IMG/VR virus record: IMGVR_UViG_3300031963_000006
Coordinates: 62,001 to 126,000 of that record
Length of the DNA: 64,000 bases
Reading direction: 5' to 3' (one strand)
The notes beneath the pieces were generated by a model. It was given only the letters and a program-made list of their open reading frames with translations, searched no databases and was not told the DNA's origin. The position numbers were made by a program, and so were the translations under genes. This document shows, piece by piece, positions 1 to 64,000 of this stretch; the first letter of the stretch is position 1; each line of letters starts with the position of its first letter.

Positions 1-668
1 GTATTAATATTACCATAACATCTGCGGCAACTAATACACTTGTATTTAGTGCGGGAACAGGTGGAGCCGGTGCCGTTAGTTCAGTTACTGCAGGCTCAGG
101 ATTATCAGGTAATTCAACAACAGGGGCAATTACATTAATTAATACTCAAGTTCAAGGAATAACAGGAATTACCGCTGGTTCAGGTATTTCGGTTAGTACC
201 ACCGATAATGTAACCACAATAACAAATGGAGTACAAGTTGCAATGCTGACATCCGACCAAACCAGTCTTACAACAACACTTGCGGACATTACTGATTTAT
301 CTTTTGCGGTTGTTAGTGGGAGTATCTATAGATTTAGGTTTGTATTTCATTATGAGGCCTTTAATACCTCAACAGGTAGTAGATGGACTATTAATGGCCC
401 TACCACCAGCATTCTGTCATATAGGTCAATGTATACTTTAGGTGTTGGAACACAAACATTAAACCCAGCCATAAATACTTATGATACACCAGCGACAGCA
501 AACGCATCATCAACCGCAACCGCAGGAAATATTGCGATAGTTGAAGGTGTTATAAAACCTTCGGCCAATGGGACTGTTGTTGCAAGATTTGCTTCAGAGT
601 TTCCGATTGCCGGTGCTTTTATTAGAGCAAAAGAAGGGTCATATGTTGAATATCAAAAAATTTCATAA
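1..668 (+). CDS. Tail fibre-like protein, 5'-truncated (ORF open from window start)
   Basis: The frame of the 243..668 ORF has no stop back to base 3. It is Gly/Ser/Thr-rich with repeated SVTAGSGLSG / ITAGSGISV units typical of fibre shafts, followed by a beta-rich C-terminal domain. Confidence 0.6.
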   Translation, partial: INITITSAATNTLVFSAGTGGAGAVSSVTAGSGLSGNSTTGAITLINTQVQGITGITAGSGISVSTTDNVTTITNGVQVAMLTSDQTSLTTTLADITDLSFAVVSGSIYRFRFVFHYEAFNTSTGSRWTINGPTTSILSYRSMYTLGVGTQTLNPAINTYDTPATANASSTATAGNIAIVEGVIKPSANGTVVARFASEFPIAGAFIRAKEGSYVEYQKIS

Positions 669-670
669 GT

Positions 671-871
671 ATGAAAAAATATATAATATACAATTATGTC
701 GGGAATGGATTTTGGGGCGGGGAATCTCGAGGATTCCAAGAAGGATTTGTTTATAACGATAAAGTAGAAATATTCGAATCTAAAATTGATGCCGAAAATG
801 AAATAACTAGCAACATCATATCTAATTATCAAGGAGTATTTGAGGTAATAGAGGTTTTCAGAAATATATAA
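671..871 (+). CDS. Hypothetical protein (66 aa)
   Basis: ATG 2 nt after the upstream stop; fills the gap before the glycosyltransferase cluster. Confidence 0.65.
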   Translation: MKKYIIYNYVGNGFWGGESRGFQEGFVYNDKVEIFESKIDAENEITSNIISNYQGVFEVIEVFRNI

Positions 872-944
872 TCAATTTCAAAGATTTATTATTTCCTATT
901 TAATATTCATATTTAAATTTTATTAAAAAATATAAGATTTAATT

Positions 945-2195
945 ATGAACAGAATATTCGTACAAATCGCAAGTTACAGAGACCCTGAGCTCGTCCCAAC
1001 AATTAAAAGTATGTTGGAAAATGCAAAAAAACCAAAAAATTTAAGATTCGGTATTGCTCGTCAATTTCACCCTGAGGACGGTTTTGATGACCTTTCAGAA
1101 TGGAAAAAAGATAAAAGATTTAGAGTTTTAGATATTCCTCATATGGATTCTGAAGGAGTTTGTTGGGCAAGAAATTTAACTCAACAATTGTACGAAGGTG
1201 AAGAATATACAATGCAAATCGATTCACATATGAGGTTTGAAAAGGATTGGGATGTTGAGTTTATTTCAATGATTAAACAACTTCAAAAAGATGGTTACCC
1301 AAAACCATTATTGACAGGTTACGTTTCATCTTTTGACCCTGATAATGACCCACAAGGTCGCGTTAGAGAACCATGGAGAATGGTATTTGACCGTTTTATT
1401 CCTGAAGGGGCAGTATTCTTTTTACCAGAATCAATTCCTGGATGGCAGATGATGACAAAACCAATTCCGGCTCGTTTCTATTCGGCTCACTTCTGTTTTA
1501 CACTAGGAGCGTTTAGTGAAGAAGTTCAACATGACCCTGATTTTTATTTCCACGGAGAAGAGATTTCGATAGCCGCAAGAGCGTATACCTGGGGTTATGA
1601 TTTATTCCACCCTCATAAAGTTCTTGTATGGCATGAATATACTCGTAAAGGTAGAGTTAAACAGTGGGATGATGTTAGAGATTGGGGTAAGAAAAATGAC
1701 TACTGTCACAAAAAGAATCGCTCATTGTTTGGAATGGATGATGAAGGAGAGATGGACCATGGTAAATATGGATTTGGTCCAATCAGAAGTTTAAGAGATT
1801 ATGAAAAATATTCAGGTTTGTTATTCTCAAAAAGAGCAGTACAACAATACACTTTAGATAAAGAATATCCACCAAATCCATATAACTACGCAAGTGAAGA
1901 AGAATGGATGAACGATTTTGCGGCAATATTCAAGCACTGTATTGATGTTGGTTATTCTCAAGTACCTGAAACTGACTATGAATTTTGGGTAGTTGCTTTC
2001 CATGATGAAAATGATGAGACAATTTATAGAAAAGATGCTGACCCTGGTGAAATTAATATGATGATGAATGACCCCGATGGTTACTGCAAAGTTTGGAGAG
2101 AATTTGAAACCTCAAAGAAACCAAAGTATTGGGTAGTTTGGCCATACTCAGTATCTAAAGGATGGTGTGAGAGAATAAGCGGAAATTTATATTAA
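945..2195 (+). CDS. GT60-like protein N-acetylglucosaminyltransferase (Skp1-hydroxyproline GlcNAc-transferase/Gnt1 family)
   Basis: Motifs IFVQIASYRDPEL, YTMQIDSHMRF..WD, SAHFCF, FHGEEISIAARAYTWGYDLFHP and VWHEY match the GT60/PF11397 pattern as I recall it. There is an extra ~100-aa C-terminal domain. Confidence 0.8.
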   Translation: MNRIFVQIASYRDPELVPTIKSMLENAKKPKNLRFGIARQFHPEDGFDDLSEWKKDKRFRVLDIPHMDSEGVCWARNLTQQLYEGEEYTMQIDSHMRFEKDWDVEFISMIKQLQKDGYPKPLLTGYVSSFDPDNDPQGRVREPWRMVFDRFIPEGAVFFLPESIPGWQMMTKPIPARFYSAHFCFTLGAFSEEVQHDPDFYFHGEEISIAARAYTWGYDLFHPHKVLVWHEYTRKGRVKQWDDVRDWGKKNDYCHKKNRSLFGMDDEGEMDHGKYGFGPIRSLRDYEKYSGLLFSKRAVQQYTLDKEYPPNPYNYASEEEWMNDFAAIFKHCIDVGYSQVPETDYEFWVVAFHDENDETIYRKDADPGEINMMMNDPDGYCKVWREFETSKKPKYWVVWPYSVSKGWCERISGNLY

Positions 2196-2201
2196 TTTAA
2201 T

Positions 2202-3146
2202 ATGAAATTAAGAATCCATAATCCAACTAATGAGATTACAAAAAAAAATCGTGATTATAATGTTTTTTGGGATGATTTAACTATTGAACTAAAAAAAAAT
2301 AACGAAGTTTATGAAAACAGATTTTTTGAGCAAGCTCATTTTGATAGATTTAATGTGAATTTTAAATCTTTATCAAAACAAGACGGATTATTAATGTTAG
2401 AATGCGAATATCTCATAGAAAATATTGAAACGGGTGATTTTTTAATTTTTTCAGTGGCAGATGATTTAACACACTGTATATTAGATGAGAGAAGTAACCC
2501 AAAACTAAAAAAAGTTTTTGTTTCTCAATTTATAGACTATAAAATAAAACATCACGTAGATGATTATTTTGAAAAATATTCTCCTTGGATTTATTTTCCT
2601 AGTTTTGATGTTGATTTAGAGCAATTTTACCAAAAAAGAAAGGAGAAAAACTCATTTGTTGATAAATTATTTTTTAGGGGGGCAACCGCACATAGACCAA
2701 TTATTAACCATTTTGATAGAAACATTTTAGAAGGATTAAATCCGATAAATACTAATGACTATTTTAATGAGCTAATAAATTACAGCATTGGTTTATCAAT
2801 TGCGGGGGTCGGAGAATTATGTTATAGGGATGTGGAATATATGGCATTAGGAATTCCATTTATACGGTTTGAGTTCCAGTCTCAATTAATTGAGCCATTA
2901 ATACCAGGACATCATTATATTTCAATACCGTATGATAATTCTATCCCAAAACATAACGAAGTTTTTACAGACAGATTAGGAGAATTTAATCACGCAAAAA
3001 TTATTGAGAGTAAATTTAAAGAAATAATTAACGATAAAGAATATTTAAAATTTGTTGGCGAAAACGCAAGAAAATATTATGAAAAGAATTTATCAAAAAA
3101 ATCAAGATTAGAAAACTCAATTAAATTAATAAATGAAATATTATGA
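2202..3146 (+). CDS. Putative GT-B glycosyltransferase (CgeB/GT90/exostosin-like C-terminal domain)
   Basis: KLFFRG, then YSIGLSIAGVGELCYRDVEYMALGIPFI, PLIPGHHYISI and VGENARKYY: the typical donor-binding C-terminal GT-B pattern. Confidence 0.6.
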   Translation: MKLRIHNPTNEITKKNRDYNVFWDDLTIELKKNNEVYENRFFEQAHFDRFNVNFKSLSKQDGLLMLECEYLIENIETGDFLIFSVADDLTHCILDERSNPKLKKVFVSQFIDYKIKHHVDDYFEKYSPWIYFPSFDVDLEQFYQKRKEKNSFVDKLFFRGATAHRPIINHFDRNILEGLNPINTNDYFNELINYSIGLSIAGVGELCYRDVEYMALGIPFIRFEFQSQLIEPLIPGHHYISIPYDNSIPKHNEVFTDRLGEFNHAKIIESKFKEIINDKEYLKFVGENARKYYEKNLSKKSRLENSIKLINEIL

Positions 3147-5395
3147 AAACTTTAATATATACATCAATATATTCTAACCTATGGGGTACCGAATTTGGAG
3201 GGAGACCTAGCAGAGAATTGCATTATAAATATAGTTTATTATCAATTTTAAAACTTAATCCTGATAAACTAATATGTTTCACTAGCGAGGAAGAACTGGG
3301 TGAGTTAAAATCTTGGTTTTATGAAATAAATAAAATTTCAGAAGATAAATTAGAATTTATTGTTTTTGATTTAACTGAAAGTCGTTTTTTCAATGAAATT
3401 AGAAATTTAAAAAATTTGTCAGAAATTATAACTTCGGATAGATGTTATGAAATACAATATAATAAATTTTTTTGGTTGGAAAACATTACAAATATTGAAG
3501 ACTATGAAAAAATTTATTGGTTTGATGCCGGACTATCCCATGGGGGGTTATTTCCTGAAGAGTATTCTTATGGACAAGGGTTCCAAAAACATTTTTCATT
3601 TACAGTATTTAATGAAGATTATTTAAATTACTTAAATACAATAACTAAAGACAAAATTGTGATTGTTAGTAAAAACAACAGCGGTAGATTTTATTGGAGC
3701 TCCTCAATTCCAACAAAGTATTATGACAGTTATAACAATAGTGAACATATTATTGGTGGTTTTTTTGGGGGAAACGTAAGCTTAATGGTAGAATTTAAAA
3801 ATCAATTTGAAAAAATACTTTTTTCATTATTAACAAATGAATCCGAATTATATCATGAAGAATTGATTATGTCTTTTATGTATTTTAATAATCCTGTACT
3901 GTTTACGCCATTAAAATTTGATGATTGGTATAATAGAAATAATCCAGAAACAAATAGTTTAATTATTAAGTATTTTTATGAAATTTTTAAAATAAAATCC
4001 TCCTCTAAAATTTGCATCGCAACCTCTTGTATTGAGATTAATGGTGGAAGTCATTATGTCGAAAAAACTAAAAATCTTATAGAAAGTTATTTAAAATATA
4101 CAAAATATGATTTAGTCATATTAACTAACCAAATGAAACAATTTGAGGAAATAAAAAATTACCGAGTTAAATTTTTTAATTACTACGATAATTTTAATGA
4201 GCCTTTAACATCGGCAAACTTTTTTAATATGCACCTAAAACGGTTACCAATTAAATTATCATTAAATTTAGGATATGAAATTATTTTTTATAATGATTGT
4301 GATTGTTTTATAACAGGATGGGATAATGATAGTTTTATAGAAAAATGTAATGAAGATTTTGATGTGGCATTTGTTTCCCACGCCAATCCCCAATTGGGTG
4401 GATTGAGGTCTATTTATAAACATTTTCAGGATAAGATAGATATTGAATTTAATGAACTATATTATGATGAATTAGATAACGCTCCAAATCCGGCCGAAAC
4501 TAGAGTCATTTTCAAAAAAAATGAAAAATTAATTAAATTTTTACATTTTTGGGATTTAGTTTCTTATAAAAACAACGATTATTTTACATACCATGATGGT
4601 GTTTATTTTGGAACATCGGCGATATACTCAGGTATGAAAATGATTGGAATAACTCCATTCGATGAATTTACAAAATATTGTAGAATAAGTCATGATGGAG
4701 GCGAATTAGACTATTTTGGTATTAAAATTATAGAAAACACGGTTGATATGGAACAAAATCATACAGAAATTGAAAGTTATGTTCACGGCTCCTTTAATTA
4801 TAAAGGACTTTCTATGTTACAACATAGAAATATAAATGATAAATTTAAGAAATTGTTAGAAACGACTAAACCAAAAAAAATTATAGAAATTGGTACTGAG
4901 TTCGGTGGGCTAACACTTTTGTTACAAGACATTGTACATGAATTAAATTTAGATACTATCATAAGAACTTATGATATAAAAGACCCAGTTTTTCTTTTAA
5001 GTCACCCTGAGTTAAAAGATAACGTTGAAATTATAAAAAAAGATTTATTTTTATATAATCCATTTAGATTATCAGAAAATTCTACCAAAGAACTCAAAGA
5101 GTTTATGTCAGATGACGGGGTTAACATAATATTATGTGACGGAGGGGATAAAAAAAATGAATTCAACGCTCTTTCAAAAATACTGAATGATGGTGATATA
5201 ATCATGTTACATGATTATATTACAGATGAACACGAGTTTCAAGAAAAATTTTTAAATAAAATTTGGAATTGGCACGAATCAAAATTTTCAGATATTGAAA
5301 TCTCAGTTAAGGAAAATAATTTAGAACCTTTTATGCCTGATGATTTTTTACAAGTCGTATGGGGTTCATTTATTAAAAAAAGAAATGAGGGCTAA
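3143..5395 (+). CDS. Three-domain protein: HtrL/YibB-like + GT-A-like (DxD) + class I SAM methyltransferase
   Basis: N-terminal YNKFFWL..YWFDAGL..GGFFGG..HEELIMS (HtrL-like); middle FYNDCDCF (DxD); C-terminal IIEIGTEFGG..ILCDGG..IMLHDY (SAM methyltransferase). ATGA overlap with the upstream gene. Confidence 0.65.
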   Translation: MKTLIYTSIYSNLWGTEFGGRPSRELHYKYSLLSILKLNPDKLICFTSEEELGELKSWFYEINKISEDKLEFIVFDLTESRFFNEIRNLKNLSEIITSDRCYEIQYNKFFWLENITNIEDYEKIYWFDAGLSHGGLFPEEYSYGQGFQKHFSFTVFNEDYLNYLNTITKDKIVIVSKNNSGRFYWSSSIPTKYYDSYNNSEHIIGGFFGGNVSLMVEFKNQFEKILFSLLTNESELYHEELIMSFMYFNNPVLFTPLKFDDWYNRNNPETNSLIIKYFYEIFKIKSSSKICIATSCIEINGGSHYVEKTKNLIESYLKYTKYDLVILTNQMKQFEEIKNYRVKFFNYYDNFNEPLTSANFFNMHLKRLPIKLSLNLGYEIIFYNDCDCFITGWDNDSFIEKCNEDFDVAFVSHANPQLGGLRSIYKHFQDKIDIEFNELYYDELDNAPNPAETRVIFKKNEKLIKFLHFWDLVSYKNNDYFTYHDGVYFGTSAIYSGMKMIGITPFDEFTKYCRISHDGGELDYFGIKIIENTVDMEQNHTEIESYVHGSFNYKGLSMLQHRNINDKFKKLLETTKPKKIIEIGTEFGGLTLLLQDIVHELNLDTIIRTYDIKDPVFLLSHPELKDNVEIIKKDLFLYNPFRLSENSTKELKEFMSDDGVNIILCDGGDKKNEFNALSKILNDGDIIMLHDYITDEHEFQEKFLNKIWNWHESKFSDIEISVKENNLEPFMPDDFLQVVWGSFIKKRNEG

Positions 5396-6281
5396 AATTA
5401 TTCTCCATTGCATTTCAGGATTCGGGGACCAATATGCAAATATTTTGACAGGATACAAAGCATGTAAAGATTTTACTAATTTCGGGTACGAAGTTGAAAT
5501 TTTATGGATAAATAAAAATTTATACTTTTCTCCAGATTTACCTTTAGATTATCTTTATGACTTTAGTCTTTTTAAAAAAATGAATATAAAAATAAATTAT
5601 ATACATAATGAGTCTGAGATTTCAGACGGTTTTTTATATTTAAACACCGGTCAAAACGCAATAAAAATATTTGTTGACAAAATAATCGATGAAATTAATG
5701 AATATGAATTACCTGTTTTTGACTATTTTGGTTTTCGCAGAAACTCTTACTCGTCTTTTTGTCCTGAAAAATTACCTGATTTTGATTATCAGTTTATAAA
5801 TGAAGAAGTACTTGAAATTGGAAATAAGTTTATAGAAAAAAAATCAAAAATTAAATCTGTTCATTTTAGATGTGACGATTTATTTATTCTTTCAGATTAT
5901 GATATTGTACTCGAAGATGTTTTTTATAACTCAATGATTAATAGGGTTTACGAATTTATTGAAATGAATAATAATCAGGATATAATGATTTGTTCTAACA
6001 ATAAAAGTTTAGTAAAACATATTACAAAAAATTTCAAAAATACATTTTATAATACATTTGATAGTGACTTAGATTTACATTATTCATATAATAAAAATTA
6101 TGAAGAAATGATTAATATTAATCACGCTAGACAAATTGTGGCAGAAATGACCTTATTTTCAAGATGTGATAATATTTTCACTGTTAGTAAAAGTCTATCA
6201 AACTTTTTAACATACGGTGTTGCTCATAATCATTATCATAAGGACTGGGATACTAAAATAAAAAATTTAATAACTAATTAA
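5385..6281 (+). CDS. Putative GDP-sugar-dependent GT-B transferase (NodZ/GT23/GT11 fucosyltransferase-like)
   Basis: SGFGDQ (GxG[N/D]Q), SVHFRCDD (HxRxxD) and AEMTLFSRCDNIF..S.S.F motifs. The likely start is the ATG at 5385 (MRAKII), not 5340. Confidence 0.6.
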   Translation: MRAKIILHCISGFGDQYANILTGYKACKDFTNFGYEVEILWINKNLYFSPDLPLDYLYDFSLFKKMNIKINYIHNESEISDGFLYLNTGQNAIKIFVDKIIDEINEYELPVFDYFGFRRNSYSSFCPEKLPDFDYQFINEEVLEIGNKFIEKKSKIKSVHFRCDDLFILSDYDIVLEDVFYNSMINRVYEFIEMNNNQDIMICSNNKSLVKHITKNFKNTFYNTFDSDLDLHYSYNKNYEEMININHARQIVAEMTLFSRCDNIFTVSKSLSNFLTYGVAHNHYHKDWDTKIKNLITN

Positions 6282-6289
6282 AAAATATT

Positions 6290-6889
6290 ATGGATTGTTT
6301 TTCACAAATTGGTCAAGATAAAATAGTTTTAAAATACTTAAAAAATAAACAAAATGGTTTTTTTGTAGATATTGGTTGCGGATATCCTAAAAATATTAAC
6401 AATACTTATTTATTAGAAAGTAAATATAACTGGAACGGAATATCTATCGATTTAAATGATTGTAAAGAGGATAATGGTGAAGGATGGGAAAGTATACGTA
6501 AAACTAAAAGAATTCTTTCTGATGCTCTAACAATAAATTATTCTGATTTATTTAAAAATAATAATTTACCATATAATGTTGATTATTTAAGCTTGGATTT
6601 AGAACCACCAGAATTAACGCTAGAATGTTTATATAAAATACCTTTTGACGAGTATAATTTCAACGTAATCTCATTTGAGATTGACACTGGTAGAGAAGGT
6701 GATTATTACAGAATCTCAAAAAGCCGCGAATTTTTACAGTCTAAAGGTTACACATTAATTGGTTCTTTGTGTGGAGGGCAGGATGACATATATCTACATA
6801 ATTCAATATCTCACTTAAAAAATGAATTTAAATTTGAGGACCCATCAATTGAATGGACAACTTGGCCCCAATCTACATTATATAAATAA
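6290..6889 (+). CDS. FkbM-family methyltransferase
   Basis: FSQIGQD..GFFVDIGCG...NNTYLLE...WNGISID and VDYLSLDLE...FNVISFE. Confidence 0.75.
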   Translation: MDCFSQIGQDKIVLKYLKNKQNGFFVDIGCGYPKNINNTYLLESKYNWNGISIDLNDCKEDNGEGWESIRKTKRILSDALTINYSDLFKNNNLPYNVDYLSLDLEPPELTLECLYKIPFDEYNFNVISFEIDTGREGDYYRISKSREFLQSKGYTLIGSLCGGQDDIYLHNSISHLKNEFKFEDPSIEWTTWPQSTLYK

Positions 6890-6907
6890 ACATTAAAAAT
6901 ATTAAAC

Positions 6908-9277
6908 ATGATTTTTCAAAATAAGATAACTAAAAAAAGTAATTTAGTAGATAACGATAGTTTGTCGGTTTATAATAATGAATGGGTTGCCCAACAAAAT
7001 CATAACGCATTCGAAATTTTCTTTTATTTCATAAAGGAGACCAGACCTAAAAGAATTTTAGAAATAGGAACTGCTCTAGGTGGATTTACTTATTTTTTAA
7101 AAGATACTTGTAATTCTCTAAATATAGATTGTGAAATAATGTCATTTGATATAAATGAAAATCATACATATGAAAAATTAAAAGAATTTGGAGTTGATGT
7201 GAGCGTTGAAAATATTTTTGACTCAAATTATACTACAGTTTCACAAAGTGTTATTGACTTTATTCAATCTGAAGGAACTACAATTGTATTGTGTGATGGT
7301 GGTAATAAAAAATTAGAATTTAATATTTTGTCAAATTATTTAAAAGAAAATGATTTTATATTAGGACATGACTATTCATACGATAAAGAATATTTTGATA
7401 ATAATATAAATCTTAAAATTTGGAATTGGTTAGAATTAACTGAAAAAGATATTGAGGAACCATGTAATAGAAATAATTTAGTTGATTACAGAAGAGATTT
7501 ATTCCAATCTGTTGTTTGGGTATGTAAAATGAAATCTGATGAAAAAATAAATGAACCTAAAGAAAATGAGAATATAGAAATTATGGAACCTGAGAACTTA
7601 AGTCACACAACTTTTGTAACAGGATTGTGGAACATTAAAAGAGATTCATTAACTGAAGGATGGTCTAGAAGTTTCGACCATTATTTGGAAAAATTTAATG
7701 AATTATTAAAAGTAAATGTTAACTTAATTATTTTTGGAGAAAAGGAATTAGAGTCTTTTGTTTGGGAAAGAAGAAGTAAATCAAACACGCAATTTATAGA
7801 AAGAAGTGTAGAATGGTTTAAGTCATCTGTACCGTATGAAAAAATTCAAGAGATTAGAAACAATCCTGAATGGTACGGTCAGTCAGGATGGCTTCCCGAC
7901 TCAACACAAGCGAAATTAGAATGGTATAATCCATTAGTCATGTCAAAAATGTTTTTACTACATGATGCAAAAATAATGGACCAATTTAATTCGGATGAAA
8001 TGTATTGGATTGATGCAGGATTATCAAACACGGTTCATCCAGGTTATTTTACTCACGATAAGGTACAAAATAAACTGAGTAAGTATTTTAATAAATTTAG
8101 TTTTGTTTGTTTCCCATACGAAGCGTCAAATGAAATTCATGGGTTTTCTTATCCTAAAATAAATGAATACGCCGGTTCAAATGTAAATTTGGTTGGTAGA
8201 GGAGGATTCTTCGGAGGACCTAAGGAAAGTATTTCTGAAATTAACTCAATCTATTATTCGATGTTGATTAATACCCTAACAGATGGATATATGGGCACTG
8301 AAGAATCAATATTTTCGATATTATTATACAAGTATTCTAATTTAATTAACTACTTTGAAATCGAAGATAATGGACTTATGGGTAAATTTTTTGAGGATTT
8401 GAAAAATGATACTTTAGAGGTCAAAACTAAACACACATTACCAAGTGGAGAACCTGTTAAAGATATTAGTAAGACATCACTATATGTGATTGGTTTTAAT
8501 AGTCCAAATCAACTAAAAACATTAATTCAATCTATGGTTGAATATGATGAGGATTTTATCAAAAAACCAAAGAAATATCTTTTGAATAACTCAACGGATA
8601 GAAGTACTGATTCGGGTTACGAAGAATTGTGTGCAATGTATGATTTTGAAATAATTAATCCTGGTGAAAACTTGGGTATATGTGGGGGTAGACAATTTGT
8701 TGCCGAACATTTTGATAAGACAGACTCAGAATTTTATTGGTGGTTTGAGGATGACATGTTTTTCTATCCAAAAAAAGGAGAAGTATGTAGAAATGGGTTT
8801 AATAGATACGTGAGTAATTTATACGATAAAAGTATGAGAATTGCTCAATCTGAGAATTTTGATTTTTTGAAGCTCAATTTTTCTGAGTTTTTTGGTGATA
8901 ATTCGGTGCAGTGGTCATGGTATAATACGCCGCAACATGTTAGAGAAGAGTTTTGGCCTCAAAATACTAAATTACCTCAAATGGGATTAGACCCAAATGC
9001 TCCGAGAACTGTCTTCAAAAATATTAAATCTTTAGATGGAGTTCCATATGCCGATGGAGAAATTTATTACTGCAACTGGCCACAAGTAATTTCTAAGAAA
9101 GGTAACCAAAAAATGTTTTTAGACACAAAGTGGGCACACCCATACGAACAGACTTGGATGTCGTTTATGTATCAGGAAACTAAAAAGGGTAACTTAAATG
9201 GTGGAATATTATTGATGACTCCTACTGAGCACAACCGTTTTGAACACTACGCGGCCGAACTTAGAAAAGAAAGTTAA
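6908..9277 (+). CDS. Three-domain protein: SAM methyltransferase + HtrL/YibB-like + GT2-like glycosyltransferase
   Basis: ILEIGTALGG..VLCDGG..ILGHDY; then SKMFLL..YWIDAGL..GGFFGG..GTEESIFS; then LLNNSTD..NLGICGGRQ..WWFEDDM. Confidence 0.65.
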   Translation: MIFQNKITKKSNLVDNDSLSVYNNEWVAQQNHNAFEIFFYFIKETRPKRILEIGTALGGFTYFLKDTCNSLNIDCEIMSFDINENHTYEKLKEFGVDVSVENIFDSNYTTVSQSVIDFIQSEGTTIVLCDGGNKKLEFNILSNYLKENDFILGHDYSYDKEYFDNNINLKIWNWLELTEKDIEEPCNRNNLVDYRRDLFQSVVWVCKMKSDEKINEPKENENIEIMEPENLSHTTFVTGLWNIKRDSLTEGWSRSFDHYLEKFNELLKVNVNLIIFGEKELESFVWERRSKSNTQFIERSVEWFKSSVPYEKIQEIRNNPEWYGQSGWLPDSTQAKLEWYNPLVMSKMFLLHDAKIMDQFNSDEMYWIDAGLSNTVHPGYFTHDKVQNKLSKYFNKFSFVCFPYEASNEIHGFSYPKINEYAGSNVNLVGRGGFFGGPKESISEINSIYYSMLINTLTDGYMGTEESIFSILLYKYSNLINYFEIEDNGLMGKFFEDLKNDTLEVKTKHTLPSGEPVKDISKTSLYVIGFNSPNQLKTLIQSMVEYDEDFIKKPKKYLLNNSTDRSTDSGYEELCAMYDFEIINPGENLGICGGRQFVAEHFDKTDSEFYWWFEDDMFFYPKKGEVCRNGFNRYVSNLYDKSMRIAQSENFDFLKLNFSEFFGDNSVQWSWYNTPQHVREEFWPQNTKLPQMGLDPNAPRTVFKNIKSLDGVPYADGEIYYCNWPQVISKKGNQKMFLDTKWAHPYEQTWMSFMYQETKKGNLNGGILLMTPTEHNRFEHYAAELRKES

Positions 9278-9861
9278 ATTATAACTTTATTACTTTTTTT
9301 CAAATTATCTTCAGCCCAAAGGGGCTGAAGATTTGTATAATGACATAGTTTAAAAATTTCATCCTCAGTTTTTGCAATTGACAAAGGGGTTATATGGTCA
9401 ATATGGATATATTGACCAACTAACTCCCAACTCATACCCTCAGTAAATTTAGATTCTATGTATTCCTTTAAGAATTCAGGGGTACATCCTATAATTTCAA
9501 ATGTTTTTCCCTTTTTAAAAGATTTCTTTGATTTAAGAAATAGTTGTAATCTGGCTCTCATAATGACCTTCAGTCTATATATTATATCGGTCTTATAATT
9601 ATACATAGCCCATTCTTTCTGATAAGTTGGATTTTTCTCGAACCACTTTTTTTTAGACGTTTTAACCTTTTCTTTGTTTTTGTTAACATATTTTTGTTTT
9701 ATAAGGTTAATTTTTTGTTTGTTTTTTTTATTGTAAATTACTGATAATTCATTAGAACAAATTTTACACTCAGGTCTTTTTCCATCACGACTTTTTTTTC
9801 TGTTGTAAAACTCACAAACCTCTTTTTCAATACCACATTTACTACACACTTTTGTTTCCAT
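9274..9861 (-). CDS. Free-standing HNH endonuclease with N-terminal CxxC...CxxC zinc-binding domain
   Basis: CSKC...CKIC at the N-terminus; HIDHITPLS...HYTNLQPLWAEDNLKKSN HNH core. Inverted relative to its flanking genes. Confidence 0.8.
   Translation of the reverse strand: METKVCSKCGIEKEVCEFYNRKKSRDGKRPECKICSNELSVIYNKKNKQKINLIKQKYVNKNKEKVKTSKKKWFEKNPTYQKEWAMYNYKTDIIYRLKVIMRARLQLFLKSKKSFKKGKTFEIIGCTPEFLKEYIESKFTEGMSWELVGQYIHIDHITPLSIAKTEDEIFKLCHYTNLQPLWAEDNLKKSNKVII
9307..9334 (+). terminator. Perfect 11-bp hairpin inside the HNH coding sequence; candidate terminator for the glyco cluster
   Basis: ATCTTCAGCCC-AAAG-GGGCTGAAGAT followed by TTG, 30 nt after the 9277 stop. The U-tail is short. 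Confidence 0.4.
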
Positions 9862-9997
9862 AGTATTCTCTAAGTAACTTGTTTATCAAGGTTGACTTTT
9901 TAATTTTATCTTTAACCATTATATCAAATAGTTCTCGGTCTAAACTAATACCGAATTTAACTTTACAATCTTCTGTTTGTTTTTTTGGTCGTCCCAT
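9842..9997 (-). CDS. Small ribbon-helix-helix-like DNA-binding protein (51 aa), not in the ORF track
   Basis: Hand translation: MGRPKKQTEDCKVKFGISLDRELFDIMVKDKIKKSTLINKLLREYYGNKSV*. It has an alternating beta-strand followed by two helices and overlaps the HNH start by 20 nt. Confidence 0.6.
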   Translation of the reverse strand: MGRPKKQTEDCKVKFGISLDRELFDIMVKDKIKKSTLINKLLREYYGNKSV

Positions 9998-10109
9998 ATT
10001 ATATAAGTATTTCAAAAATATAAAAAAGTTTCACTATTACTAAAGATTTGAAACAACATATTTATTATCGTCTATTTCTTAAATAGAAATATTTATAAGA
10101 TAAAATAGA

Positions 10110-12224
10110 TTGATGGAATTCTTAATTAAGAAAAATGCAACTCTCCCACTTTTAAAGTTACAGGTAGTTAAGGACGGTAGAAGTGACTACAATAATTTTA
10201 TGAAACTTATTGAAGTTTCATCAATCTATTTTTCTATGACGGACCTTGAGACGGGAATTCCAAAAATAATGTCTCGTCCTGCAGGTTTTGTTGAAAAAAC
10301 TTTTGATGACCCAAATGCAGAAACTGAGTATTATCTATACTACCAATTCACTTCTACCGACACCAATATGGAAGGTAGGTTTGAGGGCCAGTTCATGCTT
10401 AGAAACTCTGAAGGAGTTTTGATTCTACCAATTAGAGAAAAATTATATATTTCAGTTCAGGAATCATTTATTGCTAATGATTTAAATTATGAAAGTTGTT
10501 ATGTTTCAGAATTTCCATGTTGTATTGAATCACCTATTGAACCTATTTGTCCTCCGTGTCCTACTTTACCTCCTCCATCATCAACACCACAACCTACACC
10601 ATCGGTAACTCCTAATTATTGTAAAATATTTCCATCCGAAGAGCAAGATATATCAATATTTGACGACTCTGAGGCCTCAGTATATCCCGTTACATTTTTA
10701 GTTTATGGTATAACTAATGCCATAGATAGTATAAGTTTAACTTTAAATGGATATAGTCATACTTATGTTGGCGATGTTGGTATGATATTATTATCACCGG
10801 ATGGTTTAAGATATTCTATAATAACAGGGAGGAAAGGGTCTGTTTATGGTATAGATAACGGAACTGTCACGTTAAGCACATTGTCAAATACTTTATGGGA
10901 CGGACACTCAACCGGAAATTTTATAAATGACCCTTATGTTTATGAAACAGTTTTATTTGGTTCCCCATGTCCATATCAGTTTATCCAAGGTCAGTCTACT
11001 TTGGACTTGAGTGTTTTTATAACTGAGACTCCAGCTGAATATGCAAATGGTTTATGGACTTTATATATTCAAGATTTCGCTCCTGAAGACGAAGGTTTTC
11101 TACAGTCAGCGACCTTGACCATATGTGACTCTGGAATTCCAAGAACACCAACACCCACACCGACTCTAACCCGTACCCCAACATTAACTCCTGGGTTGGT
11201 TATAAAAATGAATTTATTTGGATTAATAAGTCCTGGTTCAGTTAATATAGAATATTATTTGGTTATAGATAAGCCATTTTTTGATGATATAATATTAGAA
11301 TTTACTCATGTCTTATTATCGTCAGGTGGTGAAATAGAGATTACATCTCAAATAGAAATAGATAAAGAGAAAACATCAAATGTATTAACATTAACATTAG
11401 ACTATGATTTTGAGTCACTTAGCGGAACCAGTTATTTTAAAAATGTTAATATTATACCTGCCGAATATTCTAACAAATTCATAGTTACTGAGATTGTAGA
11501 ATTCAATTATCCGACACCTACACCGACACCTACCCCAACTCCAACACCTCAATGTAACTTATATTTGGCGACTGATTTTGATTTTGATTATGTTCTTATT
11601 ACTGAGGACTTCCAAAATTTAGTATTAGAAGAAACCTGTAATTTAATTAACATAAACGCAATTTATTATGAAGTTTTAGGTGGCATTTTATTTACGTATA
11701 CCGTAACTTCATCATATCCGGTCGATACCGACGTTGAGGTATCGTTCCAAAACATTATTGGTTATGGATACGAATCTGTACAGTTATTTAATTTGTCACT
11801 TGTGATTTCAGCAGGAACTCAATCGGCTCAAACTTTATTCTACGATTTTACAACTCCATATTCAAGTTATTATGGGGTATCGGCGTTTTACGAGGTTGGA
11901 ACTTCGGTGACGGGATATACTTCATATGGTTACAGTGTTTATACAAATTATAGTTTTGTACCTCCGATTAATAACCCGGTTATCCCTCCTGCTCCGACAG
12001 ACTTAATTCCAACTTCTTTACCTCCAACTCCTACACCGACTAATACTCAAACATCAACTAATACACCAACCCCAAGTGTTACGAATACTAATACTCCAAC
12101 TACTAGTGAAACCCCAACTCCAACCCCTACCCCTACATCAACACCTCCGGTACCACCTTTGACAATAATAGATACATTGACAGACCCTAATGGAGAAAAT
12201 CTAAAAGGTGTTATTGTAATTTAA
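10110..12224 (+). CDS. Virion/fibre-associated protein with Pro/Thr-rich linkers and a proprotein-convertase P-domain-like module
   Basis: Four PT-rich tracts. The segment SHTYVGDVGMILLSPDG...NGLWTLYIQDFAPEDEGFLQSATLTI resembles the P-domain. TTG/ATG start after a TATTTATA motif. Confidence 0.55.
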   Translation: MMEFLIKKNATLPLLKLQVVKDGRSDYNNFMKLIEVSSIYFSMTDLETGIPKIMSRPAGFVEKTFDDPNAETEYYLYYQFTSTDTNMEGRFEGQFMLRNSEGVLILPIREKLYISVQESFIANDLNYESCYVSEFPCCIESPIEPICPPCPTLPPPSSTPQPTPSVTPNYCKIFPSEEQDISIFDDSEASVYPVTFLVYGITNAIDSISLTLNGYSHTYVGDVGMILLSPDGLRYSIITGRKGSVYGIDNGTVTLSTLSNTLWDGHSTGNFINDPYVYETVLFGSPCPYQFIQGQSTLDLSVFITETPAEYANGLWTLYIQDFAPEDEGFLQSATLTICDSGIPRTPTPTPTLTRTPTLTPGLVIKMNLFGLISPGSVNIEYYLVIDKPFFDDIILEFTHVLLSSGGEIEITSQIEIDKEKTSNVLTLTLDYDFESLSGTSYFKNVNIIPAEYSNKFIVTEIVEFNYPTPTPTPTPTPTPQCNLYLATDFDFDYVLITEDFQNLVLEETCNLININAIYYEVLGGILFTYTVTSSYPVDTDVEVSFQNIIGYGYESVQLFNLSLVISAGTQSAQTLFYDFTTPYSSYYGVSAFYEVGTSVTGYTSYGYSVYTNYSFVPPINNPVIPPAPTDLIPTSLPPTPTPTNTQTSTNTPTPSVTNTNTPTTSETPTPTPTPTSTPPVPPLTIIDTLTDPNGENLKGVIVI
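11511..11549 (+). repeat. (Pro-Thr)n coding repeat with a near-tandem 12-nt unit CCGACACCTACA/C
   Basis: ccgacacctacaccgacacctaccccaactccaacacct encodes PTPTPTPTPTPTP. Confidence 0.85.
11961..12158 (+). repeat. Long mucin-like Pro/Thr coding tract
   Basis: Encodes PPINNPVIPPAPTDLIPTSLPPTPTPTNTQTSTNTPTPSVTNTNTPTTSETPTPTPTPTSTPPVPP. Confidence 0.85.
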
Positions 12225-12243
12225 AAAATTAAAAAAAAATAAA

Positions 12244-12261
12244 AGATATTTATAAATAAAA
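12244..12261 (+). promoter_or_regulatory. Conserved upstream element AGATATTTATAAATAAAA (copy 1 of 3 identical); candidate late promoter
   Basis: The same 18-mer occurs at 12244, 30171 and 46213, each just upstream of a start codon. The core TATTTATAAATA is palindromic. Confidence 0.55.
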
Positions 12262-12266
12262 TTAAA

Positions 12267-15200
12267 ATGGCGAATATTAAGATATCTCAATTAGTTTTGG
12301 CAACACCAGGTCCTGAGAGTATTTTTCCTTTCACAGATAATGGTGCTACATATAAAGGATACGTTTCGGGACTAACCACTAACTATATTGAGGTTACTAA
12401 AAATGAACTTGAATCTTTAATTCAAACATCAAGTTTAATTCCTGGTTATTTCTATATAATAAGTGGGGTTGATTTTGACCTATATGGTGGAACAACAATA
12501 ATTTTAGAGTCAGTTTCCCCAAATAAATTATCTGAGAAAGGTGTTGGTTTATTTTATAATCCAAAATATGACCAAACTATCGACGGATATGGAATTTGGA
12601 CGAGACACATGACTCCTACATTCGATAGTATTAGTGGAGGGATATTTACACCAAATGAAACTGTTACATGTGATTTGGGTGGAACTGGAACTTATATATC
12701 TGATGAATTAATAGAATGGGTAAATGGGGATTGGAGTGGTGCGACCTCAATTACTGGAAACACAAGTGGTGTTATTGCAACTATTAGTCGTTCATTGACT
12801 CCTGAATATGTATTTGGTGATGAAAATTCCAGCTCGGCTATATGGGGAGGATTTTTATGGGTAAATCAAGGTGGTGATATTTCTAATGAGTCCGTTGGAA
12901 TTGGTGATGGTTCATCGATATACAGCGGATTTACCGAAAATAGACCAATATTTCCATCAACATTGTCAATAGACACTGGTATAGAACAATTTTTAGATAA
13001 TGGAAGTGGTCAATTAGTCGGAAATGGTGGAGGTACAGGGACCACAAATTATGATACCGGTGAATGGTCTTTAGAGACTACAGGTTCTGTAAGTTCTGGT
13101 TATAGTATAACCGCATCATATATGGCATCGACCGTTGGTGTTTCATTAAATAAGTATGAATTAAGTTCTACGTGGTCTCCCATTCCGTTTAATGATTTTA
13201 ACTATAATTTAGTTGCCGACGAAATAATTTATGATTACGAAAAAGATAAAATAATTTACAGAAGAGATGGATTTGGAAATGAAGTTTCTTGTACGTATCA
13301 AAGTATAAAACAATTTGAAATAGACAATTATGGTAATCCAATTAAGGATTTTCAGTGGGGTAATAATCAAACAAATTGGGGTAATTCTACAGGGTTATTT
13401 TTATTTAATGATGTTCCTGATTTAGGAAGTGATATTTTGTATGGAGGTAACGATTTATTCGATACTGGTAACATTTTAAATACTGAATTATTCACCCAAA
13501 TACCTTACACCCACACTCAAATGGTTGACCCACCTGTTCACAGTAATCAAGAAACTTCTCCATTTTATTTTACTTTAAACGGAATTGTTTTATCTGGCGA
13601 TTCTTATTTCGGGGCAGCGTCAAGTTATTTTACAAATCTTTATCCCGGATTATTTGTTATGATGGCTACAAATACTTCTGTAGATGAGTTTTACATTAAT
13701 GGTTCACTTGGTACAGATTGTGATTCTGTTTTAGATTCTTATCAACAAACCTACACAGGATTCTCTGAAACTTATACCGCGTTTGTTAAAAGATATTTTA
13801 ATAACACAAATAATGAACCATCAAACAACCATATTATAATTGTTAATAGTGATGGTACGGGAATAAATCATGATTATAGTAGCGGAGGATGTGATAGTGA
13901 TTTTGACCAAATATCGGGTTTAACGGCATCTAGTGTAACCAAAATTTATTATTTACTGATGTCATTATCACCCATAGATAAGATAAGTGACAATGAGATT
14001 GATAATATCGTAAGTATTTTTCTATCACTTGTTGATGGGTATTTTATCGAGGAATCTAAATTTAATATAGACACTCAATATACTAATATTACTGGTTTAT
14101 TTAATAATAGTCAAACCACAACTAAATACGGTATAATGGGTAATAAAATAACAGACAGTTATCTTGATTGCTTAAATTTCCAAGGAGGGTTTATTTGGGA
14201 TAATAATTTAACTCAAAGTAGTGTTTTCTCTGAAAACTATTTCGCACCAACTAGAAACTCAAATTTTTCCTACAATAATGTTATCTCAGAAACAATATTT
14301 TCAGATAATATATTTAGTCCTAGGTCTGAATTTCAAAATTGTGAAATATCAAACTCGGTAATAAATAGTAATATACTTGGAGGTTATAACACAAATAATA
14401 CTTATATTGCGGACAGTGAAATATTTTTAAGTGTTGTTTATAACAATCAATTTCACAATACTAATATTAATAAAATAAATTTGAAATTTGGTTCTGAGTT
14501 TTCTAATAATATAACTGACAACTCTAATATTGGTTCAAATAATATAATTACAGATAGTTTGTTAAATGATAATATATTTATTTCAACTAGTATTGAAGGT
14601 AATGAAATCATAGATGATTCATCCATAGAATTTAATAATTTATCAATTTCAAATATTGCATTTAATACAATACATAATTCATCGATATCCAATAACACAT
14701 TAATTAATAATGGAAATATTTTATATAACACATTAAGTCAAATTTCAATTATTGATTATAATTACTTATCGGCAAATACTTTTGTACAAAATAACACTTT
14801 AAGTCAGAATTCATCGATAGAATATAATTCAGGATTCACTAATTCTTATATTGAATATAATAATCTTTCATTAAGTTATTTATCAGGAAACACGTTAGAT
14901 GATAGTTCTTTTATTTCCGAAAACGAGATAACCCAAACATCTGAAATATCAATTAATACTATTTTATCATCATCTTTTATTAGTAATAATATAGTAAAAA
15001 ATCAGTCAAATATAATTGATAATACTCAAAATGGTGGTTCAGAATTAAGATTAAATGACCTAAACAATAGTTTTATTTATAATAATACTCTTAGTGCCAG
15101 TACAATTAATCAAAATTATTTAAATTCATTTTCTGAAATACTATACGGTGTTTTAAATAATTCAACATTTGAAAATAATTTACTAAAATATTCGTCACTT

Positions 15201-15701
15201 GATTTATCGTCAATATGTTTAATGGATAATAAAAATATATCTAAAACAAATTTTGTTGATTCAAATATAAATGATATTTCAGAAAATTCAGTGGTAATTT
15301 ACGACTCTTACTCTAAACAAGTGTTCACAAATTCAACTGGAGGAACTAGGATAAGTTATTATGATGGTACTGATACATTAATCATTGGTAATATAAATGA
15401 TTCGGTGGTACCGACTTTAAATATTACGGGATGGACCGCAGTTAGTTCTTATGATATTGATGTTTACGTTAATATTACATTGGATGGAGGAAATTCAGTA
15501 ACTGAACGAGGGGTGGTATGGGACACTTCTCCATATCCAACTATTTCTAATAATGTTGTTGTAGAAGGGGGAACGGGTATTGGTTCTTACACCACTAACT
15601 TAACCGGACTAACTTCAGGCTCAACAATATACTTCAGAGGATACGCCGTTAACTCAAGTGGAACCGGATACACATGTCAAGATTCATATGATACACCTTA
15701 A
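12267..15701 (+). CDS. Tail fibre/receptor-binding-like protein with Asn-rich beta-repeat region and C-terminal FN3-like module
   Basis: MANIKISQL fibre-type N-terminus; ~400 aa of I.NN.L...S.I.NN repeats; C-terminal DGGNSVTERGVVWDTSPYPT...LTGLTSGSTIYFRGYAVNSSGTGY. Confidence 0.55.
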   Translation: MANIKISQLVLATPGPESIFPFTDNGATYKGYVSGLTTNYIEVTKNELESLIQTSSLIPGYFYIISGVDFDLYGGTTIILESVSPNKLSEKGVGLFYNPKYDQTIDGYGIWTRHMTPTFDSISGGIFTPNETVTCDLGGTGTYISDELIEWVNGDWSGATSITGNTSGVIATISRSLTPEYVFGDENSSSAIWGGFLWVNQGGDISNESVGIGDGSSIYSGFTENRPIFPSTLSIDTGIEQFLDNGSGQLVGNGGGTGTTNYDTGEWSLETTGSVSSGYSITASYMASTVGVSLNKYELSSTWSPIPFNDFNYNLVADEIIYDYEKDKIIYRRDGFGNEVSCTYQSIKQFEIDNYGNPIKDFQWGNNQTNWGNSTGLFLFNDVPDLGSDILYGGNDLFDTGNILNTELFTQIPYTHTQMVDPPVHSNQETSPFYFTLNGIVLSGDSYFGAASSYFTNLYPGLFVMMATNTSVDEFYINGSLGTDCDSVLDSYQQTYTGFSETYTAFVKRYFNNTNNEPSNNHIIIVNSDGTGINHDYSSGGCDSDFDQISGLTASSVTKIYYLLMSLSPIDKISDNEIDNIVSIFLSLVDGYFIEESKFNIDTQYTNITGLFNNSQTTTKYGIMGNKITDSYLDCLNFQGGFIWDNNLTQSSVFSENYFAPTRNSNFSYNNVISETIFSDNIFSPRSEFQNCEISNSVINSNILGGYNTNNTYIADSEIFLSVVYNNQFHNTNINKINLKFGSEFSNNITDNSNIGSNNIITDSLLNDNIFISTSIEGNEIIDDSSIEFNNLSISNIAFNTIHNSSISNNTLINNGNILYNTLSQISIIDYNYLSANTFVQNNTLSQNSSIEYNSGFTNSYIEYNNLSLSYLSGNTLDDSSFISENEITQTSEISINTILSSSFISNNIVKNQSNIIDNTQNGGSELRLNDLNNSFIYNNTLSASTINQNYLNSFSEILYGVLNNSTFENNLLKYSSLDLSSICLMDNKNISKTNFVDSNINDISENSVVIYDSYSKQVFTNSTGGTRISYYDGTDTLIIGNINDSVVPTLNITGWTAVSSYDIDVYVNITLDGGNSVTERGVVWDTSPYPTISNNVVVEGGTGIGSYTTNLTGLTSGSTIYFRGYAVNSSGTGYTCQDSYDTP

Positions 15702-15714
15702 ATAAAATAAAAAA

Positions 15715-15990
15715 ATGAGACCAAATAGAAGAAATACTCAAAATCAAAGCGAAGGTTTAATAATCTCTTTACCAACTGAGGTTGTTGTTAGAGAAATACC
15801 TGCAGTTCAAATTAAAACCTCAACAATTGAAGTTCTTTCTGTAGAAGACCTATCAAAACAAAGAAAAATTGTTGCCAATACAAAAGAACTTGGTCCAGTT
15901 ACCCTTTGGGAAAATCAAATGTATGATAGAATAGGTCAATGGACTGATGTTGACATTGAAACAAGATTAATTGAATTATTTTTAAAGTAA
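15715..15990 (+). CDS. Hypothetical protein (91 aa)
   Basis: A-rich leader and TAATG coupling to the downstream protease gene. Confidence 0.7.
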   Translation: MRPNRRNTQNQSEGLIISLPTEVVVREIPAVQIKTSTIEVLSVEDLSKQRKIVANTKELGPVTLWENQMYDRIGQWTDVDIETRLIELFLK

Positions 15991-16673
15991 TGGAAACAGA
16001 AAATACCGAAATAACTTATAAATTAGGGAGACAATATATTCCTGATGAGAGAGACCAAAACTATCTCATATCAACTCATTTGTTAAAAAGAACAAATAGA
16101 ACTAGAATTACCAGTCGTTATTGGGATGACACAATTTGGTGGGGAGACCAAGGCAATACACCTCAGTGTGTAGGATATGCATGGTCTCACTGGCTAAGTG
16201 ATGGTCCTGTATATCATAGAGGAATCGCTCCAAAAATACAACCAAACATTATTTATGAAAACGCTCAAAGATTGGATATTTGGCCCGGAGAAAACTATGA
16301 TGGAACCTCAGTAAGAGGAGGTGCAAAATTCCTACAAAATCAAAAATTAATCTCAAGGTATTATTGGGGGTTTAATTTAAAAACACTAATTGATTCTGTA
16401 TTAAATTTGGGACCAGTTGTTGTTGGTACTAATTGGTATTATGGTATGTTTTTTCCAAATTCTTCAGGGGTTATTAGAGCAACAGGACCATTAGCTGGAG
16501 GTCATGCTTATGTGATAAACGGAATTGCAACAACTTCACAAATGTTCAGAATTAAAAATAGTTGGGGTAAGGGATGGGGTCAAGGAGGTCATGCCTATAT
16601 AAGTTTCACAGATATGAATAGACTTATAATGGAACAAGGTGAAATTTGTTTGGCGACAGAGATAAGAACTTAA
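15990..16673 (+). CDS. Papain-like (C1A) cysteine peptidase
   Basis: DQGNTPQCVGYA (oxyanion Gln, catalytic Cys), GGHAYVING (His) and IKNSWGKGWG (Asn). Confidence 0.85.
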   Translation: METENTEITYKLGRQYIPDERDQNYLISTHLLKRTNRTRITSRYWDDTIWWGDQGNTPQCVGYAWSHWLSDGPVYHRGIAPKIQPNIIYENAQRLDIWPGENYDGTSVRGGAKFLQNQKLISRYYWGFNLKTLIDSVLNLGPVVVGTNWYYGMFFPNSSGVIRATGPLAGGHAYVINGIATTSQMFRIKNSWGKGWGQGGHAYISFTDMNRLIMEQGEICLATEIRT

Positions 16674-16702
16674 TTGATTTAGTGGGTTTTAATATTTATA
16701 AT
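16674..16702 (+). promoter_or_regulatory. Sigma70-like promoter upstream of the DNA polymerase
   Basis: TTGATT (16674-79), 17-nt spacer, TATAAT (16697-702); overlaps a TATTTATA motif. Confidence 0.5.
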
Positions 16703-16754
16703 TGATACAAAGGTAAATGTCGTAATTTCGCGGCAGCCAATAAACCAATCAATT

Positions 16755-19562
16755 ATGACAAGTCAAGAAGAAATCAAAGCGTTTCTAGAAGGAAACGACC
16801 CTGAAGAGCACATCGTTGCCATAGAATTTGATTACGTTTCAGATTCTATATATAAAATCAAAGAAGTACCTGGTAAAGGTAAAGAAATCAAAAAAGACAC
16901 ATTCGTTGCATTTGCGTGGGTCGGAGACCTACGAGGTTTAAATTTTTATCAGTCATCAAAGGCATTACAGAAAGAAGCTATGTCTAAGTATGGAATTATG
17001 ATTGATAAACTTGAGACAGGCGGTAATGAACGAATGGAAGAAGGTTTAAAGTATATGGTTAAATCCTTAAAGGGTTATCGTTCTTTAATTCAATTCTTCC
17101 GTGATGGGGGTGTTGACCCTTGGGGTGAAAGAACAAAAGACCTAATTATGATTTTACCACCAACCGAACAATATCTTATATCGAGAGAAAAACGACTATT
17201 TAAAGGATACGACGAATACAATGATATTACGAGGTTTGTATTCGACTTAGAGACGACCGCACTCGAACCAAAAGACGGTCGTATCTTTATGATAGGTATC
17301 AAGACAAACAAAGGATACCAAAAAGTAATTGAGTGTTCTAATGAGGACGAGGAGAGACTAGGACTTGTAGAATTCTTCAACATCATAGATGAGTTAAAGC
17401 CTAGTATTTTGGGAGGTTACAATTCCGCGAACTTCGATTGGTATTGGATATTCGAACGTTGTAAGGCTCTGAACCTCGATATTAAAAGAATTTGTAAAAC
17501 ACTTAACCCAAAACATACAATAAAGGAAAGTGAGAACTTACTTAAACTCGCCAACGAAGTTGAAAGATACAATCAGGTTGGAATGTGGGGGTATAACGTA
17601 ATTGATATTATTCACTCAGTCCGTAGAGCACAAGCAATTAATTCAAGTATTAAGTCAGCGGGTTTGAAATATATCACTCAATATATTGACGCGGAATCCG
17701 AAGACCGAGTTTATATTGACCACACCGAGATTGGCCCGATGTATGCCAAAAAGGAAGAATATTGGTTAAACATTAAGAACGGAAAATACAAGAAAGCCAA
17801 CAATCCTGAATTTAATTATTTAGATACAAGATTTCCTGGCACATACATTAAGACAACAGGTGATGATATTGTAGAGAGGTATCTCGACGATGACTTGGAG
17901 GAAACCTTACTTGTTGACGAAGAATTTAACCAAGGAACATTCCTACTTGCATCCCTTGTACCAACGACCTATGAGAGGGTATCTACTATGGGTACGGCAA
18001 CACTTTGGAAAATGTTGATGCTTGCTTGGAGTTACAAACACAAACTTGCAATTCCAAAAAAACAATCAAAAACGGATTTTGTTGGCGGATTGTCACGACT
18101 ATTAAAGGTTGGTTACTCTACAAAAGTATTGAAGCTTGACTACTCGTCACTTTATCCTTCAATCCAACTTGTACACGATGTGTTTCCTGATTGTGACATT
18201 ACAGGCGCAATGAAGGGTATGTTATCTTACTTCCGTAATTCTCGTATCATGTATAAGAACTTGGCGGCAGAATGGTATGATAAAGATAAAAAGACATCTT
18301 TAAAGTATGACCGTAAACAACTTCCGATTAAGATTTTCATCAACTCAATGTTCGGAGCTTTGTCGGCCCCACAAGTATTTGCGTGGGGTGATATGTATAT
18401 GGGAGAACAGATTACTTGTACTGGTAGACAATACCTTCGTATGATGATTAAGTTCTTTATGAAAAAAGGTTATACCCCACTTGTAATGGATACTGACGGT
18501 GTTAACTTTTCAAAACCTGAAGGTGTGGAGGATAGAGTTTATATCGGTAAAGGTTTAAACTGGAAAGTTAAGGAGGGTAAAGAATATCGTGGGGACGACG
18601 CAGATGTTGCCGAGTTTAACGACACATTTATGAGAGGTGAGATGGCATTAGATACTGATGGAACTTGGCCATCGTGTATCAATCTTGCTCGTAAGAATTA
18701 CGCGGTTATGGATGCCAAGGGTAAGATTAAACTCACGGGTAATACAATTAAGTCAAAGAAACTTCCACTTTACATTGAGGACTTTTTGGACAAGGGTGTT
18801 AAACAATTACTAGAGGGTAAGGGTCAAGAATTTATCGAATGGTATTATGAGTATGTTCAAAAAATCTATAACAAACAAATCCCACTTATGAAGATTGCCC
18901 AAAGAGCGAAAGTTAAATTGTCTATTGATGATTATAGAAAACGCTCAAAGGAAAAAACAAAAGCGGGTAATGAAATGTCGAGAATGGCACATATGGAACT
19001 TGCAATTCGTGATAATGTGGCAGTCAATCTTGGTGATGTGATTTACTATGTTAATAACGGTATTAAGGCTTCACACGGAGATGTTCAGAAAGTTAATAAA
19101 CCTAAAAAGGGTTGGTCAGATGAAACAAAAGAACAACATCTAAAAGAATTTGGTAAACCATTAAATGACAGTATTAATTCAATCATACAATTAAACTGTT
19201 ATAGGATTGAGCCATCAGATTTGGAAAACAATCCTGAAATGACAGGTGATTATAATGTACCAAGAGCGATTGCAACATTTAACAAACGAATTGAACCACT
19301 ACTTGTGGTATTCAAACAGGAAGTTCGCGATGGTTTGATTGTTGATAATCCTGAGGAAAGAATGTTCTTTACGAAAGACCAATCAGAACTAATTAATGGT
19401 TTACCGTTTGAAAAAGGTGACCAAGATACTTTGGAAGAAGTTTTGACAATATCAGAACCTGAAATGAAGTATTGGGAAAAACGAGGATTACATCCTGATT
19501 ATATGTATGAATTGGCGGATAAAGGGTGGGAAGAAAAATTAATTCAGTTTGAGTCCGTCTGA
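16755..19562 (+). CDS. Family B DNA polymerase with 3'-5' exonuclease domain
   Basis: Exonuclease motifs FDLET, YNSANFD and YLDDD; polymerase motifs LDYSSLYPSI, KIFINSMFG and MDTDG. Confidence 0.95.
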   Translation: MTSQEEIKAFLEGNDPEEHIVAIEFDYVSDSIYKIKEVPGKGKEIKKDTFVAFAWVGDLRGLNFYQSSKALQKEAMSKYGIMIDKLETGGNERMEEGLKYMVKSLKGYRSLIQFFRDGGVDPWGERTKDLIMILPPTEQYLISREKRLFKGYDEYNDITRFVFDLETTALEPKDGRIFMIGIKTNKGYQKVIECSNEDEERLGLVEFFNIIDELKPSILGGYNSANFDWYWIFERCKALNLDIKRICKTLNPKHTIKESENLLKLANEVERYNQVGMWGYNVIDIIHSVRRAQAINSSIKSAGLKYITQYIDAESEDRVYIDHTEIGPMYAKKEEYWLNIKNGKYKKANNPEFNYLDTRFPGTYIKTTGDDIVERYLDDDLEETLLVDEEFNQGTFLLASLVPTTYERVSTMGTATLWKMLMLAWSYKHKLAIPKKQSKTDFVGGLSRLLKVGYSTKVLKLDYSSLYPSIQLVHDVFPDCDITGAMKGMLSYFRNSRIMYKNLAAEWYDKDKKTSLKYDRKQLPIKIFINSMFGALSAPQVFAWGDMYMGEQITCTGRQYLRMMIKFFMKKGYTPLVMDTDGVNFSKPEGVEDRVYIGKGLNWKVKEGKEYRGDDADVAEFNDTFMRGEMALDTDGTWPSCINLARKNYAVMDAKGKIKLTGNTIKSKKLPLYIEDFLDKGVKQLLEGKGQEFIEWYYEYVQKIYNKQIPLMKIAQRAKVKLSIDDYRKRSKEKTKAGNEMSRMAHMELAIRDNVAVNLGDVIYYVNNGIKASHGDVQKVNKPKKGWSDETKEQHLKEFGKPLNDSINSIIQLNCYRIEPSDLENNPEMTGDYNVPRAIATFNKRIEPLLVVFKQEVRDGLIVDNPEERMFFTKDQSELINGLPFEKGDQDTLEEVLTISEPEMKYWEKRGLHPDYMYELADKGWEEKLIQFESV

Positions 19563-19856
19563 AGATATAATGTACCAAATATTGTTTAGTTTCAATAGAT
19601 GAACACATGACCCTTTTTCTAATAAAATTTCATCATATTCTTCATCTATTTTATTTTCGGTACATGAAACAATCACAGGAGATAATGATTTAATTGTTAT
19701 TTCATTAGTTTTTTTATTATCTAAAACAACTTTATCCACTGTATTTTTAACCAAAATAAATTCTTCATCACTCGTCCAATATACAGGCTCCTCAACAATT
19801 TTTTTAATTGTGTAAACTTTTTGCCCCACTTGTTTTCGTAAAAATTTATTATCCAT
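19539..19856 (-). CDS. Hypothetical protein (105 aa)
   Basis: The likely start is the ATG at 19856, 1 nt after the upstream stop. Its 3' end overlaps the polymerase end convergently. Confidence 0.65.
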   Translation of the reverse strand: MDNKFLRKQVGQKVYTIKKIVEEPVYWTSDEEFILVKNTVDKVVLDNKKTNEITIKSLSPVIVSCTENKIDEEYDEILLEKGSCVHLLKLNNIWYIISSDGLKLN

Positions 19857-19857
19857 A

Positions 19858-20979
19858 TTAAATAACGTATATTTGTCTCGGCATTGCTGTAAATTTCTTT
19901 TGTTTGTTAAGATTTTCGGCAATCAATGCCTCTCTTTCCATTACTTTTTCAGGTTTCAATCTTGTCAAACGACCTTCAGCTCCGATTAATTCTTCAATTA
20001 ATTTTGATTTTTCATCTTTAGCCTCAGTGGCCAATGAAGCGTAGTCCATTGTTAATTCAGAATCAGGAGTTTTAATGTTACCACTAAACTTACCTCTTAC
20101 TCTTGATAAAGTTTCTTTTGCATATGCGAAAAACCACCTACGAACCCATATTTGAGATGGATTATTTAGGTCAATCCAATTTATTTTTTCAAAAGGTACA
20201 TCAGATGGTAACTTAATAATATCAGGATTGTCCTTTAAACATTTATCTCTATCGGCACCCTCAACATCATAATACCAATACCATACTTTTCCTCTCATTA
20301 GGGTGGCGTTACCGAAATCAAATTTACCTCCAGGTGTATTCATAAGATGTAACGCCTTTTTACCTTCAGGTAATGCGGTTACTCTATATGTTAAATCTCC
20401 AGCAATGATTCTTCTTTGAATGTTGATTTCTTGCATTCTTAATAACATGTCGAATGCTGGCATCATAAAGTATGACCCTGAATAACCCATCTGAGAATAA
20501 CCCGCGGGTCCACCTAATCCAACACCACCTAAGGCTCCAAATGACCAAGGGTCAAATAGTAAATTATTTAACTCGGCCGGAGTAAACCATAAAAGTTCAT
20601 TAAGTTCTCTATTAGCGGGAATTTCATAAATTTGTTGATTTGGTTGTAGTTGGACATAATCCTTCTTTAACACAGAATCACCTCCTGTCTGTAAACCAAC
20701 TATCTTAGAATAGGCATAGGTATATCTTTCTTCATAGTCTAAACTTTTTGTAATAAAAGCCTTTGACAAAGACTGAGTATCTAAATTAAGTCCATATAAC
20801 GAGGACCATTGTGACTCTATTAACCAATCTTGTACATATTGTGAATAATCATCAATAGATAATTCTAACAAAGAGTCTAATTGTTCGTCCTCAAGTTCCA
20901 CACTTCTAAGTGGGGCACCTAACAAGTGTCTTAATCTCTTATAGAGCTCACTTCTATATGGTTCTTCAATTATGGCCAT
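19858..20979 (-). CDS. Neck/head-completion protein (T4 gp13-like)
   Basis: N-terminal LGAPLRSVELEDEQLD...IDDY resembles the gp13 LGAP..(I/V)E...Q.D pattern; structural-gene context. Confidence 0.6.
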   Translation of the reverse strand: MAIIEEPYRSELYKRLRHLLGAPLRSVELEDEQLDSLLELSIDDYSQYVQDWLIESQWSSLYGLNLDTQSLSKAFITKSLDYEERYTYAYSKIVGLQTGGDSVLKKDYVQLQPNQQIYEIPANRELNELLWFTPAELNNLLFDPWSFGALGGVGLGGPAGYSQMGYSGSYFMMPAFDMLLRMQEINIQRRIIAGDLTYRVTALPEGKKALHLMNTPGGKFDFGNATLMRGKVWYWYYDVEGADRDKCLKDNPDIIKLPSDVPFEKINWIDLNNPSQIWVRRWFFAYAKETLSRVRGKFSGNIKTPDSELTMDYASLATEAKDEKSKLIEELIGAEGRLTRLKPEKVMEREALIAENLNKQKKFTAMPRQIYVI

Positions 20980-21016
20980 TGATTTGTTTATTATATAAAT
21001 ATTTACTTAAATAGAA

Positions 21017-21796
21017 TTATTTTTGACCAAAGTTTACAGGTCCTTTTATACTCTCTAAAATTTGGGTTTTTGTGGTCTTTACTGACTCATTAGTTTCCTT
21101 ATCAGTTTTCAACTTGTAAAGTTCATTTACAAATTGCCAATTTACTACATCCCAAAAATTTTTAATATACTCGTCTCTTTTACTTTGGTATTTTAGATAA
21201 TACGCATGTTCCCAAAGGTCCAAACCTAGCAAAGGATATCCACCATCAATAACATTCATAAGTGGATTATCTTGATTGGCGGTTGACATAATCTTTAATT
21301 TATTATTCTTGGTTAAGATTAACCAAACCCATCCCGAACCAAATCTATCTTTAGCAGTTTCCTCAAATTCTTGTTTGAACTCATTAACACTACCAAAATG
21401 TTTTTTAATTTTTTCTATAACTTCACCTTCGGCCTTTTGTTTTTTTGGTGACAACATTTTCCAAAACATTGCATGATTAAAAGCCCCACCGGCGTTATTT
21501 CTAATTTTGTTATTATATCTACTTATTGATTTTACAATTTCCTCGAGTTCAACATCACCATAATCTTTTTTTGACAAAGCGTCGTTTAATTTTTTGACAT
21601 ATGTTTTGTAGTGATTGTTATAATGAACATCCATTGTTTTAGAATCAATGAAATTTTTTAAAGAAGAATATGAATATGGTAATTTATCGATACCAATTCG
21701 TTTCATTTCAGTTATAAGAAAGTTTTGATTATCTTTCTTTTCTTGTAAAATAATTTCTTCCTTAAGTAATTCGGCTTTAGACTCTAAGTTTTTCAT
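21017..21796 (-). CDS. sod: Fe/Mn superoxide dismutase with N- and C-terminal extensions
   Basis: LPYSYSSL, HYNNHYKTYV, GGAFNHAMFW, FGSGWVWL, ANQDNP and DLWEHAYYL: all four metal ligands are present. GG..NH plus NQD suggests a Mn or cambialistic type. Confidence 0.93.
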   Translation of the reverse strand: MKNLESKAELLKEEIILQEKKDNQNFLITEMKRIGIDKLPYSYSSLKNFIDSKTMDVHYNNHYKTYVKKLNDALSKKDYGDVELEEIVKSISRYNNKIRNNAGGAFNHAMFWKMLSPKKQKAEGEVIEKIKKHFGSVNEFKQEFEETAKDRFGSGWVWLILTKNNKLKIMSTANQDNPLMNVIDGGYPLLGLDLWEHAYYLKYQSKRDEYIKNFWDVVNWQFVNELYKLKTDKETNESVKTTKTQILESIKGPVNFGQK

Positions 21797-21833
21797 CAAG
21801 ATATTTTATAGATATAAATATCTCATTTTAGAC

Positions 21834-23597
21834 TTATAAACGAGAGTTTATTCTATTCATCAATTCTTCTATAAAATCAGCCTTATCCAAATTATCCCCC
21901 ATAACAGTATCGATTATATTTTTCTTTTTGGATAACATGTCATAAATAACCCCTTCAATCGTGTTGTCAAAAATTGGATAATAAACGGATACTGAATTTT
22001 TTTGACCGTATCTATAAGCTCTATCTTCGGCTTGTTGATGATGAGCGGGAACGAAAGATAGGTCGTTGAATATAACCGCCTCGGCAGCGGTCAAGGTTAA
22101 ACCAACTCCTGCAGCCAACAAATTACCCACGAATACTTTAATCTTATCGTTCTCTTGAAATTGGTCAACGGCATGTTGTCTCATTGGTTTACTTGTTGAC
22201 CCATCTAAACGAACCGCTTGTTTACCAAAATGGTCGGCAATTTTATTTAATGTGTCAGTAAAGTTGGTAAAGACTATAACTTTTTTATCTTGGTCAATAA
22301 TATTTTGAATTAATTCTATGGTATCTGAGACTTTTTCATCGGCAATTGTTTGTCTTACTTTCATTAACTTGTTAAATTGAACAGTTAATGATGATGATTC
22401 GTCTTTTCTATTTTCATACCAATTGTAATAATCACCCATCAACTCCTCATAAACTTTTGACTTTAATCTGAGATATACAGGAGAAATAATTTTATCGGGT
22501 AAATCTAAAACTTCAGTTTTTAATCTCCTGAGAACCTGTCGAGAAGTCCTATCTCTTAATTCCTCCAAATTTGAAGCCCCTGTAACATTCCAAACTTTTC
22601 TATTTCCGGCCTTAAATTGATATCCTTGACAATATCTTATGGCGTAGGCCATCCAATTTTGAGCAACGGGACTATCAATTAAACTTAATAGGTTAAAATA
22701 ATTCATCGGACGAGATGTCATTGGAGTTCCCGTTAACAACCACAGTCTTTTTACATTTTTGGCAAAACTATTAATCAATTTGGTTCTTTGAGCTTGAACA
22801 TTTTGAACATAGTGAGCCTCATCTATTATAATTAAATCAAAATTTCCTTGGGTTATAGGTGAATTTTGTTTGTCTTTTAAATCATAAAAATTCTTTATGA
22901 TATCATAGTTAACAATCACAAAATCATGTTCTAATGAGAAGTTTTTTCCCTCCGCAATATAAACACTCCTATCAGTGTAGTTTTGAATCTCTCTCATCCA
23001 ATTAATTTTGAGAGATGCGGGACATATTATTAATACTTTTTGAATACCCGTCTCTAACGCGGCAATAATTGTTGCGGTGGTTTTACCCAATCCCATGTCG
23101 TCAGCCAAAATAAACCTTGTACTACCAACCAATTTTTCAATAGCAATTTTCTGATGTTCTAAAGCGGGTCTATGTTTATACTTTTCATAGTCAACTGTAA
23201 CATCTTTAATAACGTGCGTTTTAATTATGGCACCTTTGGGTAACCAAAAATCGTGAAGAGTTTCCCCCGAAAAAACTTTACCCCATACATGATATGATTT
23301 TTCTTTTTCAACTAATAGTTTCTCAATCCACAATTCAGTAGGTATTTCAGAATAAAGTTTTTCATCGGCAATTTTCTTAGCAAAATATGGGTCCAAATCA
23401 ACCCATTTTTTAGCCACTTTCGGAACAACGTCATGATAAGTTGTAATATATTCAGATTGGGCTCTTGTAGGGTAAAACTTTTTGTTTGATTCTTTTTGAG
23501 TTTTTAATCTTAAAATATAATTGTTAGCACCCGAATACGACTCTAAAATATTCAGAGCTCTATTTTCAATCATATTTTCTATTTGTCCTGTTTCCAA
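21834..23597 (-). CDS. SNF2/SWI2-family helicase-like ATPase (HARP/SMARCAL1-like)
   Basis: LADDMGLGKT, DEAH, LTGTP, AAGVGLTL and QAEDRAYRYGQ. The start is uncertain (TTG 23597 or ATG 23573); the track's 23654 start would overlap the divergent gene. Confidence 0.88.
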   Translation of the reverse strand: METGQIENMIENRALNILESYSGANNYILRLKTQKESNKKFYPTRAQSEYITTYHDVVPKVAKKWVDLDPYFAKKIADEKLYSEIPTELWIEKLLVEKEKSYHVWGKVFSGETLHDFWLPKGAIIKTHVIKDVTVDYEKYKHRPALEHQKIAIEKLVGSTRFILADDMGLGKTTATIIAALETGIQKVLIICPASLKINWMREIQNYTDRSVYIAEGKNFSLEHDFVIVNYDIIKNFYDLKDKQNSPITQGNFDLIIIDEAHYVQNVQAQRTKLINSFAKNVKRLWLLTGTPMTSRPMNYFNLLSLIDSPVAQNWMAYAIRYCQGYQFKAGNRKVWNVTGASNLEELRDRTSRQVLRRLKTEVLDLPDKIISPVYLRLKSKVYEELMGDYYNWYENRKDESSSLTVQFNKLMKVRQTIADEKVSDTIELIQNIIDQDKKVIVFTNFTDTLNKIADHFGKQAVRLDGSTSKPMRQHAVDQFQENDKIKVFVGNLLAAGVGLTLTAAEAVIFNDLSFVPAHHQQAEDRAYRYGQKNSVSVYYPIFDNTIEGVIYDMLSKKKNIIDTVMGDNLDKADFIEELMNRINSRL

Positions 23598-23645
23598 AAC
23601 AATCTTTAATGTTATAAAAATAGTAAAAATTAGATATTTATCAAT

Positions 23646-24161
23646 ATGGGACAACCAAGAGTACCGATTTCAAGAATAGGTAAATTTTTCGGAGCGGAGG
23701 ATTATGACCTTGATATATCAATGGGAGAGGAATGGTTACATGGTGATATGAATTTCACATTGGTTTTGTATAGTGTTGATAGATATAAGACTAAAACCGA
23801 TGATGTTTATGGAGAAACTCTAACTGACGGTATAAAGTTTAATCCACCAGTTGAATTTAAGGCATTTGTTCAAATAATGGCTCCTGAGAATAAAAATTTG
23901 GGAACTTCTAAAATAGAACAAACGGAACCTGGTAATATTAAAATTTCAGTATATCAAAAACATTTGGAGGAACTTGGGATTGATATAAACTTTGGTGATT
24001 ACATTGGATATTATGAAACTGAATCACGAGTTAGATACTATACGGTTAATAATGATGGTCGTGTTGTTTCAGATAACAAACACACATACGCTGGATATTT
24101 ACCTTTTTATAGAACAATAACCGCATCACCTGTGACGGATAACGAATTTAGAGGATTATGA
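23646..24161 (+). CDS. Putative head-closure/neck protein (gp14-like)
   Basis: Size, DDVYGE.....F..PVE pattern and position upstream of the tail terminator and sheath. Confidence 0.45.
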   Translation: MGQPRVPISRIGKFFGAEDYDLDISMGEEWLHGDMNFTLVLYSVDRYKTKTDDVYGETLTDGIKFNPPVEFKAFVQIMAPENKNLGTSKIEQTEPGNIKISVYQKHLEELGIDINFGDYIGYYETESRVRYYTVNNDGRVVSDNKHTYAGYLPFYRTITASPVTDNEFRGL

Positions 24162-24316
24162 AAATAAAAATAACTGAATTACAATTACAAAAATTAACCG
24201 AAATGGTTGATTCAGAAAAAGTGGTTTGTGATGAGTGTGGGTGGTCGTGGAAATTATCAGAAGGAGGAGACGACCTTTATATCTGTCATAAATGTGGACA
24301 TAACAATGAAGAATAA
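24158..24316 (+). CDS. Zinc-ribbon microprotein (52 aa), not in the ORF track
   Basis: MKIKITELQLQKLTEMVDSEKVVCDECGWSWKLSEGGDDLYICHKCGHNNEE*. ATGA overlap upstream and TAATG overlap downstream. Confidence 0.75.
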   Translation: MKIKITELQLQKLTEMVDSEKVVCDECGWSWKLSEGGDDLYICHKCGHNNEE

Positions 24317-25353
24317 TGCCATTACCTAAAAAAATTAAAAAACATATTCCTTTAACTCAACCTAAGACTTTATTAAGTAGGAGATATGAACTTGCTGAAA
24401 AAATTCAACAAGACGGGACATTTTTACCGAAGTCATTATTACATGCGGATTTGGATAAAGGATTTTTAGATTTTGTTAAAGATGAGTTAAAAACAATTGT
24501 TGATGGTAAAGTGGTCCCAATGGTTGACATTCTTATAACCACTCAAAATTGGGCTCAATTTACAGAAACTTGGAATTTCCAAAATTTAGATAAAAACGCG
24601 GAACCTCCATTCATTACAGTAGTCAGGGCACCTGAAGTTAAATTTGGAACGAATCCTGCGGTAATGTACAATATACCAAATAGAAAACAATATTTTTATG
24701 CTCAAGTTCCGACTTGGGACGGGAATAGACAAGGGTTCGATGTATATAAAATACCACAACCTGTTCCTGTAGATATAACTTATTCTGTGAAAATTATTTG
24801 TAATAGAATGAGAGAATTAAACTCATTCAATAAAAATGTCATAGAAAAATTTGCATCAAGACAGGCTTATCAGGTTATTAAAGGTCATTATATTCCAATT
24901 ATAATGGGTGAAATTTCTGATGAATCAGTTATGGAACTCGAGAAAAGAAAGTTTTATATACAAAATTATTCATTTACAATGTTAGGTTTTTTAATTGATG
25001 AGAATGAATTTGAGGTGTCACCCGCAATTTCAAGAGTTTTACAATTAACTGAAACTGAAAGAAAAGATGTTAGAAGGCAAAAGAAAAGAAATTCAAATCC
25101 TGATAGCACAACTATGAACATAGATTTTCCTGTGGATGTCGACATTTATACCAAAAAATTTGATTATTCAGTTAATGTCAATATTAGTAATCCTGTCAAT
25201 ATATCGTCATATTCGGTTTATATTAATGACAATTATTTTGGTGATGATGTTTTACAAATACAGATTAATAATGGGGACGTTTTAAAAATATCGGTAGTTA
25301 AATCAGATTACTATAGTCAAACATCTATGGTATTCAACAATCTTTTGGTTTAA
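24316..25353 (+). CDS. Putative tail terminator/sheath-stabilising protein (gp15-like)
   Basis: PVPVDITYSVKIIC pattern and position directly before the sheath gene. Confidence 0.45.
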   Translation: MPLPKKIKKHIPLTQPKTLLSRRYELAEKIQQDGTFLPKSLLHADLDKGFLDFVKDELKTIVDGKVVPMVDILITTQNWAQFTETWNFQNLDKNAEPPFITVVRAPEVKFGTNPAVMYNIPNRKQYFYAQVPTWDGNRQGFDVYKIPQPVPVDITYSVKIICNRMRELNSFNKNVIEKFASRQAYQVIKGHYIPIIMGEISDESVMELEKRKFYIQNYSFTMLGFLIDENEFEVSPAISRVLQLTETERKDVRRQKKRNSNPDSTTMNIDFPVDVDIYTKKFDYSVNVNISNPVNISSYSVYINDNYFGDDVLQIQINNGDVLKISVVKSDYYSQTSMVFNNLLV

Positions 25354-25514
25354 TCCTCACCGTAAATATCTTTTTTTTCTTTACAGGTTTCAATAATAAG
25401 TTTCTCTAAAAACCTATAAATCTTAACTCCTTTCTTGTCACAATAATCTTTTAATAGTTTGTGAACATCTTTTGAAATCTTTAAATTCTTTATTTCTCGA
25501 CCGTTCTGCAACAT
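25350..25514 (-). CDS. Ribbon-helix-helix transcription factor-like protein (54 aa), not in the ORF track
   Basis: MLQNGREIKNLKISKDVHKLLKDYCDKKGVKIYRFLEKLIIETCKEKKDIYGED*: KNLKIS strand, helix, G turn, helix. Confidence 0.7.
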   Translation of the reverse strand: MLQNGREIKNLKISKDVHKLLKDYCDKKGVKIYRFLEKLIIETCKEKKDIYGED

Positions 25515-25525
25515 AAGATAAAAAA

Positions 25526-25543
25526 GGCAGAAAATAGTCTGCC
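25526..25543. promoter_or_regulatory. Inverted repeat GGCAGA-N6-TCTGCC; candidate operator
   Basis: A GC-rich palindrome 12 nt upstream of the RHH start, in the divergent RHH/sheath intergenic region. Confidence 0.4.
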
Positions 25544-25635
25544 CAATTTATAAATACTTATCATAAAGTCAAGAATTTTGGTTTTTTCTCAAATATTTAT
25601 CTATAAAAATAAATTAACTAACAAAAAAATTAATA

Positions 25636-28600
25636 ATGGCTTCTAACAGTAAAGTATTCGTATCTCCCGGGGTTTATACCTCTGAGGTCGATTTGAGTTT
25701 TGTATCACAAAGTGTTGGTGTTACAACTCTAGGTATTGTTGGTGAAACTTTAAAGGGTCCGGCTTTTGAGCCAATCTTTATTACCAACTTTGATGAATTC
25801 ACCACCTATTTTGGTGGGACTACACCAGAAAAGTTTATAAACACACAAATCCCAAAATATGAGGCGGCTTATATAGCTAAGGCTTATTTACAACAATCTA
25901 ATCAATTGTTTGTTACAAGAATTTTAGGTCTATCAGGATATGATGCAGGACCATCTTGGTCTATAAGAGTTAAAGCCAACGTTGATACAACTACAGTTGG
26001 GTTTAATTGTTTGTCATTTGCGGGTCCTGATATTTCTACAGGATGTGCTGTTGAATGTACTCAGTTTGAAGAATATCCATTCCAAATAGACTTTTCAGGA
26101 TGTAATACAGGTATAGATTCGATTGTTTATTTAGATGAAACTCAGATTCCTGATATAATTTTAAATAAATTAAATTTACCTTATGAGCAATTTGATGGTG
26201 GAATTTCGTCATTGGATGAAAATATTAAAACACAAATAAACAACGCAATCGAGGATAATAGTTTACAATCAACTCAAATAAATTATTACGGTGTTGTTCC
26301 GACAACAATATACAATGATTTTATAAGTTTTGGTTACACTGGAATATCAAATGTATTTGAAGTTGATAATATTAGTTTTGATAATGCTGATTTTTCAGAC
26401 CCTAACAATGACCCTTGGTATTATGCAATGTTTGATAACGTAGGTAATGCGGTATACACAGGTTCATCTTTCTATTCTTATTTAAGTATAACCCCAACAA
26501 CAACCTCAACTAATTGTGCGACTTTCTATAATTATAGTGTTTTAGGTGTAGAAGGTAGTATAAATTATGATACAAATACAATTGATGTCGTTTTACCATA
26601 CGCTTCTTTCTCAGGAACTGATTTAACATCAATCGTAAGTGATTTTAGCGCTTGTTGTAGCGGAGTTACTGTAAATACAATACTACAAGAAAGTGGTATA
26701 ACTACAAATGACTTTAGTTTCGGTAGTTTAACATACGAATTAGTATCGAATGACTCAACAGTTACAACATATTGGACAGTTTCTGTAACTATACAAAATC
26801 CATGTAATCCTATAGTTTCAGGAAACACTGGTTCTGGTAATGTAGGTGAAGTACTGGAATGTTTTAGTGGAAGTGTTTTCGGTGTGATTTATGTTTATTC
26901 AGGAATGGCTTATACTAATTATGATGATTTAGTAATTGCAACACTCCGTTCAAGAGGTTTGGCCACTTATTCATCAGATAATGGAGCGGTATATGAAGTA
27001 CCTAGTTTAACAGGTGTTACTTTAAATTGTACAGGTTCTTACTCAGGAATAACTAAAAACCCATACCTAACATTTGGAGTTAATGTAACAAGTAAAGATG
27101 GGGACGTGTATTTCTTTGAAACATCATTTACTAATTCAGATACCGAATATATAACTAAAGTTTTTGGAACAACTAACTTCTCAAAACCTAGAACTGTGGT
27201 TCCACTTTTTGTAGAAGAGAAATTCCAATTACTTTTAAACTATGGTTATAGAAAAGGTTATATAAGAGGTTTGGATTGTGAGTTAATTGCTTTACCCGAC
27301 GCAAGACAAGGATTTGACCCAACTTCAATTGGGTGGTATTTAGAACAATATCAATCCCCAACATCTCCTTGGGTTGTTTCTGAATTAAGAGGTAATAAAG
27401 TTTATAACTTATTTAAGTTTACAACTATTGCTGACGGTAACGACGCAAATACCGAAGTTAAAATTTCTATAGCAAATATTTCATTTGGTAATGGAACATT
27501 TGATGTTTTAGTTAGAGATTTTTATGATTCAGACGCCAACCCTGTTGTAATTGAGAAATTCACTAACTGTACTATGAATCCAAATGAAAACAGTTTCATA
27601 GCTAAAAAAATTGGTACTAAAGACGGTGAATATCAATTAAACTCAAAATATGTTATGATTGAGATAAATGAGGACGCTCCAGTTGATGCGTTACCTTGTG
27701 GATTCTTAGGTTACAATATGAGAGAGTATGCCGGTGCTAGACCTCCGTTCCCAATTTATAAAACAAAATATGATTTCCCTGGAGAAGTAGTTTATGACCC
27801 ACCATTTGGTTTGGCCACAGGTGGTAATGATGCGATTACATCTCCTGGTGACAATGTTCGTAGAACTTATTTAGGTGTATCAGATACTATAGGTATCGAT
27901 GTTGATTTTTACCAATATAAAGGTAAACAAACACCATTAAATATTTGTACTGATACTACAGGTGATGATTGGGCATATAGAACAAGAGGTTTCCACATGG
28001 ATATAAACGCAAGTGCTATAACTATTGGAAACGGATATACAACCTCAGGTGCACCAGCATTCTATGTTGGGTCTGCATCATTCACTAGTGACCCTGATAA
28101 TGAAACAAATCCATACTACAGAATATACGCTCGTAAATTCTCATTGTTGTGCCAGGGTGGTTTTGATGGATGGGATATATACAGAGAATACAGAACTAAT
28201 TCTGACAGATTTGTGTTAGGAAAGAGTGGATATTTAAGAGGGGCTTGTCCCGATACAAGATATCCAAACGCAACAGGATGGGGAGCATTCAAACAGATAT
28301 CAGTTGGTGATAATACTATGGACTATGGTAACACAGACTATTACGCTTATTTGTTAGGACAAAGAACATTCTCAAATCCTGAAGCTGTTAATATAAATGT
28401 GTTTGTTACACCTGGTATTGACTATGTTAATAATTCTAATTTGGTTGAGGCGGCTGTAGAAATGGTAGAATTTGATAGAGCAGATTCGTTGTACATTACA
28501 ACTACTCCTGACTATAACATGTTCTCACCAACTGCAGGTGAACCAACTGAATTAATTTACCCACAGGAAGCGGTAGACAATTTGGAAACCGCTGGTTTGG

Positions 28601-29223
28601 ATTCTAACTACACATGTACTTATTATCCTTGGGTATTAACTAGAGACACAGTTAATAACACTCAAATTTACATTCCTGCAACCGCCGAGGTTACTAAAAA
28701 CTTAGCGTTGACTGATAACATTGCGTTCCCATGGTTCGCAGCTGCTGGTTACACTCGTGGTATAGTAAATGCGATTAAGGCTCGTAAGAAGCTAACTCAA
28801 GAAGACAGAGATACTCTTTATCAAGGTAGAATTAACCCAATTGCAACCTTTTCTGATGTAGGAACTGTAATTTGGGGTAATAAAACTCTACAGATTAGAC
28901 AGTCGGCTCTTGACAGAATTAATGTTAGACGATTACTATTACAAGCTCGTAAGTTGATTTCGGCAGTTTCTGTTAGATTGTTGTTTGAACAAAATGACCA
29001 AAAAGTCAGACAAGATTTCTTGGATGCGGTTAACCCAATCTTAGATGCTATCAGAAGAGACAGAGGATTATACGATTTCCGTGTAACAGTTTCTTCAGAT
29101 ACTGCTGACTTAGATAGAAACCAAATGACAGGTAAGATTTATATTAAACCAACTAGGTCACTTGAATTTATCGATATTACATTCTATATAACCCCAACAG
29201 GTGCGTCGTTTGAAAATATCTAA
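25636..29223 (+). CDS. Contractile tail sheath protein (gp18-like) with large insertions
   Basis: N-terminal FVSPGVYTSEVD; C-terminal WFAAAGYTRG, RINPIATF..GTVIWGNKTL and DRINVRRLL. Confidence 0.93.
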   Translation: MASNSKVFVSPGVYTSEVDLSFVSQSVGVTTLGIVGETLKGPAFEPIFITNFDEFTTYFGGTTPEKFINTQIPKYEAAYIAKAYLQQSNQLFVTRILGLSGYDAGPSWSIRVKANVDTTTVGFNCLSFAGPDISTGCAVECTQFEEYPFQIDFSGCNTGIDSIVYLDETQIPDIILNKLNLPYEQFDGGISSLDENIKTQINNAIEDNSLQSTQINYYGVVPTTIYNDFISFGYTGISNVFEVDNISFDNADFSDPNNDPWYYAMFDNVGNAVYTGSSFYSYLSITPTTTSTNCATFYNYSVLGVEGSINYDTNTIDVVLPYASFSGTDLTSIVSDFSACCSGVTVNTILQESGITTNDFSFGSLTYELVSNDSTVTTYWTVSVTIQNPCNPIVSGNTGSGNVGEVLECFSGSVFGVIYVYSGMAYTNYDDLVIATLRSRGLATYSSDNGAVYEVPSLTGVTLNCTGSYSGITKNPYLTFGVNVTSKDGDVYFFETSFTNSDTEYITKVFGTTNFSKPRTVVPLFVEEKFQLLLNYGYRKGYIRGLDCELIALPDARQGFDPTSIGWYLEQYQSPTSPWVVSELRGNKVYNLFKFTTIADGNDANTEVKISIANISFGNGTFDVLVRDFYDSDANPVVIEKFTNCTMNPNENSFIAKKIGTKDGEYQLNSKYVMIEINEDAPVDALPCGFLGYNMREYAGARPPFPIYKTKYDFPGEVVYDPPFGLATGGNDAITSPGDNVRRTYLGVSDTIGIDVDFYQYKGKQTPLNICTDTTGDDWAYRTRGFHMDINASAITIGNGYTTSGAPAFYVGSASFTSDPDNETNPYYRIYARKFSLLCQGGFDGWDIYREYRTNSDRFVLGKSGYLRGACPDTRYPNATGWGAFKQISVGDNTMDYGNTDYYAYLLGQRTFSNPEAVNINVFVTPGIDYVNNSNLVEAAVEMVEFDRADSLYITTTPDYNMFSPTAGEPTELIYPQEAVDNLETAGLDSNYTCTYYPWVLTRDTVNNTQIYIPATAEVTKNLALTDNIAFPWFAAAGYTRGIVNAIKARKKLTQEDRDTLYQGRINPIATFSDVGTVIWGNKTLQIRQSALDRINVRRLLLQARKLISAVSVRLLFEQNDQKVRQDFLDAVNPILDAIRRDRGLYDFRVTVSSDTADLDRNQMTGKIYIKPTRSLEFIDITFYITPTGASFENI

Positions 29224-29233
29224 TCAATAATAT

Positions 29234-29270
29234 AAGACAGGTCGGCAAAAGTCGGCCTGTCTTTATATTT
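29234..29270 (+). terminator. Rho-independent terminator after the sheath gene
   Basis: AAGACAGGTCGGC-AAAA-GTCGGCCTGTCTT (13-bp stem with two G-U pairs) followed by a T-rich tail. Confidence 0.7.
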
Positions 29271-29280
29271 ATTTAATAGT

Positions 29281-30099
29281 ATGAGAGTAAAATCAATTAA
29301 CGAAGGAATCACAGAAACCGGAACTCCCGACATGAAGTATTACGCATTTGATTGGGATGATAATATTTTAATAATGCCAACTAAAATAATTCTTAAAGAT
29401 GAAAAGGATGATGAAGTTGGTATGTCTACCGAAGATTTTGCCGAATATCGAATGAAAATAGGTAAAGAACCATTTGAATATGATGGTCACAATATTGTGG
29501 GGTTTGCTGAAAATCCATTTAGATACTTCAGTGTGGAGGGTGATAAACAGTTTATAATTGATTCTCTATTAGGGAAACCAGGACCCGCTTGGTCTGATTT
29601 TGTGGAGGCAATTAATAACGGTTCAATTTTTTCAATTGTGACTGCTAGAGGACACACTCCTGAAGTTATGAAAGAGTCAGTCTACAACATGATAATTTCA
29701 AACCATATGGGAATTGATTCTAATGAACTTTTAAAAAACTTAGAAAAATTTAGAGACATAGAAGGTATTGGTAAATCATCAAAAAAAGAAATGATAAGAG
29801 AATACTTAGATATGTGTCGATTTTACCCTGTGACTTATGGTAAAGGTAGTGCGGTTAGTCCCGAAGAAGGAAAAATTAAAGCTTTAAATGAATTTGTGGG
29901 ATATGTTAAAAGAATCTCTAAACACATAGAGAAAAAGGCATATTTAAAGAATAGAATATCAAATAATTTTGTACCTACAATTGGATTTTCTGATGATGAC
30001 CTAATGAATTTGGAAAAAGTTAAAAGTCATTTTGAAAATGAACCAGATAATATAATTAAAACAATTTCAACTGCAGGAGGAGTAAAAAAACCTTATTAA
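29281..30099 (+). CDS. HAD-superfamily phosphatase-like protein
   Basis: Motif I AFDWDDNI, motif II IVTARG and motif IV GFSDDD. Confidence 0.65.
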   Translation: MRVKSINEGITETGTPDMKYYAFDWDDNILIMPTKIILKDEKDDEVGMSTEDFAEYRMKIGKEPFEYDGHNIVGFAENPFRYFSVEGDKQFIIDSLLGKPGPAWSDFVEAINNGSIFSIVTARGHTPEVMKESVYNMIISNHMGIDSNELLKNLEKFRDIEGIGKSSKKEMIREYLDMCRFYPVTYGKGSAVSPEEGKIKALNEFVGYVKRISKHIEKKAYLKNRISNNFVPTIGFSDDDLMNLEKVKSHFENEPDNIIKTISTAGGVKKPY

Positions 30100-30170
30100 T
30101 TATTTACTAGTGATTTATAACTAGAAGTTATTTGAAAAAACCCAAAAGTAAATAGAAAAAAATTATTATT

Positions 30171-30188
30171 AGATATTTATAAATAAAA
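30171..30188 (+). promoter_or_regulatory. Conserved upstream element AGATATTTATAAATAAAA (copy 2)
   Basis: Identical 18-mer 28 nt upstream of the tail tube start. Confidence 0.55.
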
Positions 30189-30216
30189 AGAATAAAAAAT
30201 TTAAAACAAAAATACA

Positions 30217-30705
30217 ATGGCTGATTTATTAATGAAAATGCCCATACCTTATGAACCCAAAAGGAATAACCGATTTATTTTACGTTTTCCTTCTACATTA
30301 GGTATAAACGAGTGGTTCGTTGAATCTGCCGCTCGACCTCATATTACGATTGTTAGTACTGAGATTCCATTCTTAAATACCTCAACTTATGTTGCTGGTC
30401 GTTTTACGTGGGGAGAAATAAGTGTGGTATTTAGAGACCCAATTGGACCTTCGGCTTCACAGGCACTTATGGAATGGGTTCGTTTATGTGCGGAATCTGT
30501 TACAGGTCGTATGGGTTATGCTGCGGGTTATAAAAAGAATGTTGACCTTGAAATGTTGGACCCTACAGGTGTTGTAGTAGAAAAATGGATTTTAGAAGGA
30601 ACATTCTTAAACGATGTTAACTTTAATTCTTTAAGTTATTCTGATGATAAGTTAGCAACAGTTACGGCTAAAATGAGAATGGACCGTTGTATCTTGGTTT
30701 ACTAA
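30217..30705 (+). CDS. Tail tube protein (gp19-like)
   Basis: YEPKRNNRFIL, W.EISVVFRDPI..SASQALMEW, LEMLDPTGVVVEKWILEGTF; 162 aa, downstream of the sheath. Confidence 0.85.
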   Translation: MADLLMKMPIPYEPKRNNRFILRFPSTLGINEWFVESAARPHITIVSTEIPFLNTSTYVAGRFTWGEISVVFRDPIGPSASQALMEWVRLCAESVTGRMGYAAGYKKNVDLEMLDPTGVVVEKWILEGTFLNDVNFNSLSYSDDKLATVTAKMRMDRCILVY

Positions 30706-30713
30706 TTTAATAC

Positions 30714-30742
30714 TTTACAATATTATATAAATCCCATATTAT
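30714..30742 (+). promoter_or_regulatory. Sigma70-like promoter overlapping the tube terminator
   Basis: TTTACA (30714-19), 17-nt spacer, TATTAT (30737-42). Confidence 0.4.
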
Positions 30743-30761
30743 TAATATGGGATTTTTTTTT
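30729..30761 (+). terminator. Rho-independent terminator after the tail tube gene
   Basis: AAATCCCATATT-ATT-AATATGGGATTT perfect 12-bp stem followed by a T-run. Confidence 0.75.
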
Positions 30762-30764
30762 ATT

Positions 30765-30896
30765 ATGGAAAACAATACAGGATTTACATGTAATACTTGT
30801 GGTAAAGTCTTCGAAACCGAGGAAGAGTTTTTGAATAGACATAATAATAAGAAAAAACCCGAAGAAAATCAACAAAAAGACAATTTAAAGGAATAG
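30765..30896 (+). CDS. Microprotein with a degenerate C2H2-like zinc finger (43 aa), not in the ORF track
   Basis: MENNTGFTCNTCGKVFETEEEFLNRHNNKKKPEENQQKDNLKE*; ends 4 nt before the next ATG. Confidence 0.55.
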   Translation: MENNTGFTCNTCGKVFETEEEFLNRHNNKKKPEENQQKDNLKE

Positions 30897-30900
30897 TATT

Positions 30901-31656
30901 ATGGATGAATCATTAATAAAGGCTGCGACTGAAAATTTTAATTTACCACATGACGTGGTGGTTCTACCAACTGGTGGAGTGTTTTACAAATCAAAAAAGA
31001 AAAGTATTAAAGTTGGTTATTTAACGGCTAACGATGAGAACTATCTAATGTCAGGATTGGGTACTAGGGACAATATAGTTATGACATTGTTAAGGAACAA
31101 AATTTACGAGCACGACTTAAGACCTGAGGAACTCTTAGAAGAAGATATTCAGGCAATACTTTTATTCTTGAGAAATACCTCGTTTGGTCCTGAGTATATA
31201 GTCAAATTAGAAGACCCAAAAAGTAAAAAAGAGTTTGAGGAAACACTAATATTGGACGAAATTAACATCAAAAAGGGGAAAATTTTACCAAGTGAAGATG
31301 GTACTTTTACCACGAAATTACCGGTTAGCGGCAGTTCTGTAAAACTAAGACCCTTATCTTTTGGTGAATTGTTTGAAATAGATAAATTATTAGAAAATTA
31401 CCCCAAAGGAAGGGTTGCACCTAGAGTGACTATGAGATTACAAAGACAAATTATGGAAGTTGACGGTAACTCAGATACAAGTCAAATTTCTCTTTTTATA
31501 GATAAATTACCAATAGGTGACTCCAAATACATTAAAAACTTTATAAAAGAAAATATTCCGTCGTTAGATTTAAATAAAACAGTAATTACCCCATCAGGAG
31601 ATAAGATAGATGTTGACATCGTCTTTGGGGTAGAATTTTTTCGGCCTTTCTTCTAA
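30901..31656 (+). CDS. Tail assembly chaperone/baseplate hub assembly protein (gp26-like)
   Basis: Position between tube and tape measure; HDVVVLPTGGVFY, LLFLRNTSFG and a C-terminal ...VEFFRPFF. Confidence 0.65.
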   Translation: MDESLIKAATENFNLPHDVVVLPTGGVFYKSKKKSIKVGYLTANDENYLMSGLGTRDNIVMTLLRNKIYEHDLRPEELLEEDIQAILLFLRNTSFGPEYIVKLEDPKSKKEFEETLILDEINIKKGKILPSEDGTFTTKLPVSGSSVKLRPLSFGELFEIDKLLENYPKGRVAPRVTMRLQRQIMEVDGNSDTSQISLFIDKLPIGDSKYIKNFIKENIPSLDLNKTVITPSGDKIDVDIVFGVEFFRPFF

Positions 31657-31798
31657 ACATAAAATTTCTTTAGCGAACGAATACATTATATTATCTAAGA
31701 ATCTTAGTACATCTTACTTTGATTTTACATCAATGCCGACTTATTTCAGAAAATATCTGATAGATAAGGTTATTGAGATGAATACTCCTAAAACCTAA
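31634..31798 (+). CDS. +1-frame extension of the chaperone (gp51-like segment), probably reached by frameshifting
   Basis: The +1 frame opens after TAG at 31631-33 and reads NFFGLSSKHKISLANEYIILSKNLSTSYFDFTSMPTYFRKYLIDKVIEMNTPKT*. It has no usable 5' start codon and overlaps TTT TTT CGG. Confidence 0.6.
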   Translation, partial: NFFGLSSKHKISLANEYIILSKNLSTSYFDFTSMPTYFRKYLIDKVIEMNTPKT

Positions 31799-31827
31799 AA
31801 CAAAGTATTTATTTTAAAAGGATAATA

Positions 31828-33657
31828 ATGATGTATCAACCAACACCAGGAGGCTCAAATCAGGAGGCAGCGAGTGATTTTTATGATTACGTAAGTAAAT
31901 TGGGTAGTAAAAGTATGGAAGCCTTTTTTGGCAACTTTTACCCAGGATTAAGAAATCTTGTTAACACAGTTCAAGAAATTGACGCTGACGCCACTAAAGT
32001 GGCTAAAACTTTTGGACAAGGTAGAGAAAATATTGCGGGTATTAAAATTGCGTTGGTCGACGCTGCGACTTCAGTTGAGGCTTTGGGAGGTAAATTTGTT
32101 GATGTTGCAAAAATACAAACTGACTTAACTAATAGTTTAGGTAGGTCGGTTATGCTAACATCAGAATCATACGACGACATTTTTGCAACAACACAAGTAA
32201 CTGGACAAGAAGCTGGAAAACTGTTTACTAGTTTTAAAAATATTGGGACATCCGCTTATGGTGTTGCCTCCGGAATGCAAAAAATTGTTGACACCGCTAG
32301 ACAACAAGGTCTTAGTGTTGAGAAGGTTAGTGAGCAGGCGATGAGTAATATGGAATCAATGAACAAGTACAATTTTCAAGGGGGTGTTGACGGATTGGCT
32401 AAAATGGCAGCCCAAGCAACTAGTTTAAGAATTGATATGGCAACTACTCTTAATTTTTCAAATGATTTATATAAGCCCGAAAAGGCGATTGAAATGTCAG
32501 CGGCACTCCAAAGACTTGGGGTTACTCAGTCTGAATTGTTGGACCCACTAAGATTAATGGATTTATCTATTAATGACCCAACAGAACTTCAAAATCAGTT
32601 AGTACAAATGACTCAACAATTTGTAACTATGAATGAAGCCGGACAATTTGAGATTGCTCCTGAGGGAAAACTTAGAATGAGAGAATTAGAACAAGCCACT
32701 GGAATTGCGTATGGAGAGTTAACAAAAATGGCTTTAGGTTCCGCAGAATTAGAAAATAAGTTGTCTAAAATAAGATTTCCTGAGTTTATGACCGAAGAGC
32801 AACAAAAAATGGTTGCAAATTTGTCCGAAATGAAGGATGGTCAATATGTAATATCAATTGATGGTACAGAACAAAACTTACAAGAGTTACTTGCTAGAAC
32901 AGATAGTCAGGAAGAAATTAACAAAATATTAGAGGCTGCCAAACCTAAAACAATGGAAGATTTGGCTAAGGAACAGTTGAACCTCCAACAAAGTATGGAA
33001 GCGAGCTTAGCAAAAATGGCCGGGAGAACCTCAAGAGCGTTGGCGACATCTAAAATAGGTGAGGAAGTTACTGAGGCGATAAAAGAAGGTTATACAAATA
33101 TGACAGATGTTGTAACCGATAGAGATGTTATGTCGGCAAAAAGTATTCGTGAGTTGTTTAACATTGCGGACCCTAAAGAGATGACGAATTTAATGAAAGA
33201 TGTTTTGTCAGGTAAAGATGTTGATGTTGGAGGAAAATTCATGGAAATGGGTGAAGATGCCGGAGGTTTATTAGGTGAACAAATGAAAAGTTTGGCTCAA
33301 AATTTGGCCGAACAAGGAAAAAAATTAGAAGAGTCTGATAATATATTTGCCGGTGTTGTAAATACGTTAGTTGATGAACTTTCTGGATACATAAAAGAAG
33401 TTAGTGGAGTTGACATAAAAGCAAAAATTGCGGAATATCAAGGTAATGAAACACAGTCAACAAAAACTACCCCACAAACCAATACACAAACTATTAACAA
33501 TAATTCAACTGTGGATGTAAATATAAAATTAGATGTTCCACCTGGAATGTCAGTTCAAGAAGTTTCAGACGCATTAAGAACCGAACAAATTAAACAAGAA
33601 ATAGTTAAAATTGTTGAGGAAAAATATCCCGACCTTAAGTTAAAACCAGCACATTAA
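31828..33657 (+). CDS. Tape measure protein-like
   Basis: Helical Ala/Gln/Met-rich composition; canonical position after the chaperone; 609 aa, similar in length to T4 gp29. Confidence 0.65.
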   Translation: MMYQPTPGGSNQEAASDFYDYVSKLGSKSMEAFFGNFYPGLRNLVNTVQEIDADATKVAKTFGQGRENIAGIKIALVDAATSVEALGGKFVDVAKIQTDLTNSLGRSVMLTSESYDDIFATTQVTGQEAGKLFTSFKNIGTSAYGVASGMQKIVDTARQQGLSVEKVSEQAMSNMESMNKYNFQGGVDGLAKMAAQATSLRIDMATTLNFSNDLYKPEKAIEMSAALQRLGVTQSELLDPLRLMDLSINDPTELQNQLVQMTQQFVTMNEAGQFEIAPEGKLRMRELEQATGIAYGELTKMALGSAELENKLSKIRFPEFMTEEQQKMVANLSEMKDGQYVISIDGTEQNLQELLARTDSQEEINKILEAAKPKTMEDLAKEQLNLQQSMEASLAKMAGRTSRALATSKIGEEVTEAIKEGYTNMTDVVTDRDVMSAKSIRELFNIADPKEMTNLMKDVLSGKDVDVGGKFMEMGEDAGGLLGEQMKSLAQNLAEQGKKLEESDNIFAGVVNTLVDELSGYIKEVSGVDIKAKIAEYQGNETQSTKTTPQTNTQTINNNSTVDVNIKLDVPPGMSVQEVSDALRTEQIKQEIVKIVEEKYPDLKLKPAH

Positions 33658-33695
33658 AAAAAACCTTTTATTGTATTTATATATAAAATGTTATA

Positions 33696-36600
33696 ATGTC
33701 AGAGAGCACTTTATCATTTGCATCTAGTGAATCTTTTCGTAAATCACTTATTGTAAGAAATTTACAACCTTATTCTGTTACAGGTGTTTATACTCCACCG
33801 TCTGGCGATATAACTTATGAGTATAATCAATCTGATTTTTCAGTAATTGATTCACCTGATAAATTGATTGCAAAAAATCCATTTGCAAATCAATTATATC
33901 CTCTTAATGAATTTGGACCATCGGGTGGATTTGATTTCAACATCAACTATAATGGACCTCTTGTTCCAGTAAAACCAACCGCTCAACCGTACTATCCATT
34001 AATTGATAGCCCCTTAGTCGGGTTGAGTAATTATTGGTTAAATGAATTAGTTACAGGTCCTGCAAATCAAAACAGCTTTATACCCGATGGAGGATTCAAA
34101 TTTTTATATGAGGTTGACGATTTACCTAACTTAAATAAATATTTTTCGCCTTATTGGGACCCACCAACATTTGTTCCATCATTTTATAGTCCGTATGAGA
34201 TATTAACATCTACAAATCCGGTTGGTTCAGACGGACCATTATCACAAGATTCATTTATCGCTCGTTTAGGTGCTCAAACATTAAAGGAACTTTTTATTGA
34301 GAGAATTAATTTTGAGATTTATCAAAACACGGTAGGGGCTGTCAACTTAGCTAGTTTACAGGACCCATTCGAGGCTAGTTTATTAATAACAGGTCAACAA
34401 CCTTTAGTTTACAGAAATTGGAGAATTACCGTACCTGAAAATCCTATATTAGCGGCGGTTGATTTTGCGACAAGATTAGCTGGTGCTTATTGGCCCGTGT
34501 CACCAATACCTGGTGATTATTTTGATGAAAACACCAACGGTAATTTACAGACCAGTCAAACATCAACGGCATTAAATGTTACTAATAATTTAACAGGTGG
34601 TTTTTTAGGACCGATTTTAAATATAACTAGAAATCCATCCGAAATATTTTTAGCAAATACAGGAAATGGACAAAGGTCGGCACTATTCAATAATATAGAT
34701 TATAATAGATATAGACCCGCATATGATAGAGGATTATTAGGTACTTTAGCTCAAGGGTTGACAAACCTACTAGCATCCGCAATTAATCCTAATAATGGAA
34801 CGTTAATAGGTGGTTATTATGTTGGAAGTAATACTTCAGAACCTTCACAAATAAATTCACCACCCAATCAGTTGCCAATAAATCCATATGGACAACAGGT
34901 CCAAACACCTGTTTATGGTCCATCCGAATTAGCTATATTATACGAAGGAAATCAAGAAGTTCTTAATTTTGGATTAGCTGGAAAATCTTTATCAGATGGA
35001 GGAGGAATTGATGGTCAATTTGTTTGGACATCGCCAAAATATAAAGGAAATGCGGGATACAAACCAACACCAGGTGGCGGAGCGGGAAGTTTGGACGAAC
35101 AATTCAATTTAGTTAGTTCTAATTATACTCGTGACTCATCAACAAATATTGATTTTAAAGATAACTCAATATTAGACCAAACTCAAAGGTTAATTGAATC
35201 TGCTGACTTAGTAGAAGGTATTGCTAGATTAAAACACGTAGGTAATGCAATCAATCAAGTTTCTAAAGTATTCAATGATGGATATAAAGAAATGACTAAA
35301 GGTTCTAAAGTTTTATCTTATGTTGATAATACCACAGGAACTCAAGCGGGTATTGAATATTGTAGAGTCTTTGCTAAAGATACTCCTTACTATACCTACT
35401 CTGATTTACAAAAGACTGAGGGTATTACTAATTCAGGAAGAAGATTTTCATATTCCGTATTAGATAACACCTTCAATTTGAATATTTCTCCAACTAAAAA
35501 CCCTGGCTCAACAAATATTATTGCTGACGGAAATAACGGAACAGGTGGGTATGCTAAAAAATATATGTTCTCTATTGAAAATTTAGCGTGGAGAACATCC
35601 AGTAGACCCGGATATACCTATGACGAACTTCCAACATGTGAAAAAGGTCCAAATGGGGGTAGGGTAATGTGGTTTCCTCCATATGATTTAAAATTTAGTG
35701 ATACAAGTAAACCAAGTTTTAGTCCGACTTCTTTTTTAGGTAGACCTGAGCCGATTTATACATATAAAGACACTAGTCGTAGTGGAACTTTAAGTTGGAC
35801 TATTATAGTTGATAGTCCTTCAATTATGAATTTAATTATTGAAAAACAATTGAAAGGTACTGCAAGAGAAAGAGTTGATTCTATTATTGATTCCTTTTTT
35901 GCGGGGTGTGTAAAGTACGATATATATGAGTTAGCCCAAAAATTTAATACTATACCGGCCAAGGATTTATATACCTACCAAGAAATTTTGAATAATCCAC
36001 AATTAACCGAAGAAGAGGTAAACTATGTTGTTGAATCAATACCAAAAGACCCTGAAGTTTGTGTGTCGGATTTATGGGGAGATGTTCCTGAAACTAAAAA
36101 AGTGTCTAATGAGCCTGAATTAGAAGCATTTGCCGATACCTATACTAATTTGTCATTTTATTTTGATAATAATGTGCCAGGGCCTAATAATGGTACAACA
36201 TCGAATGAGGATTATTTGAGTGCTTACAACTCATATGTTAGTAATAAACAAGTTTACGGAGCTCAGGCTAATAATTTATTTAATACTGATGATTTTAATG
36301 GTAATGTTCTTGATTTCTTTGATAATGTTATAACAAATAATTTTGAAAAAATTAATAGTGGTTCATCTTGTATGGTACAAGATTTATATAAGATATTATC
36401 AGAACAAAAGGGAACTATTGTTATAACTTTAGAAGGTGCGGCTTCGGCTAAGGCAACGCCTGAATATAATCAAAAATTATCCGAAAGAAGAATTGATTCT
36501 GTAATAAAATATTTACAAAATTATTCTGAAGGTGATGTTTCGTTTAAAAAATATTTAGAAGACGGTTCTTTAAAAATAAATTCTGCCGGAGGGTCTGGTG

Positions 36601-38750
36601 AAAACACAACAATTCCGGTTGGGGAAGGTAATATATCTCAAGACCCAATTAATTGTACCGAAGAAACTAAAGATAAGAACGGTAAAACTAATCAAGGTTC
36701 GTTAATTTATTCTGTAAGTGCTATGGCCTGCAGAAGGGTAAGGATTACTAGTATTAACTATACCGATATACCAAAAGAAGAAACGACATTTGTTAATAAA
36801 GTTACAGGTCAAACAACTACAATTGAAAATCCCCCTTCTGACGAAACATCAGGACAAGGTATAACCCCTCAGTTTCCAAAACCACAACCAACCATAACTA
36901 TTGAGAAGAAACTAAAAGAAGGTATTAGTAAAAAAATATTAAGAAACTTATTAAGTGAATGTGATTATTTTGAGGTACTAAAACAAGACGTACCAATGGT
37001 ATATGATTCGATTAAAGAAAAAATTAAATATTTTAATCCGGCGTTCCACTCAATGACACCTGAGGGTTTAAATGCTAGATTAACTTTCCTTAATCAGTGT
37101 ACTAGACCTGGAGAAACAGTTCCTACTATAGGAGCGGATGGTAAACCAAAAACAAATGATGCAATTAACACTTCATTTGGAGCTCCCCCCATTTTAATAT
37201 TAAGAATTGGAGATTTTTATAATTGTAAGATAGTGCCTGATAATATAGCATTTACATATGAGCCATTAATTTATGATATGAATCCTGAGGGTATTGGATT
37301 ACAACCAATGGTGGTGAAAGTTCAAATGTCTTTTTCCATGATTGGAGGACATGGATTGAAAGAACCAGTTGACCAATTGCAGAATGCGTTGTCATTTAAT
37401 TATTATGCTAACACAGAAATTTATGATGAAAGGTCAACATGGACTGATGATTCATGGAAAGTAATTGATAAGAAATTAATAGACTCAATTGAACAGTCAG
37501 AACAACCAGCAACAGTTGCTAATGTAGAGAACCAACGAACTAATGATGGAGGAACAACAATTGGTGAAATTATAACTAATATACCTGTTGAAAGTGGTCA
37601 AACTGGTGAAATAGCATATCAAAAAATAATGGATACCCTGTTTGACCAAACAAAAGGATATATTGATGCGGTTCCTAATCTTTTAGAAAAAATAATGTTG
37701 AATACAAACCAAGGTATTGTTCAGATTATAAGTAATAATAGATTATATAGTGAAGGTTTACTTAATGTTGATTTGGATGAAGTTGGCTCGGCTCCAATTT
37801 ACGGAGCCCCAAATAAAATGGACGCGAAAATAAAAGAAATTTTTGATAAAGTAATATTAGAAATTCAGGACCAAACTAACCCAATTATTAGTGAATTAAA
37901 CACTATTGAATGGCAACCAAAAGATTTATCTGCGGTCATTACCAATATGGTCGATTATATTAATTCTCTTTCTTCTGAATTCTCAAACGGAATATTCACT
38001 ACTATACAGGAATTAGTTTTGTTGGAACAAGATTATGTGCAAAATTTAAGAAAAATAAATTTGGTTGCAGATTTAACTGATGGTAAAATTATTGATAAGG
38101 GAGTTCCAAGACCCTACACTCTTTCGGGAACTGATAAGGTGAGTGAATCAACAACCATTGATGACGATACTATAACAACAACAGATGATGAATTGTGGAA
38201 TGATATTGCGAGATTACAATTAACGCTAGAAGAGTATTATGAATTTTTACAAGATAAAAAGATATTTGAACCAATAGGTGATTTTACTGCAGATTTTATC
38301 CCGATATATCAAGATTTTATAGGTAATGCAGAGTCACCAACACCGGAAAAAACATTCTTTTTAGTTGTCGGTAGAATTTTTGATAATAGAACAAAACGTC
38401 AAGAATTTGTAAATGCGGTAATAAAAGGTGATTTAGAAAATGTAAAAGACCCACAAAAATTAAAAAAGAAATTCGAGGATATTGTTGATGATTTAGCTAA
38501 AGAATACAGTAAAGAAATTTCCGCCGAAGAAAAGTTATATAAAGACTTTAAGAAAAGTAGTGAATTTAAAGATTTTTCTGAAGGTTTGGACGAAAAACTA
38601 TACCCTAAAGGAAAAACTCGTAAATTTACTTATACCACAGTACCTGGAACTGATGCGGAAACTCAAAAAACTGCTATTTCACAGTTATATAGTGGAGGAA
38701 ATACCGGTGAGGATAGTACATATATAGGAAAAGCAAAATTCAATTCATAA
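33696..38750 (+). CDS. Large tail/baseplate protein with an OmpA-like peptidoglycan-binding domain
   Basis: FYFDNN...ITLEGAAS....YNQKLSERRIDSV...CRRVRI at ~36150-36750; tube-initiator-like segments FLGRPEPIYTY and PPILILRIGDFY. Confidence 0.55.
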   Translation: MSESTLSFASSESFRKSLIVRNLQPYSVTGVYTPPSGDITYEYNQSDFSVIDSPDKLIAKNPFANQLYPLNEFGPSGGFDFNINYNGPLVPVKPTAQPYYPLIDSPLVGLSNYWLNELVTGPANQNSFIPDGGFKFLYEVDDLPNLNKYFSPYWDPPTFVPSFYSPYEILTSTNPVGSDGPLSQDSFIARLGAQTLKELFIERINFEIYQNTVGAVNLASLQDPFEASLLITGQQPLVYRNWRITVPENPILAAVDFATRLAGAYWPVSPIPGDYFDENTNGNLQTSQTSTALNVTNNLTGGFLGPILNITRNPSEIFLANTGNGQRSALFNNIDYNRYRPAYDRGLLGTLAQGLTNLLASAINPNNGTLIGGYYVGSNTSEPSQINSPPNQLPINPYGQQVQTPVYGPSELAILYEGNQEVLNFGLAGKSLSDGGGIDGQFVWTSPKYKGNAGYKPTPGGGAGSLDEQFNLVSSNYTRDSSTNIDFKDNSILDQTQRLIESADLVEGIARLKHVGNAINQVSKVFNDGYKEMTKGSKVLSYVDNTTGTQAGIEYCRVFAKDTPYYTYSDLQKTEGITNSGRRFSYSVLDNTFNLNISPTKNPGSTNIIADGNNGTGGYAKKYMFSIENLAWRTSSRPGYTYDELPTCEKGPNGGRVMWFPPYDLKFSDTSKPSFSPTSFLGRPEPIYTYKDTSRSGTLSWTIIVDSPSIMNLIIEKQLKGTARERVDSIIDSFFAGCVKYDIYELAQKFNTIPAKDLYTYQEILNNPQLTEEEVNYVVESIPKDPEVCVSDLWGDVPETKKVSNEPELEAFADTYTNLSFYFDNNVPGPNNGTTSNEDYLSAYNSYVSNKQVYGAQANNLFNTDDFNGNVLDFFDNVITNNFEKINSGSSCMVQDLYKILSEQKGTIVITLEGAASAKATPEYNQKLSERRIDSVIKYLQNYSEGDVSFKKYLEDGSLKINSAGGSGENTTIPVGEGNISQDPINCTEETKDKNGKTNQGSLIYSVSAMACRRVRITSINYTDIPKEETTFVNKVTGQTTTIENPPSDETSGQGITPQFPKPQPTITIEKKLKEGISKKILRNLLSECDYFEVLKQDVPMVYDSIKEKIKYFNPAFHSMTPEGLNARLTFLNQCTRPGETVPTIGADGKPKTNDAINTSFGAPPILILRIGDFYNCKIVPDNIAFTYEPLIYDMNPEGIGLQPMVVKVQMSFSMIGGHGLKEPVDQLQNALSFNYYANTEIYDERSTWTDDSWKVIDKKLIDSIEQSEQPATVANVENQRTNDGGTTIGEIITNIPVESGQTGEIAYQKIMDTLFDQTKGYIDAVPNLLEKIMLNTNQGIVQIISNNRLYSEGLLNVDLDEVGSAPIYGAPNKMDAKIKEIFDKVILEIQDQTNPIISELNTIEWQPKDLSAVITNMVDYINSLSSEFSNGIFTTIQELVLLEQDYVQNLRKINLVADLTDGKIIDKGVPRPYTLSGTDKVSESTTIDDDTITTTDDELWNDIARLQLTLEEYYEFLQDKKIFEPIGDFTADFIPIYQDFIGNAESPTPEKTFFLVVGRIFDNRTKRQEFVNAVIKGDLENVKDPQKLKKKFEDIVDDLAKEYSKEISAEEKLYKDFKKSSEFKDFSEGLDEKLYPKGKTRKFTYTTVPGTDAETQKTAISQLYSGGNTGEDSTYIGKAKFNS

Positions 38751-38753
38751 GTT

Positions 38754-39080
38754 ATGGCAAAAAAACAATATTATAATAGATATAGTGAGTTTCTTGTTGA
38801 TGGTTCACCATCGGTAGTGACATATGTTGATTTGCCTTCTAAAAGTACTGACAAAAGGTACATTTATAAAGTTGGTCAATCTAGATTAGATAAGGTATCA
38901 CAACAATATTATGGGACTCCTTTTTTTGGGTGGTTAATTTTAATGGGTAACCCAAAATTTGGAGGACAAGAATGGAATATAGTTGACGGCAGTGTATTGA
39001 CTATTCCATTTCCGCTGATAACTTCATTACAGGACTATAAAAATCAGTTAGACAATCATTTCTTTTATTATGGCAGATAA
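38754..39080 (+). CDS. LysM-like baseplate wedge protein (gp53/P2 gpX-like)
   Basis: RLDKVSQQYYGTPFFGWLILMGNP; size and position before the hub. Confidence 0.65.
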   Translation: MAKKQYYNRYSEFLVDGSPSVVTYVDLPSKSTDKRYIYKVGQSRLDKVSQQYYGTPFFGWLILMGNPKFGGQEWNIVDGSVLTIPFPLITSLQDYKNQLDNHFFYYGR

Positions 39081-42000
39081 TTCAGAGAACATATTAGTAG
39101 AATTTGATTACAACAACATTACCATAATAGACCCAAACAAAGTTATTGATGAAAATGGTAACGCTAAAGAAAGATACGTAAGTCAGGAAGACTTAGTCAT
39201 GTATGCTAATTTGGAATGTAAACCAATTCCAAGAACAAAATTAGCTGTTGGGTCTAATAATGACGATATCATCCGAAATACATCAATTGCCTCTATTAAT
39301 TTCTTAAAACCGGGTGGTAAACGAATACTTGAAAATGATTATACAGATAATTTAACAGGTCAGGAGAATCTAAAGTCGGAAAACAAGATTAATTCAAAGG
39401 ATGAAGAGTATTATGCAAAACAAACCAATTTATCGGGAGGAAATAATGGTACGGTAGATAGTGGGTTGTTAGGTATAACATCAATTTCTATACAACAAAA
39501 CACCTCTTTTACTCCTGTGATAACAATTGAGTTAGAAGACGTTAAAGGTAGAGCGTTATTTGAATCGGGTAATAATTCACCATATGCTGCATTTTTTAAT
39601 ATGCCATACCCAATATTTTATTTGACTATAAAGGGATATTATGGAAAGGCGGTAAGATTACCATTAATGTTACAAAGTTTTAATAGTAGGTACAATACAT
39701 CTTCGGGTAATTTCCATATTACTCTTAGTATGATTACCTATAAATATAATGTGTTAAATGAGGTAACTATGGCGGCAGCAATTGCAACACCACAAATGTA
39801 TCAAAAAAATATTGATATAAAAGGTGTTGAAGGAGGACCGTCACAATTTGCAAATATAACTAGTGTATCGGTTTCGTTAGGTAAACAGAAAATGCACGAG
39901 ATGTATAGTGAATATAAAACCAAAGGACTAATACCCGATGATTTTCCTGAGATAACAATTCTCCAAATGTATTATAGATTGGAGAATTTTATCAAAAACA
40001 CTTTAGAATCTTATATACAACAAAACCTTGACCCATTAAACAACGTACAAGAATATGAAAAAAAGTTAAGAGAATATCAGGGAAATATCGCAACTTATCA
40101 AAAATCGTGGAAAGATAAGTATATGGATAACGAAAATTTCTATGTTAGTAATTTAAGTGGGGAAAAACTTTATTCGTTCAAAAAAGAGTTCGATGAACAA
40201 TCGAAACGAGAGGTGGCCTTAGCGGAGTTAAAAAAATACATTACTGAGTATAATGAAATTTTGAATAAAAATGAAACAGTAGGTACTAACGGGTCATATG
40301 AAATAAATGGAAACTTAGAAAAATGTGCTATCCCAAATAATATAACCTTCGACATATTTTTAGAAATAATTGATAAACCCGAAGATGTCAATTTACAAAA
40401 AACATTAAATCAAAGGTCGAGTAAGAAAAAATTTACTAACGATGAAATTAGTAAATTACAAGCCGAACTAAACACAAATATGACATTTAATTCGGGAAAA
40501 ATTATAATGAAAGATGGGGGCATTGTTCCTGAATATACGTATTACAAATTTGGTGATTTAAATGAAGAACAGTCACCTGTACCATTGTTTAGAACATTTT
40601 TAGGTGAAATTAATAGAATGTTCAAAGATGTTAAATCATATCGAGAAAAAATTCAAGACGCTCTTACTAAAGCTTTAACAGAAAAAATTCAATCAAAAGA
40701 TAACGGAATTGGATTTGTGCCTACGATTAGAAATGTTCTATCTGTTATTTTTGCAAATGGAGAGGCGTTTCTAAGAATAATGGACGATGTCCATGCAAAG
40801 GCGTGGGAAGTTAGAGACGACACAGACAGAAAGAAGGCTATTTTAGACCCATCAGTTTCGAACGCAAATCCTGATAATTTATCAAGTGGTGATAATACTA
40901 ACCTACCGATATATCCATGGCCACAATATATTGTAGAAACCGCCGGAGAAAATGGGCAAGAAAAATACATTGTTGCGTACCCTGGTGACCCTAAGTATTC
41001 TAATTTAACTAACGCTACTTCTTATGAAAAATGGCCTGAAGTTGAATTTGTTGAAGAATTTATTAATGCGTTTGTAAATAGAAATCCTGAAATAGATAAT
41101 CCAGAACCAGTATCTAATGAACAAACCGATATTAATAGACTTAGTTTTAATGCTATAGAATTTCCTGTTGAGAATATTGTTTATGGCAATAAAGAAGAAG
41201 TTAAATTTTTCTTTGAAATATACGAAAGACTATTTTATACAATTTATTATTCAAGGTTATCAAGAGCAGAATCATCAATTCAAGAAAAAGATTTGGTTAG
41301 TAGTATCATCGCAGACGCTGAAAAAACTAATTTGCTTTATGCTTTAGGTACTGACAACCCATTTTTAATTGAAAAATTTAAACAGTATGGAATTAATTCT
41401 GCTAATTTTGAAACCACACTCAGACATATATCAAATGGAGGTACAGGACAAAGCTGGCAAAATTTTATTAGAGGTATATTCAATACAAGTTACATAAGAA
41501 ATACGGTACAAAATTCACAATTTGAATTTTTAAATTTAGACAAAATTTTAGAAACTAAATCAAATCCACTACTTTCTTTGGATAGAGAGGATGATTTTTT
41601 AAATTATATAACAGGTAGTAGCTCTTCTAATAGTTATGATTATTCAGACATTTATCCTTTAACTAATTTAAGTTGGTGTAAAGATAAATTAGCTAATGGT
41701 CAATCAATTTCGGATAATAAATCGGCGTTTAACACTACAAAAATTTTGACTTATAATAAGTCAAATAAGACTATTACTAATTTTCCTTATAATTTATCTA
41801 CATTAGAAAAAAGACCAATAACTAATTTTATATACGAAAATACTGTAGTACCAACCGCTGATACTACAACAAATCTAGTTGATTTTTATAACGAAAGAGT
41901 ACGTTCTGAACAATTAGTAACTGAAGGAGATTTAATTTATTACAATTATTCAGGACAAGTAGGATTTTATCAAACAACTTCCATGTTGAATACACCGTTT

Positions 42001-45000
42001 TATGTGAACTCAATACAACAGGCGGTAGAAAAATTTAGAAATTATGATGACTATCCTTACACCGTACCTGCGTATTTGTTCTTAAATAGTTTACCACTAT
42101 CAACTCTAAGAGAAAAGTATAAAACTTATAAAACTTCCGATTCAAATATTACTGTTGAAGATTTAGATTATATCTTGGCTAGTTTGAAAAAATTCGGAGC
42201 GATACACAAAGTACCTTATGCGTGGATTTTGAAAATTGGTTCAATTTACCACAGATACAAAAAATATGTTGAAGACAATATTGACATATTAGATGATTGT
42301 TGGCAAAACTTTAAACAAGTTGAGAATTTTGACCCTATTACTAATGTACCAACTAGAAATTATGGTTTAATAATTAATGGGGCAAATATCGACATAGTTT
42401 TAGAAAAAGATACAATCATTGGTACCGAAACATCCACTCTGATAAACACAGGTTTTTATCCAAAACTAATAAATGATTTCAATGTGTTTTATCAGGGATA
42501 TATGATTTATAGTACTTTTACCGATACTGATATTCAGAACGGTTTCGATAGTGGAGTGACTTTAAATTATGTGTCAGAAGCCATTATTGACGAACCTGAA
42601 GGGTTTGACGATGCCAACCCTATGAGAGATTTACGAGTAATACCATGGTCTGTTAATGTGGATAATATAATAAAAACTTTTACATATCCGATACCATCCC
42701 AAGGTTCATTACTTAACCAAACATTTAATGAATGTTTTATTAAGGAAGGTAACATTGACAAATTAAAATTGGAAGTTAAGGGTAATCAGGCAATGTACGA
42801 TGGCTCAATTAGAAATTTTTGGGCGGCACCTCACTATGGATATTTTGATTTATCAAAAATAAAAAAACCAGAATATGATGAATATATAAAAATAATTTTT
42901 ACCGAAAGCGATGTATCGTCACAAGAAAATTTTGGTTTACACAACCCTATTGTAGGATACTCAAAAATCAGTGAAATATTTTCGGCATTTGATACAGAAA
43001 TTTTAAATAAGTTTGAAGAAGAGTTTTTAAATTTTTCCAAATCAGTATATGATTACGATTTAAAAAATTTATCTGAAACTTTAACCAAAACTGAAAAATC
43101 TTTCAAAAATTTCCAATTTTTAATGAGAGAAATGATGAAAGTGCCTAAACAAAGTACCACAGGAGCAACAGGTACCGAAGCGGTTTCAAGAACTCAAGAA
43201 ATTCAATGTCAAACAATTAATTCATACATTAAAGAATTTTTAAATTTTGACTACGTATTCAAATATGGAAATCCATCGTCATTCGATAAAAAACTATTCT
43301 ACAGTTTTTCCAATAAATTTATTGAAGACCCATACACATGGGAAAAATATACTGAGGCAACACCAGACGCATTACCAGTTCAAGGGGGGTCTGTTACATT
43401 AACAACATCACAAACAAATTTCCCTGAAGAATGGAAAACTCTTAGAATATATGTTGGATTTTCAGATATACCTGAACTCACTTATAAAGATAGTGGTTCA
43501 TTTATAACCGATTTCTTCATAGATTTAAATGTTGGATTTAATGTACAGAATATCAAAAATTTTGCACCGATAATTAAAATTTATGCAACACAAAAATTAA
43601 CACAAACTCAACCACAAACTTCGGTTTCCCCATTACCAATACCGCCTGTTTTACCTACACAACAATTTGTGGGATTAATAATAGAAATTTTTACTTTAAA
43701 TGATGGGTCAACTGTAACTATCTATAAACAAAACGAAAATAAATTTTCATTATTTAGGAATTTTTCACAGGAAATAAAGTTTGTTGGAGAACAAGTAGGT
43801 ATATCTGGAGAAACCAATTTGAATTTAGCAAAAATTGCAATAACTGAAATTTACGGTTTTTATTCACAATCACCTTTAGACCCACAATATATTGCCGCAG
43901 TAACAACTCCTCCCGAACCACAGTTCCCATTAGTACCGAGTTCAACCAACAATTGGGGTAAAGTCACATTCATTAACAATATGGATAACTACCTAAGTGC
44001 TGTTGACAGATTCCAAGGAACAATTGTAGATAATTTAATGATAACATTAAGGTCTAAATTACCTTTAATAACTGTTGAAAACAGTAAAGGTGTTAGAAAA
44101 GATTTAGATGGTTCTCAGACAAAATTAGAACTATGGGAGTCATTTAAAGCAACTAACGATAAATGGATTTCTGGTGGTGATTTTAAAAATAAAACAATTT
44201 TTGAAGATTTACTATTATTAGATAGAGCTAGTAGGAATATTGGTGACACGGTTATTGCCGACATTTTTCATTTGAAAAATTTTATAATGGATGCTAGTCC
44301 CAAAATGTCAGTATTAAGTTTTGCTCAGTCTGTCTTATTAAGAAATAACTTCATGGTGATGAATATACCATCGTATGTTAATTTCTATAATGTACAAGAT
44401 GCGGTTAAAAATCCAAAACCTAGACCCGAAGGTACTTTAGAATTCGCTAATACTTTGTTTGGTACTTTTTTGAATGTTGACTATAGAGATTCATCATCTA
44501 AAATGGTTTGTTTTTTCATCTCAAAACCATCAGAACATTTAGCAATAAATAAAAATGTTGATTACAGGTTCAAAGATGACGCTTTTGATTTGAGAAAAAC
44601 TTCTAATCCATTAGTAGAAAATCAAGTTGGTAAAACAGATTGGGACAAATCGAATAAAGTTGTAGGATTTAATGTTGATATTGGGACACAAAATCAACAA
44701 ATATTCCAAAGTTTTGACGTATCTCAAGAGGCAGGAACCTCTACTGCTGAGTCATTAGAGGTGATTAATCAAATGGCAAACCAATCAGGTAATAGAGGAG
44801 GTGCAACGCAGAATTTATCTTTATATAACATTTATAAAAACAGAAGTTATAAATGTAAGATAATGATGATGGGTAACGCAATGATACAACCAAGTATGTA
44901 TTTTAATTTGAGGTATGTACCTATGTTCAGCGGACCATATATGATTTTGGATGTAACACATAACATAGTCCCTGGTATGTTTCACACCACAATTACCGGT

Positions 45001-46206
45001 ATTAGACAACCAACCGCGTCTTTACCGAAAGTTGACCAATTTGTCCAAACGATAAGAACAAATCTTTTAAAAATAATAAAGGATAAGTTAAAAGTTGAAT
45101 CAAGTTCAAATACACCTCAAGTTGCGCAATCAACACAAAATGTAACAAATACAAACGCAGCCGCAGGAACATCAAATAGTGTGACTTCTCCGACTCTAAC
45201 CACCGGACCAACCTCGAATACAACAACTAATTCAATTGACCAATTAAGATTATTGAATTATGAATTGAATAATAGTCCCGCAAGTACAAAATCTGCTAAT
45301 CAAGAATGTGTATCTAATTCAGACTACGCATCTTACACTAAAGCTGAAATTGTTAAAAAAGAATTTAACTTAACTCAAATGTATGAAATTGTTAATTCTG
45401 TTTTAAATTTAAATGGAGGTGCAAACATTAAGTTAGCCCATACAATTTATGCATTTATTTGGTTAAATTCAAATGGTTCGGCAGCGGGTTTTTCGTCAAA
45501 CAATTTCAATTTTGGGGGGATTGACTTAACAAGTTCATGGGGACAATCAGGAGAGTCAAACTTCTTAAAAGAATATTTTTGTTCTACCGACAATGTACCA
45601 TATGCATCTTTCCAAAATACTGATAAGTTTGTTACATTTTTATCTAATAGGTGGAGAAGTAGAGTTGCGACAATTAGTGAGGACAATTATAAAGAAATAA
45701 CTAAATTTATTATTTTAAATTCTAAACAAAATATTAAACCTGAAACCATATATGAAGACATGGATATTGTTGATTTAGGAAATATTGAAAGTCAAGTTCA
45801 ATCTGCGATTTTTGCATACGACCAAGTTAATAGACAATCTGCAACTTCGACAGAACCAACACAGTTATTAAGTATAACAAGAACCTCAGTAGGTGACCCC
45901 AAATTTGTTGTGACAGTTAATAACACAAATAATGAAAAATGGGTTATGATAGTTGCGGAGTATAAAGTGACTTCACCATCTGAATGTTCACAAACTGATT
46001 ATCAATATAATATATCAAACTTGATTTCTAGTGACAAACAAAGTTTATCAATATCTTTAGAGGACATTCAATTAGATTCGGATTGTTCAGACACTCCAGT
46101 AGAATCTGTGAAATTTAGAGTAACTTTGAACCCTGTATTGTCCGATGGAGTAACGCTTGATAATAGTAGAAGTCAAACTGTACAATATATTAGTGGAAAT
46201 TTCTAA
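39070..46206 (+). CDS. Giant baseplate hub protein (gp27/gpD-like fold) with C-terminal lysozyme-like domain
   Basis: N-terminal GITSISI......P.ITIELEDVKG; CKIMMMGNAMIQPSMYFNL...SGPYMILDVTHNI....F.T.ITG hub motif; NNFNFGGI...YASF region near the C-terminus. Confidence 0.55.
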   Translation: MADNSENILVEFDYNNITIIDPNKVIDENGNAKERYVSQEDLVMYANLECKPIPRTKLAVGSNNDDIIRNTSIASINFLKPGGKRILENDYTDNLTGQENLKSENKINSKDEEYYAKQTNLSGGNNGTVDSGLLGITSISIQQNTSFTPVITIELEDVKGRALFESGNNSPYAAFFNMPYPIFYLTIKGYYGKAVRLPLMLQSFNSRYNTSSGNFHITLSMITYKYNVLNEVTMAAAIATPQMYQKNIDIKGVEGGPSQFANITSVSVSLGKQKMHEMYSEYKTKGLIPDDFPEITILQMYYRLENFIKNTLESYIQQNLDPLNNVQEYEKKLREYQGNIATYQKSWKDKYMDNENFYVSNLSGEKLYSFKKEFDEQSKREVALAELKKYITEYNEILNKNETVGTNGSYEINGNLEKCAIPNNITFDIFLEIIDKPEDVNLQKTLNQRSSKKKFTNDEISKLQAELNTNMTFNSGKIIMKDGGIVPEYTYYKFGDLNEEQSPVPLFRTFLGEINRMFKDVKSYREKIQDALTKALTEKIQSKDNGIGFVPTIRNVLSVIFANGEAFLRIMDDVHAKAWEVRDDTDRKKAILDPSVSNANPDNLSSGDNTNLPIYPWPQYIVETAGENGQEKYIVAYPGDPKYSNLTNATSYEKWPEVEFVEEFINAFVNRNPEIDNPEPVSNEQTDINRLSFNAIEFPVENIVYGNKEEVKFFFEIYERLFYTIYYSRLSRAESSIQEKDLVSSIIADAEKTNLLYALGTDNPFLIEKFKQYGINSANFETTLRHISNGGTGQSWQNFIRGIFNTSYIRNTVQNSQFEFLNLDKILETKSNPLLSLDREDDFLNYITGSSSSNSYDYSDIYPLTNLSWCKDKLANGQSISDNKSAFNTTKILTYNKSNKTITNFPYNLSTLEKRPITNFIYENTVVPTADTTTNLVDFYNERVRSEQLVTEGDLIYYNYSGQVGFYQTTSMLNTPFYVNSIQQAVEKFRNYDDYPYTVPAYLFLNSLPLSTLREKYKTYKTSDSNITVEDLDYILASLKKFGAIHKVPYAWILKIGSIYHRYKKYVEDNIDILDDCWQNFKQVENFDPITNVPTRNYGLIINGANIDIVLEKDTIIGTETSTLINTGFYPKLINDFNVFYQGYMIYSTFTDTDIQNGFDSGVTLNYVSEAIIDEPEGFDDANPMRDLRVIPWSVNVDNIIKTFTYPIPSQGSLLNQTFNECFIKEGNIDKLKLEVKGNQAMYDGSIRNFWAAPHYGYFDLSKIKKPEYDEYIKIIFTESDVSSQENFGLHNPIVGYSKISEIFSAFDTEILNKFEEEFLNFSKSVYDYDLKNLSETLTKTEKSFKNFQFLMREMMKVPKQSTTGATGTEAVSRTQEIQCQTINSYIKEFLNFDYVFKYGNPSSFDKKLFYSFSNKFIEDPYTWEKYTEATPDALPVQGGSVTLTTSQTNFPEEWKTLRIYVGFSDIPELTYKDSGSFITDFFIDLNVGFNVQNIKNFAPIIKIYATQKLTQTQPQTSVSPLPIPPVLPTQQFVGLIIEIFTLNDGSTVTIYKQNENKFSLFRNFSQEIKFVGEQVGISGETNLNLAKIAITEIYGFYSQSPLDPQYIAAVTTPPEPQFPLVPSSTNNWGKVTFINNMDNYLSAVDRFQGTIVDNLMITLRSKLPLITVENSKGVRKDLDGSQTKLELWESFKATNDKWISGGDFKNKTIFEDLLLLDRASRNIGDTVIADIFHLKNFIMDASPKMSVLSFAQSVLLRNNFMVMNIPSYVNFYNVQDAVKNPKPRPEGTLEFANTLFGTFLNVDYRDSSSKMVCFFISKPSEHLAINKNVDYRFKDDAFDLRKTSNPLVENQVGKTDWDKSNKVVGFNVDIGTQNQQIFQSFDVSQEAGTSTAESLEVINQMANQSGNRGGATQNLSLYNIYKNRSYKCKIMMMGNAMIQPSMYFNLRYVPMFSGPYMILDVTHNIVPGMFHTTITGIRQPTASLPKVDQFVQTIRTNLLKIIKDKLKVESSSNTPQVAQSTQNVTNTNAAAGTSNSVTSPTLTTGPTSNTTTNSIDQLRLLNYELNNSPASTKSANQECVSNSDYASYTKAEIVKKEFNLTQMYEIVNSVLNLNGGANIKLAHTIYAFIWLNSNGSAAGFSSNNFNFGGIDLTSSWGQSGESNFLKEYFCSTDNVPYASFQNTDKFVTFLSNRWRSRVATISEDNYKEITKFIILNSKQNIKPETIYEDMDIVDLGNIESQVQSAIFAYDQVNRQSATSTEPTQLLSITRTSVGDPKFVVTVNNTNNEKWVMIVAEYKVTSPSECSQTDYQYNISNLISSDKQSLSISLEDIQLDSDCSDTPVESVKFRVTLNPVLSDGVTLDNSRSQTVQYISGNF

Positions 46207-46212
46207 AATAAA

Positions 46213-46230
46213 AGATATTTATAAATAAAA
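46213..46230 (+). promoter_or_regulatory. Conserved upstream element AGATATTTATAAATAAAA (copy 3)
   Basis: Identical 18-mer 4 nt upstream of the 46235 start. Confidence 0.55.
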
Positions 46231-46234
46231 ACTT

Positions 46235-46459
46235 ATGGGTACTAAAGAGATATTAGATAGTTATTTGGGTAAGAACACTCGAATAACAGAAAGAGATAAC
46301 GGTAACGGTTATAAAGAAGTTTGTGATTTAGATACGGGTGAGTGTTATACTCTTAGAATTAAAGATGGTTTAATTGAGAGAGTTGATAACACTATGAATA
46401 CCAATAAAAAAATTCAGGTTGAAACTTTACATGGAGTTAAACAACTTTTAAACGGTTAA
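46235..46459 (+). CDS. Hypothetical protein (74 aa)
   Basis: Preceded by the conserved motif; contains VCDLDTGECY. Confidence 0.7.
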   Translation: MGTKEILDSYLGKNTRITERDNGNGYKEVCDLDTGECYTLRIKDGLIERVDNTMNTNKKIQVETLHGVKQLLNG

Positions 46460-46462
46460 AAA

Positions 46463-47119
46463 ATGGGAATAGATACTAAAATATTAAACGAATTAAAAAG
46501 ATATAACGATATCAATCGATATATAACTGAACAAGACGTTCCACCTCCACCTCCTGGAGAAGAAGCAGTTCCACCACCAGCACCCGCCGACCCAGGCGCG
46601 GTCCCACCACCTCCTGGTGCTCCGGCCCCTGAAGCGGCGGTACCACAACCTGTTGATGTTGCAACAGACCCTGATGTTGAAAAAATTGGGGACGAGGAAG
46701 GAAAAGAATCTAAAGGTGAAGAGTTAGAAATAACTGACTTAGTTAAGTCACAAAAAAATATTGAAACAAAACAAGAAGAATACTTTGATAACTTATTTAA
46801 ACATTTAGAAGAGTTGGAAAGTAAATTGTCTAATATGGACTCTATAGTTACCAAATTGAATGATTTGGAGGCTAAAGTTGAAAAATATAGAACAAAAACT
46901 CCGGAGGAAAAACTTGAATTACGTAGTTTAGATTCAGGACCGTTTAATCAGAAACTTAGTGATTTTTTTGAAGATAAAGAGATTGATATGGAAAAAACGG
47001 GAAAGAATGATTATGTTTTAACTCAGGATGATGTTGAAGGTTATTCACCTATAGACATCAAAAAAAGTTTTAGAGATTTTGGAGATGAGGAATCGGGAGA
47101 CTTCACCGAGGTAAGATAA
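46463..47119 (+). CDS. Acidic protein with Pro-rich tract and coiled coil
   Basis: PPPPPGEEAVPPPAPADPGAVPPPPGAPAP, followed by a heptad region LFKHLEELESKLSNMDSIVTKLNDLEAKV. Confidence 0.7.
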   Translation: MGIDTKILNELKRYNDINRYITEQDVPPPPPGEEAVPPPAPADPGAVPPPPGAPAPEAAVPQPVDVATDPDVEKIGDEEGKESKGEELEITDLVKSQKNIETKQEEYFDNLFKHLEELESKLSNMDSIVTKLNDLEAKVEKYRTKTPEEKLELRSLDSGPFNQKLSDFFEDKEIDMEKTGKNDYVLTQDDVEGYSPIDIKKSFRDFGDEESGDFTEVR

Positions 47120-47120
47120 T

Positions 47121-47145
47121 AAAAGGGGTCATTTGACCCCTTTTT
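47121..47145 (+). terminator. Rho-independent terminator
   Basis: AAAAGGGGTC-ATTT-GACCCCTTTT followed by T. Confidence 0.8.
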
Positions 47146-47148
47146 AAT

Positions 47149-47177
47149 TTGACAAAACAAAGGCTGACACTTATTAT
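47149..47177 (+). promoter_or_regulatory. Sigma70-like promoter for the replication/recombination block
   Basis: TTGACA (47149-54), 17-nt spacer, TATTAT (47172-77), directly after a terminator. Confidence 0.65.
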
Positions 47178-47204
47178 TAATAAACAATTTTAAATTTAAT
47201 TATT

Positions 47205-48056
47205 ATGGCGACAAACAATTCTTTAGATGCGATTCTTTCGCAGTACGAAAATTCAAAACAAGGCGGTTCATCTAACGCCTCAAAAATGTCTCAAGATGAA
47301 AGAATGAAAAAGTATTTCGCGGCTATCCTCAAGGATAACGAGAAACAAGGTCAAAAACGACTACGAATACTCCCAACAAAAGACGGAAGTTCACCATTCA
47401 AAGAGGTATGGTTCCACGAAGTTCAAGTTGATGGAAAATGGCAGAAGTTTTTTGACCCAGGTAAAAATGACAACGAGCGTTCTCCATTGTCTGAAGTTTA
47501 CGAAGAACTTATGTCAACAGGAAAAGAGTCTGATAAGGAACTTGCAAAACAGTACAAACCACGTAAATTCTATATTGTTAAGGTTATTGACCGTGACAAC
47601 GAACAAGACGGAGTTAAGTTTTGGCGTTTCAAGCATAACTATAAGAACGAAGGTATCTTGGATAAAATCATCCCAATTTTCCGTCAAAAAGGAGATATCA
47701 CTGACCCTGAAAATGGTAGAGATATCATTCTTGAATTGACAAAGGCTAAGACCCCAAAAGGAGCTACTTATACTGTCATTCAGACAATTATGCACGATGA
47801 CCCATCTCCTCTACATGAGGATAAGGAGACAAAAGAAACTTGGGTTAATGATGAATTGACTTGGGGTGATGTATATTCTAAGAAGCCGGCCGAGTATCTC
47901 GAAGCTATTGCTCGTGGCGAAGTTCCACGTTGGGATTCTGACGCTGGTAAGTATATCTACGGAAGTGAAATTGAGGAAACGGTATCTATGGGTGGTAAGA
48001 AATCAGTCGTTGACCCACAGTCAGACGATGAACCATCAGACGACCTTCCTTTCTAA
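47205..48056 (+). CDS. Single-stranded DNA-binding protein (T4 gp32-like)
   Basis: RLRILP....PF.EVWFH, FYIVKVIDR, DITDPENGRDI and an acidic tail ending DDLPF; first gene before the recombinase. Confidence 0.75.
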   Translation: MATNNSLDAILSQYENSKQGGSSNASKMSQDERMKKYFAAILKDNEKQGQKRLRILPTKDGSSPFKEVWFHEVQVDGKWQKFFDPGKNDNERSPLSEVYEELMSTGKESDKELAKQYKPRKFYIVKVIDRDNEQDGVKFWRFKHNYKNEGILDKIIPIFRQKGDITDPENGRDIILELTKAKTPKGATYTVIQTIMHDDPSPLHEDKETKETWVNDELTWGDVYSKKPAEYLEAIARGEVPRWDSDAGKYIYGSEIEETVSMGGKKSVVDPQSDDEPSDDLPF

Positions 48057-48071
48057 TAAAAAATGTTAAAC

Positions 48072-48101
48072 AAACTACCCCTGAAATATGGGGTGGTTTT
48101 T
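48072..48101 (+). terminator. Rho-independent terminator after the SSB gene
   Basis: AAACTACCCC-TGAAATAT-GGGGTGGTTT (one G-U pair) followed by TT. Confidence 0.6.
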
Positions 48102-48115
48102 AATACCTTAAAAAA

Positions 48116-48340
48116 ATGACAACTCAAGAAAAAATTACGCAAAAATTGTATGAGGCGTTGACAAACAAGTACTCCGCCCAAATTTCAGAAGCTGAAGCAA
48201 CATTAATGGTCTATTTCAATAATCCTGTTGGTATCGGAGAACATCCTCAACATTTGGAAGAGATGGATAAATTTGTTGACCAATTGGCAAGTGCAAAAGA
48301 TAAGCTAGACGCTTTACAACAATTCAAGAAATATAGTTAA
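48116..48340 (+). CDS. Hypothetical helical protein (74 aa)
   Basis: Clean start and stop between the terminator and the recombinase; NPVGIGEHP motif. Confidence 0.75.
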   Translation: MTTQEKITQKLYEALTNKYSAQISEAEATLMVYFNNPVGIGEHPQHLEEMDKFVDQLASAKDKLDALQQFKKYS

Positions 48341-48341
48341 T

Positions 48342-49352
48342 ATGGCAATTAAGAAAAAAGAATTAGGTTTAGATTCAATCAAATCTAAGTTCTCTACTTC
48401 GGCAAAATATAAACCTCAAAGATATTTTGACTTGGGTACAGAATTTTTGGATGCGGTTGGAATACCAGGGCCGGCGATTGGACACATCAATATGTTCTTG
48501 GGTCACTCTGATACGGGTAAAACCACTGCACTTGTAAAGGCGGCGGTCGATGCTCAGAAAAAAGGAATCCTACCTGTATTCATTATCACCGAACAAAAGT
48601 GGTCATTTGAACACGCTCGTATTATGGGGTTCCAATGTGAGGAGGTTGTGGATGAATCAACAGGTGAGATTGATTGGGATGGTTTTTATCTATTCAACAA
48701 TAATTTTGATTACATCGAACAAATTACCGAGTATATCAACAACTTGTTGGATGCCCAAGAAAAAGGTGAATTGGATTATAGTTTGCTTTTCCTTTGGGAC
48801 TCAGTTGGTTCAGTTCCTTGTAAGATGACTTTTGAAGGTAAAGGTGGTAAACAACACAATGCTTCAGTTCTTGCTGACAAGATTGGTATGGGTATTAACC
48901 AAAGAATTTCAGGTAGTCGTAAAGCTGATTCAAAGTTTGAAAACACACTTGTAATTGTTAATCAACCTTGGGTTGAACTTCCTGATAATCCATTTGGTCA
49001 ACCAAAAATTAAGGCAAAAGGTGGTGAAGCAATTTGGTTAAACTCATCTTTGGTATTTTTGTTTGGTAATCAAAAAGGTGCTGGTACTACAAAAATTACC
49101 GCCACAAAAGATAAGAGAACTGTTAAATTTGCAGTTCGTACCAAAGTATCTGTACTTAAAAATCATATCAATGGATTAGGTTATGAGGATGGTAAAATTA
49201 TAGTAACACCACACGGATTTATGGCTGGTAAAGAACCGGCAGAAGAAAAGGCATCTATCGAAAGTTACAAAAAAGAACACGCTGAATATTGGAAAGATAT
49301 TTTGGGTGTATCTGATTTGGATTTTGATTTGAAAGAAGAAGTCGAACCTTAA
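48342..49352 (+). CDS. recA: RecA/UvsX-like recombinase
   Basis: Walker A GHSDTGKTT, Walker B LFLWDSVG, plus IVNQ and GGEAI. Confidence 0.85.
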   Translation: MAIKKKELGLDSIKSKFSTSAKYKPQRYFDLGTEFLDAVGIPGPAIGHINMFLGHSDTGKTTALVKAAVDAQKKGILPVFIITEQKWSFEHARIMGFQCEEVVDESTGEIDWDGFYLFNNNFDYIEQITEYINNLLDAQEKGELDYSLLFLWDSVGSVPCKMTFEGKGGKQHNASVLADKIGMGINQRISGSRKADSKFENTLVIVNQPWVELPDNPFGQPKIKAKGGEAIWLNSSLVFLFGNQKGAGTTKITATKDKRTVKFAVRTKVSVLKNHINGLGYEDGKIIVTPHGFMAGKEPAEEKASIESYKKEHAEYWKDILGVSDLDFDLKEEVEP

Positions 49353-49363
49353 TTAAATAAAAG

Positions 49364-50368
49364 GTGACCAAAACATTATTAATTGACGGAAACAATTTAT
49401 TAAAAATTGGATTTCATGGTGTGAAAGATTTCTTTCACGAAGGTAAACACGTTGGGGGTATTTGGCATTTTCTAAATACTACCCGACGTTTTATTGAAGA
49501 AGAAAACTTTGATAAAGTAGTCGTATTCTGGGATGGTGAAGGGAGTTCTCTCACAAGAAAAATAATATACCCCCAATACAAGGAGAACAGAAAACCTGGT
49601 TATGACTTTAAAGAGGAGTCGTTTTACCAACAAAAACATAGAGTAAAACAATATCTTGAAGAGATGTTTGTTCGTCAGGTTGATATTAACAACAATGAGG
49701 CTGATGACCTTATTGCTTATTATTGTCAGATTGCAAATGATGAGATTATAACCATTTTCTCGAGTGATAAAGACCTAACACAGCTTATATCACAAAACGT
49801 GTCTATATACTCACCCAGTAAAAGATTAACCTATAAAAAAGGTGATTTTATCAAACTACACGAGGTTGAGATACCCCACTATAATGTAAAAACATATAAA
49901 ATATTGTCAGGTGATAAGTCTGATAATATTGATGGTATCTATTATTTGGGTGAAAAAACTTTAGTCAAATTATTTCCTGAGATACTTGACCATGAGGTTT
50001 CTTTTAACGATATTTTAACAAGAGCCGAGGTATTACTTACTGAGGACAAAAAAAACAAAATATTACAAAACTTACTTTCAGGTAAAACAAAATCAGGTAT
50101 CTATGGAAATGAATTTTTTGAGATTAACAACAAAATCGTGGATTTGTCTAATCCGTTAATCACAGAGGAAGGTAAGGAAATAGTCAAATTATATTATAGT
50201 GAAACATTAGACCCCGAGGGGAGAGGGTATAGAAACCTAATCCGTATGATGATGGAGGATGGGTTCTTCAAATTTCTCCCAAAACATGACGAGGCTTGGG
50301 TAAACTTTGTAAAACCGTTTATGAAATTAACAAGAAAAGAAAAAAAACAATTTAAAACCAAAAAGTAA
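49364..50368 (+). CDS. 5'-3' exonuclease/flap endonuclease (T4 RNase H-like)
   Basis: LLIDGNNL, EADDLIA, SSDKDLTQL and LSGDKSDNIDGI..LGEKT; GTG start. Confidence 0.9.
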   Translation: MTKTLLIDGNNLLKIGFHGVKDFFHEGKHVGGIWHFLNTTRRFIEEENFDKVVVFWDGEGSSLTRKIIYPQYKENRKPGYDFKEESFYQQKHRVKQYLEEMFVRQVDINNNEADDLIAYYCQIANDEIITIFSSDKDLTQLISQNVSIYSPSKRLTYKKGDFIKLHEVEIPHYNVKTYKILSGDKSDNIDGIYYLGEKTLVKLFPEILDHEVSFNDILTRAEVLLTEDKKNKILQNLLSGKTKSGIYGNEFFEINNKIVDLSNPLITEEGKEIVKLYYSETLDPEGRGYRNLIRMMMEDGFFKFLPKHDEAWVNFVKPFMKLTRKEKKQFKTKK

Positions 50369-50374
50369 TTTTTT

Positions 50375-50827
50375 ATGAAAGAGCAAGATTTAACAAAACT
50401 TGAGTTTTTGATGATGGTTAACGATAACATCATCGTTCAGAGGTATTTTAATGTTCGTGATTACAATCCCGAAGCAAAATACTCATCCGAACTTTATGAG
50501 TTTATTTTAGAATTTAAAAATACTCTCATGCATCGTTTGAAGATGAAAACTGTGGATTATATGCTTGAAAATTCTTATGAGATTCAGGGTAACCCATCTA
50601 TTTTGGATACGTCATATACCGACGGACCAGAACACTTTAACATCTTTATTAAACATGGGGACATGACAATTTGTCATCGTCAGATTGATGCTAAGATTTT
50701 CCCTCCTAAAATAAGATACACCGTAGATATCCGCCCTCATATAAAAAGTTTGCTTTCATCACTTACTGACATTTTTTCAGCGAAAAATTTAACTTTTGAA
50801 TTCGCGGGAATTAGTACTAAGCGATAA
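50375..50827 (+). CDS. Hypothetical protein (150 aa)
   Basis: Tightly spaced ORF within the replication operon. Confidence 0.75.
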   Translation: MKEQDLTKLEFLMMVNDNIIVQRYFNVRDYNPEAKYSSELYEFILEFKNTLMHRLKMKTVDYMLENSYEIQGNPSILDTSYTDGPEHFNIFIKHGDMTICHRQIDAKIFPPKIRYTVDIRPHIKSLLSSLTDIFSAKNLTFEFAGISTKR

Positions 50828-50856
50828 TATTTATCAAAAACGAACAAAAATTTACT

Positions 50857-52239
50857 ATGGCGTCAAACAAAAATTTCGATTATTTAGGGTCTTCTTTTCA
50901 AATACAATTATTGAATCAAATCATTATTGATAAAGAGTTCGGAAGGTCCATAATTGACGTTATAGAACAACAATATTTTGAAAATAAGTACTTCAAAATC
51001 ATCTTGCAAATGATTAAGGAGTACTATTCCAAATACGAACACGTACCTACTTTTGATACATTAGAGCAAATAACCAAGTCTGAACTACAACAAGAATTGG
51101 CCTCTAAAATTGTGTTGGACACTATCACAAAAATCAAAGACTCCCCAATTGAAGGCAGTGGTTTTATTCAAGAAAAGGCTCTCAAGTTTTGTAAACAACA
51201 AGAACTACAAAAAGCCATTACTAAAGCTCAAAAAGTTATTGATGGTGGTGAGTTTGAAAGTTATGACAAACTAGAAGAACTAGTTAGAGAAGCTCTACAA
51301 GTTGGAGAACGAGAAGATGGAATGGCCGATGTATTCTCTAATTTGGATGATGTACTTAACGAAGACTATCGTCACCCAATTCCGATGGGAATACCAGGTA
51401 TCGACAGATTGTTAAAAGGAGGTTTGGCAAAAGGAGAATTAGGAGTTATCTTAGCCCCCACGGGAGTAGGTAAATCTACATTCTTAACCAAAATTGCAAA
51501 TCACTCATTTAATTTGGGATACAATGTACTTCAAATATTCTTCGAGGATAACCCAAAAATTATTCAACGTAAACACATCACACTTTGGACAAAAGTCCAT
51601 CCCGATGAGTTATCAACTAAAAAAGATGAGGTGATGGATAAGGTTAGAGAGGTACAAAGTAAGATGGAAAACCGTCTTATTTTAAAGAAACTACCATCAG
51701 ATACTTTAACAATGCTTCAAATCAAAAATCAACTTCGCAAGATGATTGCTGATGGAGTTAAGTTAGATATGGTTGTATTAGACTATATTGACTGTATCGT
51801 TCCTGATAAAAATTTGGGTGATGAATGGAAGAGTGAAGGTTCGGTTATGAGAGGTTTCGAAGCAATGTGTCACGAGTTGAATCTGGTTGGGTGGACGGCA
51901 ACACAGGGTAACAGAAGTTCGATTTCATCAGAGGTCGTAACAACAGACCAAATGGGTGGGTCAATTAAGAAGGCTCAAGTTGGTCACGTTATTATATCTG
52001 TTGCGAAAACATTACAACAAAAAGAGATGAAACTGGCCACAATTGCAATAACCAAATCAAGAATTGGTGACGATGGTATTGTGTTTGAAAATTGTAAGTT
52101 CGATAACGGTATGTTAGAAATCGATACCGAAAGTTCGGTAACGTTCTTAGGACTTGAAGAACAGAAAGAAGAACAACAAAGACAACGAGTAAAAGATTTA
52201 CTCGAAAGAAGAAAACAAAGAGAACAACAAAATAATTAA
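50857..52239 (+). CDS. Replicative DnaB-like helicase (gp41-like)
   Basis: [28 protein letters not shown] and WTATQGNR. Confidence 0.9.
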
Positions 52240-52244
52240 TTAAT

Positions 52245-53192
52245 ATGGAAAAGATTTTAGTAGAGAATCCTAATAGGTTTGTAATATTTCCTATCGAACA
52301 TAACGATATATGGGAATATTATAAAATGCACCAAGCCGCGTTTTGGACGGCTGAAGAGGTTGATTTATCAGGTGATATTCGTGATTGGGAAAACCTTTCA
52401 GAAAATGAACAATACTTTGTTAAAAATGTACTGTCATTCTTTGCAGCATCCGATGGTATTGTAAATGAAAACTTGGCGGAGAATTTCTATAGAGAAGTAC
52501 AATACCCTGAAGCAAAATTCTTTTACGGATTTCAACTTGCAATGGAAAACATTCACAGTCTAATGTACTCACTCTTGATTGATACATATGTGTCAAATCC
52601 AAAAGAAAAAGATGAATGTTTTCATGCGATTGACAGACTTCCAGCGGTTCAAAAGAAAGCAAAATGGGCTCTTGATTGGATTACAAACGCATCATTCCAA
52701 GAAAGACTTGTGGCTTTTGCGGCCGTAGAAGGAATTTTCTTTTCAGGTTCATTCTGTTCAATATTTTGGTTGAAATCAAGAGGACTTATGCAAGGTTTAT
52801 GTAATGCAAATTCGCTCATCTTTAAAGATGAAAATCTTCACTGTGACTTTGCAATTCACCTCTTGAATAATCACTGTGAAAACAAACCAAGTGAAAAGAG
52901 AATTAAAGAGATTTTGTTGTCAGCTCTTGAGATTGAAAAAGAATTTATTACCGAATCACTTCCAGTTTCACTTATCGGAATGAACTCAAATCTTATGAAA
53001 CAATATCTTGAGTTTGTTGTTGATGGTCTACTTGTTAAAATGGGATGTAAGAAACAATTTAATGTTGAACAACCATTTAAATTTATGGAACAAATCGCAG
53101 TTGAAACAAAAGGTAACTTCTTTGAATCAAGAACTGTTGAGTACCAAAAAGCAAAGTTGAACGAAACATTGTCCTTTACGGACGACTTTTAA
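52245..53192 (+). CDS. nrdB: Ribonucleotide reductase class Ia beta subunit
   Basis: [21 protein letters not shown] (iron ligands and radical Tyr), [10 protein letters not shown] and DENLH. Confidence 0.95.
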
Positions 53193-53211
53193 TTGATTAT
53201 CTTTTAAAACT

Positions 53212-55644
53212 ATGATGTCTTTAAAAATTAAAAAAAGAAGTGGGGAGGACTCGTCCTTTAACCCACAGAAAATATATAACCGAATTAAAAGAGCGGCAAA
53301 AGGTTTGAACGTAAATTCGGACGAAATCTTTATTAAAGTAATCACTTCGGTACCAACCGAAGGTGAGATTATGACCAAAGATTTGGATAAATTAATTTAT
53401 GAAATAGCCGCCGCTTATACTGGTAGTCACCACGATTATTCTAGACTCGCATCGTCTGTTGCAATTTCATCTTATCACAAAGAAACAAACCCAAGTTTCT
53501 CAAACACTATGATGGAACTTTACAAAGAAAGAATTGTTAATGATGAGTTTATCAATATGATTAGCAGTTACGGTCCGTCAAATATTGATGAGGTTATCAA
53601 TCACGACAATGACTATAATTTTGATTACTTTGCTTGGAGGTCATTACAAGAGATGTATCTTTTGAAACTACCAAGTGGTAAGACAATCGAGCGTCCACAA
53701 CATATGTATATGCGTGTTGCAATATGGGTAACTAAATCATTTGAACAAGCGGTCGAATACTATAAGTCACTATCAAGTCAGCTTATTTCACCGGCAACAC
53801 CAATTATGATTAATGCCGGTACAAAAATTCCACAACTCGCCTCTTGTGTTCTTCACTATAATGATGCGGACTCTAGAGAAGGTCTTTTGAACACGATGAA
53901 AGATATTTCAACATATTCATCAGACGCTGCGGGTATTGGTTTATCTATGTCAAATATCCGAAGCAAAGAAAGTAGAATTTCATCATCAGGTGGATTTGCG
54001 GGAGGACTTTTAAAGTATTTAAAAATTGTTAATGAATCACTTCGTTTCTTTAACCAACAAGGACGTAGACCTGGTTCCGCAGCAATTTATTTGGAACCTT
54101 GGCATAAAGATATTTTTGACCTTTTAGATATTAAAAAGAATACGGGAGCTGAAGAATTGAGAGCACGTGATTTGTTTACCGCACTTTGGATTCCTGATAA
54201 CTTTATGAAAGCTGTTAAGAACAATGGTGATTGGTATTTGTTCTGTCCTAACGATATTAAGAAAGCGGGTGTTAAACCCCTCCAAGAATGTTATGGTGAT
54301 GAATATGAAGAAAACTATAACAAAGCAGTTGAATTAGGTCTTGGTAAAAAAGTTAAAGCCCAAGAAATTTGGTCAAAGATTATTGAGTCACAGATTGAAA
54401 CTGGTGTACCATATCTCTGCTCAAAGGATAACGCAAACAAAAAGACAAACCACCAAAACATCGGTGTAATCAAACAGTCAAATCTTTGTAATGAAATTTA
54501 TCAATACACAGATGAAAACACAACTGCGATTTGTACACTATCATCAATGGTATTAAAGAACTTCATTAAAGAAGGAACATTTGACCATCAGTTGTTGTAC
54601 GAGGAAACTCGTAAAGTTGTAAGGGCTCTTAACAAAGTTGTGGATATTAACAACTACTCAACTGAAAAGGGAAACAAGGGTGGTCGTGAACAAAGAGCAA
54701 TTGCCATTGGAACACAGGGTCTTGCTGATGTATTCTATTTGATGGATTATATCTTTACATCTGATGAAGCGAAGAAACTAAATAAAGAAATATTTGAAAC
54801 AATTTATTTTGCGGCAATTACTGAAAGTTGTCGTTTATGTAAGTCAGAAGAATATAAACCATATGATTTCTTTAACGGCTCACCGATGTCAGAAGGAGTG
54901 TTCCAATTTGATATGTGGGGACTCAATGAAGGTGATTTATCAGGAAGATGGGATTGGAAATTACTTAAAGAAGAAGTTAAAGATTATGGTGTTTGCAATT
55001 CTTTATTCACCGCTCAAATGCCTGTTGCGTCATCTGCTAAAATTACAGGCTCATATGAGATGACAGAACCCGCTCACTCGGCAATCTTTAACAGACGTGT
55101 TGTTGGTGGTGAAATTATGATTGTTAACAAATACTTGATTAATGATTTTGAGAAGCTCGGTATTTGGGGAGAAGACCTGAAGAATGAAATTATTCTTAAT
55201 GAAGGTTCAGTTCAGGGGATTAATTTCAATAACTACCTTGACCCTGAGGACAAACAGTACAATAAGAAAGTTAAAAGAATTGAGCACCTTATTCCAAAGT
55301 ATAAAACAATTTGGGAAATCTCACAGAAGGAATTGATTGAAATGGCGGCCGACAGAGCTCCGTTTATTGACCAATCACAGTCGATGAATATCTATATGGG
55401 TAACCCAACTCTATCTAAGATTTCATCATCACACTTCTATGGTTGGGAAAAGGGGCTAAAAACACTTTGTTATTATGTTAGAACAAAGGCAATTTCAACA
55501 GGGGCAAAACACTTGGCGGTTGACATATCAAAAATGTCAAAACCAAATGTTACACCTGAACCACCAAAAGTTGATTATAGTAACATGAATTTACCACCAA
55601 AACCAGCTAATTCTGAGTTTGAATGTTTTGGTTGTTCATCATAA
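53212..55644 (+). CDS. nrdA: Ribonucleotide reductase class Ia alpha subunit with ATP cone
   Basis: N-terminal ATP cone; LASC, SNLCNE and CTLSS catalytic cysteines; C-terminal CFGC. Confidence 0.95.
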   Translation: MMSLKIKKRSGEDSSFNPQKIYNRIKRAAKGLNVNSDEIFIKVITSVPTEGEIMTKDLDKLIYEIAAAYTGSHHDYSRLASSVAISSYHKETNPSFSNTMMELYKERIVNDEFINMISSYGPSNIDEVINHDNDYNFDYFAWRSLQEMYLLKLPSGKTIERPQHMYMRVAIWVTKSFEQAVEYYKSLSSQLISPATPIMINAGTKIPQLASCVLHYNDADSREGLLNTMKDISTYSSDAAGIGLSMSNIRSKESRISSSGGFAGGLLKYLKIVNESLRFFNQQGRRPGSAAIYLEPWHKDIFDLLDIKKNTGAEELRARDLFTALWIPDNFMKAVKNNGDWYLFCPNDIKKAGVKPLQECYGDEYEENYNKAVELGLGKKVKAQEIWSKIIESQIETGVPYLCSKDNANKKTNHQNIGVIKQSNLCNEIYQYTDENTTAICTLSSMVLKNFIKEGTFDHQLLYEETRKVVRALNKVVDINNYSTEKGNKGGREQRAIAIGTQGLADVFYLMDYIFTSDEAKKLNKEIFETIYFAAITESCRLCKSEEYKPYDFFNGSPMSEGVFQFDMWGLNEGDLSGRWDWKLLKEEVKDYGVCNSLFTAQMPVASSAKITGSYEMTEPAHSAIFNRRVVGGEIMIVNKYLINDFEKLGIWGEDLKNEIILNEGSVQGINFNNYLDPEDKQYNKKVKRIEHLIPKYKTIWEISQKELIEMAADRAPFIDQSQSMNIYMGNPTLSKISSSHFYGWEKGLKTLCYYVRTKAISTGAKHLAVDISKMSKPNVTPEPPKVDYSNMNLPPKPANSEFECFGCSS

Positions 55645-55647
55645 AAT

Positions 55648-55672
55648 AAATCCCGAGTAATCGGGATTTTTT
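55648..55672 (+). terminator. Rho-independent terminator after nrdA
   Basis: AAATCCCGA-GTAA-TCGGGATTT with a GNRA loop and a T-run. Confidence 0.85.
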
Positions 55673-55691
55673 ATTTAAGATATTTATTAAT

Positions 55692-56315
55692 ATGGCGGTA
55701 TATAATGAAAATATCGAATTATTTAAATGTTTAGTTAGGGTATCACATTTTACAAAAAATCCTAACGATGATAATAAATTCCACAAGGCTTATGCTTTTG
55801 CCATTCAATCAGTTGCTGGAAAAATATTAACATTCCATGTAATGACGGATTATGGAATGATGAGGTCAAGAGTTCCAATTTCTGAAATATTCATGAAAGA
55901 ACCGACTAACGACATACCGTTTCACTTTAAACAATTATGGGATTGTTTTTCTGAAAACGTAACTGTAACAACTTATGATTATTTATATGAAAAAAGGTGT
56001 CAGGTTGTTTTAAGAGATGGGTCAAAAATTTGGGCAACATATCTTATGACGGTTGATTGGTACAGAAATCCATATTCTGATGAACCTTCAGATTATAAGT
56101 GCGGGCACATTTTAATTGGTGATGACGGTTATCTTTTGTGCCAACCCAATAATAGAATTTATTGGAAGGATTCAAATTGGGTTACAAACAAATTCCCAAT
56201 AGAACCAAAAGAGATTAAAGTTGACACTGATTTACCTTCAGTCGAAACTTTATCCGATAGATGGGTTGCAGAAGATGGGGATTGTTATTATTATAATATA
56301 AAATCGACCGAATAA
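55692..56315 (+). CDS. Hypothetical phage protein (207 aa)
   Basis: Well-formed ORF after a TATTTATT motif; QLWDCF and QPNNRI segments; no function recognised. Confidence 0.75.
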   Translation: MAVYNENIELFKCLVRVSHFTKNPNDDNKFHKAYAFAIQSVAGKILTFHVMTDYGMMRSRVPISEIFMKEPTNDIPFHFKQLWDCFSENVTVTTYDYLYEKRCQVVLRDGSKIWATYLMTVDWYRNPYSDEPSDYKCGHILIGDDGYLLCQPNNRIYWKDSNWVTNKFPIEPKEIKVDTDLPSVETLSDRWVAEDGDCYYYNIKSTE

Positions 56316-56339
56316 TATTTATTATAAAATATACACACA

Positions 56340-56786
56340 ATGACATACGGTATAAATTTTCCATTCAGAGATTCTTTCAACGGAACTTATTTTGATTTAT
56401 CATCAACCAATGATGAAGAGATAAGAACTGATTTGGTTCATTTATTATTAACAAGAAAAGGAACTAGATACTTTTTACCTGATTTTGGAACAAGATTGTA
56501 TGAATATTTATTCGAACCATTAGATGGTCCTACTTTTTCCGATATCGAAGCTGAGATTAGGGATACTGTGTCAGAATATATACCCGGTATTACAATAACT
56601 AAAATAGATATAAAACCAGCTTCAAGTGATGACGAGGATAAAGGTTCATATGTTAACGACAATGATGAAAGAGTTTTCAGAGTCCCTGGAATTGGTACTT
56701 TGGAACATACTGCTAAAATAAAAATTGATTATAAAATTAATAACGATGTTTTTAATTCTAGCGATTTCGTTATTATTAATATTTAA
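56340..56786 (+). CDS. Baseplate wedge subunit (gp25-like)
   Basis: LLLTRKGTRYFLPDFGTRLYEYLFEP...IRDTVSEYIP. Confidence 0.9.
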   Translation: MTYGINFPFRDSFNGTYFDLSSTNDEEIRTDLVHLLLTRKGTRYFLPDFGTRLYEYLFEPLDGPTFSDIEAEIRDTVSEYIPGITITKIDIKPASSDDEDKGSYVNDNDERVFRVPGIGTLEHTAKIKIDYKINNDVFNSSDFVIINI

Positions 56787-56791
56787 AAGTT

Positions 56792-58630
56792 ATGGCGAAT
56801 AAAAAAATATCGTATACTACAAGAGATTTTCAGTCGATTAGGACTGAGTTAATAAATTTCACACAAACATATTATCCTGATTTAGTAAGTAACTTTAATG
56901 ATGCTTCGGTTTTTTCTGCTTTATTAGATTTAAACGCGGCGGTTTCAGACAACCTACAGTTCAATATTGACAGAAGTATACAAGAAACAGTACTTCAATA
57001 CGCTCAACAAAGGTCATCAATTTACAATATCGCCCGAACTTATGGATTAAAAATTCCAGGTCAGAGACCATCTGTTGCATTAGTTGACTTTTCGATTACA
57101 GTACCGGCTTTTGGAGATAAGGAAGATTTGAGATATTGTGGTATTTTAAGAAGAGGAGCTCAAGTTAACGGAGGAGGACAAGTTTTTGAAACCGTATACG
57201 ATATTGACTTTTCATCACCAATTAGTGGTGATGGGTTTCCTAATAGATTAAAGATTCCTGTATTTGATTCAAATAACAAGTTAATTAATTATACAATAGT
57301 AAAAAGAGAAACGGTTGTTAATGGAGTTACTAAAGTGTTTAAAAAAGTTGTAACACCAAATGATGTTAAACCATTTTTTGAATTGTTTTTACCTGAAAAA
57401 AATGTACTAGGGGTTACTAGTGTTATACTTAAAGATGGAACTCAATATGCTAACATACCTTCGGCTCAAGAATTTTTAAACAATGACATCAGATGGTATG
57501 AGGTTAAGGCCTTAATTGAGGATAGAGTTTTTGTAGAAGACCCAACTAAAACTTCGGACAGACCAGGTATCAAGGTTGGGAAATATGTGGTAACTAATAA
57601 CAAATTTATAACTGAATATACACCTGAAGGGTTTTTAAAAATGACTTTCGGTGGAGGTAGTCAATCTGCGGACGAACAATTAAGAGAATTCGCTCGAAAT
57701 GGTTACAAATTAGACCTATACAAATACTCGAATAATTTTGCATTAGGTAGTACCTTAAAGGCTAATACGACTATGTTTGTTCAATATAGAATTGGAGGTG
57801 GGTCTACAAGTAATTTAGGGGTGAATGTTATAACACAAATAGGTACGGTTTCATTCTTTGTTAATGGTCCTTCAGAATCTGTAAATAATAATGTTGTAAA
57901 TTCATTAAGATGTATAAATGTTACTGCGGCAATAGGAGGAGCGCCGGCTCCGACCACTGAAGAGGTAAGAAATTATGTTTCATTTAATTTTGCGGCACAA
58001 AACAGGGCTGTTACAGTTAATGACTATGAGTCTATAATAAGAACCATGCCGTCACAATATGGAGCACCGGCAAAAGTGTCAATAACTGAAGAAAATAATA
58101 AGATAAAAATTAAAATGTTATCTTATGATGATTCGGGTAAATTAACTGAGATAATATCAAACACTTTGAAAAGTAATGTTGCTAATTATTTGTCAAACTA
58201 CAGAATGATTAATGATTATATTTCAGTTGAGACGGCAAATGTGATTGATTTATCGTTAACTATAGATGTTGTGTTAGATTCAACTCAAAACCAAGGAGTT
58301 GTAATTTCTTCTATTATAAATTTAGTTTCAGATTATTTTGACCCTGCTAATATGCAGATGGGACAAAATGTTAATGTATCAGAAATACGTAGACTAATCC
58401 AAAGTGAAAATGGGGTATTGTCGATATCTGATATTTTGGTATTTAATAGAATTGGAGGTCAATATTCATCGTCACAAACGTCTCAGAGATACTTAGATTC
58501 GGACACAAAACAGATTGAATTGGTGGATGACACAATATTTGCGGAACCAAATCAAATTTACCAAATTAGATTCCCCGGTAAAGATATTAATATCAGAGTT
58601 AAGAACCTTTCTACGGTTAATTTTTCTTGA
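56792..58630 (+). CDS. Baseplate wedge subunit (gp6/baseplate J-like)
   Basis: RDFQSIR, AQQRSSIYNIARTYG, YRIGGG...N, A.GGAPA and QNRAVTVNDY. Confidence 0.85.
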   Translation: MANKKISYTTRDFQSIRTELINFTQTYYPDLVSNFNDASVFSALLDLNAAVSDNLQFNIDRSIQETVLQYAQQRSSIYNIARTYGLKIPGQRPSVALVDFSITVPAFGDKEDLRYCGILRRGAQVNGGGQVFETVYDIDFSSPISGDGFPNRLKIPVFDSNNKLINYTIVKRETVVNGVTKVFKKVVTPNDVKPFFELFLPEKNVLGVTSVILKDGTQYANIPSAQEFLNNDIRWYEVKALIEDRVFVEDPTKTSDRPGIKVGKYVVTNNKFITEYTPEGFLKMTFGGGSQSADEQLREFARNGYKLDLYKYSNNFALGSTLKANTTMFVQYRIGGGSTSNLGVNVITQIGTVSFFVNGPSESVNNNVVNSLRCINVTAAIGGAPAPTTEEVRNYVSFNFAAQNRAVTVNDYESIIRTMPSQYGAPAKVSITEENNKIKIKMLSYDDSGKLTEIISNTLKSNVANYLSNYRMINDYISVETANVIDLSLTIDVVLDSTQNQGVVISSIINLVSDYFDPANMQMGQNVNVSEIRRLIQSENGVLSISDILVFNRIGGQYSSSQTSQRYLDSDTKQIELVDDTIFAEPNQIYQIRFPGKDINIRVKNLSTVNFS

Positions 58631-58704
58631 TAATTTATTTATCTAAATAATGGTCTATCTTTTTTTGAAAATAGCAAATAAACTATTTATAAAAAAGGTT
58701 TTTC

Positions 58705-61700
58705 ATGTCGAATTCATACAGAATAAGAACTCAAGTTGGAGTTGATAAAGCGGTTAATGTATTATTAGAACAAGACTTTGAGTCATTAGAGATTTTATCT
58801 CTTAAAATATTACAAAGTCAGATTTATAATAGACAATGTTCTGATTATGGTGTTGTTGTAGGTAGAGTTAGTGCAAATAACGGATTTGGAATACCGAATG
58901 CTAAAGTTTCTATATTCATTCCTTTATCATTAGAGGATGAATCCAATCCAACTATATCTGAATTGTATCCATACAAAACTTTAAATGATTTAAATGAAGA
59001 TGGATATAGGTATAATTTACTACCTTATGAAGTATCTCATGGGGGGCATACGCCAACAGGAACATTTCCATCGAGAGAGGATGTTTTAATAAATCAATCA
59101 TTAATTGAGGTTTTTGACAAATATTATAAATTCACTGCAAAAACAAATGATAGTGGTGACTTTATGATTTTTGGTGTTCCTATAGGGTCTCAAACAGTTC
59201 ATATGGATGTTGATTTGTCGGATATTGGAGAATTTTCTTTGTCTCCTCAAGACTTGGTTAGACTGAACCTTGCGACTGAAGGGCAATTAAACGGTACTAA
59301 ATTTAAGTCTTCGACTAACCTTGGAGAACTTCCTCAAATAAAACAAGCAAATAGAACAATCGAGGTTGTACCATTATGGGGTCAACCTGAAATATGTTAT
59401 TTGGGTATAACTAGAATTGATTTTGACCTTTCACAGGAGTTCGGTATTAAAATAGAACCTGCTGCAATTTTTATGGGGTCAATTTTATCGAATACTGATG
59501 AAAATATTATTAAGAGAAATTGCAAGGCTAACAAAAAAATAGGTAATTTGTGTAGTATGGTTACTGGTCCTGGTAGAATTATATCGATTAGACAAACAAT
59601 TGAATTGGACAACCTTGGAAGACCTTTATTGGAGGAATTCGACTTAGAAAATGGGGGTAATTGTATAGATGAGGAAGGAACATGGTTGATAGATTTACCT
59701 ATGAACTTGGATTATATATACACAAGTGAATCAGGGGAAAGACTAATATCGACAAACAAATCTATAGGGATACCAACAAGGGCTAGATATAGATTTAAAA
59801 TAAGCTGGCAACAACCTCCAACAATAACTGGTAAAATACTAAGAGCCTCCTATTTAGTTCCTAATATTAAAGAGTGGGGATGGACTGGTACCTCTTATCA
59901 GGACCCATTACTTGTAAATTATGAAGATACAGGTAACACAACAGGTGTTATTGAAATACTTGGGGATATTTTTGGAGTTTGTCGAGCGCCTGAAGATTCT
60001 TTTCTTAATCAAGAAACTTATAAGATGGCGGCGGCTTCTTATGCGTTTAGTGTTGATTGGGAAGAATACGGAGCGGGTCCCGACAAAAACCAGATGATTT
60101 TAGAGGCAATAACATGTCAGGACAGATTTTTTGAATTTAGACACAGTAAAGTTTATACCGTATCAAGTTTAATAACTGAGTTCAGAGCCTCCTCAAATAA
60201 TGACTATAGGTATTTGGCAATTAAAGACATTTTGAACAGTGAATGTGAATCAACAACAAATACATTTCCGGCTAATGATGGACAAAAAAATAATGACATT
60301 ATATATTTGTTGTTTTCTATTTTAATGACTCTTATGGTACCAGTGATGTTTGTATTAATGTTACTTTCACACTTTGTTACTCTTATATTTTGTATATTAG
60401 CCTTTATATTAGGGGCACTAAAGGTTGTTATTTGTGGAATTGCTGATTTTTTAAACCTTTTGGGTGACATACCCTTATTGGGTCTTCCATTTCGATTGGC
60501 AGCAATACCTTTTGAGTTTTTATGTAATCCGATTGAAGATGCATATGACAAAATGAAAGAGGAGTGTGGGACCTCAGGTTTACAATTACCTGTTTTTGTT
60601 TACCCTGATTGTAATTTTTGTGAGTGTGCTCCTTTGACCGCTGAGAAAGTACCCGCAGATTTAGGAGATTTGGGGTATCCTGGTTTAAATGAGGCTTTAC
60701 AAGCGGCAGGAGGGACTAGTCTATTACAAGATTTTCATTCTCCAAGTAAATGGGAATGTAGTAGAGTCCCACAACTTTGGTACGACACTAGCGGGAGTGG
60801 GCTTCCTGAAATAGAAACAACACCAATAGCAGGTGAAGATATATCTAATAATATTGGTGCATTACAAACAGGAGGTCCGGCTTTAAGTGGTGTTAAAGTA
60901 CACGCACCAATACAACAAGATATAATAGTAGATGATATTGAAACTGATGCTGGAGGTAGAGGAAATGTCGATGCTTGGAAAATGTTTACAACTAGCATTC
61001 CATTTTTTGAACGGATAAATCTACTTAATACTAAGGCAAAATACTTTATCCCAACTGTAACAAACCCTGGAGGTGGAAGGAATAGAATCAGAGTAAAATT
61101 CGCGTCTGATAATGCCTCCAATACTGGATTTCACGAAGATAATGTTTTAATATTATTTGTAAAACCAAGTCAACTTGGTAATTTTGAATCAGGAAAGATT
61201 TTCTCACCGGTAGAAAAAGATTTTTCACAAGACCTAAATTTAACAAACCCAAGTTTGACCGAAGAAACTCAGTTTGGTAATTTTGCAACAACAGGAACTA
61301 CTTTAGGTACTCCTGTATTAGATTCGAATGGTAATATAACACATTTTGAACGAGATATTGATGTTTACTACGCTAATGCAAGTGGTGCTGGAAACACAGG
61401 ACCCATCAATTATACAATAACCGCATCAACAGGTGACCTCGGAACCAACGAAAATTTCTACAAATTTCCAAGTGATATTGAGTACTTTCAAGTTATAACA
61501 GGATTAACGGTTGCTGATTATCTTCCTTTATCAAATCCTGGTAGTACCTCGGAAACAATTAGAGGTAGAGTATTAGGTAGTTATATGGACATTGTTCATG
61601 ATTTGTGGGATGATGCTCCTGCACCTCTTGGTGATATTAATAATAGTACACAATTATATTATGACCCCGACACAACTGGACCAATTCCAATGGGAGAAGC

Positions 61701-64000
61701 TTCGGGTAATCCGACTAGATGGGATTGTCAGAAAGATGCTCAAGAAATTGGTATAGTGTTTTTAGTTAGAGGAGTTGACCCTTATAGTAGTAGACAAACA
61801 TGTTCATATGATTTAAGTTTATTATTCGGTCACACTAGTTGGCTAACACCTGGATTAACTATTGAAGGACAGTTCAAATTGAACATTCCAATTCAAGGGA
61901 ATATAAGAAATGTTAGACACGGTACTTCATCTATAACAAACAACACATCGATTGACACATACTCAGGGATACATCTTTTTTATCCATCATATAGTTTTTC
62001 TGTTGATAGTACCATGTACCAACAATATACCACTACGGCAACTTCTTATTACATTCGTGGAGATATTGGAGATACCACTGGAATTGGTACAGTTGCGGCA
62101 GGTGCGTTTATAAGTGGGTTAAGAGTGAGTGATAATAACTGGTTTACAAGACAATTTTGGGAAAGATGGACAGGAGGATATTTCTACAACCCTGAAGTTG
62201 AAGGTTCTTTTTTACTTGGATGTAAGTCAGCATATCCCGACGGTGATAATGACCCAAATGATTTTGATAGTTTTAATCAACCTACTAATACTAGAAACAG
62301 AGGTTATTTTAAAGATGAAGTTGTTGAAGGTGCGGGGGTTATGTATTTAGATGCTAGTGAATATCAACCTGCGCATGTTGGAAATAATACCATATGTCTG
62401 GCCGGAAATGTTACGTCAGGGTATCTTTCTTATTCTTATCGTTCATACAATTCATCAGTTCCTACGTATTCAATTAACATAAACATGAACAATTCACAAA
62501 GAATTGTCATGAGGAGTGATAGGTTACCAACAAGCAGTTCTGAACAAATAAATGGTAGTTTTTCTTACGCATTACACGCCAATCAAAATTTCACATTATT
62601 TGAAGTTAATGATGATGGATATGTGCAGTCTTCAGGTATTGGAAGTGGAGAAGGGGGTCCAAGTGAAGTGGATGTTAGTGGTAATCCTACTTTATCAGGT
62701 GCTGGAGATACTTTTAGCTGTGATGGTATAATACCATTAGAATGTTATCAGTATGATGAAAATACTGGTATGGTAACAGTCGCTCCGGCTGGAGACGATT
62801 GTTATTATAATAATGACCAACCCGGAAAACAAAAAATTGTAGTAAATGGATGTTACGTGTTGGTTACAACACCAATGTTAAGTATTCCATTGGATTCAAA
62901 ATTAATTTTTGAATGGGCGGCTAGAGTTAGACTAGGATTTGCCGCTTGTAGAAATATTTTTGGTCTTATTTTTACTAATTATTGGGTTAATGGTACTTTA
63001 TTTATGTTCCCTTTCGGTAATAGAATACAATATACATCACCGCCTTCTAATTCACCATATCCTTGTATTTGTCCTGATGTTGCATTTGTAGACCATATAA
63101 CCAACAATGTTTATTATAGGTCGGCTCCGTATAGGTACAATGTACCACCACTTAGTACCGGGTTTATAGGTAAAGATAGTCCTATTAATAATGGCGAAGG
63201 TGGTCCCGGAAGTGGTACATTTAAAAACAAACCTAATTATAAGAATTTATTATTTCCGACGACAGTAATGGATTTAGGACCAAGAACATTATATACTACA
63301 GAATTAGTTTTAGACGACAGTTATTTAGGATATGTCATGGATAGATTATCAACAACCTCTTACCAAGACACCTCTGACCTTTTGAATCAATTTATAATGT
63401 CTCGATTATTATCGCAGTCTTTGATTGGTGAAATTATATCTTCTTTAGGTGGGCCAGCGACCGATATTGTGAGAAGACTGTTCTCAAGAGGTTATAATAA
63501 GGTAGACGGAGACTACGCTCAAATGGTCGCAATAAATTCACAAATAGGTGTTTTTCCATACGATACTGATGAATATTTAACACCTGAACCTACAGAGGTA
63601 CCAGCGGCACCACAAGGATATGTTTATACAAATCCAAGTAGTTCTAAGTATAATGTTTTTGGAGTTTTTTATAAACAGAATTTTGAACTAAGAGATTGGT
63701 TGTCACCACACAGACTCTTGACAACCCCTGATGGATTAACGGCCAATCCATGTGTTTTTGAGGATTACCCAATTTTTACACAAACAGTACCTTTTTATCA
63801 GTGGTATACTATAGAAAATAGAGGTAGAGACGAAACTCCTAACCCTGACAGTATTTTTGGTGACCAAAGGAATGATTGGTGGACCCCCCAAATTATTGAC
63901 GGTCCCGATACTTTTTTCACATCATATTATCAAGGGATGGATAGATTAAATTCAGGTTTCATGCAACCCGCGGACGGCTCAATTTATTCATTCCACGGAG
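58705..64000 (+). CDS. Very large putative baseplate/structural protein, 3'-truncated (>1765 aa), not in the ORF track
   Basis: I read it codon by codon from the ATG at 58705 (MSNSYRIRT) to the window end with no stop. It has an N-terminal carboxypeptidase-regulatory-like beta-sandwich (GRVSANNGFGIPNAKVSIF...TNDSGDFMIFGVP) and follows the gp6-like gene and a TATTTATA motif. Confidence 0.85.
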   Translation, partial: MSNSYRIRTQVGVDKAVNVLLEQDFESLEILSLKILQSQIYNRQCSDYGVVVGRVSANNGFGIPNAKVSIFIPLSLEDESNPTISELYPYKTLNDLNEDGYRYNLLPYEVSHGGHTPTGTFPSREDVLINQSLIEVFDKYYKFTAKTNDSGDFMIFGVPIGSQTVHMDVDLSDIGEFSLSPQDLVRLNLATEGQLNGTKFKSSTNLGELPQIKQANRTIEVVPLWGQPEICYLGITRIDFDLSQEFGIKIEPAAIFMGSILSNTDENIIKRNCKANKKIGNLCSMVTGPGRIISIRQTIELDNLGRPLLEEFDLENGGNCIDEEGTWLIDLPMNLDYIYTSESGERLISTNKSIGIPTRARYRFKISWQQPPTITGKILRASYLVPNIKEWGWTGTSYQDPLLVNYEDTGNTTGVIEILGDIFGVCRAPEDSFLNQETYKMAAASYAFSVDWEEYGAGPDKNQMILEAITCQDRFFEFRHSKVYTVSSLITEFRASSNNDYRYLAIKDILNSECESTTNTFPANDGQKNNDIIYLLFSILMTLMVPVMFVLMLLSHFVTLIFCILAFILGALKVVICGIADFLNLLGDIPLLGLPFRLAAIPFEFLCNPIEDAYDKMKEECGTSGLQLPVFVYPDCNFCECAPLTAEKVPADLGDLGYPGLNEALQAAGGTSLLQDFHSPSKWECSRVPQLWYDTSGSGLPEIETTPIAGEDISNNIGALQTGGPALSGVKVHAPIQQDIIVDDIETDAGGRGNVDAWKMFTTSIPFFERINLLNTKAKYFIPTVTNPGGGRNRIRVKFASDNASNTGFHEDNVLILFVKPSQLGNFESGKIFSPVEKDFSQDLNLTNPSLTEETQFGNFATTGTTLGTPVLDSNGNITHFERDIDVYYANASGAGNTGPINYTITASTGDLGTNENFYKFPSDIEYFQVITGLTVADYLPLSNPGSTSETIRGRVLGSYMDIVHDLWDDAPAPLGDINNSTQLYYDPDTTGPIPMGEASGNPTRWDCQKDAQEIGIVFLVRGVDPYSSRQTCSYDLSLLFGHTSWLTPGLTIEGQFKLNIPIQGNIRNVRHGTSSITNNTSIDTYSGIHLFYPSYSFSVDSTMYQQYTTTATSYYIRGDIGDTTGIGTVAAGAFISGLRVSDNNWFTRQFWERWTGGYFYNPEVEGSFLLGCKSAYPDGDNDPNDFDSFNQPTNTRNRGYFKDEVVEGAGVMYLDASEYQPAHVGNNTICLAGNVTSGYLSYSYRSYNSSVPTYSININMNNSQRIVMRSDRLPTSSSEQINGSFSYALHANQNFTLFEVNDDGYVQSSGIGSGEGGPSEVDVSGNPTLSGAGDTFSCDGIIPLECYQYDENTGMVTVAPAGDDCYYNNDQPGKQKIVVNGCYVLVTTPMLSIPLDSKLIFEWAARVRLGFAACRNIFGLIFTNYWVNGTLFMFPFGNRIQYTSPPSNSPYPCICPDVAFVDHITNNVYYRSAPYRYNVPPLSTGFIGKDSPINNGEGGPGSGTFKNKPNYKNLLFPTTVMDLGPRTLYTTELVLDDSYLGYVMDRLSTTSYQDTSDLLNQFIMSRLLSQSLIGEIISSLGGPATDIVRRLFSRGYNKVDGDYAQMVAINSQIGVFPYDTDEYLTPEPTEVPAAPQGYVYTNPSSSKYNVFGVFYKQNFELRDWLSPHRLLTTPDGLTANPCVFEDYPIFTQTVPFYQWYTIENRGRDETPNPDSIFGDQRNDWWTPQIIDGPDTFFTSYYQGMDRLNSGFMQPADGSIYSFHG

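Follow-up and report, generated by a model that had tools for sequence, protein, structure and literature searches.

The window analysed here, a 64-kb stretch of DNA, belongs to the genome of a low-GC jumbo myovirus, which shows synteny with Xanthomonas phage XacN1 and is very common in metagenomes. Near the start of the window lies a glycan island (positions 945-9277) of six tightly packed plus-strand genes, located by the list of open reading frames (ORFs) at 945-2195, 2202-3146, 3143-5395, 5340-6281, 6290-6889 and 6908-9277, with intergenic gaps of 6, 8 and 18 nt and overlaps at the other two junctions. The island is flanked by a fibre-like gene on one side and, on the other, by the gene for a 704-aa protein with four Pro/Thr (PT) tracts. 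A first-pass annotation had described six contiguous, tightly coupled genes between a fibre gene and a PT protein, and the ORF coordinates confirm this; its statement that nucleotide-sugar synthesis genes are absent from the window likewise agrees with the annotated ORFs, among which we find none. A minus-strand gene between the island and the PT gene (9274-9861), which that annotation did not mention, encodes an HNH homing endonuclease (phrog_1035, endonuclease VII, E=2.5e-18). It is not a member of the system, and beyond the window's own genome (L003-L005) we see it in just three of the related loci (L021, L035 and L038). No transmembrane segments or signal peptides are predicted in any island enzyme or in the PT protein. 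Any modification would therefore be cytoplasmic, and its product could leave the cell only by lysis.

The first gene of the island (945-2195) encodes a GT-A glycosyltransferase of the GT60 family, which we propose as the initiating polypeptide glycosyltransferase. The earlier assignment of this protein to GT60 was right: it matches Pfam PF11397 ('GlcNAc') with E=9e-66 and a score of 223 bits (cut-off 21), and phrog_24687 covers its full length (E=9e-164). The enzyme is found in every one of the 80 related loci from viruses, where its identity is 69-100%. Neither D93-S94-H95 nor the H230-R234 block varies among 19 homologues, which extend to identities as low as 47%. A search of the PDB with this enzyme gave no match, so that the comparison of active sites stands on the conservation of motifs alone. 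The eukaryotic members of CAZy GT60 (TcOGNT1 of T. cruzi; Gnt1 and pp-alpha-GlcNAc-T2 of Dictyostelium) share PF11397 and the GT-A metal-binding motif with the phage protein, whereas the latter, encoded by a bacterial virus, adds a conserved C-terminal domain of ~115 aa (residues about 300-416). Gnt1 is a soluble cytoplasmic enzyme, and characterised GT60 enzymes prime the hydroxyproline of Skp1, as the Pfam family description also records. The product of TcOGNT1, another characterised member, is GlcNAc-alpha1-O-Thr, formed on mucin-like proteins (PMC9472816).

The last gene of the island (6908-9277) encodes a 789-aa protein. Its residues 1-215 (6908-7552) form a mobile CmcI/FtsJ-like methyltransferase module (FtsJ E=8e-5, CmcI E=0.01): in many relatives the counterpart is a separate ORF of ~209 aa, and in some a single in-frame stop precedes the next domain. 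The remainder belongs to a conserved core. Residues 230-510 (7595-8437) are an HtrL/YibB-family GT-A domain, which matches PF09612 (HtrL_YibB) over residues 233-482 (E=1e-14) as well as TIGR02192 (E=8e-16) and is kept in 78 of 82 loci at 48-69% identity. A second GT-A domain, marked by an E-D-D motif, occupies residues 520-789 (8465-9277), and for it Foldseek returns POMGNT1, GnT-I, TarP and GalNAc-T2. The AlphaFold model of residues 230-789 is confident (pLDDT about 90), and as a whole it matches tandem GT-A enzymes such as LH3, COLGALT1, Mimivirus R699, LARGE1 and K4CP (E from 2e-11 to 1e-7). Among isolated phages only four have full-length relatives of the second GT-A domain, and all four also have GT60.

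Between these two conserved genes lies a variable cassette. Its first member, a 314-aa protein (2202-3146), had been called a GT-B enzyme, a call for which we find no support in Pfam, NCBIfam, the PDB or any annotated homologue; its 282 homologues are lineage-restricted, some of them being fusions to FkbM methyltransferase domains, and a counterpart is present in 21 of 82 loci. The 750-aa protein that follows (3143-5395) begins with an HtrL-like GT-A domain (residues 1-285; 3143-3997), a paralogue of the HtrL domain of 6908-9277 (hhalign probability 99%, E=8e-18) and homologous to XacN1 ORF332 at 28% identity. Its middle domain (residues 287-545; 4001-4777) is related to XacN1 ORF331 and is probably also GT-A: D99 and D101 of a D-x-D motif are invariant in 23 homologues, and COLGALT1 matches weakly at this motif (E about 1.3), while a Pfam search with 40 homologues gave no match. 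The C-terminal domain (residues 546-750; 4778-5395) resembles CmcI and rhamnosyl O-methyltransferases, that is, SAM methyltransferases. It scores under the gathering threshold against RMNT_CmcI (E=3e-4) as well as Methyltransf_24 (E=1e-3), one of its homologues carries PF04989, and it is a paralogue of the N-terminal methyltransferase domain at 6908-7552 (E=2e-47), which likewise matches CmcI/Methyltransf_24 weakly.

The next gene (5340-6281) encodes a fucosyltransferase-like protein (GT23/GT37-like), whose homologues begin at its residue 16, so that the real start is probably at 5385. When a profile of 46 representatives is compared with the PDB, the top four matches are fucosyltransferases (E=4e-4 to 7e-3), including FUT4 (9nqh, E=4e-4), AtFUT1 (5koe, E=5e-3) and NodZ (2hhc, E=7e-3), and the protein has an H-x-R-x-x-D motif with R177 invariant. 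The gene is rare, being found in only 3-6 related loci. Homologues of the 199-aa protein at 6290-6889 are also found in 3-6 loci; this is probably an FkbM-type methyltransferase, given a faint match to Methyltransf_21 (E=0.086) and a SAM motif I that matches an FkbM-annotated protein. Among the domain calls, we consider secure those of GT60 (PF11397), the two HtrL-like domains and the one further GT-A domain; those of the fucosyltransferase-like protein and the two paralogous CmcI-like methyltransferase domains are moderate, and those of the D-x-D domain and the FkbM-like methyltransferase are weak.

The proposed acceptor is the PT protein itself (10110-12224, plus strand; homologues point to the ATG at 10113 as the start). 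It consists of a conserved 140-aa N-terminal beta-sandwich followed by variable beta-sandwich modules, with the PT tracts as joints. The structural model reaches a pLDDT of about 85 over residues 1-120 and of about 90 over residues 365-465, and a P_proprotein domain is detected (E=1e-6). A sequence scan places the tracts at residues 148-165 (PT/S; 10551-10604), 345-360 (PT; 11142-11189), 468-482 (a pure (PT)n run; 11511-11555) and 634-686 (PT/TN, the longest; 12009-12167). Within the 64-kb window PT tracts are confined to this protein, and the window's proteome contains 5 PT windows, compared to 0.015 expected from 200 shuffles. The N-terminal domain is present in 65 loci at 37-80% identity, always between HtrL-GT-A and a DNA polymerase gene. 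Its fold matches in BFVD are phage proteins, including BppU N-terminal-domain proteins (E about 1e-3) and tail-fibre proteins; in the PDB it finds only generic beta-sandwiches, with E no better than 2e-3.

The PT gene sits among fibre-like genes. Positions 1-668 (plus strand) encode the C-terminal part of a fibre-like protein, whose full ORF of 948 aa (L004:6878-9724) is among those listed for this genome ahead of the window; its C-terminal motif is common to two neighbouring fibre-like ORFs. On the far side of the PT gene, a 1144-aa protein (12267-15701, plus strand) may be fibre-like as well, judging by its repetitive sequence alone; tblastn detects no counterpart in 77 related loci from other genomes, and the loci from its own genome end before the gene. 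Neither of these two proteins has a match in Pfam or PHROG.

Our comparison set comprises about 160 related loci, of which about 80 are viral contigs. In the 80 viral loci the genes for PT protein(s) come first, followed by GT60, a cassette that ranges from 21 bp to 6.3 kb, HtrL-GT-A, the N-domain of the PT protein and DNA polymerase; that is, a conserved core surrounds a hypervariable cassette. A conserved initiator and core with variable extension and capping enzymes, as first proposed, fits these data. Upstream of GT60, a conserved 70-aa N-domain with a PT protein is found in 50 loci, and in most of the loci listed it ends within about 100 nt of the GT60 start; in about a quarter of relatives the downstream gene consists of the N-domain only (122-144 aa), without a PT extension. 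The PT proteins of relatives contain papain-like protease, Laminin_G_3, LRR, DUF285 and beta-propeller modules, with the tracts as links between lectin, LRR and protease modules. The cassettes hold GT10, GT25, GT2, GT34, GT7C and PLOD-GT domains and many methyltransferases, along with carbamoyltransferase, DegT aminotransferase, sugar nucleotidyltransferase and GNAT, which is, as far as family content can indicate, the profile of a complex decorated oligosaccharide.

The first-pass annotation had suggested checking for co-occurrence of GT60 and PT-repeat proteins across related genomes, and the result is strongly positive. PT-tract ORFs are found in 74 of 77 related loci, and PT-tract residues number 11.09 per kb in the GT60 loci versus 0.11 in tail-sheath loci of the same lineage, a ~100-fold difference among loci that are not phylogenetically independent. 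Counted as ORFs, the densities are 12.65 versus 0.84 per 100 kb, again for loci that share ancestry. Such co-location could mean only that both sets of genes share a hypervariable host-interaction region. In bacteria, nine loci from Gemmatimonadota contain a PqqD-domain protein, then GT60, then HtrL-GT-A, and these PqqD-domain proteins have tails of 54-132 aa with a P+T+S fraction of 0.35-0.63. In eleven loci, mostly from Burkholderiales and one from Dyella, the GT60 homologue has a VgrG spike at a distance of 4.5-8 kb; several of these spikes have C-terminal tails rich in PT, and in five loci the tails contain (PT)n runs of about 35-130 residues. As a raw count, a PT ORF lies within 8 kb in only 22 of 80 bacterial GT60 loci. 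Taken together, these gene neighbourhoods suggest independent recurrence of the GT60/PT-protein pairing in bacteria.

XacN1, which has been studied experimentally, is a true relative across its ORF334 to ORF330 region: the gene order is syntenic, GT60 is 47% and HtrL-GT-A 40% identical to the proteins of the window, and ORF332 and ORF331 correspond to the first and second domains of the 750-aa protein. It differs in carrying a carbamoyltransferase instead of the methyltransferase and fucosyltransferase modules. At least two protein bands of XacN1 virions are periodic acid-Schiff-positive, that is, glycoproteins, for which its authors proposed the phage glycosyltransferases as responsible; the paper does not give the protein identities of the bands, nor does it recognise GT60, the HtrL-GT-A partner or the link to PT linkers (PMC5852040). 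The about 18 PT-tract ORFs of XacN1 are dispersed over the genome and not clustered with the enzymes.

This scatter, together with the lack of protein names for the Schiff-positive bands, would suit a system that glycosylates virion proteins outside PT tracts (structural proteins such as those of the capsid or sheath), in the manner of mycobacteriophages and chloroviruses, with the PT genes as mere neighbours in a variable host-recognition region. Known phage and giant-virus systems do modify capsid or tail-tube proteins (PMC12619734, citing Freeman 2023; PMC9614988), and the GT-GT-methyltransferase layout of the 750-aa protein is also that of PBCV-1 A064R, which serves the glycan of the major capsid protein (PMC9614988). 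We nevertheless regard targets of this kind as unlikely, given the 100-fold PT enrichment beside the cluster within the lineage, the GT60/PT pairing in unrelated bacterial contexts without capsid genes, and the activity of a characterised GT60 member on Thr of mucin-like, Thr-rich proteins (PMC9472816).

The cluster adjoins DNA polymerase and replication genes, and the C-terminal GT-A domain has TarP among its fold matches. Both facts would be compatible with a phage that hypermodifies its DNA with sugars against restriction, for example on hydroxymethyl-pyrimidine; the DNA-glycosylating GT-A enzymes of phages are numerous and diverse, with TarP among their closest structural relatives (bioRxiv 10.1101/2023.12.21.572611), and XacN1 has a thymidylate-synthase-family gene in another part of its genome. 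However, TET/JBP dioxygenase, C5-methyltransferase or thymidylate-synthase-like genes are usually adjacent in the DNA-sugar pathways described, and the DNA GT-A class has DDD where GT60 has D-S-H (bioRxiv 10.1101/2023.12.21.572611). The annotated ORFs of the 64-kb window include no such dioxygenase, methyltransferase or synthase gene, and in the bacterial operons the partners of GT60 are PT-tailed proteins rather than DNA-modification genes. Moreover, seven GT-like domains with O-methyl, carbamoyl and amino-sugar tailoring go far past any DNA glycan known to us. DNA is, in our view, a very improbable target.

The product might also be a non-protein glycan, made or remodelled during infection: host LPS core, capsule or some other polysaccharide of the envelope, or an oligosaccharide, either free or lipid-linked, which might for instance prevent superinfection or change the surface of the cell. 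HtrL/YibB originates from the LPS-core region of enterobacteria, the LPS and lipooligosaccharide families GT25, GT2 and GT9 occur in the cassettes and XacN1, and LPS-core transferases are likewise soluble or peripheral, without transmembrane segments. On the other hand, neither the window nor the Pfam survey of the cassettes yields a flippase, polymerase, ligase or polyprenyl-phosphate transferase. The initiator, which is conserved, comes from a family that modifies polypeptides, such a model gives the association with PT proteins no part to play, and glycoproteins are present in XacN1 virions (PMC5852040). We therefore find this explanation rather implausible, and hold DNA or a host envelope glycan to be the less likely kind of target.

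The explanation we favour, with slightly more credence than doubt, is cytoplasmic O-glycosylation of PT linkers in multi-domain proteins that are attached to fibres or the baseplate and encoded on both sides of the cluster. The analysis shows the identities of the domains, a conserved core with a variable cassette, and the association with PT proteins; we infer the acceptor, the donor, the identities of the sugars, the order of action, the location of the PT proteins in the virion and the biological benefit. Soluble GT60, using a nucleotide sugar made by the host, would place the first sugar, by analogy with characterised members an alpha-GlcNAc, on Thr (or Ser) of the PT tracts of freshly synthesised proteins, either ahead of virion assembly or in the course of it. 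The HtrL and GT-A tandem enzyme would then build a conserved inner core on this sugar, and enzymes of the hypervariable cassette would add a strain-specific outer part; here these would be the second HtrL-like domain, the D-x-D domain, the fucosyltransferase-like protein and the 314-aa protein. Finally, the CmcI-like and FkbM-like O-methyltransferases would cap the glycan. The 'mucin-like virion coat' first envisaged overstates the case: the tracts connect modules of lectin, LRR and protease type in proteins that look like fibre- or baseplate-attached appendages, not a capsid coat.

Such a system would have partial precedents. The mycobacteriophage systems of the Che8/Corndog type also rely on cytoplasmic phage glycosyltransferases, O-linked glycans on virion proteins and gene sets that vary between related phages, and methyltransferases are part of them too. 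They use other GT families, however, and their acceptors, according to a later summary, are the C-termini of capsid and tail-tube subunits (PMC12619734), whereas we propose PT linkers inside fibre-like appendage proteins; the window's cluster is also far larger, with about seven GT-like domains in a conserved core and a variable cassette. Chlorovirus PBCV-1 (A064R, A061L, A111/114R) likewise encodes soluble multi-domain enzymes, its glycans differ between strains, A064R joins GT, GT and O-methyltransferase in one chain, as does 3143-5395 (PMC9614988), and a second methyl cap comes from a separate methyltransferase. In PBCV-1, a eukaryotic virus, though, the glycans are N-linked and sit on the major capsid protein, with no GT60 initiator, and the likeness shown is one of layout.

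Secreted bacterial and fungal cellulases have O-glycosylated PT-rich linkers between folded modules, which are thereby stiffer and protected from proteases. The enzymes there are cellular ones of the secretory pathway or periplasm, from other families, whereas here they would be cytoplasmic and encoded by the virus. The outcome for the phage could be linkers that are stiff, protease-resistant and antigenically variable, and that keep adhesin, lectin or hydrolase modules off the particle. Glycosylation of phage virions is known already; our analysis suggests a new variant of it, in which GT60 is combined with PT linkers.

Six tightly packed ORFs run along the + strand from 945 to 9277, in the layout that the first-pass annotation had described for a virion O-glycosylation cluster. 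They are flanked by a fibre-like gene upstream and, downstream, by the 704-aa protein rich in Pro/Thr (PT) tracts (10110-12224, +) that was proposed as the acceptor; an HNH endonuclease gene on the opposite strand also lies between the enzymes and this PT protein. We regard the cluster as real and, almost certainly, as a glycan-building island. The HNH homing endonuclease gene (9274-9861, -) overlaps the last transferase gene by 4 nt and, outside the window's own genome, occurs at only three related loci, so that it looks like a recent mobile insertion. Between the PT gene and the DNA polymerase gene, which are less than 1 kb apart in many relatives, stand a gene for a 1144-aa repetitive fibre-like protein (12267-15701, +), with no counterpart in 77 related loci of other genomes, and a stretch comprising a small ORF and a peptidase, phrog_16701 (15715-16673).

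The source genome of the window measures about 321 kb (L004, IMG/VR, IMGVR_UViG_3300031951_000002), and G+C content ranges from 26 to 37% across the window. Encoded here are a 1195-aa tail sheath, a family B DNA polymerase, helicases, an SSB, a UvsX-like recombinase, DnaB, ribonucleotide reductase, baseplate wedge proteins, a T4-type baseplate protein and several giant ORFs. Among isolated phages, the GT60 gene of the window (945-2195) has relatives only in the jumbo myoviruses XacN1, Xoo-sp13, CM1 and RAS14, at 45-48% identity, and XacN1 shares the gene order of the window: glycosyltransferase cluster, DNA polymerase, tail sheath, giant proteins, ribonucleotide reductase. At the DNA level, the whole cluster has no match in the phage collection. 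In a protein-database search, GT60 matches more than 7,000 protein clusters, of which the top 120 are 76-92% identical to it; this jumbo-phage lineage is very abundant. Elsewhere in the window, 21017-21799 (-) encodes a phage-borne Fe/Mn superoxide dismutase (Sod_Fe_C, E=1.5e-40), located between a helicase gene and a gene weakly similar to a head-tail adaptor, and an ORF of at least 1769 aa without a Pfam match (58693-64000, +) continues past the window end.

The assignment of 945-2195 to GT60, on which the original proposal depended, is borne out by a match to PF11397 far above the curated threshold (E=8.9e-66; 223.2 bits against a cut-off of 21), in two stretches that reach profile position 349 of 352. 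D93-S94-H95 and the block H230-E-Y-T-R are invariant in 19 GT60 homologues, down to 47% identity. By analogy with GT-A enzymes in general, we infer that these are the catalytic residues, and the conservation of the motifs implies a presumably active enzyme. Sequence and profile searches of the PDB returned no usable match, and the 120 protein matches listed, all near-identical metagenomic proteins, include no distant relative. TcOGNT1, a CAZy GT60 member, forms GlcNAc-alpha1-O-Thr on T. cruzi mucins (PMC9472816). For the phage enzyme, a transfer of alpha-GlcNAc from UDP-GlcNAc to Thr or Hyp is putative, and the gene neighbourhood points to PT tracts as the acceptor. One related locus, L079, carries two full GT60 copies (325-1572 and 8076-9332), 69% and 68% identical to that of the window, plus a C-terminal fragment (10951-11088).

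The second principal enzyme is the 789-aa product of 6908-9277, in which a methyltransferase domain is followed by an HtrL domain and a GT-A domain (the last two, residues 230-789, are referred to here as HtrL-GT-A). The HtrL domain matches PF09612 with E=1e-14 and 55 bits (cut-off 24.1). Against TIGR02192 it scores 58 bits, far under the equivalog cut-off of 265, and we therefore consider it a member of the family and not a YibB equivalog. AlphaFold models both the HtrL domain and the second GT-A domain at a pLDDT of about 90. In Foldseek searches the two together match tandem GT-A enzymes, namely LH3, COLGALT1, Mimivirus R699 and LARGE1, as well as chondroitin polymerase and heparosan synthase, and the C-terminal GT-A domain alone matches POMGNT1, GnT-I, TarP and GalNAc-T2. 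The GT-A fold of HtrL-GT-A is thus confirmed at the level of predicted structure. The N-terminal methyltransferase has a poor predicted fold, and the whole protein finds only a marginal PDB match, to CmcI (E=0.14).

The remaining genes of the cluster are less uniform. The 750-aa protein (3143-5395) begins with a paralogue of the HtrL domain of the 789-aa protein (residues 1-285; E=8e-18), and the CmcI-like methyltransferase domains of the two proteins are likewise mutually paralogous (E=2e-47). The middle domain of the 750-aa protein is weakly assigned, by an invariant DxD alone; neither this domain nor the whole protein has a usable match in the PDB, and in the protein database the domain finds only unannotated relatives of the same lineage. 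For 5340-6281, a profile of 46 representatives has fucosyltransferases as its top four PDB matches (E=4e-4 to 7e-3), and R177, the arginine of the HxRxxD motif, is invariant in all 46 sequences. Since the scores are modest, we call the product fucosyltransferase-like and assign it to no specific CAZy family. The product of 6290-6889 is marginally FkbM-like. Thus, where the first-pass annotation counted about seven GT-like domains, four are secure, one is moderate and one is weak; 2202-3146, which it had called GT-B, is left without support, with no match in Pfam (E up to 10), NCBIfam or, by profile, the PDB, and with 282 homologues that are all unannotated relatives of the same lineage, none of them similar to GT-B enzymes. 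Two of its three methyltransferase domains have reasonable support, and the third, in 6290-6889, is weak.

We compared the window proteins by tblastn with 80 related viral loci. A fixed frame emerges, consisting of GT60 (69-79% identity outside the window's own genome), HtrL-GT-A (48-69%), the N-domain of the PT protein, that is, its first 140 residues (37-80%), and then DNA polymerase. The cassette of variable genes between GT60 and HtrL-GT-A ranges in length from 21 bp to 6.3 kb. According to a Pfam survey, its 130 non-redundant ORFs include transferases of the GT10, GT25, GT2, GT34, GT7C and PLOD types, numerous methyltransferases, sugar nucleotidyltransferases and HAD phosphatases, together with a carbamoyltransferase, a DegT aminotransferase and a GNAT. 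The conserved frame, together with this variety, means that the island combines a constant initiator and core with a periphery that exchanges rapidly. The methyltransferase modules are mobile: in several relatives, the counterpart of the N-terminal methyltransferase of the 789-aa protein has an ORF to itself. At L026, L060, L064, L065, L066 and L070, the methyltransferase and HtrL-GT-A are in-frame and split by a single stop codon; the window has the fused form. Either a fusion or a fission of genes could account for the difference, or possibly programmed readthrough.

We now turn to the candidate acceptors. The PT tracts beside the cluster are far above chance, with 5 tract windows observed versus 0.015 expected. 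The anticipated co-occurrence of GT60 with PT-repeat proteins in related genomes also holds: ORFs with PT tracts are found in 79 of 82 loci, and GT60 loci contain 11.09 PT-tract residues per kb, compared with 0.11 in a control set of 79 tail-sheath loci from this lineage. Two classes of PT ORFs can be distinguished. The downstream class is the protein with the 140-aa N-domain; the upstream class, present at 50 loci, is an array 5' of GT60, often of paralogues with a common 70-aa N-terminal domain. Because PT proteins carry modules such as a papain-like protease, Laminin_G_3, LRR/DUF285, a beta-propeller and Fib_succ_major, we interpret the tracts as linkers in modular proteins of extracellular type. 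Neither PT proteins nor enzymes have signal peptides or transmembrane segments. Extreme TPTxTPT arrays occur at L010-L016 (e.g. L012:7103-8458) and at L076:13023-20744, where a 452-aa protein has more than 25 tandem units and a 2574-aa protein has dozens; these arrays suggest rapid repeat expansion at the DNA level.

In the window, the PT protein sits among fibre-like genes. AlphaFold predicts the whole protein with a mean pLDDT of 52, poorly outside two domains, and the PDB fold matches of the model are generic Ig and Calx-beta folds. The N-domain is modelled as a beta-sandwich, resembling many small phage proteins, and is similar to BppU N-terminal-domain and tail-fibre proteins at E of about 1e-3; its fold matches in the PDB are generic, and it has no usable PDB match by sequence or profile, no significant PHROG family and no tblastn match in isolated phages. 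The first-pass annotation had envisaged a mucin-like virion coat. We reject this picture, given that PT tracts are nearly absent around the tail sheath and that PT proteins are built like appendages. Our best single reading, which we favour slightly over its alternatives taken together, is that the PT linkers of proteins attached to fibres or the baseplate serve as acceptors; what the enzymes do, which sugars they use and whether their targets sit in the virion are all inferred.

It is important to ask whether the products of the cluster might instead modify DNA. Phage glycosyltransferases that act on DNA are typically encoded beside TET-like dioxygenases, C5-methyltransferases or thymidylate-synthase homologues, and DNA-glycosylating GT-A enzymes have an active-site pattern, R...DDD...EDY/F, in common with JGT (bioRxiv 10.1101/2023.12.21.572611). 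The annotated ORFs of the 64-kb window include no 5-methylpyrimidine dioxygenase, C5-methyltransferase or thymidylate-synthase-like hydroxymethylase, and the Pfam survey of cassette ORFs likewise found none of these partners. Set against the DDD pattern by reading of motifs, GT60 has D-S-H and the C-terminal GT-A domain has E-D-D, the latter with TarP-like fold matches. Overall, we consider it likely that the product of the cluster ends up on protein, as opposed to DNA or an envelope glycan.

Compared with known phage virion glycosylation, the cluster differs in its initiator family, in its proposed type of acceptor and in its core-plus-cassette organisation, and our literature search found no earlier description of GT60, of an HtrL-GT-A partner or of PT-linker glycosylation in phages. 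A064R of PBCV-1 is an example of a single viral polypeptide, of GT-GT-methyltransferase layout, that builds a virion glycan and caps it (PMC9614988), and the aquatic jumbo phages termed 'moraphages', which may or may not be the window's lineage, are reported to have four core GT orthogroups (PMC12619734). Of the window's phage and its relatives, only XacN1 has had virion glycans shown, by Schiff staining; the window itself contains the GT genes. XacN1 virions contain at least two Schiff-positive protein bands, not identified, and its authors suggest that ORF328 and ORF334 are responsible for the glycoproteins (PMC5852040). ORF334 is the GT60 homologue. We had expected PT proteins to be clustered beside the enzymes in XacN1 as well, which proved wrong: co-occurrence holds there only at the level of the genome. 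Its PT-tract proteins are numerous and dispersed; one of 3313 aa follows the baseplate wedge genes, and three large ones adjoin the sheath. An array of six proteins of 400-750 aa that are paralogues of one another, ORF232-237 (L167, record 124048-133104), has PT tracts at about residues 215-290 of each, and these are candidates for the Schiff-positive bands.

Scanning a single genome for each prokaryotic species reveals GT60 homologues across many phyla, at 37-73% identity. At about 35 loci an HtrL-GT-A gene lies near GT60 on the same strand, in most cases directly downstream. In nine Gemmatimonadota loci, a gene for a PqqD-domain protein (E=1e-7 to 8e-4) directly precedes GT60, and the C-terminal 54-132 residues of this protein are 35-63% Pro+Thr+Ser. 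The full operon (L183-L195; e.g. L184:6040-9269 and L190:6455-9269) comprises a P-loop protein, the PqqD-domain protein with its PT/ST-rich tail, GT60 and HtrL-GT-A; the P-loop protein is HPr-kinase-like by sequence reading and has a weak P-loop match in Pfam. In RiPP pathways, the usual role of PqqD domains is to bind the peptide substrate, so the operon may be a glycosylated peptide or protein system. At eleven other loci, mostly of Burkholderiales with one of Dyella, a VgrG spike gene lies 4.5-8 kb from a GT60 homologue (L224:10267-13131 (-), L229:13049-15520 (-), L201, L231, L233, L240 and L242, among others). Two of the VgrG proteins were checked in Pfam (Phage_GPD, E=2e-91 and 2e-90), and several VgrG proteins end in a PT-rich C-terminal tail; in five loci there are (PT)n runs about 35-130 residues long. 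The GT60 homologue linked to VgrG is shorter, consisting of the catalytic part only (Ralstonia, Achromobacter, Trinickia, Paraburkholderia, Dyella). Judged by gene context, these bacterial settings, independent of the phage one, lend qualitative support to the same kind of acceptor. The closest 'bacterial' matches to GT60 (61-73% identity; L169-L178 and L194) lie mostly on contigs from MAGs of Bacteroidota, Saprospiraceae among them. Several of these contigs are short, have a low G+C content and also carry an HtrL-GT-A gene; they may be mis-binned phage, or hint at a Bacteroidota host.

A broader proposal, which we put forward tentatively and consider rather doubtful, is that GT60 and HtrL-GT-A form the core of an unrecognised cytoplasmic mucin-type O-glycosylation pathway for PT linkers, shared by bacteria and viruses. 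Under this proposal, the two-enzyme core would decorate both the fibre appendages of jumbo phages and the PT-tailed PqqD-domain proteins of Gemmatimonadota, the short GT60 alone would decorate the (PT)n extensions of Burkholderiales VgrG spikes, and the hypervariable cassette of the phage would diversify the outer glycan, like an O-antigen locus. The narrower reading, of PT-linker glycosylation by the phage cluster, is open to direct test, since cultures exist of XacN1 and of the Stenotrophomonas phages CM1 and RAS14.

If this narrower reading is correct, the orphan HtrL/YibB family would gain a role, and the system would offer bacterial glyco-engineering a compact, soluble, cytoplasmic O-glycosylation toolkit with PT repeats as a simple peptide tag. 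The bacterial operons suggest that the same chemistry is used on cellular proteins. For the phages themselves, virion glycosylation would no longer be confined to a few actinobacteriophages but would include jumbo phages of Gram-negative and aquatic settings, and the frequent PT linkers of phage fibres would gain a function. An extremely common lineage of aquatic jumbo phages would then place complex, strain-variable O-glycans on its host-recognition appendages, using machinery related to the initiating enzymes of mucin-type glycosylation in Dictyostelium and the trypanosomes.

What the first reader, a model, noticed from the sequence alone, without database searches (positions are those of the whole stretch)
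10090..58691. Recurrent sense-strand TATTTAT element upstream of most structural genes, including three identical 18-mers
Seen: TATTTAT(A/C/T) lies 3-55 nt upstream of starts on the coding strand at 10090, 12247, 16693, 23635, 25594, 29266, 30174, 31806, 33674, 46216, 50828, 55681, 56316 and 58684. On the minus strand it appears as TATAAATA at 20994, 21813 and 25549. AGATATTTATAAATAAAA is identical at 12244, 30171 and 46213, with a palindromic core. Known: the T4 late promoter is TATAAATA. Inference: this is a phage-specific late promoter whose consensus is the reverse complement of T4's, implying a distinct phage sigma factor. The AT-rich background inflates chance hits, but the strand and position bias is strong.
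Basis: partly seen in the sequence, partly recalled or inferred. Interest (0 to 1): 0.6.

Follow-up and report, generated by a model that had tools for sequence, protein, structure and literature searches.

The report
Late-gene promoter motif of lake jumbo phage
The 8-base word ATATTTAT sits just upstream of about 70 genes, mostly virion, packaging and lysis genes, in a 321-kb freshwater phage of Bacteroidota and in its distant relatives, and it is most likely the phage's own late promoter, read by host RNA polymerase carrying a phage-encoded sigma factor.

Summary
The 7-mer is not enriched in the window as a whole (43 copies vs 49.8 expected). Its placement is extreme: 15 of 40 window genes carry it in sense within 60 nt upstream (shuffles 1.8).

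The core is ATATTTAT. Across the 321-kb phage genome it is the top upstream 8-mer (70 genes vs 4.1 expected). In co-directional spacers it is 45 sense vs 3 antisense.

It has promoter anatomy:
- no -35 element
- an A 5-6 nt downstream
- start-codon spacing peaks at 4-5 nt (leaderless) and 13-17 nt
- it often abuts an intrinsic terminator

It is invariant upstream of the tail-tube gene in 64 diverged relatives. It is enriched again in a 288-kb genome sharing about 40% protein identity, and ortholog placement is conserved (p=3e-7) for sheath, tube, baseplate, terminase, capsid-region and lysin genes.

A second class, TTTG-N19-TAnnTTTG (Bacteroidota host type), precedes auxiliary genes.

The phage encodes no RNA polymerase found here. 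It encodes two sigma-like proteins, one with a gp55-like sigma-2 domain.

The 'late promoter plus phage sigma' reading is therefore largely supported. 'Reverse complement of T4' is only formal, since in the same orientation the two match at 6 of 8 positions. No transcription start site data exist.

The clade is the published bS21 phages, and that paper does not mention promoters.

The parts
10058..10065 (+). ATATTTAT, distal copy 44 nt upstream of the TTG start at 10110
10089..10096 (+). ATATTTAT, 13 nt upstream of the 704-aa gene 10110-12224 (P-domain-like, no phage family hit)
12246..12253 (+). ATATTTAT inside the identical 18-mer (12244-12261), 13 nt upstream of the 1144-aa gene 12267-15701
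16692..16699 (+). ATATTTAT, 55 nt upstream of the DNA polymerase gene 16755-19562. This placement is not conserved in the distant relative G002.
20995..21002 (-). ATATTTAT on the minus strand, 15 nt upstream of gene 19858-20979 (head-tail adaptor-like). Conserved in G002.
21814..21821 (-). ATATTTAT on the minus strand, 14 nt upstream of gene 21017-21799
23634..23641 (+). ATATTTAT, 4 nt upstream of the ATG at 23646 (leaderless geometry). Conserved in G002.
25593..25600 (+). ATATTTAT, 35 nt upstream of the tail sheath gene 25636-29223. Conserved in G002.
29234..29263 (+). Intrinsic terminator (13-bp stem, 7 G-C pairs) after the sheath gene. Its T-tail runs into the next promoter motif.
29265..29272 (+). 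ATATTTAT, 8 nt upstream of gene 29281-30099, directly after the terminator
30146..30165 (+). Conserved AAAGTAAATAGAAAAA + T-tract box, 8-27 nt upstream of the tail-tube motif. It is specific to this promoter and its role is unknown.
30173..30180 (+). ATATTTAT inside the identical 18-mer (30171-30188), 36 nt upstream of the tail tube gene 30217-30705. It is 97-100% conserved in 64 distinct relatives while the flanks vary.
30729..30755 (+). Terminator-like hairpin plus T-run after the tail tube gene
31805..31812 (+). GTATTTAT variant, 15 nt upstream of gene 31828-33657
33673..33680 (+). GTATTTAT variant, 15 nt upstream of the 1684-aa gene 33696-38750
46215..46222 (+). ATATTTAT inside the identical 18-mer (46213-46230), 12 nt upstream of the small ORF 46235-46459
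50827..50834 (+). ATATTTAT, 22 nt upstream of the DnaB-like helicase gene 50857-52239. It overlaps the stop of the preceding gene and is not conserved in G002.
55648..55669 (+). Terminator hairpin (9-bp stem) plus T-run after the RNR large-subunit gene, 10 nt before the next motif
55680..55687 (+). ATATTTAT, 4 nt upstream of the ATG at 55692 (leaderless geometry; ferredoxin-like gene)
56315..56322 (+). ATATTTAT, 17 nt upstream of the baseplate wedge (gp25-like) gene 56340-56786. Conserved in G002.
58683..58690 (+). CTATTTAT variant, 14 nt upstream of the >1765-aa gene starting at 58705
25549..25556 (-). No minus-strand gene lies downstream and it is followed at once by the bidirectional terminator 25525-25544. 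It probably does not act as a gene promoter.

Best explanation
ATATTTAT is the single -10-like core of a phage-specific promoter class. The fuller consensus is (A/G)ATATTTAT-AAATAAAA.

Proposed mechanism:
- The host (Bacteroidota) RNA polymerase core carries a phage-encoded sigma factor, binds this element without any -35 contact, and starts at an A 5-6 nt downstream. The motif would then lie at about -13 to -6.
- The products are either leaderless mRNAs (start codon 4-5 nt after the motif) or mRNAs with 8-12-nt A-rich leaders. Both suit the Shine-Dalgarno-less translation of this phylum.
- The class drives virion, packaging and lysis genes as short units bounded by intrinsic terminators, so it is the late class.
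- Auxiliary and early genes use host-type TTTG-N19-TAnnTTTG promoters.

The likeliest reader is the 249-aa two-domain sigma at G000:12159-12908 (minus strand, outside the window). Its N-terminal domain resembles sigma region 2 and T4 gp55.

Status of each step:
- Shown: enrichment, strand and position bias, conservation, gene-class association, and the presence and fold of the sigma candidates.
- Inferred: that the element is a promoter, the TSS position, the late timing, and which sigma reads it.
For: Enrichment and orientation:
- Top upstream 8-mer: 70 genes vs 4.1 expected.
- 45 sense vs 3 antisense in co-directional spacers; shuffles 4.1 +/- 2.1.

Promoter anatomy:
- No conserved -35.
- A at the 6th base after the motif in 51 of 69 sites.
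- Distance to the start codon peaks at 4-5 nt (20 sites) and 13-17 nt.
- Motifs directly follow terminators: strict hairpin plus T-run upstream of 8 of 69 sites vs 0 of 236 controls. The 29234-29263 terminator abuts the 29265 motif.

Conservation:
- Tail-tube promoter in 64 distinct relatives: motif 97-100% conserved, flanks 36-69%, distance to the ATG varies from 31 to 50 nt in all but one sequence (83 nt there).
- Pooled loci from other, more distant sigma-bearing contigs: 49 sense vs 3 antisense.
- G002, a complete 288-kb genome sharing 89 of 337 proteins at a mean 40% identity: 52 upstream genes vs 6.3 expected, with the same spacing mode.
- Ortholog placement is conserved. Of 89 ortholog pairs, 12 carry the motif in both genomes, 7 only in G000, 4 only in G002 and 66 in neither; Fisher p=2.7e-7. 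The conserved set is sheath, tube, adaptor, gp25-like wedge, large terminase, capsid-region genes and an endolysin-like gene.

Separate host-type class:
- TTTG-N18-21-TAnnTTTG: 9 sense vs 1 antisense in G000 and 46 vs 2 in G002.
- It sits on DnaJ, an HTH regulator, RNA ligase, a phosphoesterase, a peptidase and cREC genes.

Machinery:
- No multisubunit RNAP domains were found.
- One canonical sigma-70-family gene and one divergent sigma were found.
- The divergent sigma's profile hits SigA region 2 (E=0.006) and T4 gp55 (E=0.35).
- Its AF2 model (pLDDT 91.6) matches gp55 chain 7d7c_F at Z=10.8 (117 aa, rmsd 5.1), and the top 50 hits listed are sigma factors or sigma-containing RNAP complexes.
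- Its sigma-2-like domain is predicted to dock on the clamp-helix region (residues 271-319) of Flavobacterium johnsoniae beta-prime. Score 0.64 vs best control 0.00; that mark was reached by 51 of 78 solved complexes and 2 of 108 mismatched pairs. Run agreement was at least 94% and partner pLDDT at least 74. This may reflect likeness to solved sigma complexes.

Literature:
- T4 late promoters are likewise a lone -10-like element with no -35 conservation (PMC7892883).
- In this phage clade the structural region is reported as highly expressed and not transcribed as one operon (PMC9723584).
Against: - No transcription start sites or time course exist. The lake metatranscriptome contigs covered only coding parts and cannot show RNA ends.
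- In G000 the motif also precedes the DNA polymerase, DnaB and many small genes of unknown function at 196-223 kb, so 'late' may really be 'middle plus late'.
- Both sigma genes are conserved in every relative examined, and relatives carry up to three further sigma genes. Co-occurrence therefore cannot assign the motif to one sigma.
- The gp55 link is weak by sequence (phrog_234 E=0.009 and 5e-4). The protein is longer than gp55 and has a sigma-4-like C-terminal half, yet no -35 is seen.
- The T4 clamp (gp45) families were not found.
- Gene calls are my own longest-ORF calls, so some spacings may be off.
- Depletion of the motif inside genes is clear in G000 but weak in G002.
Confidence: 0.7

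Rival explanations
1. The element is a phage promoter, but it is read by the canonical phage sigma-70-family protein (G000:162826-163626; regions 1.2, 2 and 4) or by another factor. The gp55-like protein then serves a different promoter set.
For: - The canonical sigma has strong Pfam and PHROG matches.
- It lies just downstream of a Rad50/gp46-like gene, roughly where gene 55 lies in T4. That synteny point rests on my own knowledge of the T4 map and.
- It is conserved with the motif in G002 (46.6% identity) and in all five relatives searched.
Against: - A sigma with an intact region 4 would be expected to impose a -35 or -33 element, and none is seen at ATATTTAT sites.
- A candidate TTGACA-N17-TAnnnT class that might have been its own target was not statistically supported, so this sigma has no assigned motif either way.
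Confidence: 0.2
2. ATATTTAT is a degenerate form of the host Bacteroidota -7 box (TAnnTTTG). It is used by unmodified host sigma-A holoenzyme, so no phage sigma is required.
For: - With the preceding base included, the word reads nATATTTA, which matches TAnnTTT at 4 of the box's 6 specified positions (5 where a T precedes the word).
- The geometry relative to leaderless start codons is the same (4-5 nt) as for the genuine host-type boxes in this genome.
Against: - The G of the host box is replaced by an invariant A.
- The leading T is present in only a third of sites, and the -33 TTTG is absent.
- The two words mark different gene sets, and both are kept apart in a genome only 40% identical at protein level.
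- Strict invariance of 8 bases is unlike a degenerate host site.
Confidence: 0.07
3. The word acts at the RNA level. It would be either a translation-initiation or ribosome-selection signal (for example for ribosomes carrying the phage bS21) or an endoribonuclease processing site upstream of late cistrons.
For: - It is sense-strand only and close to start codons.
- The phage encodes bS21, which has been proposed to favour late phage mRNAs (PMC9723584).
- The 4-5-nt spacing class resembles ribosome-binding-site spacing.
Against: - Spacing to the start codon ranges from 4 to 55 nt, and at the tail-tube gene from 31 to 50 nt in all but one relative (83 nt there), while the word stays invariant.
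- Many copies lie immediately after intrinsic terminators, where a new transcript must begin.
- A conserved A lies 5-6 nt downstream, as expected of a start site.
Confidence: 0.03

Closest known systems
Bacteriophage T4 late promoters (TATAAATA) read by gp55 with gp33 and the gp45 clamp
   Same: - A single 8-bp AT-only -10-like element with no -35 conservation, upstream of virion genes.
- 6 of 8 bases identical in the same orientation.
- The phage is a distant T4-like myovirus, judged by sheath, tube and baseplate families.
- It encodes a protein whose sigma-2 domain matches gp55 structurally (Z=10.8).
   Different: - The consensus is ATATTTAT, with the central AA replaced by TT and the register shifted one base.
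- The candidate sigma is 249 aa with an extra sigma-4-like C-terminal half, not the 185-aa gp55 architecture.
- gp45-type clamp families were not detected, and gp33 was not sought.
- Many transcripts would be leaderless.
- The host is Bacteroidota.
Bacteroidota housekeeping promoters (-33 TTTG / -7 TAnnTTTG)
   Same: - An AT-rich box at about the same distance from the start site and from leaderless start codons.
- Genuine examples occur in the same genome and in G002.
   Different: - The late-type word lacks the conserved G and the -33 TTTG.
- It marks a different gene set.
Phage sigma cascades such as Bacillus phage SPO1 gp28 and gp33/34 (from my own knowledge)
   Same: Phage-encoded sigma-70-family proteins replace the host sigma to switch host RNAP to class-specific phage promoters. 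The genome here carries more than one sigma gene.
   Different: - SPO1 promoters have both -35 and -10 elements.
- The consensus sequences are unrelated.
- No timing data exist here.
bS21-encoding freshwater phages of Bacteroidetes (Chen et al. 2022, PMC9723584)
   Same: - The genome fits the description: up to about 331 kb, from lake water.
- bS21 lies on the reverse strand between the terminase-portal and capsid genes.
- The structural region is reported as not transcribed as one operon.
   Different: That paper's main text contains none of the words promoter, sigma or motif. The promoter classes and sigma candidates described here are additional.

Membership tests
T4-type late promoter (gp55-dependent) | Lone -10-like 8-bp element with no conserved -35 | tested here: met
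   Position profiles of 69-75 sites in G000 and 55 in G002 show no upstream element beyond a weak T-tract. The T4 property is taken from PMC7892883.
T4-type late promoter (gp55-dependent) | Consensus TATAAATA | tested here: not met
   The invariant word is ATATTTAT. TATAAATA in sense is only marginally enriched in co-directional spacers (10 sense vs 44 antisense; shuffle mean 4.1, max 10). Several of those sense copies probably belong to the composite ATATTTATAAATA, of which 5 sense copies exist genome-wide, but this overlap was not checked site by site.
T4-type late promoter (gp55-dependent) | Upstream of late (virion, packaging, lysis) genes | tested here: met
   Sheath, tube, adaptor, baseplate wedge, large terminase, portal (G variant) and endolysin-like genes carry it, and the placement is conserved in G002. 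Timing itself was not measured.
T4-type late promoter (gp55-dependent) | gp55 homologue encoded by the phage | tested here: inconclusive
   phrog_234 E=0.009 and 5e-4. Profile vs gp55 E=0.35. Structure Z=10.8 to 7d7c_F, tied with other sigma-2 domains. The protein has an extra C-terminal domain.
T4-type late promoter (gp55-dependent) | Sliding-clamp (gp45) and gp33 co-activation | tested here: not met
   PF09116 and PF02916 gave no match in the genome. gp33 was not searched. Divergent clamps cannot be excluded.
T4-type late promoter (gp55-dependent) | Transcription starts about 6 nt downstream of the element, late in infection | not testable with these tools
   Only assembled metatranscriptome contigs were available. 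The geometry is inferred from the conserved A and the leaderless spacing.
Bacteroidota sigma-A promoter | -7 box TAnnTTTG with a conserved G | tested here: not met
   An invariant A occupies the G position, and the leading T is present in about one third of sites.
Bacteroidota sigma-A promoter | -33 TTTG about 19-20 nt upstream | tested here: not met
   It is absent at ATATTTAT sites. It is present at the separate TAnnTTTG class, strongly in G002.
Sigma-70 family (for the 249-aa protein P0001) | Region-2 domain that binds the beta-prime clamp helices | tested here: met
   Profile hit to SigA region 2, E=0.006. Z=9-10 at rmsd 2.7-3.0 A to isolated sigma-2 domains. Predicted docking on F. johnsoniae beta-prime 271-319: score 0.64 vs best control 0.00, a mark reached by 51 of 78 solved complexes and 2 of 108 mismatches, with run agreement at least 94% and partner pLDDT at least 74. 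This is a prediction only.
Sigma-70 family (for the 249-aa protein P0001) | Region-4 helix-turn-helix | tested here: inconclusive
   The C-terminal half aligns to sigma-4 of ECF and other sigmas only within whole-chain alignments of high rmsd. There is no Pfam hit. The domain was not folded alone.

The most novel reading that the evidence does not exclude
ATATTTAT and the 249-aa gp55-like two-domain sigma form a previously undescribed promoter/sigma pair. The sigma family has over 1,100 clusters at 50% identity and about 8,000 close relatives in metagenomes. The pair would be shared by a large, uncultivated radiation of Bacteroidota jumbo phages. It would produce leaderless or very short-leader late mRNAs, and their selective translation could be coupled to the phage-encoded ribosomal protein bS21.
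Probability: 0.3. Interest if true: 0.65.

Novelty: new member of a known kind. Interest (0 to 1): 0.45.

Why it matters
This phage clade is abundant in lakes: at least 600 contigs carry a tail-tube protein of which the 80 retrieved are 82% or more identical, and thousands of sigma homologues exist. Its regulation has not been described.

A defined late promoter word, a separate host-type early class and two candidate sigmas give three things:
- a direct way to annotate transcription units and temporal classes in uncultured Bacteroidota jumbo phages
- an extra host-phylum signal, from the TTTG/TAnnTTTG class
- concrete parts (promoter plus sigma) that can be tested in Flavobacterium systems

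The leaderless geometry also offers a testable link to the published idea that phage bS21 biases late translation.

Tried and rejected
- Megablast of 20 kb against isolated phages gave no match. tblastn of the sigma found only a weak hit in Microcystis phage Mel-JY01, so no cultured close relative exists in that collection.
- A single-sequence PDB search with the sigma candidate gave nothing meaningful. A 71-sequence profile was needed.
- Lake metatranscriptomes X1-X4 were laid on window 25401-31400 (6,000 letters). Short low-depth contigs fell inside the sheath and tube coding regions only, with none over the promoters. This gives no information on RNA ends, strand or level.
- A third, E. coli-like TTGACA-N16-18-TAnnnT class was considered after seeing examples such as window 47149. 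Counts were 7 sense vs 4 antisense in G000 and 3 vs 1 in G002, so it is not supported. The generic sigma-70 scan is also below shuffle expectation.
- T4 clamp families PF09116 and PF02916, and RNAP families PF00562 and PF00623, gave no hits.
- Look-ups of two distant sigma homologues returned only 1.5-kb contigs. A viral-contig scan with P0169 served instead.
- Co-occurrence of motif and sigma genes cannot discriminate, because all five relatives carry both kinds of sigma.
- Literature searches for the word itself with phage and promoter gave no paper. TATTTATA with 'late promoter' gave only unrelated viruses plus the T4 structure paper.

Full report
**Context**

The window is G000:C1:62133-126132 of a single 321,403-bp virus record with direct terminal repeats, rated complete, about 32.7% G+C. 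It is a distant T4-like myovirus.

Genes identified in the window:
- tail sheath (25636-29223), tail tube (30217-30705) and baseplate hub-like (30901-31656)
- gp25-like and gp6-like baseplate wedge (56340-58630)
- head-tail adaptor-like (19858-20979, minus strand)
- DNA polymerase (16755-19562) and a helicase (21834-23654, minus strand)
- SSB, UvsX-like recombinase, exonuclease, DnaB and ribonucleotide reductase (47205-55644)
- several giant ORFs with no family hit

The genome carries ribosomal protein bS21 on the reverse strand between the terminase-portal genes and the capsid-region genes. That is the hallmark of the bS21 phages of freshwater Bacteroidetes described by Chen et al. 2022 (PMC9723584). 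The main text of that paper contains none of the words promoter, sigma or motif.

**Observation**

A fourth copy lies at G000:167787.

The 7-mer is not enriched in the window as a whole (43 vs 49.8 expected). The signal lies in where it sits:
- 15 of 40 window genes carry it in sense within 60 nt upstream, against 1.8 in shuffled upstream windows (max 7). 4 carry it antisense.
- The 8-mer ATATTTAT is upstream of 12 of 40 genes, against 0.84 in shuffles, with 0 antisense.

Genome-wide, on my own greedy ORF calls (337 genes):
- ATATTTAT is the most over-represented upstream 8-mer: 70 genes vs 4.1 expected.
- 80 of its 125 copies lie in the 8.2% of the genome that is intergenic. 69 of those point at a start codon within 100 nt.
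- In spacers between co-directional genes it is 45 sense vs 3 antisense. Dinucleotide shuffles give 4.1 +/- 2.1, max 10.
- The first base is A in most sites, with G, C or T variants.

One listed site (25550, minus strand) has no gene to serve and runs into a terminator.

**Anatomy**

Aligned on the word, the 69 sites show no -35-like element and only a weak T-tract 13-15 nt upstream. There is an A at the sixth base after the word in 51 of 69 sites.

The distance from the word to the start codon is bimodal:
- 4-5 nt (20 sites). Here the A of the ATG sits exactly where that conserved A lies, so the mRNAs would be leaderless.
- 13-17 nt, which gives leaders of about 8-12 nt.
- A tail extends to 55 nt and beyond.

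Many sites follow a G+C hairpin plus T-run directly. A strict perfect-stem search finds 8 of 69, against 0 of 236 motif-less gene upstreams.

In the window, the strongest terminator (29234-29263) ends two bases before the motif at 29265. Another hairpin lies at 55648-55669, ten bases before the motif at 55680. Sheath and tube thus look like short promoter-gene-terminator units. This fits the published remark that the structural region is not transcribed as one operon.

The identical 18-mers are simply the full consensus. In the distant relative G002 the majority rule is ATATTTAT-AAATAAA. This composite contains an exact T4-type TATAAATA five bases in. The leaderless sites lack that part, however, and only the first eight bases are invariant.

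**Conservation**

The tail-tube protein finds at least 600 related viral contigs. In 64 distinct upstream sequences the word is 97-100% conserved, while the adjoining nine bases are 36-69% conserved. The distance to the ATG varies from 31 to 50 nt in all but one sequence, where it is 83 nt. That variation argues against a fixed-distance translational signal.

In loci from other, more distant phages found through a distant homologue of the sigma candidate (38% identical to ours), ATATTTAT is again the most strand-biased spacer 8-mer, at 49 sense vs 3 antisense.

I fetched one such complete genome, G002 (287,855 bp). Only 89 of the 337 G000 proteins have a hit there, at a mean 40% identity. ATATTTAT is upstream of 52 genes (6.3 expected), with 46 sense vs 8 antisense in spacers and the same 12-16-nt spacing mode.

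Among the 89 ortholog pairs, 12 carry the word in both genomes, 7 only in G000, 4 only in G002 and 66 in neither (Fisher p=2.7e-7).
- The conserved set is sheath, tube, adaptor-like, the 171-aa gene at window 23646, gp25-like wedge, large terminase, two capsid-region genes, an endolysin-like gene and a few genes of unknown function.
- The copies at the DNA polymerase and DnaB are not conserved.

Inside genes the word is depleted against codon-shuffled controls in G000 (22 vs 42.8 sense, 15 vs 39.6 antisense). In G002 the depletion is weak.

**A second promoter class**

The same genomes hold textbook Bacteroidota promoters, TTTG-N18-21-TAnnTTTG.
- Counts are 9 sense vs 1 antisense in G000 spacers and 46 vs 2 in G002.
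- A sharp -33 ATTTGG appears in the G002 profile.
- In G000 they lie outside the window, mainly at 171-192 kb and 225-285 kb.
- They precede DnaJ, DUF932, an HTH regulator, an RNA ligase, a phosphoesterase, a metallopeptidase-like protein and a cREC receiver protein.
- Some are also leaderless, with 4 nt to the ATG.

This class supports a Bacteroidota host, in line with PMC9723584. It also shows that ATATTTAT is a separate specificity: it lacks both the G and the -33.

**Who reads it**

No multisubunit RNAP domains were found, so host RNAP is the likely enzyme. Two sigma-like genes exist, both outside the window.
- A 266-aa canonical sigma-70-family protein at G000:162826-163626, with regions 1.2, 2 and 4.
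- A 249-aa protein at G000:12159-12908 (minus strand). It has no Pfam hit and a weak match to the PHROG 'late sigma transcription factor' family (E=0.009 and 5e-4).

Because the family scans left the second protein open, I ran the large protein searches. It has about 8,000 close relatives and 1,144 cluster representatives at 50% identity. Sources mostly call these relatives hypothetical proteins; some call them SprT-like proteases, a name nothing here supports.

Evidence on the 249-aa protein:
- A 71-sequence profile (A1) hits SigA region 2 (E=0.006-0.014) and T4 gp55 (E=0.35).
- The AlphaFold model (pLDDT 91.6) matches almost only sigma factors in Foldseek, but at weak E-values.
- With VIA-align, residues 26-149 match gp55 chain 7d7c_F at Z=10.8 (117 residues, rmsd 5.1). 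They match isolated sigma-2 domains at Z=9-10 (rmsd 2.7-3.0).
- The C-terminal half is aligned to sigma-4 only within whole-chain alignments.
- Its sigma-2-like domain is predicted to sit on the clamp-helix segment (271-319) of Flavobacterium johnsoniae beta-prime. The score is 0.64 against a best control of 0.00. That mark was reached by 51 of 78 solved complexes and 2 of 108 mismatched pairs. Runs agreed in at least 94% of contacts and partner pLDDT was at least 74. The pass may reflect likeness to solved sigma complexes and does not show binding.

The assignment is still an inference. Both sigmas are conserved in all relatives examined, and the T4 clamp families were not found.

**Verdict**

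The interpretation as a phage-specific late promoter implying a phage sigma is largely supported by enrichment, geometry, terminator context, deep conservation, gene-class association and the presence of sigma candidates.

The 'reverse complement of T4' framing has no mechanistic content. In the same orientation the word differs from TATAAATA at two central positions.

This is a new member of a known kind: a class-specific phage promoter read through sigma replacement. It belongs to a published but transcriptionally uncharacterised phage clade. TSS mapping and in vitro transcription are the decisive missing tests.

Noticed in passing
G000:171-192 kb and 225-285 kb (outside the window); G002 genome-wide: Canonical Bacteroidota promoters TTTG-N18-21-TAnnTTTG precede auxiliary or early-type genes. 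Counts are 9 sense vs 1 antisense in G000 and 46 vs 2 in G002. Several are leaderless. This is a sequence-only indicator of host phylum.
   Followed up: yes
G000:299538-299729 (minus strand; locus L143): A ribosomal protein bS21 gene lies on the reverse strand between the portal gene and the capsid-region genes. This identifies the genome as one of the published bS21 phages of freshwater Bacteroidetes. The gene has a TATATTTG box 44 nt upstream rather than ATATTTAT, although the paper reports it as expressed with the late genes.
   Followed up: partly
window 30146-30165: A second conserved box, AAAGTAAATAGAAAAA followed by a T-tract, lies 8-27 nt upstream of the tail-tube ATATTTAT. One A in it is 97% conserved across 64 relatives. 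The only other loose match, on the minus strand at G000:169566, is not next to an ATATTTAT, so no other promoter of the genome has the box. It may be an UP-like element or a regulator site.
   Followed up: partly
G000:196-223 kb (e.g. 201169, 203212, 204208, 209341, 211256, 213056, 217136, 219053): An array of small and mid-size genes, many opening with similar N-termini (MK..ITESQ-like). Each has its own terminator, an ATATTTAT and a start codon 4-5 nt later. They look like a paralogous family of leaderless, individually transcribed genes of unknown function.
   Followed up: no
window 33696-38750, 39070-46206, 58705-64000: Three giant ORFs (1684 aa, 2378 aa and at least 1765 aa; the last is 1843 aa in the full genome) have no PHROG or Pfam family. 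The first has a weak OmpA-like stretch at residues 893-945, below the Pfam cut-off. They are presumably virion or tail-fibre-like proteins.
   Followed up: partly
G002 (loci L128-L142): A further repeated word, about GTATTGTCTAATTAAA, lies upstream of about 20 genes in the distant relative and was not seen in G000. It may be a clade-specific regulatory site or a third promoter class.
   Followed up: no
G001-G005 (records behind L105, L108, L110, L117, L118): Related phage records (127-360 kb, some incomplete) each carry one to three canonical sigma-70-family genes in addition to the 250-aa gp55-like one. This is an unusually rich set of phage sigma factors.
   Followed up: partly
window 25401-31400: Lake-water metatranscriptome runs (X1-X4, one study) hold near-identical fragments of the sheath and tube coding regions (X1 holds 34% of sampled words). 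The phage, or a very close strain, is therefore present in RNA libraries from a lake. Expression is not shown by contigs alone.
   Followed up: partly
window 47149-47177: An E. coli-like TTGACA-N17-TATTAT lies 27 nt upstream of the SSB gene, with about ten similar sites elsewhere in the genome. The class as a whole is not statistically supported (7 sense vs 4 antisense in G000; 3 vs 1 in G002).
   Followed up: yes

What the first reader, a model, noticed from the sequence alone, without database searches (positions are those of the whole stretch)
21017..21796. Superoxide dismutase inside the neck-gene block with a possible cleavable leader: a candidate virion-packaged SOD
Seen: an intact Fe/Mn SOD core is preceded by ~30 extra residues ending ..ILQE..NFLITE|MKRIG and followed by a tail (..TNES..QILES..). 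It lies directly upstream of the gp13-like neck gene and carries the TATTTAT motif. Known: the T4 prohead protease cleaves after (I/L)-x-E in head-packaged proteins. Inference: SOD is expressed late, packaged and processed, protecting the virion or the newly infected cell from superoxide.
Basis: inference. Interest (0 to 1): 0.6.

Follow-up and report, generated by a model that had tools for sequence, protein, structure and literature searches.

The report
Phage superoxide dismutase with a leader
A giant freshwater phage carries an intact manganese-type superoxide dismutase whose extra head and tail pieces are conserved in all its relatives and look like protease-cut signals, so it may travel inside the virus particle, but that is not proven.

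Summary
Window 21017-21796 (minus strand) encodes a 259-aa Fe/Mn-family SOD, Mn-type by sequence, with all four metal ligands. It has 30 extra N-terminal residues and a 28-residue tail. It lies 37 nt upstream of the gp13-like neck gene, and ATATTTAT precedes it.

The genome is a complete 321-kb T4-like jumbo phage from lakes. It encodes a gp21-type prohead protease.

All 83 relatives examined keep the extension, and 81 of 82 loci show helicase-SOD-neck (the other ends after the SOD). In 70/70 distinct sequences it ends hydrophobic-(L/I)-x-E, followed by M or A at the canonical SOD start. Four of the family's five conserved (L/I)xE motifs lie in the extension or tail. The three cellular relatives found and the best solved SODs lack both.

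The window's protein is the short form of a modular family. Relatives fuse a zincin-like HExxH domain in front, or unknown domains of about 150-650 aa behind. The tail is a leftover linker.

This gives circumstantial support for processing and packaging, about 0.4. There is no proteomic or timing evidence. The TATTTAT motif is a general promoter-like element, not a late-gene marker. No other protein of this phage shares the leader. (L/I)xE is common by chance.

The parts
21017..21796 (-). SOD gene: 259 codons plus the TAA stop. Fe/Mn-family superoxide dismutase, Mn-type by sequence.
   Evidence: Pfam Sod_Fe_N and Sod_Fe_C. About 49% identical to S. aureus SodA. Metal ligands H58, H108, D193 and H197 are present.
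21707..21796 (-). N-terminal extension, residues 1-30. It is an amphipathic helix with hydrophobic residues spaced 3 and 4 apart. It holds a first conserved (L/I)xE ending at E13 (61/70) and a second ending at E30 (70/70).
   Evidence: Present in 83/83 relatives. pN is 0.37 against 0.13 for the core, with pS about 0.7. AlphaFold predicts a helix over residues 2-34, with pLDDT below 50 from residue 18 to 36.
21704..21715 (-). Junction I28-T29-E30 | M31. This is the candidate prohead-protease site, located exactly at the canonical SOD N-terminus.
   Evidence: P1 is Glu and P3 is L or I in 70/70 distinct sequences. In the 60 sequences tallied, P3 was L 40 and I 20, and P1' was M 55 and A 5. P2 varies (T, L, M, N, S, F, V).
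21104..21706 (-). SOD catalytic core, residues 31-231.
   Evidence: Aligns with residues 5-196 of PDB 5n56.
21020..21103 (-). C-terminal tail, residues 232-259. It is a vestige of the linker that joins the SOD to a C-terminal domain in longer relatives. It holds T-N-E237|S and I-L-E248|S.
   Evidence: (L/I)xE is found at these two columns in 51/59 and 46/59 of the sequences that have a tail. pLDDT is below 50. The MPTase-SOD forms end right after the core, without a tail.
21814..21821 (-). Promoter-like ATATTTAT, 25 nt before the SOD start, within an AT-rich inverted repeat.
   Evidence: The core TATTTAT is kept upstream of the SOD gene in 52 of 54 distinct upstream regions of relatives.
20995..21002 (-). 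The same promoter-like motif, 23 nt before the neck gene.
19858..20979 (-). gp13-like neck (head-tail adaptor) gene, immediately downstream of the SOD gene.
   Evidence: PHROG Ad2. (Pfam Phage_T4_gp13 on relatives). (present after the SOD in 81 of the 82 loci; the remaining locus ends after the SOD).
21834..23573 (-). SNF2-family helicase gene, immediately upstream of the SOD gene and in the same orientation.
19539..19856 (-). 105-aa ORF of unknown function, last gene of the conserved four-gene unit. It overlaps the 3' end of the convergent DNA polymerase gene by 24 nt.

Best explanation
Shown. This is an intact, very probably active Mn-type superoxide dismutase. It is encoded by a 321-kb T4-like jumbo phage of lakes and by a large clade of its uncultured relatives. 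The catalytic core (residues 31-231) is flanked by sequences specific to this clade. One is a 30-residue amphipathic N-terminal helix. The other is a 28-residue tail, which is the remnant of an inter-domain linker.

Inferred. The flanks are propeptide or linker segments cut by the phage's gp21-type prohead protease after hydrophobic-(L/I)-x-E. The cut sites would be E30|M31, with a possible extra site at E13, and E237 and E248 in the tail. That protease acts only inside proheads. The SOD would therefore be loaded into the head as cargo, the helix serving as the handle that binds the assembly core. It would then be trimmed to a canonical SOD and carried in the virion, and possibly ejected with the DNA. 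There it could remove superoxide in the particle or at the start of infection.

In relatives the same sites separate the SOD from a fused zincin-like domain and from C-terminal domains. The family thus behaves like a small cleavable multi-domain cargo protein.
For: 1. The extension is present in 83/83 relatives, including two with GTG starts. It is constrained: pN 0.37 against pS about 0.7.
2. It is absent from the closest cellular SODs found (44-45% identical; they start 4-5 residues before LPxLPY). It is also absent from the best-matching solved SODs shown.
3. (L/I)xE ends at E30 in 70/70 distinct sequences, with P2 free to vary and P1' being M or A. Only five (L/I)xE columns are conserved in the family. 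Four lie in the roughly 60 flanking residues. The fifth is the LWEH motif next to the metal ligands D193 and H197, so it is presumably constrained by catalysis.
4. The zincin-like domain fused in relatives ends in an invariant hydrophobic-(Y/F)-E. The stand-alone copy in this genome stops exactly at that Glu.
5. The genome has a T4-type head module: a Peptidase_S77 protease (E 9e-25), a gp20 portal, an acidic scaffold-like protein and a gp23 capsid protein. The capsid protein's first 60 residues hold five (L/I)xE motifs. One is at residue 44, where the T4 maturation site maps by extrapolation.
6. The junction and the tail are the low-confidence parts of the model.
7. T4 precedent (PMC9026906): N-terminal capsid targeting sequences are removed by gp21, Alt is trimmed at both ends, and propeptides carry redundant sites.
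8. Fusion partners of the zincin kind are typical of phage proteins predicted to be packaged (PMC5512222).
9. The promoter-like motif has the spacing (20-31 nt) and flanking base seen before the terminase, protease, scaffold and neck genes.
10. A virion-packaged SOD is known in chlorovirus PBCV-1 (PMC7019647).
Against: - There is no direct evidence of cleavage, packaging or timing.
- (L/I)xE is short and common: 1.25 per 100 aa in this proteome, and 31% of ORFs have one in their first 20 residues. Head-module ORFs are not significantly enriched: 7/13, p 0.07.
- No other ORF of the genome matches a profile of the leader (best E 0.4). T4's internal proteins, in contrast, share their targeting sequence.
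- The leader does not resemble the T4 sequence beyond MK, its amphipathic character and a terminal (L/I)xE.
- In fused relatives the helix is internal, not N-terminal. Those genes carry the 12-nt-spaced promoter form behind a terminator, as the arrays of small genes do.
- AlphaFold draws one continuous helix through the junction, at low confidence.
- The gene lies beside the helicase and polymerase genes, outside the head module.
- A test of binding between the leader and the scaffold-like protein gave no answer.
Confidence: 0.4

Rival explanations
1. The extension is a permanent part of a cytoplasmic enzyme. It would be an amphipathic helix that pairs SOD dimers or docks the SOD onto a partner, for example the fused or neighbouring proteins. 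The SOD would be an ordinary auxiliary gene that detoxifies superoxide in the infected cell. The conserved L/I and Glu at the junction would be structural.
For: - Hydrophobic residues are spaced 3 and 4 apart over residues 4-18, and AlphaFold predicts a continuous helix 2-34.
- No other protein shares the leader.
- The helix is internal in fused forms, and those genes have the promoter form of the small-gene arrays.
- The motif is common by chance.
- SOD genes annotated in other phages, such as the PA5oct group and a Vibrio phage, align with this one only from about residue 30 onward, so no such leader is seen there.
Against: - Invariance of P3 and P1 with a free P2, exactly at the canonical N-terminus, in 70/70 sequences that are otherwise only 60-70% identical.
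- The same motif marks every other domain boundary of the family.
- pLDDT is low at the junction.
- The three cellular relatives found and the best solved SODs shown work without such a helix.
Confidence: 0.33
2. The flanks are cleaved in the cytoplasm by the phage's own small zincin-like metallopeptidase. That enzyme is stand-alone here (genome 247616-248005) and fused in front of the SOD in relatives. The arrangement would resemble the self-processing proposed for polyvalent proteins. The prohead protease would play no part.
For: - In 27 of the 83 sequences examined, the 129-aa HExxH domain is fused directly upstream of the helix.
- Its model is confident (pLDDT 91). [quoted passage not shown] Its best structural matches are Wss1, thermolysin-type and M1 zincins.
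- The language-model search points to an IrrE/M78-like family.
- Zincin domains are proposed processors of multi-domain phage proteins.
Against: - The structural matches are weak (best E 0.012), and no peptidase activity is known.
- A strict Glu at P1 fits the gp21 family, not what I know of zincins, which select mainly at P1' (my knowledge).
- Most family members, the commonest 512-aa form included, have no fused zincin.
Confidence: 0.1
3. M31 is used as an internal start, alone or beside M1. A canonical SOD would be made without any proteolysis, and the extension would be a relic or a second isoform.
For: - M31 sits exactly where cellular SODs begin.
- It is Met in 55 of the 60 sequences tallied.
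Against: - The upstream 30 codons are in frame and conserved in 83/83 relatives, with an amphipathic pattern and pN below pS.
- One subclade has Ala at this position.
- In fused forms the frame runs through from the zincin domain.
- The promoter-like motif lies upstream of M1, not of M31.
- A metatranscriptome contig with no mismatches runs 21 nt upstream of the M31 codon. DNA carry-over is not excluded.
Confidence: 0.08

Closest known systems
Bacterial Mn superoxide dismutases, e.g. Staphylococcus aureus SodA (PDB 5n56) and E. coli SodA
   Same: Same two-domain fold family. About 49% identical over residues 36-228. All four metal ligands and the Mn-type positions are present: GGAFNH rather than a Gln in the first domain, and Gln175 in NQDNP.
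   Different: Cellular and solved SODs begin 4-5 residues before LPxLPY and end soon after the last helix. This one has 30 extra N-terminal and 28 extra C-terminal residues. It belongs to a viral clade no closer than about 45-49% to any cellular sequence found.
Phage T4 head-internal proteins with capsid targeting sequences (IPI-III) and Alt
   Same: A short N-terminal amphipathic leader starting MK and ending (L/I)-x-E. A gp21-type protease is encoded in the same genome. Trimming at both ends, as in Alt, and redundant sites in propeptides have precedent.
   Different: The leader is 30 residues, not 10. It has no sequence similarity to MKTYQEFIAE beyond these general features. It is not shared with other proteins of this phage. 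Cleavage and packaging are untested.
Polyvalent proteins of phages and conjugative elements (Iyer et al. 2017, PMC5512222)
   Same: In relatives the SOD is one module of a multi-domain protein with a zincin-like HExxH domain. It lies beside an SNF2 ATPase gene and virion genes.
   Different: The window's protein has a single domain. The word 'superoxide' does not occur in that paper. The architectures here have 2-3 domains, not up to 15.
Virion-packaged Cu/Zn SODs of large eukaryotic viruses (chlorovirus PBCV-1 A245R; vaccinia A45R, a SOD-like virion component; Megavirus SOD)
   Same: A viral SOD that is made late and packaged, and is thought to act on superoxide early in infection.
   Different: They belong to an unrelated fold family (Cu/Zn, not Fe/Mn) and to eukaryotic viruses. 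I know of no propeptide or protease-site logic in them.
Fe/Mn SOD genes annotated in other phages (Pseudomonas phage PA5oct group, Vibrio phage 2.275.O, a freshwater 'Bacteriophage sp.')
   Same: A phage-borne Fe/Mn SOD.
   Different: Only 27-37% identical. The alignments start near residue 30-42 of this protein, so they give no sign of the leader. I did not look at their termini.

Membership tests
Fe/Mn superoxide dismutase (Pfam PF00081 + PF02777) | Both the alpha-hairpin N-domain and the alpha/beta C-domain are present | tested here: met
   Sod_Fe_N E 1.5e-21 and Sod_Fe_C E 1.5e-40, both far above the curated cut-offs.
Fe/Mn superoxide dismutase (Pfam PF00081 + PF02777) | Four metal ligands (His, His, Asp, His) and the second-shell His/Tyr/Gln | tested here: met
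   H58, H108, D193, H197, H62, Y66 and Q175 are present. They are invariant in 37 family members. The assignment of roles rests on alignment to S. aureus SodA and on my knowledge of the family.
Fe/Mn superoxide dismutase (Pfam PF00081 + PF02777) | Dismutase activity and metal specificity | not testable with these tools
   Needs an enzyme assay. The Mn-type call is from sequence signatures only.
T4-type prohead-protease substrates (capsid-targeted, processed head proteins) | A gp21-family (Peptidase_S77) prohead protease in the same genome | tested here: met
   genome 300317-301042, Pfam E 9e-25, PHROG head maturation protease E 3e-44, next to portal, scaffold-like and gp23 genes.
T4-type prohead-protease substrates (capsid-targeted, processed head proteins) | An (L/I)-x-E site at the boundary between propeptide and mature protein | tested here: met
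   70/70 at E30. The motif alone is weak evidence.
T4-type prohead-protease substrates (capsid-targeted, processed head proteins) | A targeting leader similar to the T4 CTS, or shared among several cargo proteins of the phage | tested here: not met
   a profile of the leader finds no other ORF in the genome (best E 0.4). The resemblance to MKTYQEFIAE is only general.
T4-type prohead-protease substrates (capsid-targeted, processed head proteins) | Presence in the virion with a processed N-terminus | not testable with these tools
   No cultured relative or virion proteome exists.
T4-type prohead-protease substrates (capsid-targeted, processed head proteins) | Late expression | tested here: inconclusive
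   The promoter-like motif has the spacing seen before head genes. The motif is general, and fused relatives use the other spacing. RNA-library contigs lie on the SOD and neck genes but not on the helicase gene; they give neither timing nor proof of transcription.
Polyvalent proteins (Iyer et al. 2017) | Two or more unrelated effector domains in one polypeptide | tested here: not met
   The window's protein has the SOD domain only. Relatives of 360-878 aa do meet this feature.
Polyvalent proteins (Iyer et al. 2017) | A zincin-like metallopeptidase domain in the same protein | tested here: not met
   In this genome the domain is a separate gene 165 kb away. It is fused in 27 of the 83 relatives examined.

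The most novel reading that the evidence does not exclude
A clade of lake jumbo phages loads a manganese SOD into its heads as part of a small, cleavable multi-domain cargo protein: zincin-like domain, SOD, nuclease-like domain. The modules are separated by prohead-protease sites and shuffled between relatives. This would be the first SOD known to be carried in a bacteriophage particle. It would also be a new effector type among injected phage proteins. It would quench superoxide in the sunlit virion or during the first minutes of infection.
Probability: 0.3. Interest if true: 0.75.

Novelty: new variant of a known kind. Interest (0 to 1): 0.5.

Why it matters
Phage-borne SOD genes are usually filed as metabolic helpers that work in the infected cell. 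Here the sequence itself carries a testable prediction. A clade-wide leader and linkers end in the motif cut by the phage's own head protease. If that prediction holds, an antioxidant enzyme is a virion component of abundant lake phages, as it is in chloroviruses. That would bear on how phage particles survive photo-oxidative stress, or how infection copes with an early oxidative response. The family would also give a natural set of head-targeting leaders and cleavable linkers outside the T4 model. If the prediction fails, the family still shows a new N-terminal helix on a very well-known enzyme, and a hot spot of domain fusion at a fixed place in the genome.

Tried and rejected
- Near-identical DNA in the phage collection: none. 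No cultured relative: capsid protein at most about 42% identical, neck protein 24%.
- A profile of the leader against all 362 ORFs of the genome: only the SOD itself. The leader is therefore not a shared targeting sequence detectable by sequence.
- Enrichment of (L/I)xE near the N-termini of head-module proteins: 7/13 against 31% genome-wide, p 0.07. This is not significant, so the motif alone proves nothing.
- The C-terminal domains of relatives against this genome: no match. Against Pfam, PHROGs and PDB sequences: no match. There is only a weak language-model lead to PD-(D/E)xK nucleases.
- T4 late-promoter reading. The motif is the reverse complement of TATAAATA, and a single-sequence search with T4 gp55 found nothing. 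The tool itself says an empty answer shows nothing. I therefore do not equate the motif with a late promoter.
- The standard sigma-70 and terminator scan of 19300-24300: counts no different from shuffles, and no terminator between the helicase, SOD and neck genes.
- Complex prediction of the scaffold-like protein with SOD residues 1-60: no answer. This is not evidence either way.
- 'True start at M31 only': rejected. The evidence is the in-frame conservation, the GTG-start variants, the subclade with Ala at that position, and the fused forms.
- Signal peptide or membrane anchor: rejected on sight. The leader has 5 basic and 7 acidic residues and no hydrophobic stretch.
- pN/pS is only a rough guide, because synonymous sites are saturated.

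Full report
**What is there**

Window 21017-21796 on the minus strand is an open frame of 259 codons from ATG 21796. An in-frame TTG lies one codon upstream, but homologues begin MK(N/K)LE, so the ATG is the start. Pfam finds both halves of an Fe/Mn superoxide dismutase, at E 1.5e-21 and 1.5e-40.

The closest solved structure is S. aureus SodA, 5n56. Its residues 5-196 align with residues 36-228 here. A canonical SOD would therefore begin at M31 and end near residue 231.

- The metal ligands H58, H108, D193 and H197 are present and invariant in the family. So are the second-shell residues H62, Y66 and Q175.
- The GGAFNH and NQDNP signatures mark it as Mn-type. That assignment rests on my knowledge of the family.

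All numbering below is from the ATG.

**The genome**

The window lies in a complete 321,403-bp virus record with direct terminal repeats and 32.7% G+C. It has a T4-type head module at 295-305 kb: large terminase, gp20 portal, a Peptidase_S77 (gp21) prohead protease, an acidic 497-aa scaffold-like protein and a gp23 capsid protein. It also has a 1195-aa tail sheath and other tail genes inside the window.

The nearest capsid proteins in the phage collection are about 41-42% identical: an uncultured 484-kb phage, Microcystis phage Mel-JY01 and Flavobacterium phage immuto. No cultured relative exists. The DNA occurs in lake and freshwater metagenomes of 17 studies.

**Context**

The SOD is the second gene of a minus-strand unit: SNF2 helicase (21834-23573), SOD, gp13-like neck protein (19858-20979), then a 105-aa ORF. 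The unit lies between the DNA polymerase gene and the divergent tail cluster.

In 82 related loci the order helicase, SOD, neck is kept in 81. The remaining locus shows only the helicase and the SOD. The small ORF follows in 74. The scan matched 599 stretches in the viral collection, of which 585 encode a relative.

**The extension is real and specific to this clade**

- All 83 family sequences examined carry it. Two at first seemed to start at M31, but they have the extension in frame behind a GTG.
- It is more variable than the core but constrained: pN 0.37 against 0.13, with pS about 0.7 and saturated.
- Its hydrophobic residues are spaced 3 and 4 apart over residues 4-18, the pattern of an amphipathic helix.
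- AlphaFold predicts a helix over residues 2-34, but with pLDDT below 50 for residues 18-36. The tail (234-259) also scores below 50.
- The nearest cellular SODs found come from a gammaproteobacterial genome and two Babeliales genomes and are 44-45% identical. They start 4-5 residues before LPxLPY and have neither extension nor tail. The best solved SODs shown also start there.

The host is unknown.

**The junction**

In 70 distinct sequences that are only 60-70% identical overall, the extension always ends hydrophobic-(L/I)-x-E. P2 is free: T, L, M, N, S, F or V. The next residue is M or A. In the 60 sequences tallied, it was M 55 times and A 5 times.

Scanning the whole family alignment finds only five columns where (L/I)xE is kept in at least 60% of sequences:

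| Column | Kept in | Location |
|---|---|---|
| E13 | 61/70 | extension |
| E30 | 70/70 | extension, at the junction |
| E196 | 57/70 | LWEH, next to metal ligands D193 and H197 in the core |
| E237 | 51/59 | tail |
| E248 | 46/59 | tail |

Four of the five conserved motifs therefore sit in about 60 flanking residues. The fifth is presumably fixed by catalysis.

**The window's protein is the short form of a modular family**

Relatives come in several sizes:

- 248-259 aa, as here.
- 373 aa, and 501-513 aa. The latter is the commonest form and adds a C-terminal domain of about 288 aa.
- 555 aa.
- 360-364 aa, with a 130-aa HExxH domain in front of the helix.
- 693-711 aa, with both additions.
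- 878 aa.

The tail of the window's protein aligns with the linker that precedes these C-terminal domains. It is therefore a vestige. The forms that never had a C-domain stop right after the core.

The HExxH domain exists in this genome as a separate 129-aa gene at 247616-248005, 51-57% identical to the two fused copies tested. Its model is confident, with pLDDT 91. [quoted passage not shown] This is the layout given for zincin-like peptidase domains of polyvalent proteins.

Its best structural matches are Wss1 and thermolysin-type or M1 zincins, but they are weak: E 0.012, probability 0.98. The fused copies end in an invariant hydrophobic-(Y/F)-E. The stand-alone copy stops exactly at that Glu. 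Every domain boundary in the family therefore carries a Glu preceded by a hydrophobic residue two places before.

The C-terminal domains match nothing in Pfam, PHROGs, PDB sequences or this genome. A D...D...QxKP pattern and a weak language-model lead hint at a PD-(D/E)xK nuclease. That is a lead only.

**Does the protease fit?**

T4 gp21 cuts after Glu in a short motif. In the 10-residue capsid targeting sequence of IPIII, residues 8 and 10 govern processing. Alt is trimmed at both ends, and propeptides of related giant phages hold redundant sites (PMC9026906). That the T4 motif is (L/I)-x-E is my own knowledge.

This phage's capsid protein has five (L/I)xE motifs in its first 60 residues, conserved in two relatives. 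Extrapolating from the block that aligns with T4 gp23 (521-aa precursor, 456-aa mature chain) places the T4 maturation point near LKE44|N. INE60|A is another candidate. A gp21-like specificity is therefore plausible here, though not shown.

**What weakens the packaging idea**

- (L/I)xE is frequent: 1.25 per 100 residues. It occurs within the first 20 residues of 31% of all ORFs, and head-module ORFs are not significantly richer.
- No other ORF shares the leader.
- In fused relatives the helix is internal.
- The complex test of leader against scaffold gave no answer.
- There is no proteome.

**Timing**

ATATTTAT is a real promoter-like signal. 78 of its 125 genomic occurrences lie within 60 nt upstream of an ORF in that ORF's orientation. 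The core TATTTAT is kept before the SOD gene in 52 of 54 distinct upstream regions of relatives. However, it precedes genes of all kinds.

Two forms can be told apart:

- (A/G)ATATTTATA at 20-31 nt from the start. This form precedes the terminase, protease, scaffold, neck and SOD genes.
- TATATTTAT at 12-17 nt, often behind a GC-rich terminator. This form precedes the arrays of small genes at 195-220 kb and the stand-alone zincin gene.

The split is not clean, because both forms also occur before genes inside the tail cluster. The zincin-SOD fusions of relatives use the second form.

The motif is the reverse complement of the T4 late consensus, not the consensus itself, and I found no gp55 homologue. 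'Expressed late' therefore remains open.

One lake metatranscriptome holds exact contigs on the neck gene and on SOD codons 24-85, and none on the helicase gene. These are contigs, and DNA carry-over is possible, so this is weak.

**Verdict**

The flanks are propeptide or linker segments cut by the prohead protease, which would imply head packaging.

- The main rival, at about 0.33, is an uncleaved docking or pairing helix on a cytoplasmic enzyme.
- Processing by the zincin-like protein is at about 0.1.
- Internal initiation at M31 is at about 0.08.

A packaged SOD has precedent in chlorovirus PBCV-1 and in poxvirus and Megavirus Cu/Zn SODs. My paper searches turned up no bacteriophage case, and the polyvalent-protein survey does not mention one.

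Noticed in passing
genome C1:247616-248005 (outside the window; L088:2616-3002): A stand-alone 129-aa HExxH protein. Its model is confident (pLDDT 91) and of the zincin type. Its best structural matches are Wss1 and thermolysin-type or M1 peptidases, and there is an IrrE/M78-like language-model lead. The same domain is fused in front of the SOD in 27 of the 83 relatives examined. The stand-alone copy ends at the invariant Glu that marks the domain's end in the fusions.
   Followed up: partly
window 21797-21840, minus strand: The promoter-like TATTTAT before the SOD gene lies in an AT-rich inverted repeat (RNA fold about -6.5 kcal/mol against -2.9 for shuffles in the near-identical relative L008). 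Some relatives keep the hairpin through compensatory changes (GAGATATTT.. against GGCTTATTT..). Others lack it. It could be an operator or a 5' hairpin.
   Followed up: partly
whole genome; e.g. window 12242-12266, and genome 74375-74398: The promoter-like motif comes in two spacing classes: 12-17 nt and 20-31 nt from the start codon. In several genes it extends to the palindrome TATTTATAAATA, which contains the T4 late consensus TATAAATA. The core also resembles the Bacteroidota -7 element TAnnTTTG (my knowledge), which hints at the host phylum.
   Followed up: partly
relatives, e.g. L018:4709-5539, L059:4715-5713, L060:4679-6616: The SOD locus is a hot spot of domain fusion. At least three unrelated C-terminal domain types, of about 150-650 aa, follow the SOD in relatives. 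None is present in this genome, and none matches Pfam, PHROGs or PDB sequences. The commonest has invariant D192, G196, D198, Q211, K213 and P214, and a weak PD-(D/E)xK lead.
   Followed up: partly
window 15990-16673 (+): A 227-aa ORF with a papain-family (Peptidase_C1) match at E 1.7e-06, directly upstream of the DNA polymerase gene.
   Followed up: no
window 945-9277 (+): A run of six ORFs. Three have sugar- or methyl-transferase matches: GlcNAc transferase at E 9e-66; HtrL_YibB plus FtsJ-like; a weak CmcI-like match. Three have no Pfam match. A similar cluster lies beyond the polymerase gene in relatives.
   Followed up: no
window 24158-24316 (+) and 25350-25514 (-): A 52-aa ORF with two CxxC pairs (zinc-ribbon-like) lies inside the tail cluster. 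A 54-aa ORF lies on the opposite strand; its relatives have a weak RepB-RCR_reg match.
   Followed up: no
window 19539-19562: The 105-aa ORF that ends the helicase-SOD-neck unit overlaps the 3' end of the convergent DNA polymerase gene by 24 nt.
   Followed up: no
window 19516-19785, 19979-20131, 21542-21727: A lake metatranscriptome library holds contigs with no mismatches at these places (polymerase end and small ORF, neck gene, SOD codons 24-85). It holds none on the helicase gene. DNA carry-over is not excluded.
   Followed up: partly
genome C1:301394-302887 and C1:122-571 (outside the window): The 497-aa scaffold-like protein between the protease and the capsid gene has a long run of Asp, Glu and Met. 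The first ORF of the record is an almost pure Thr/Pro/Lys repeat.
   Followed up: no
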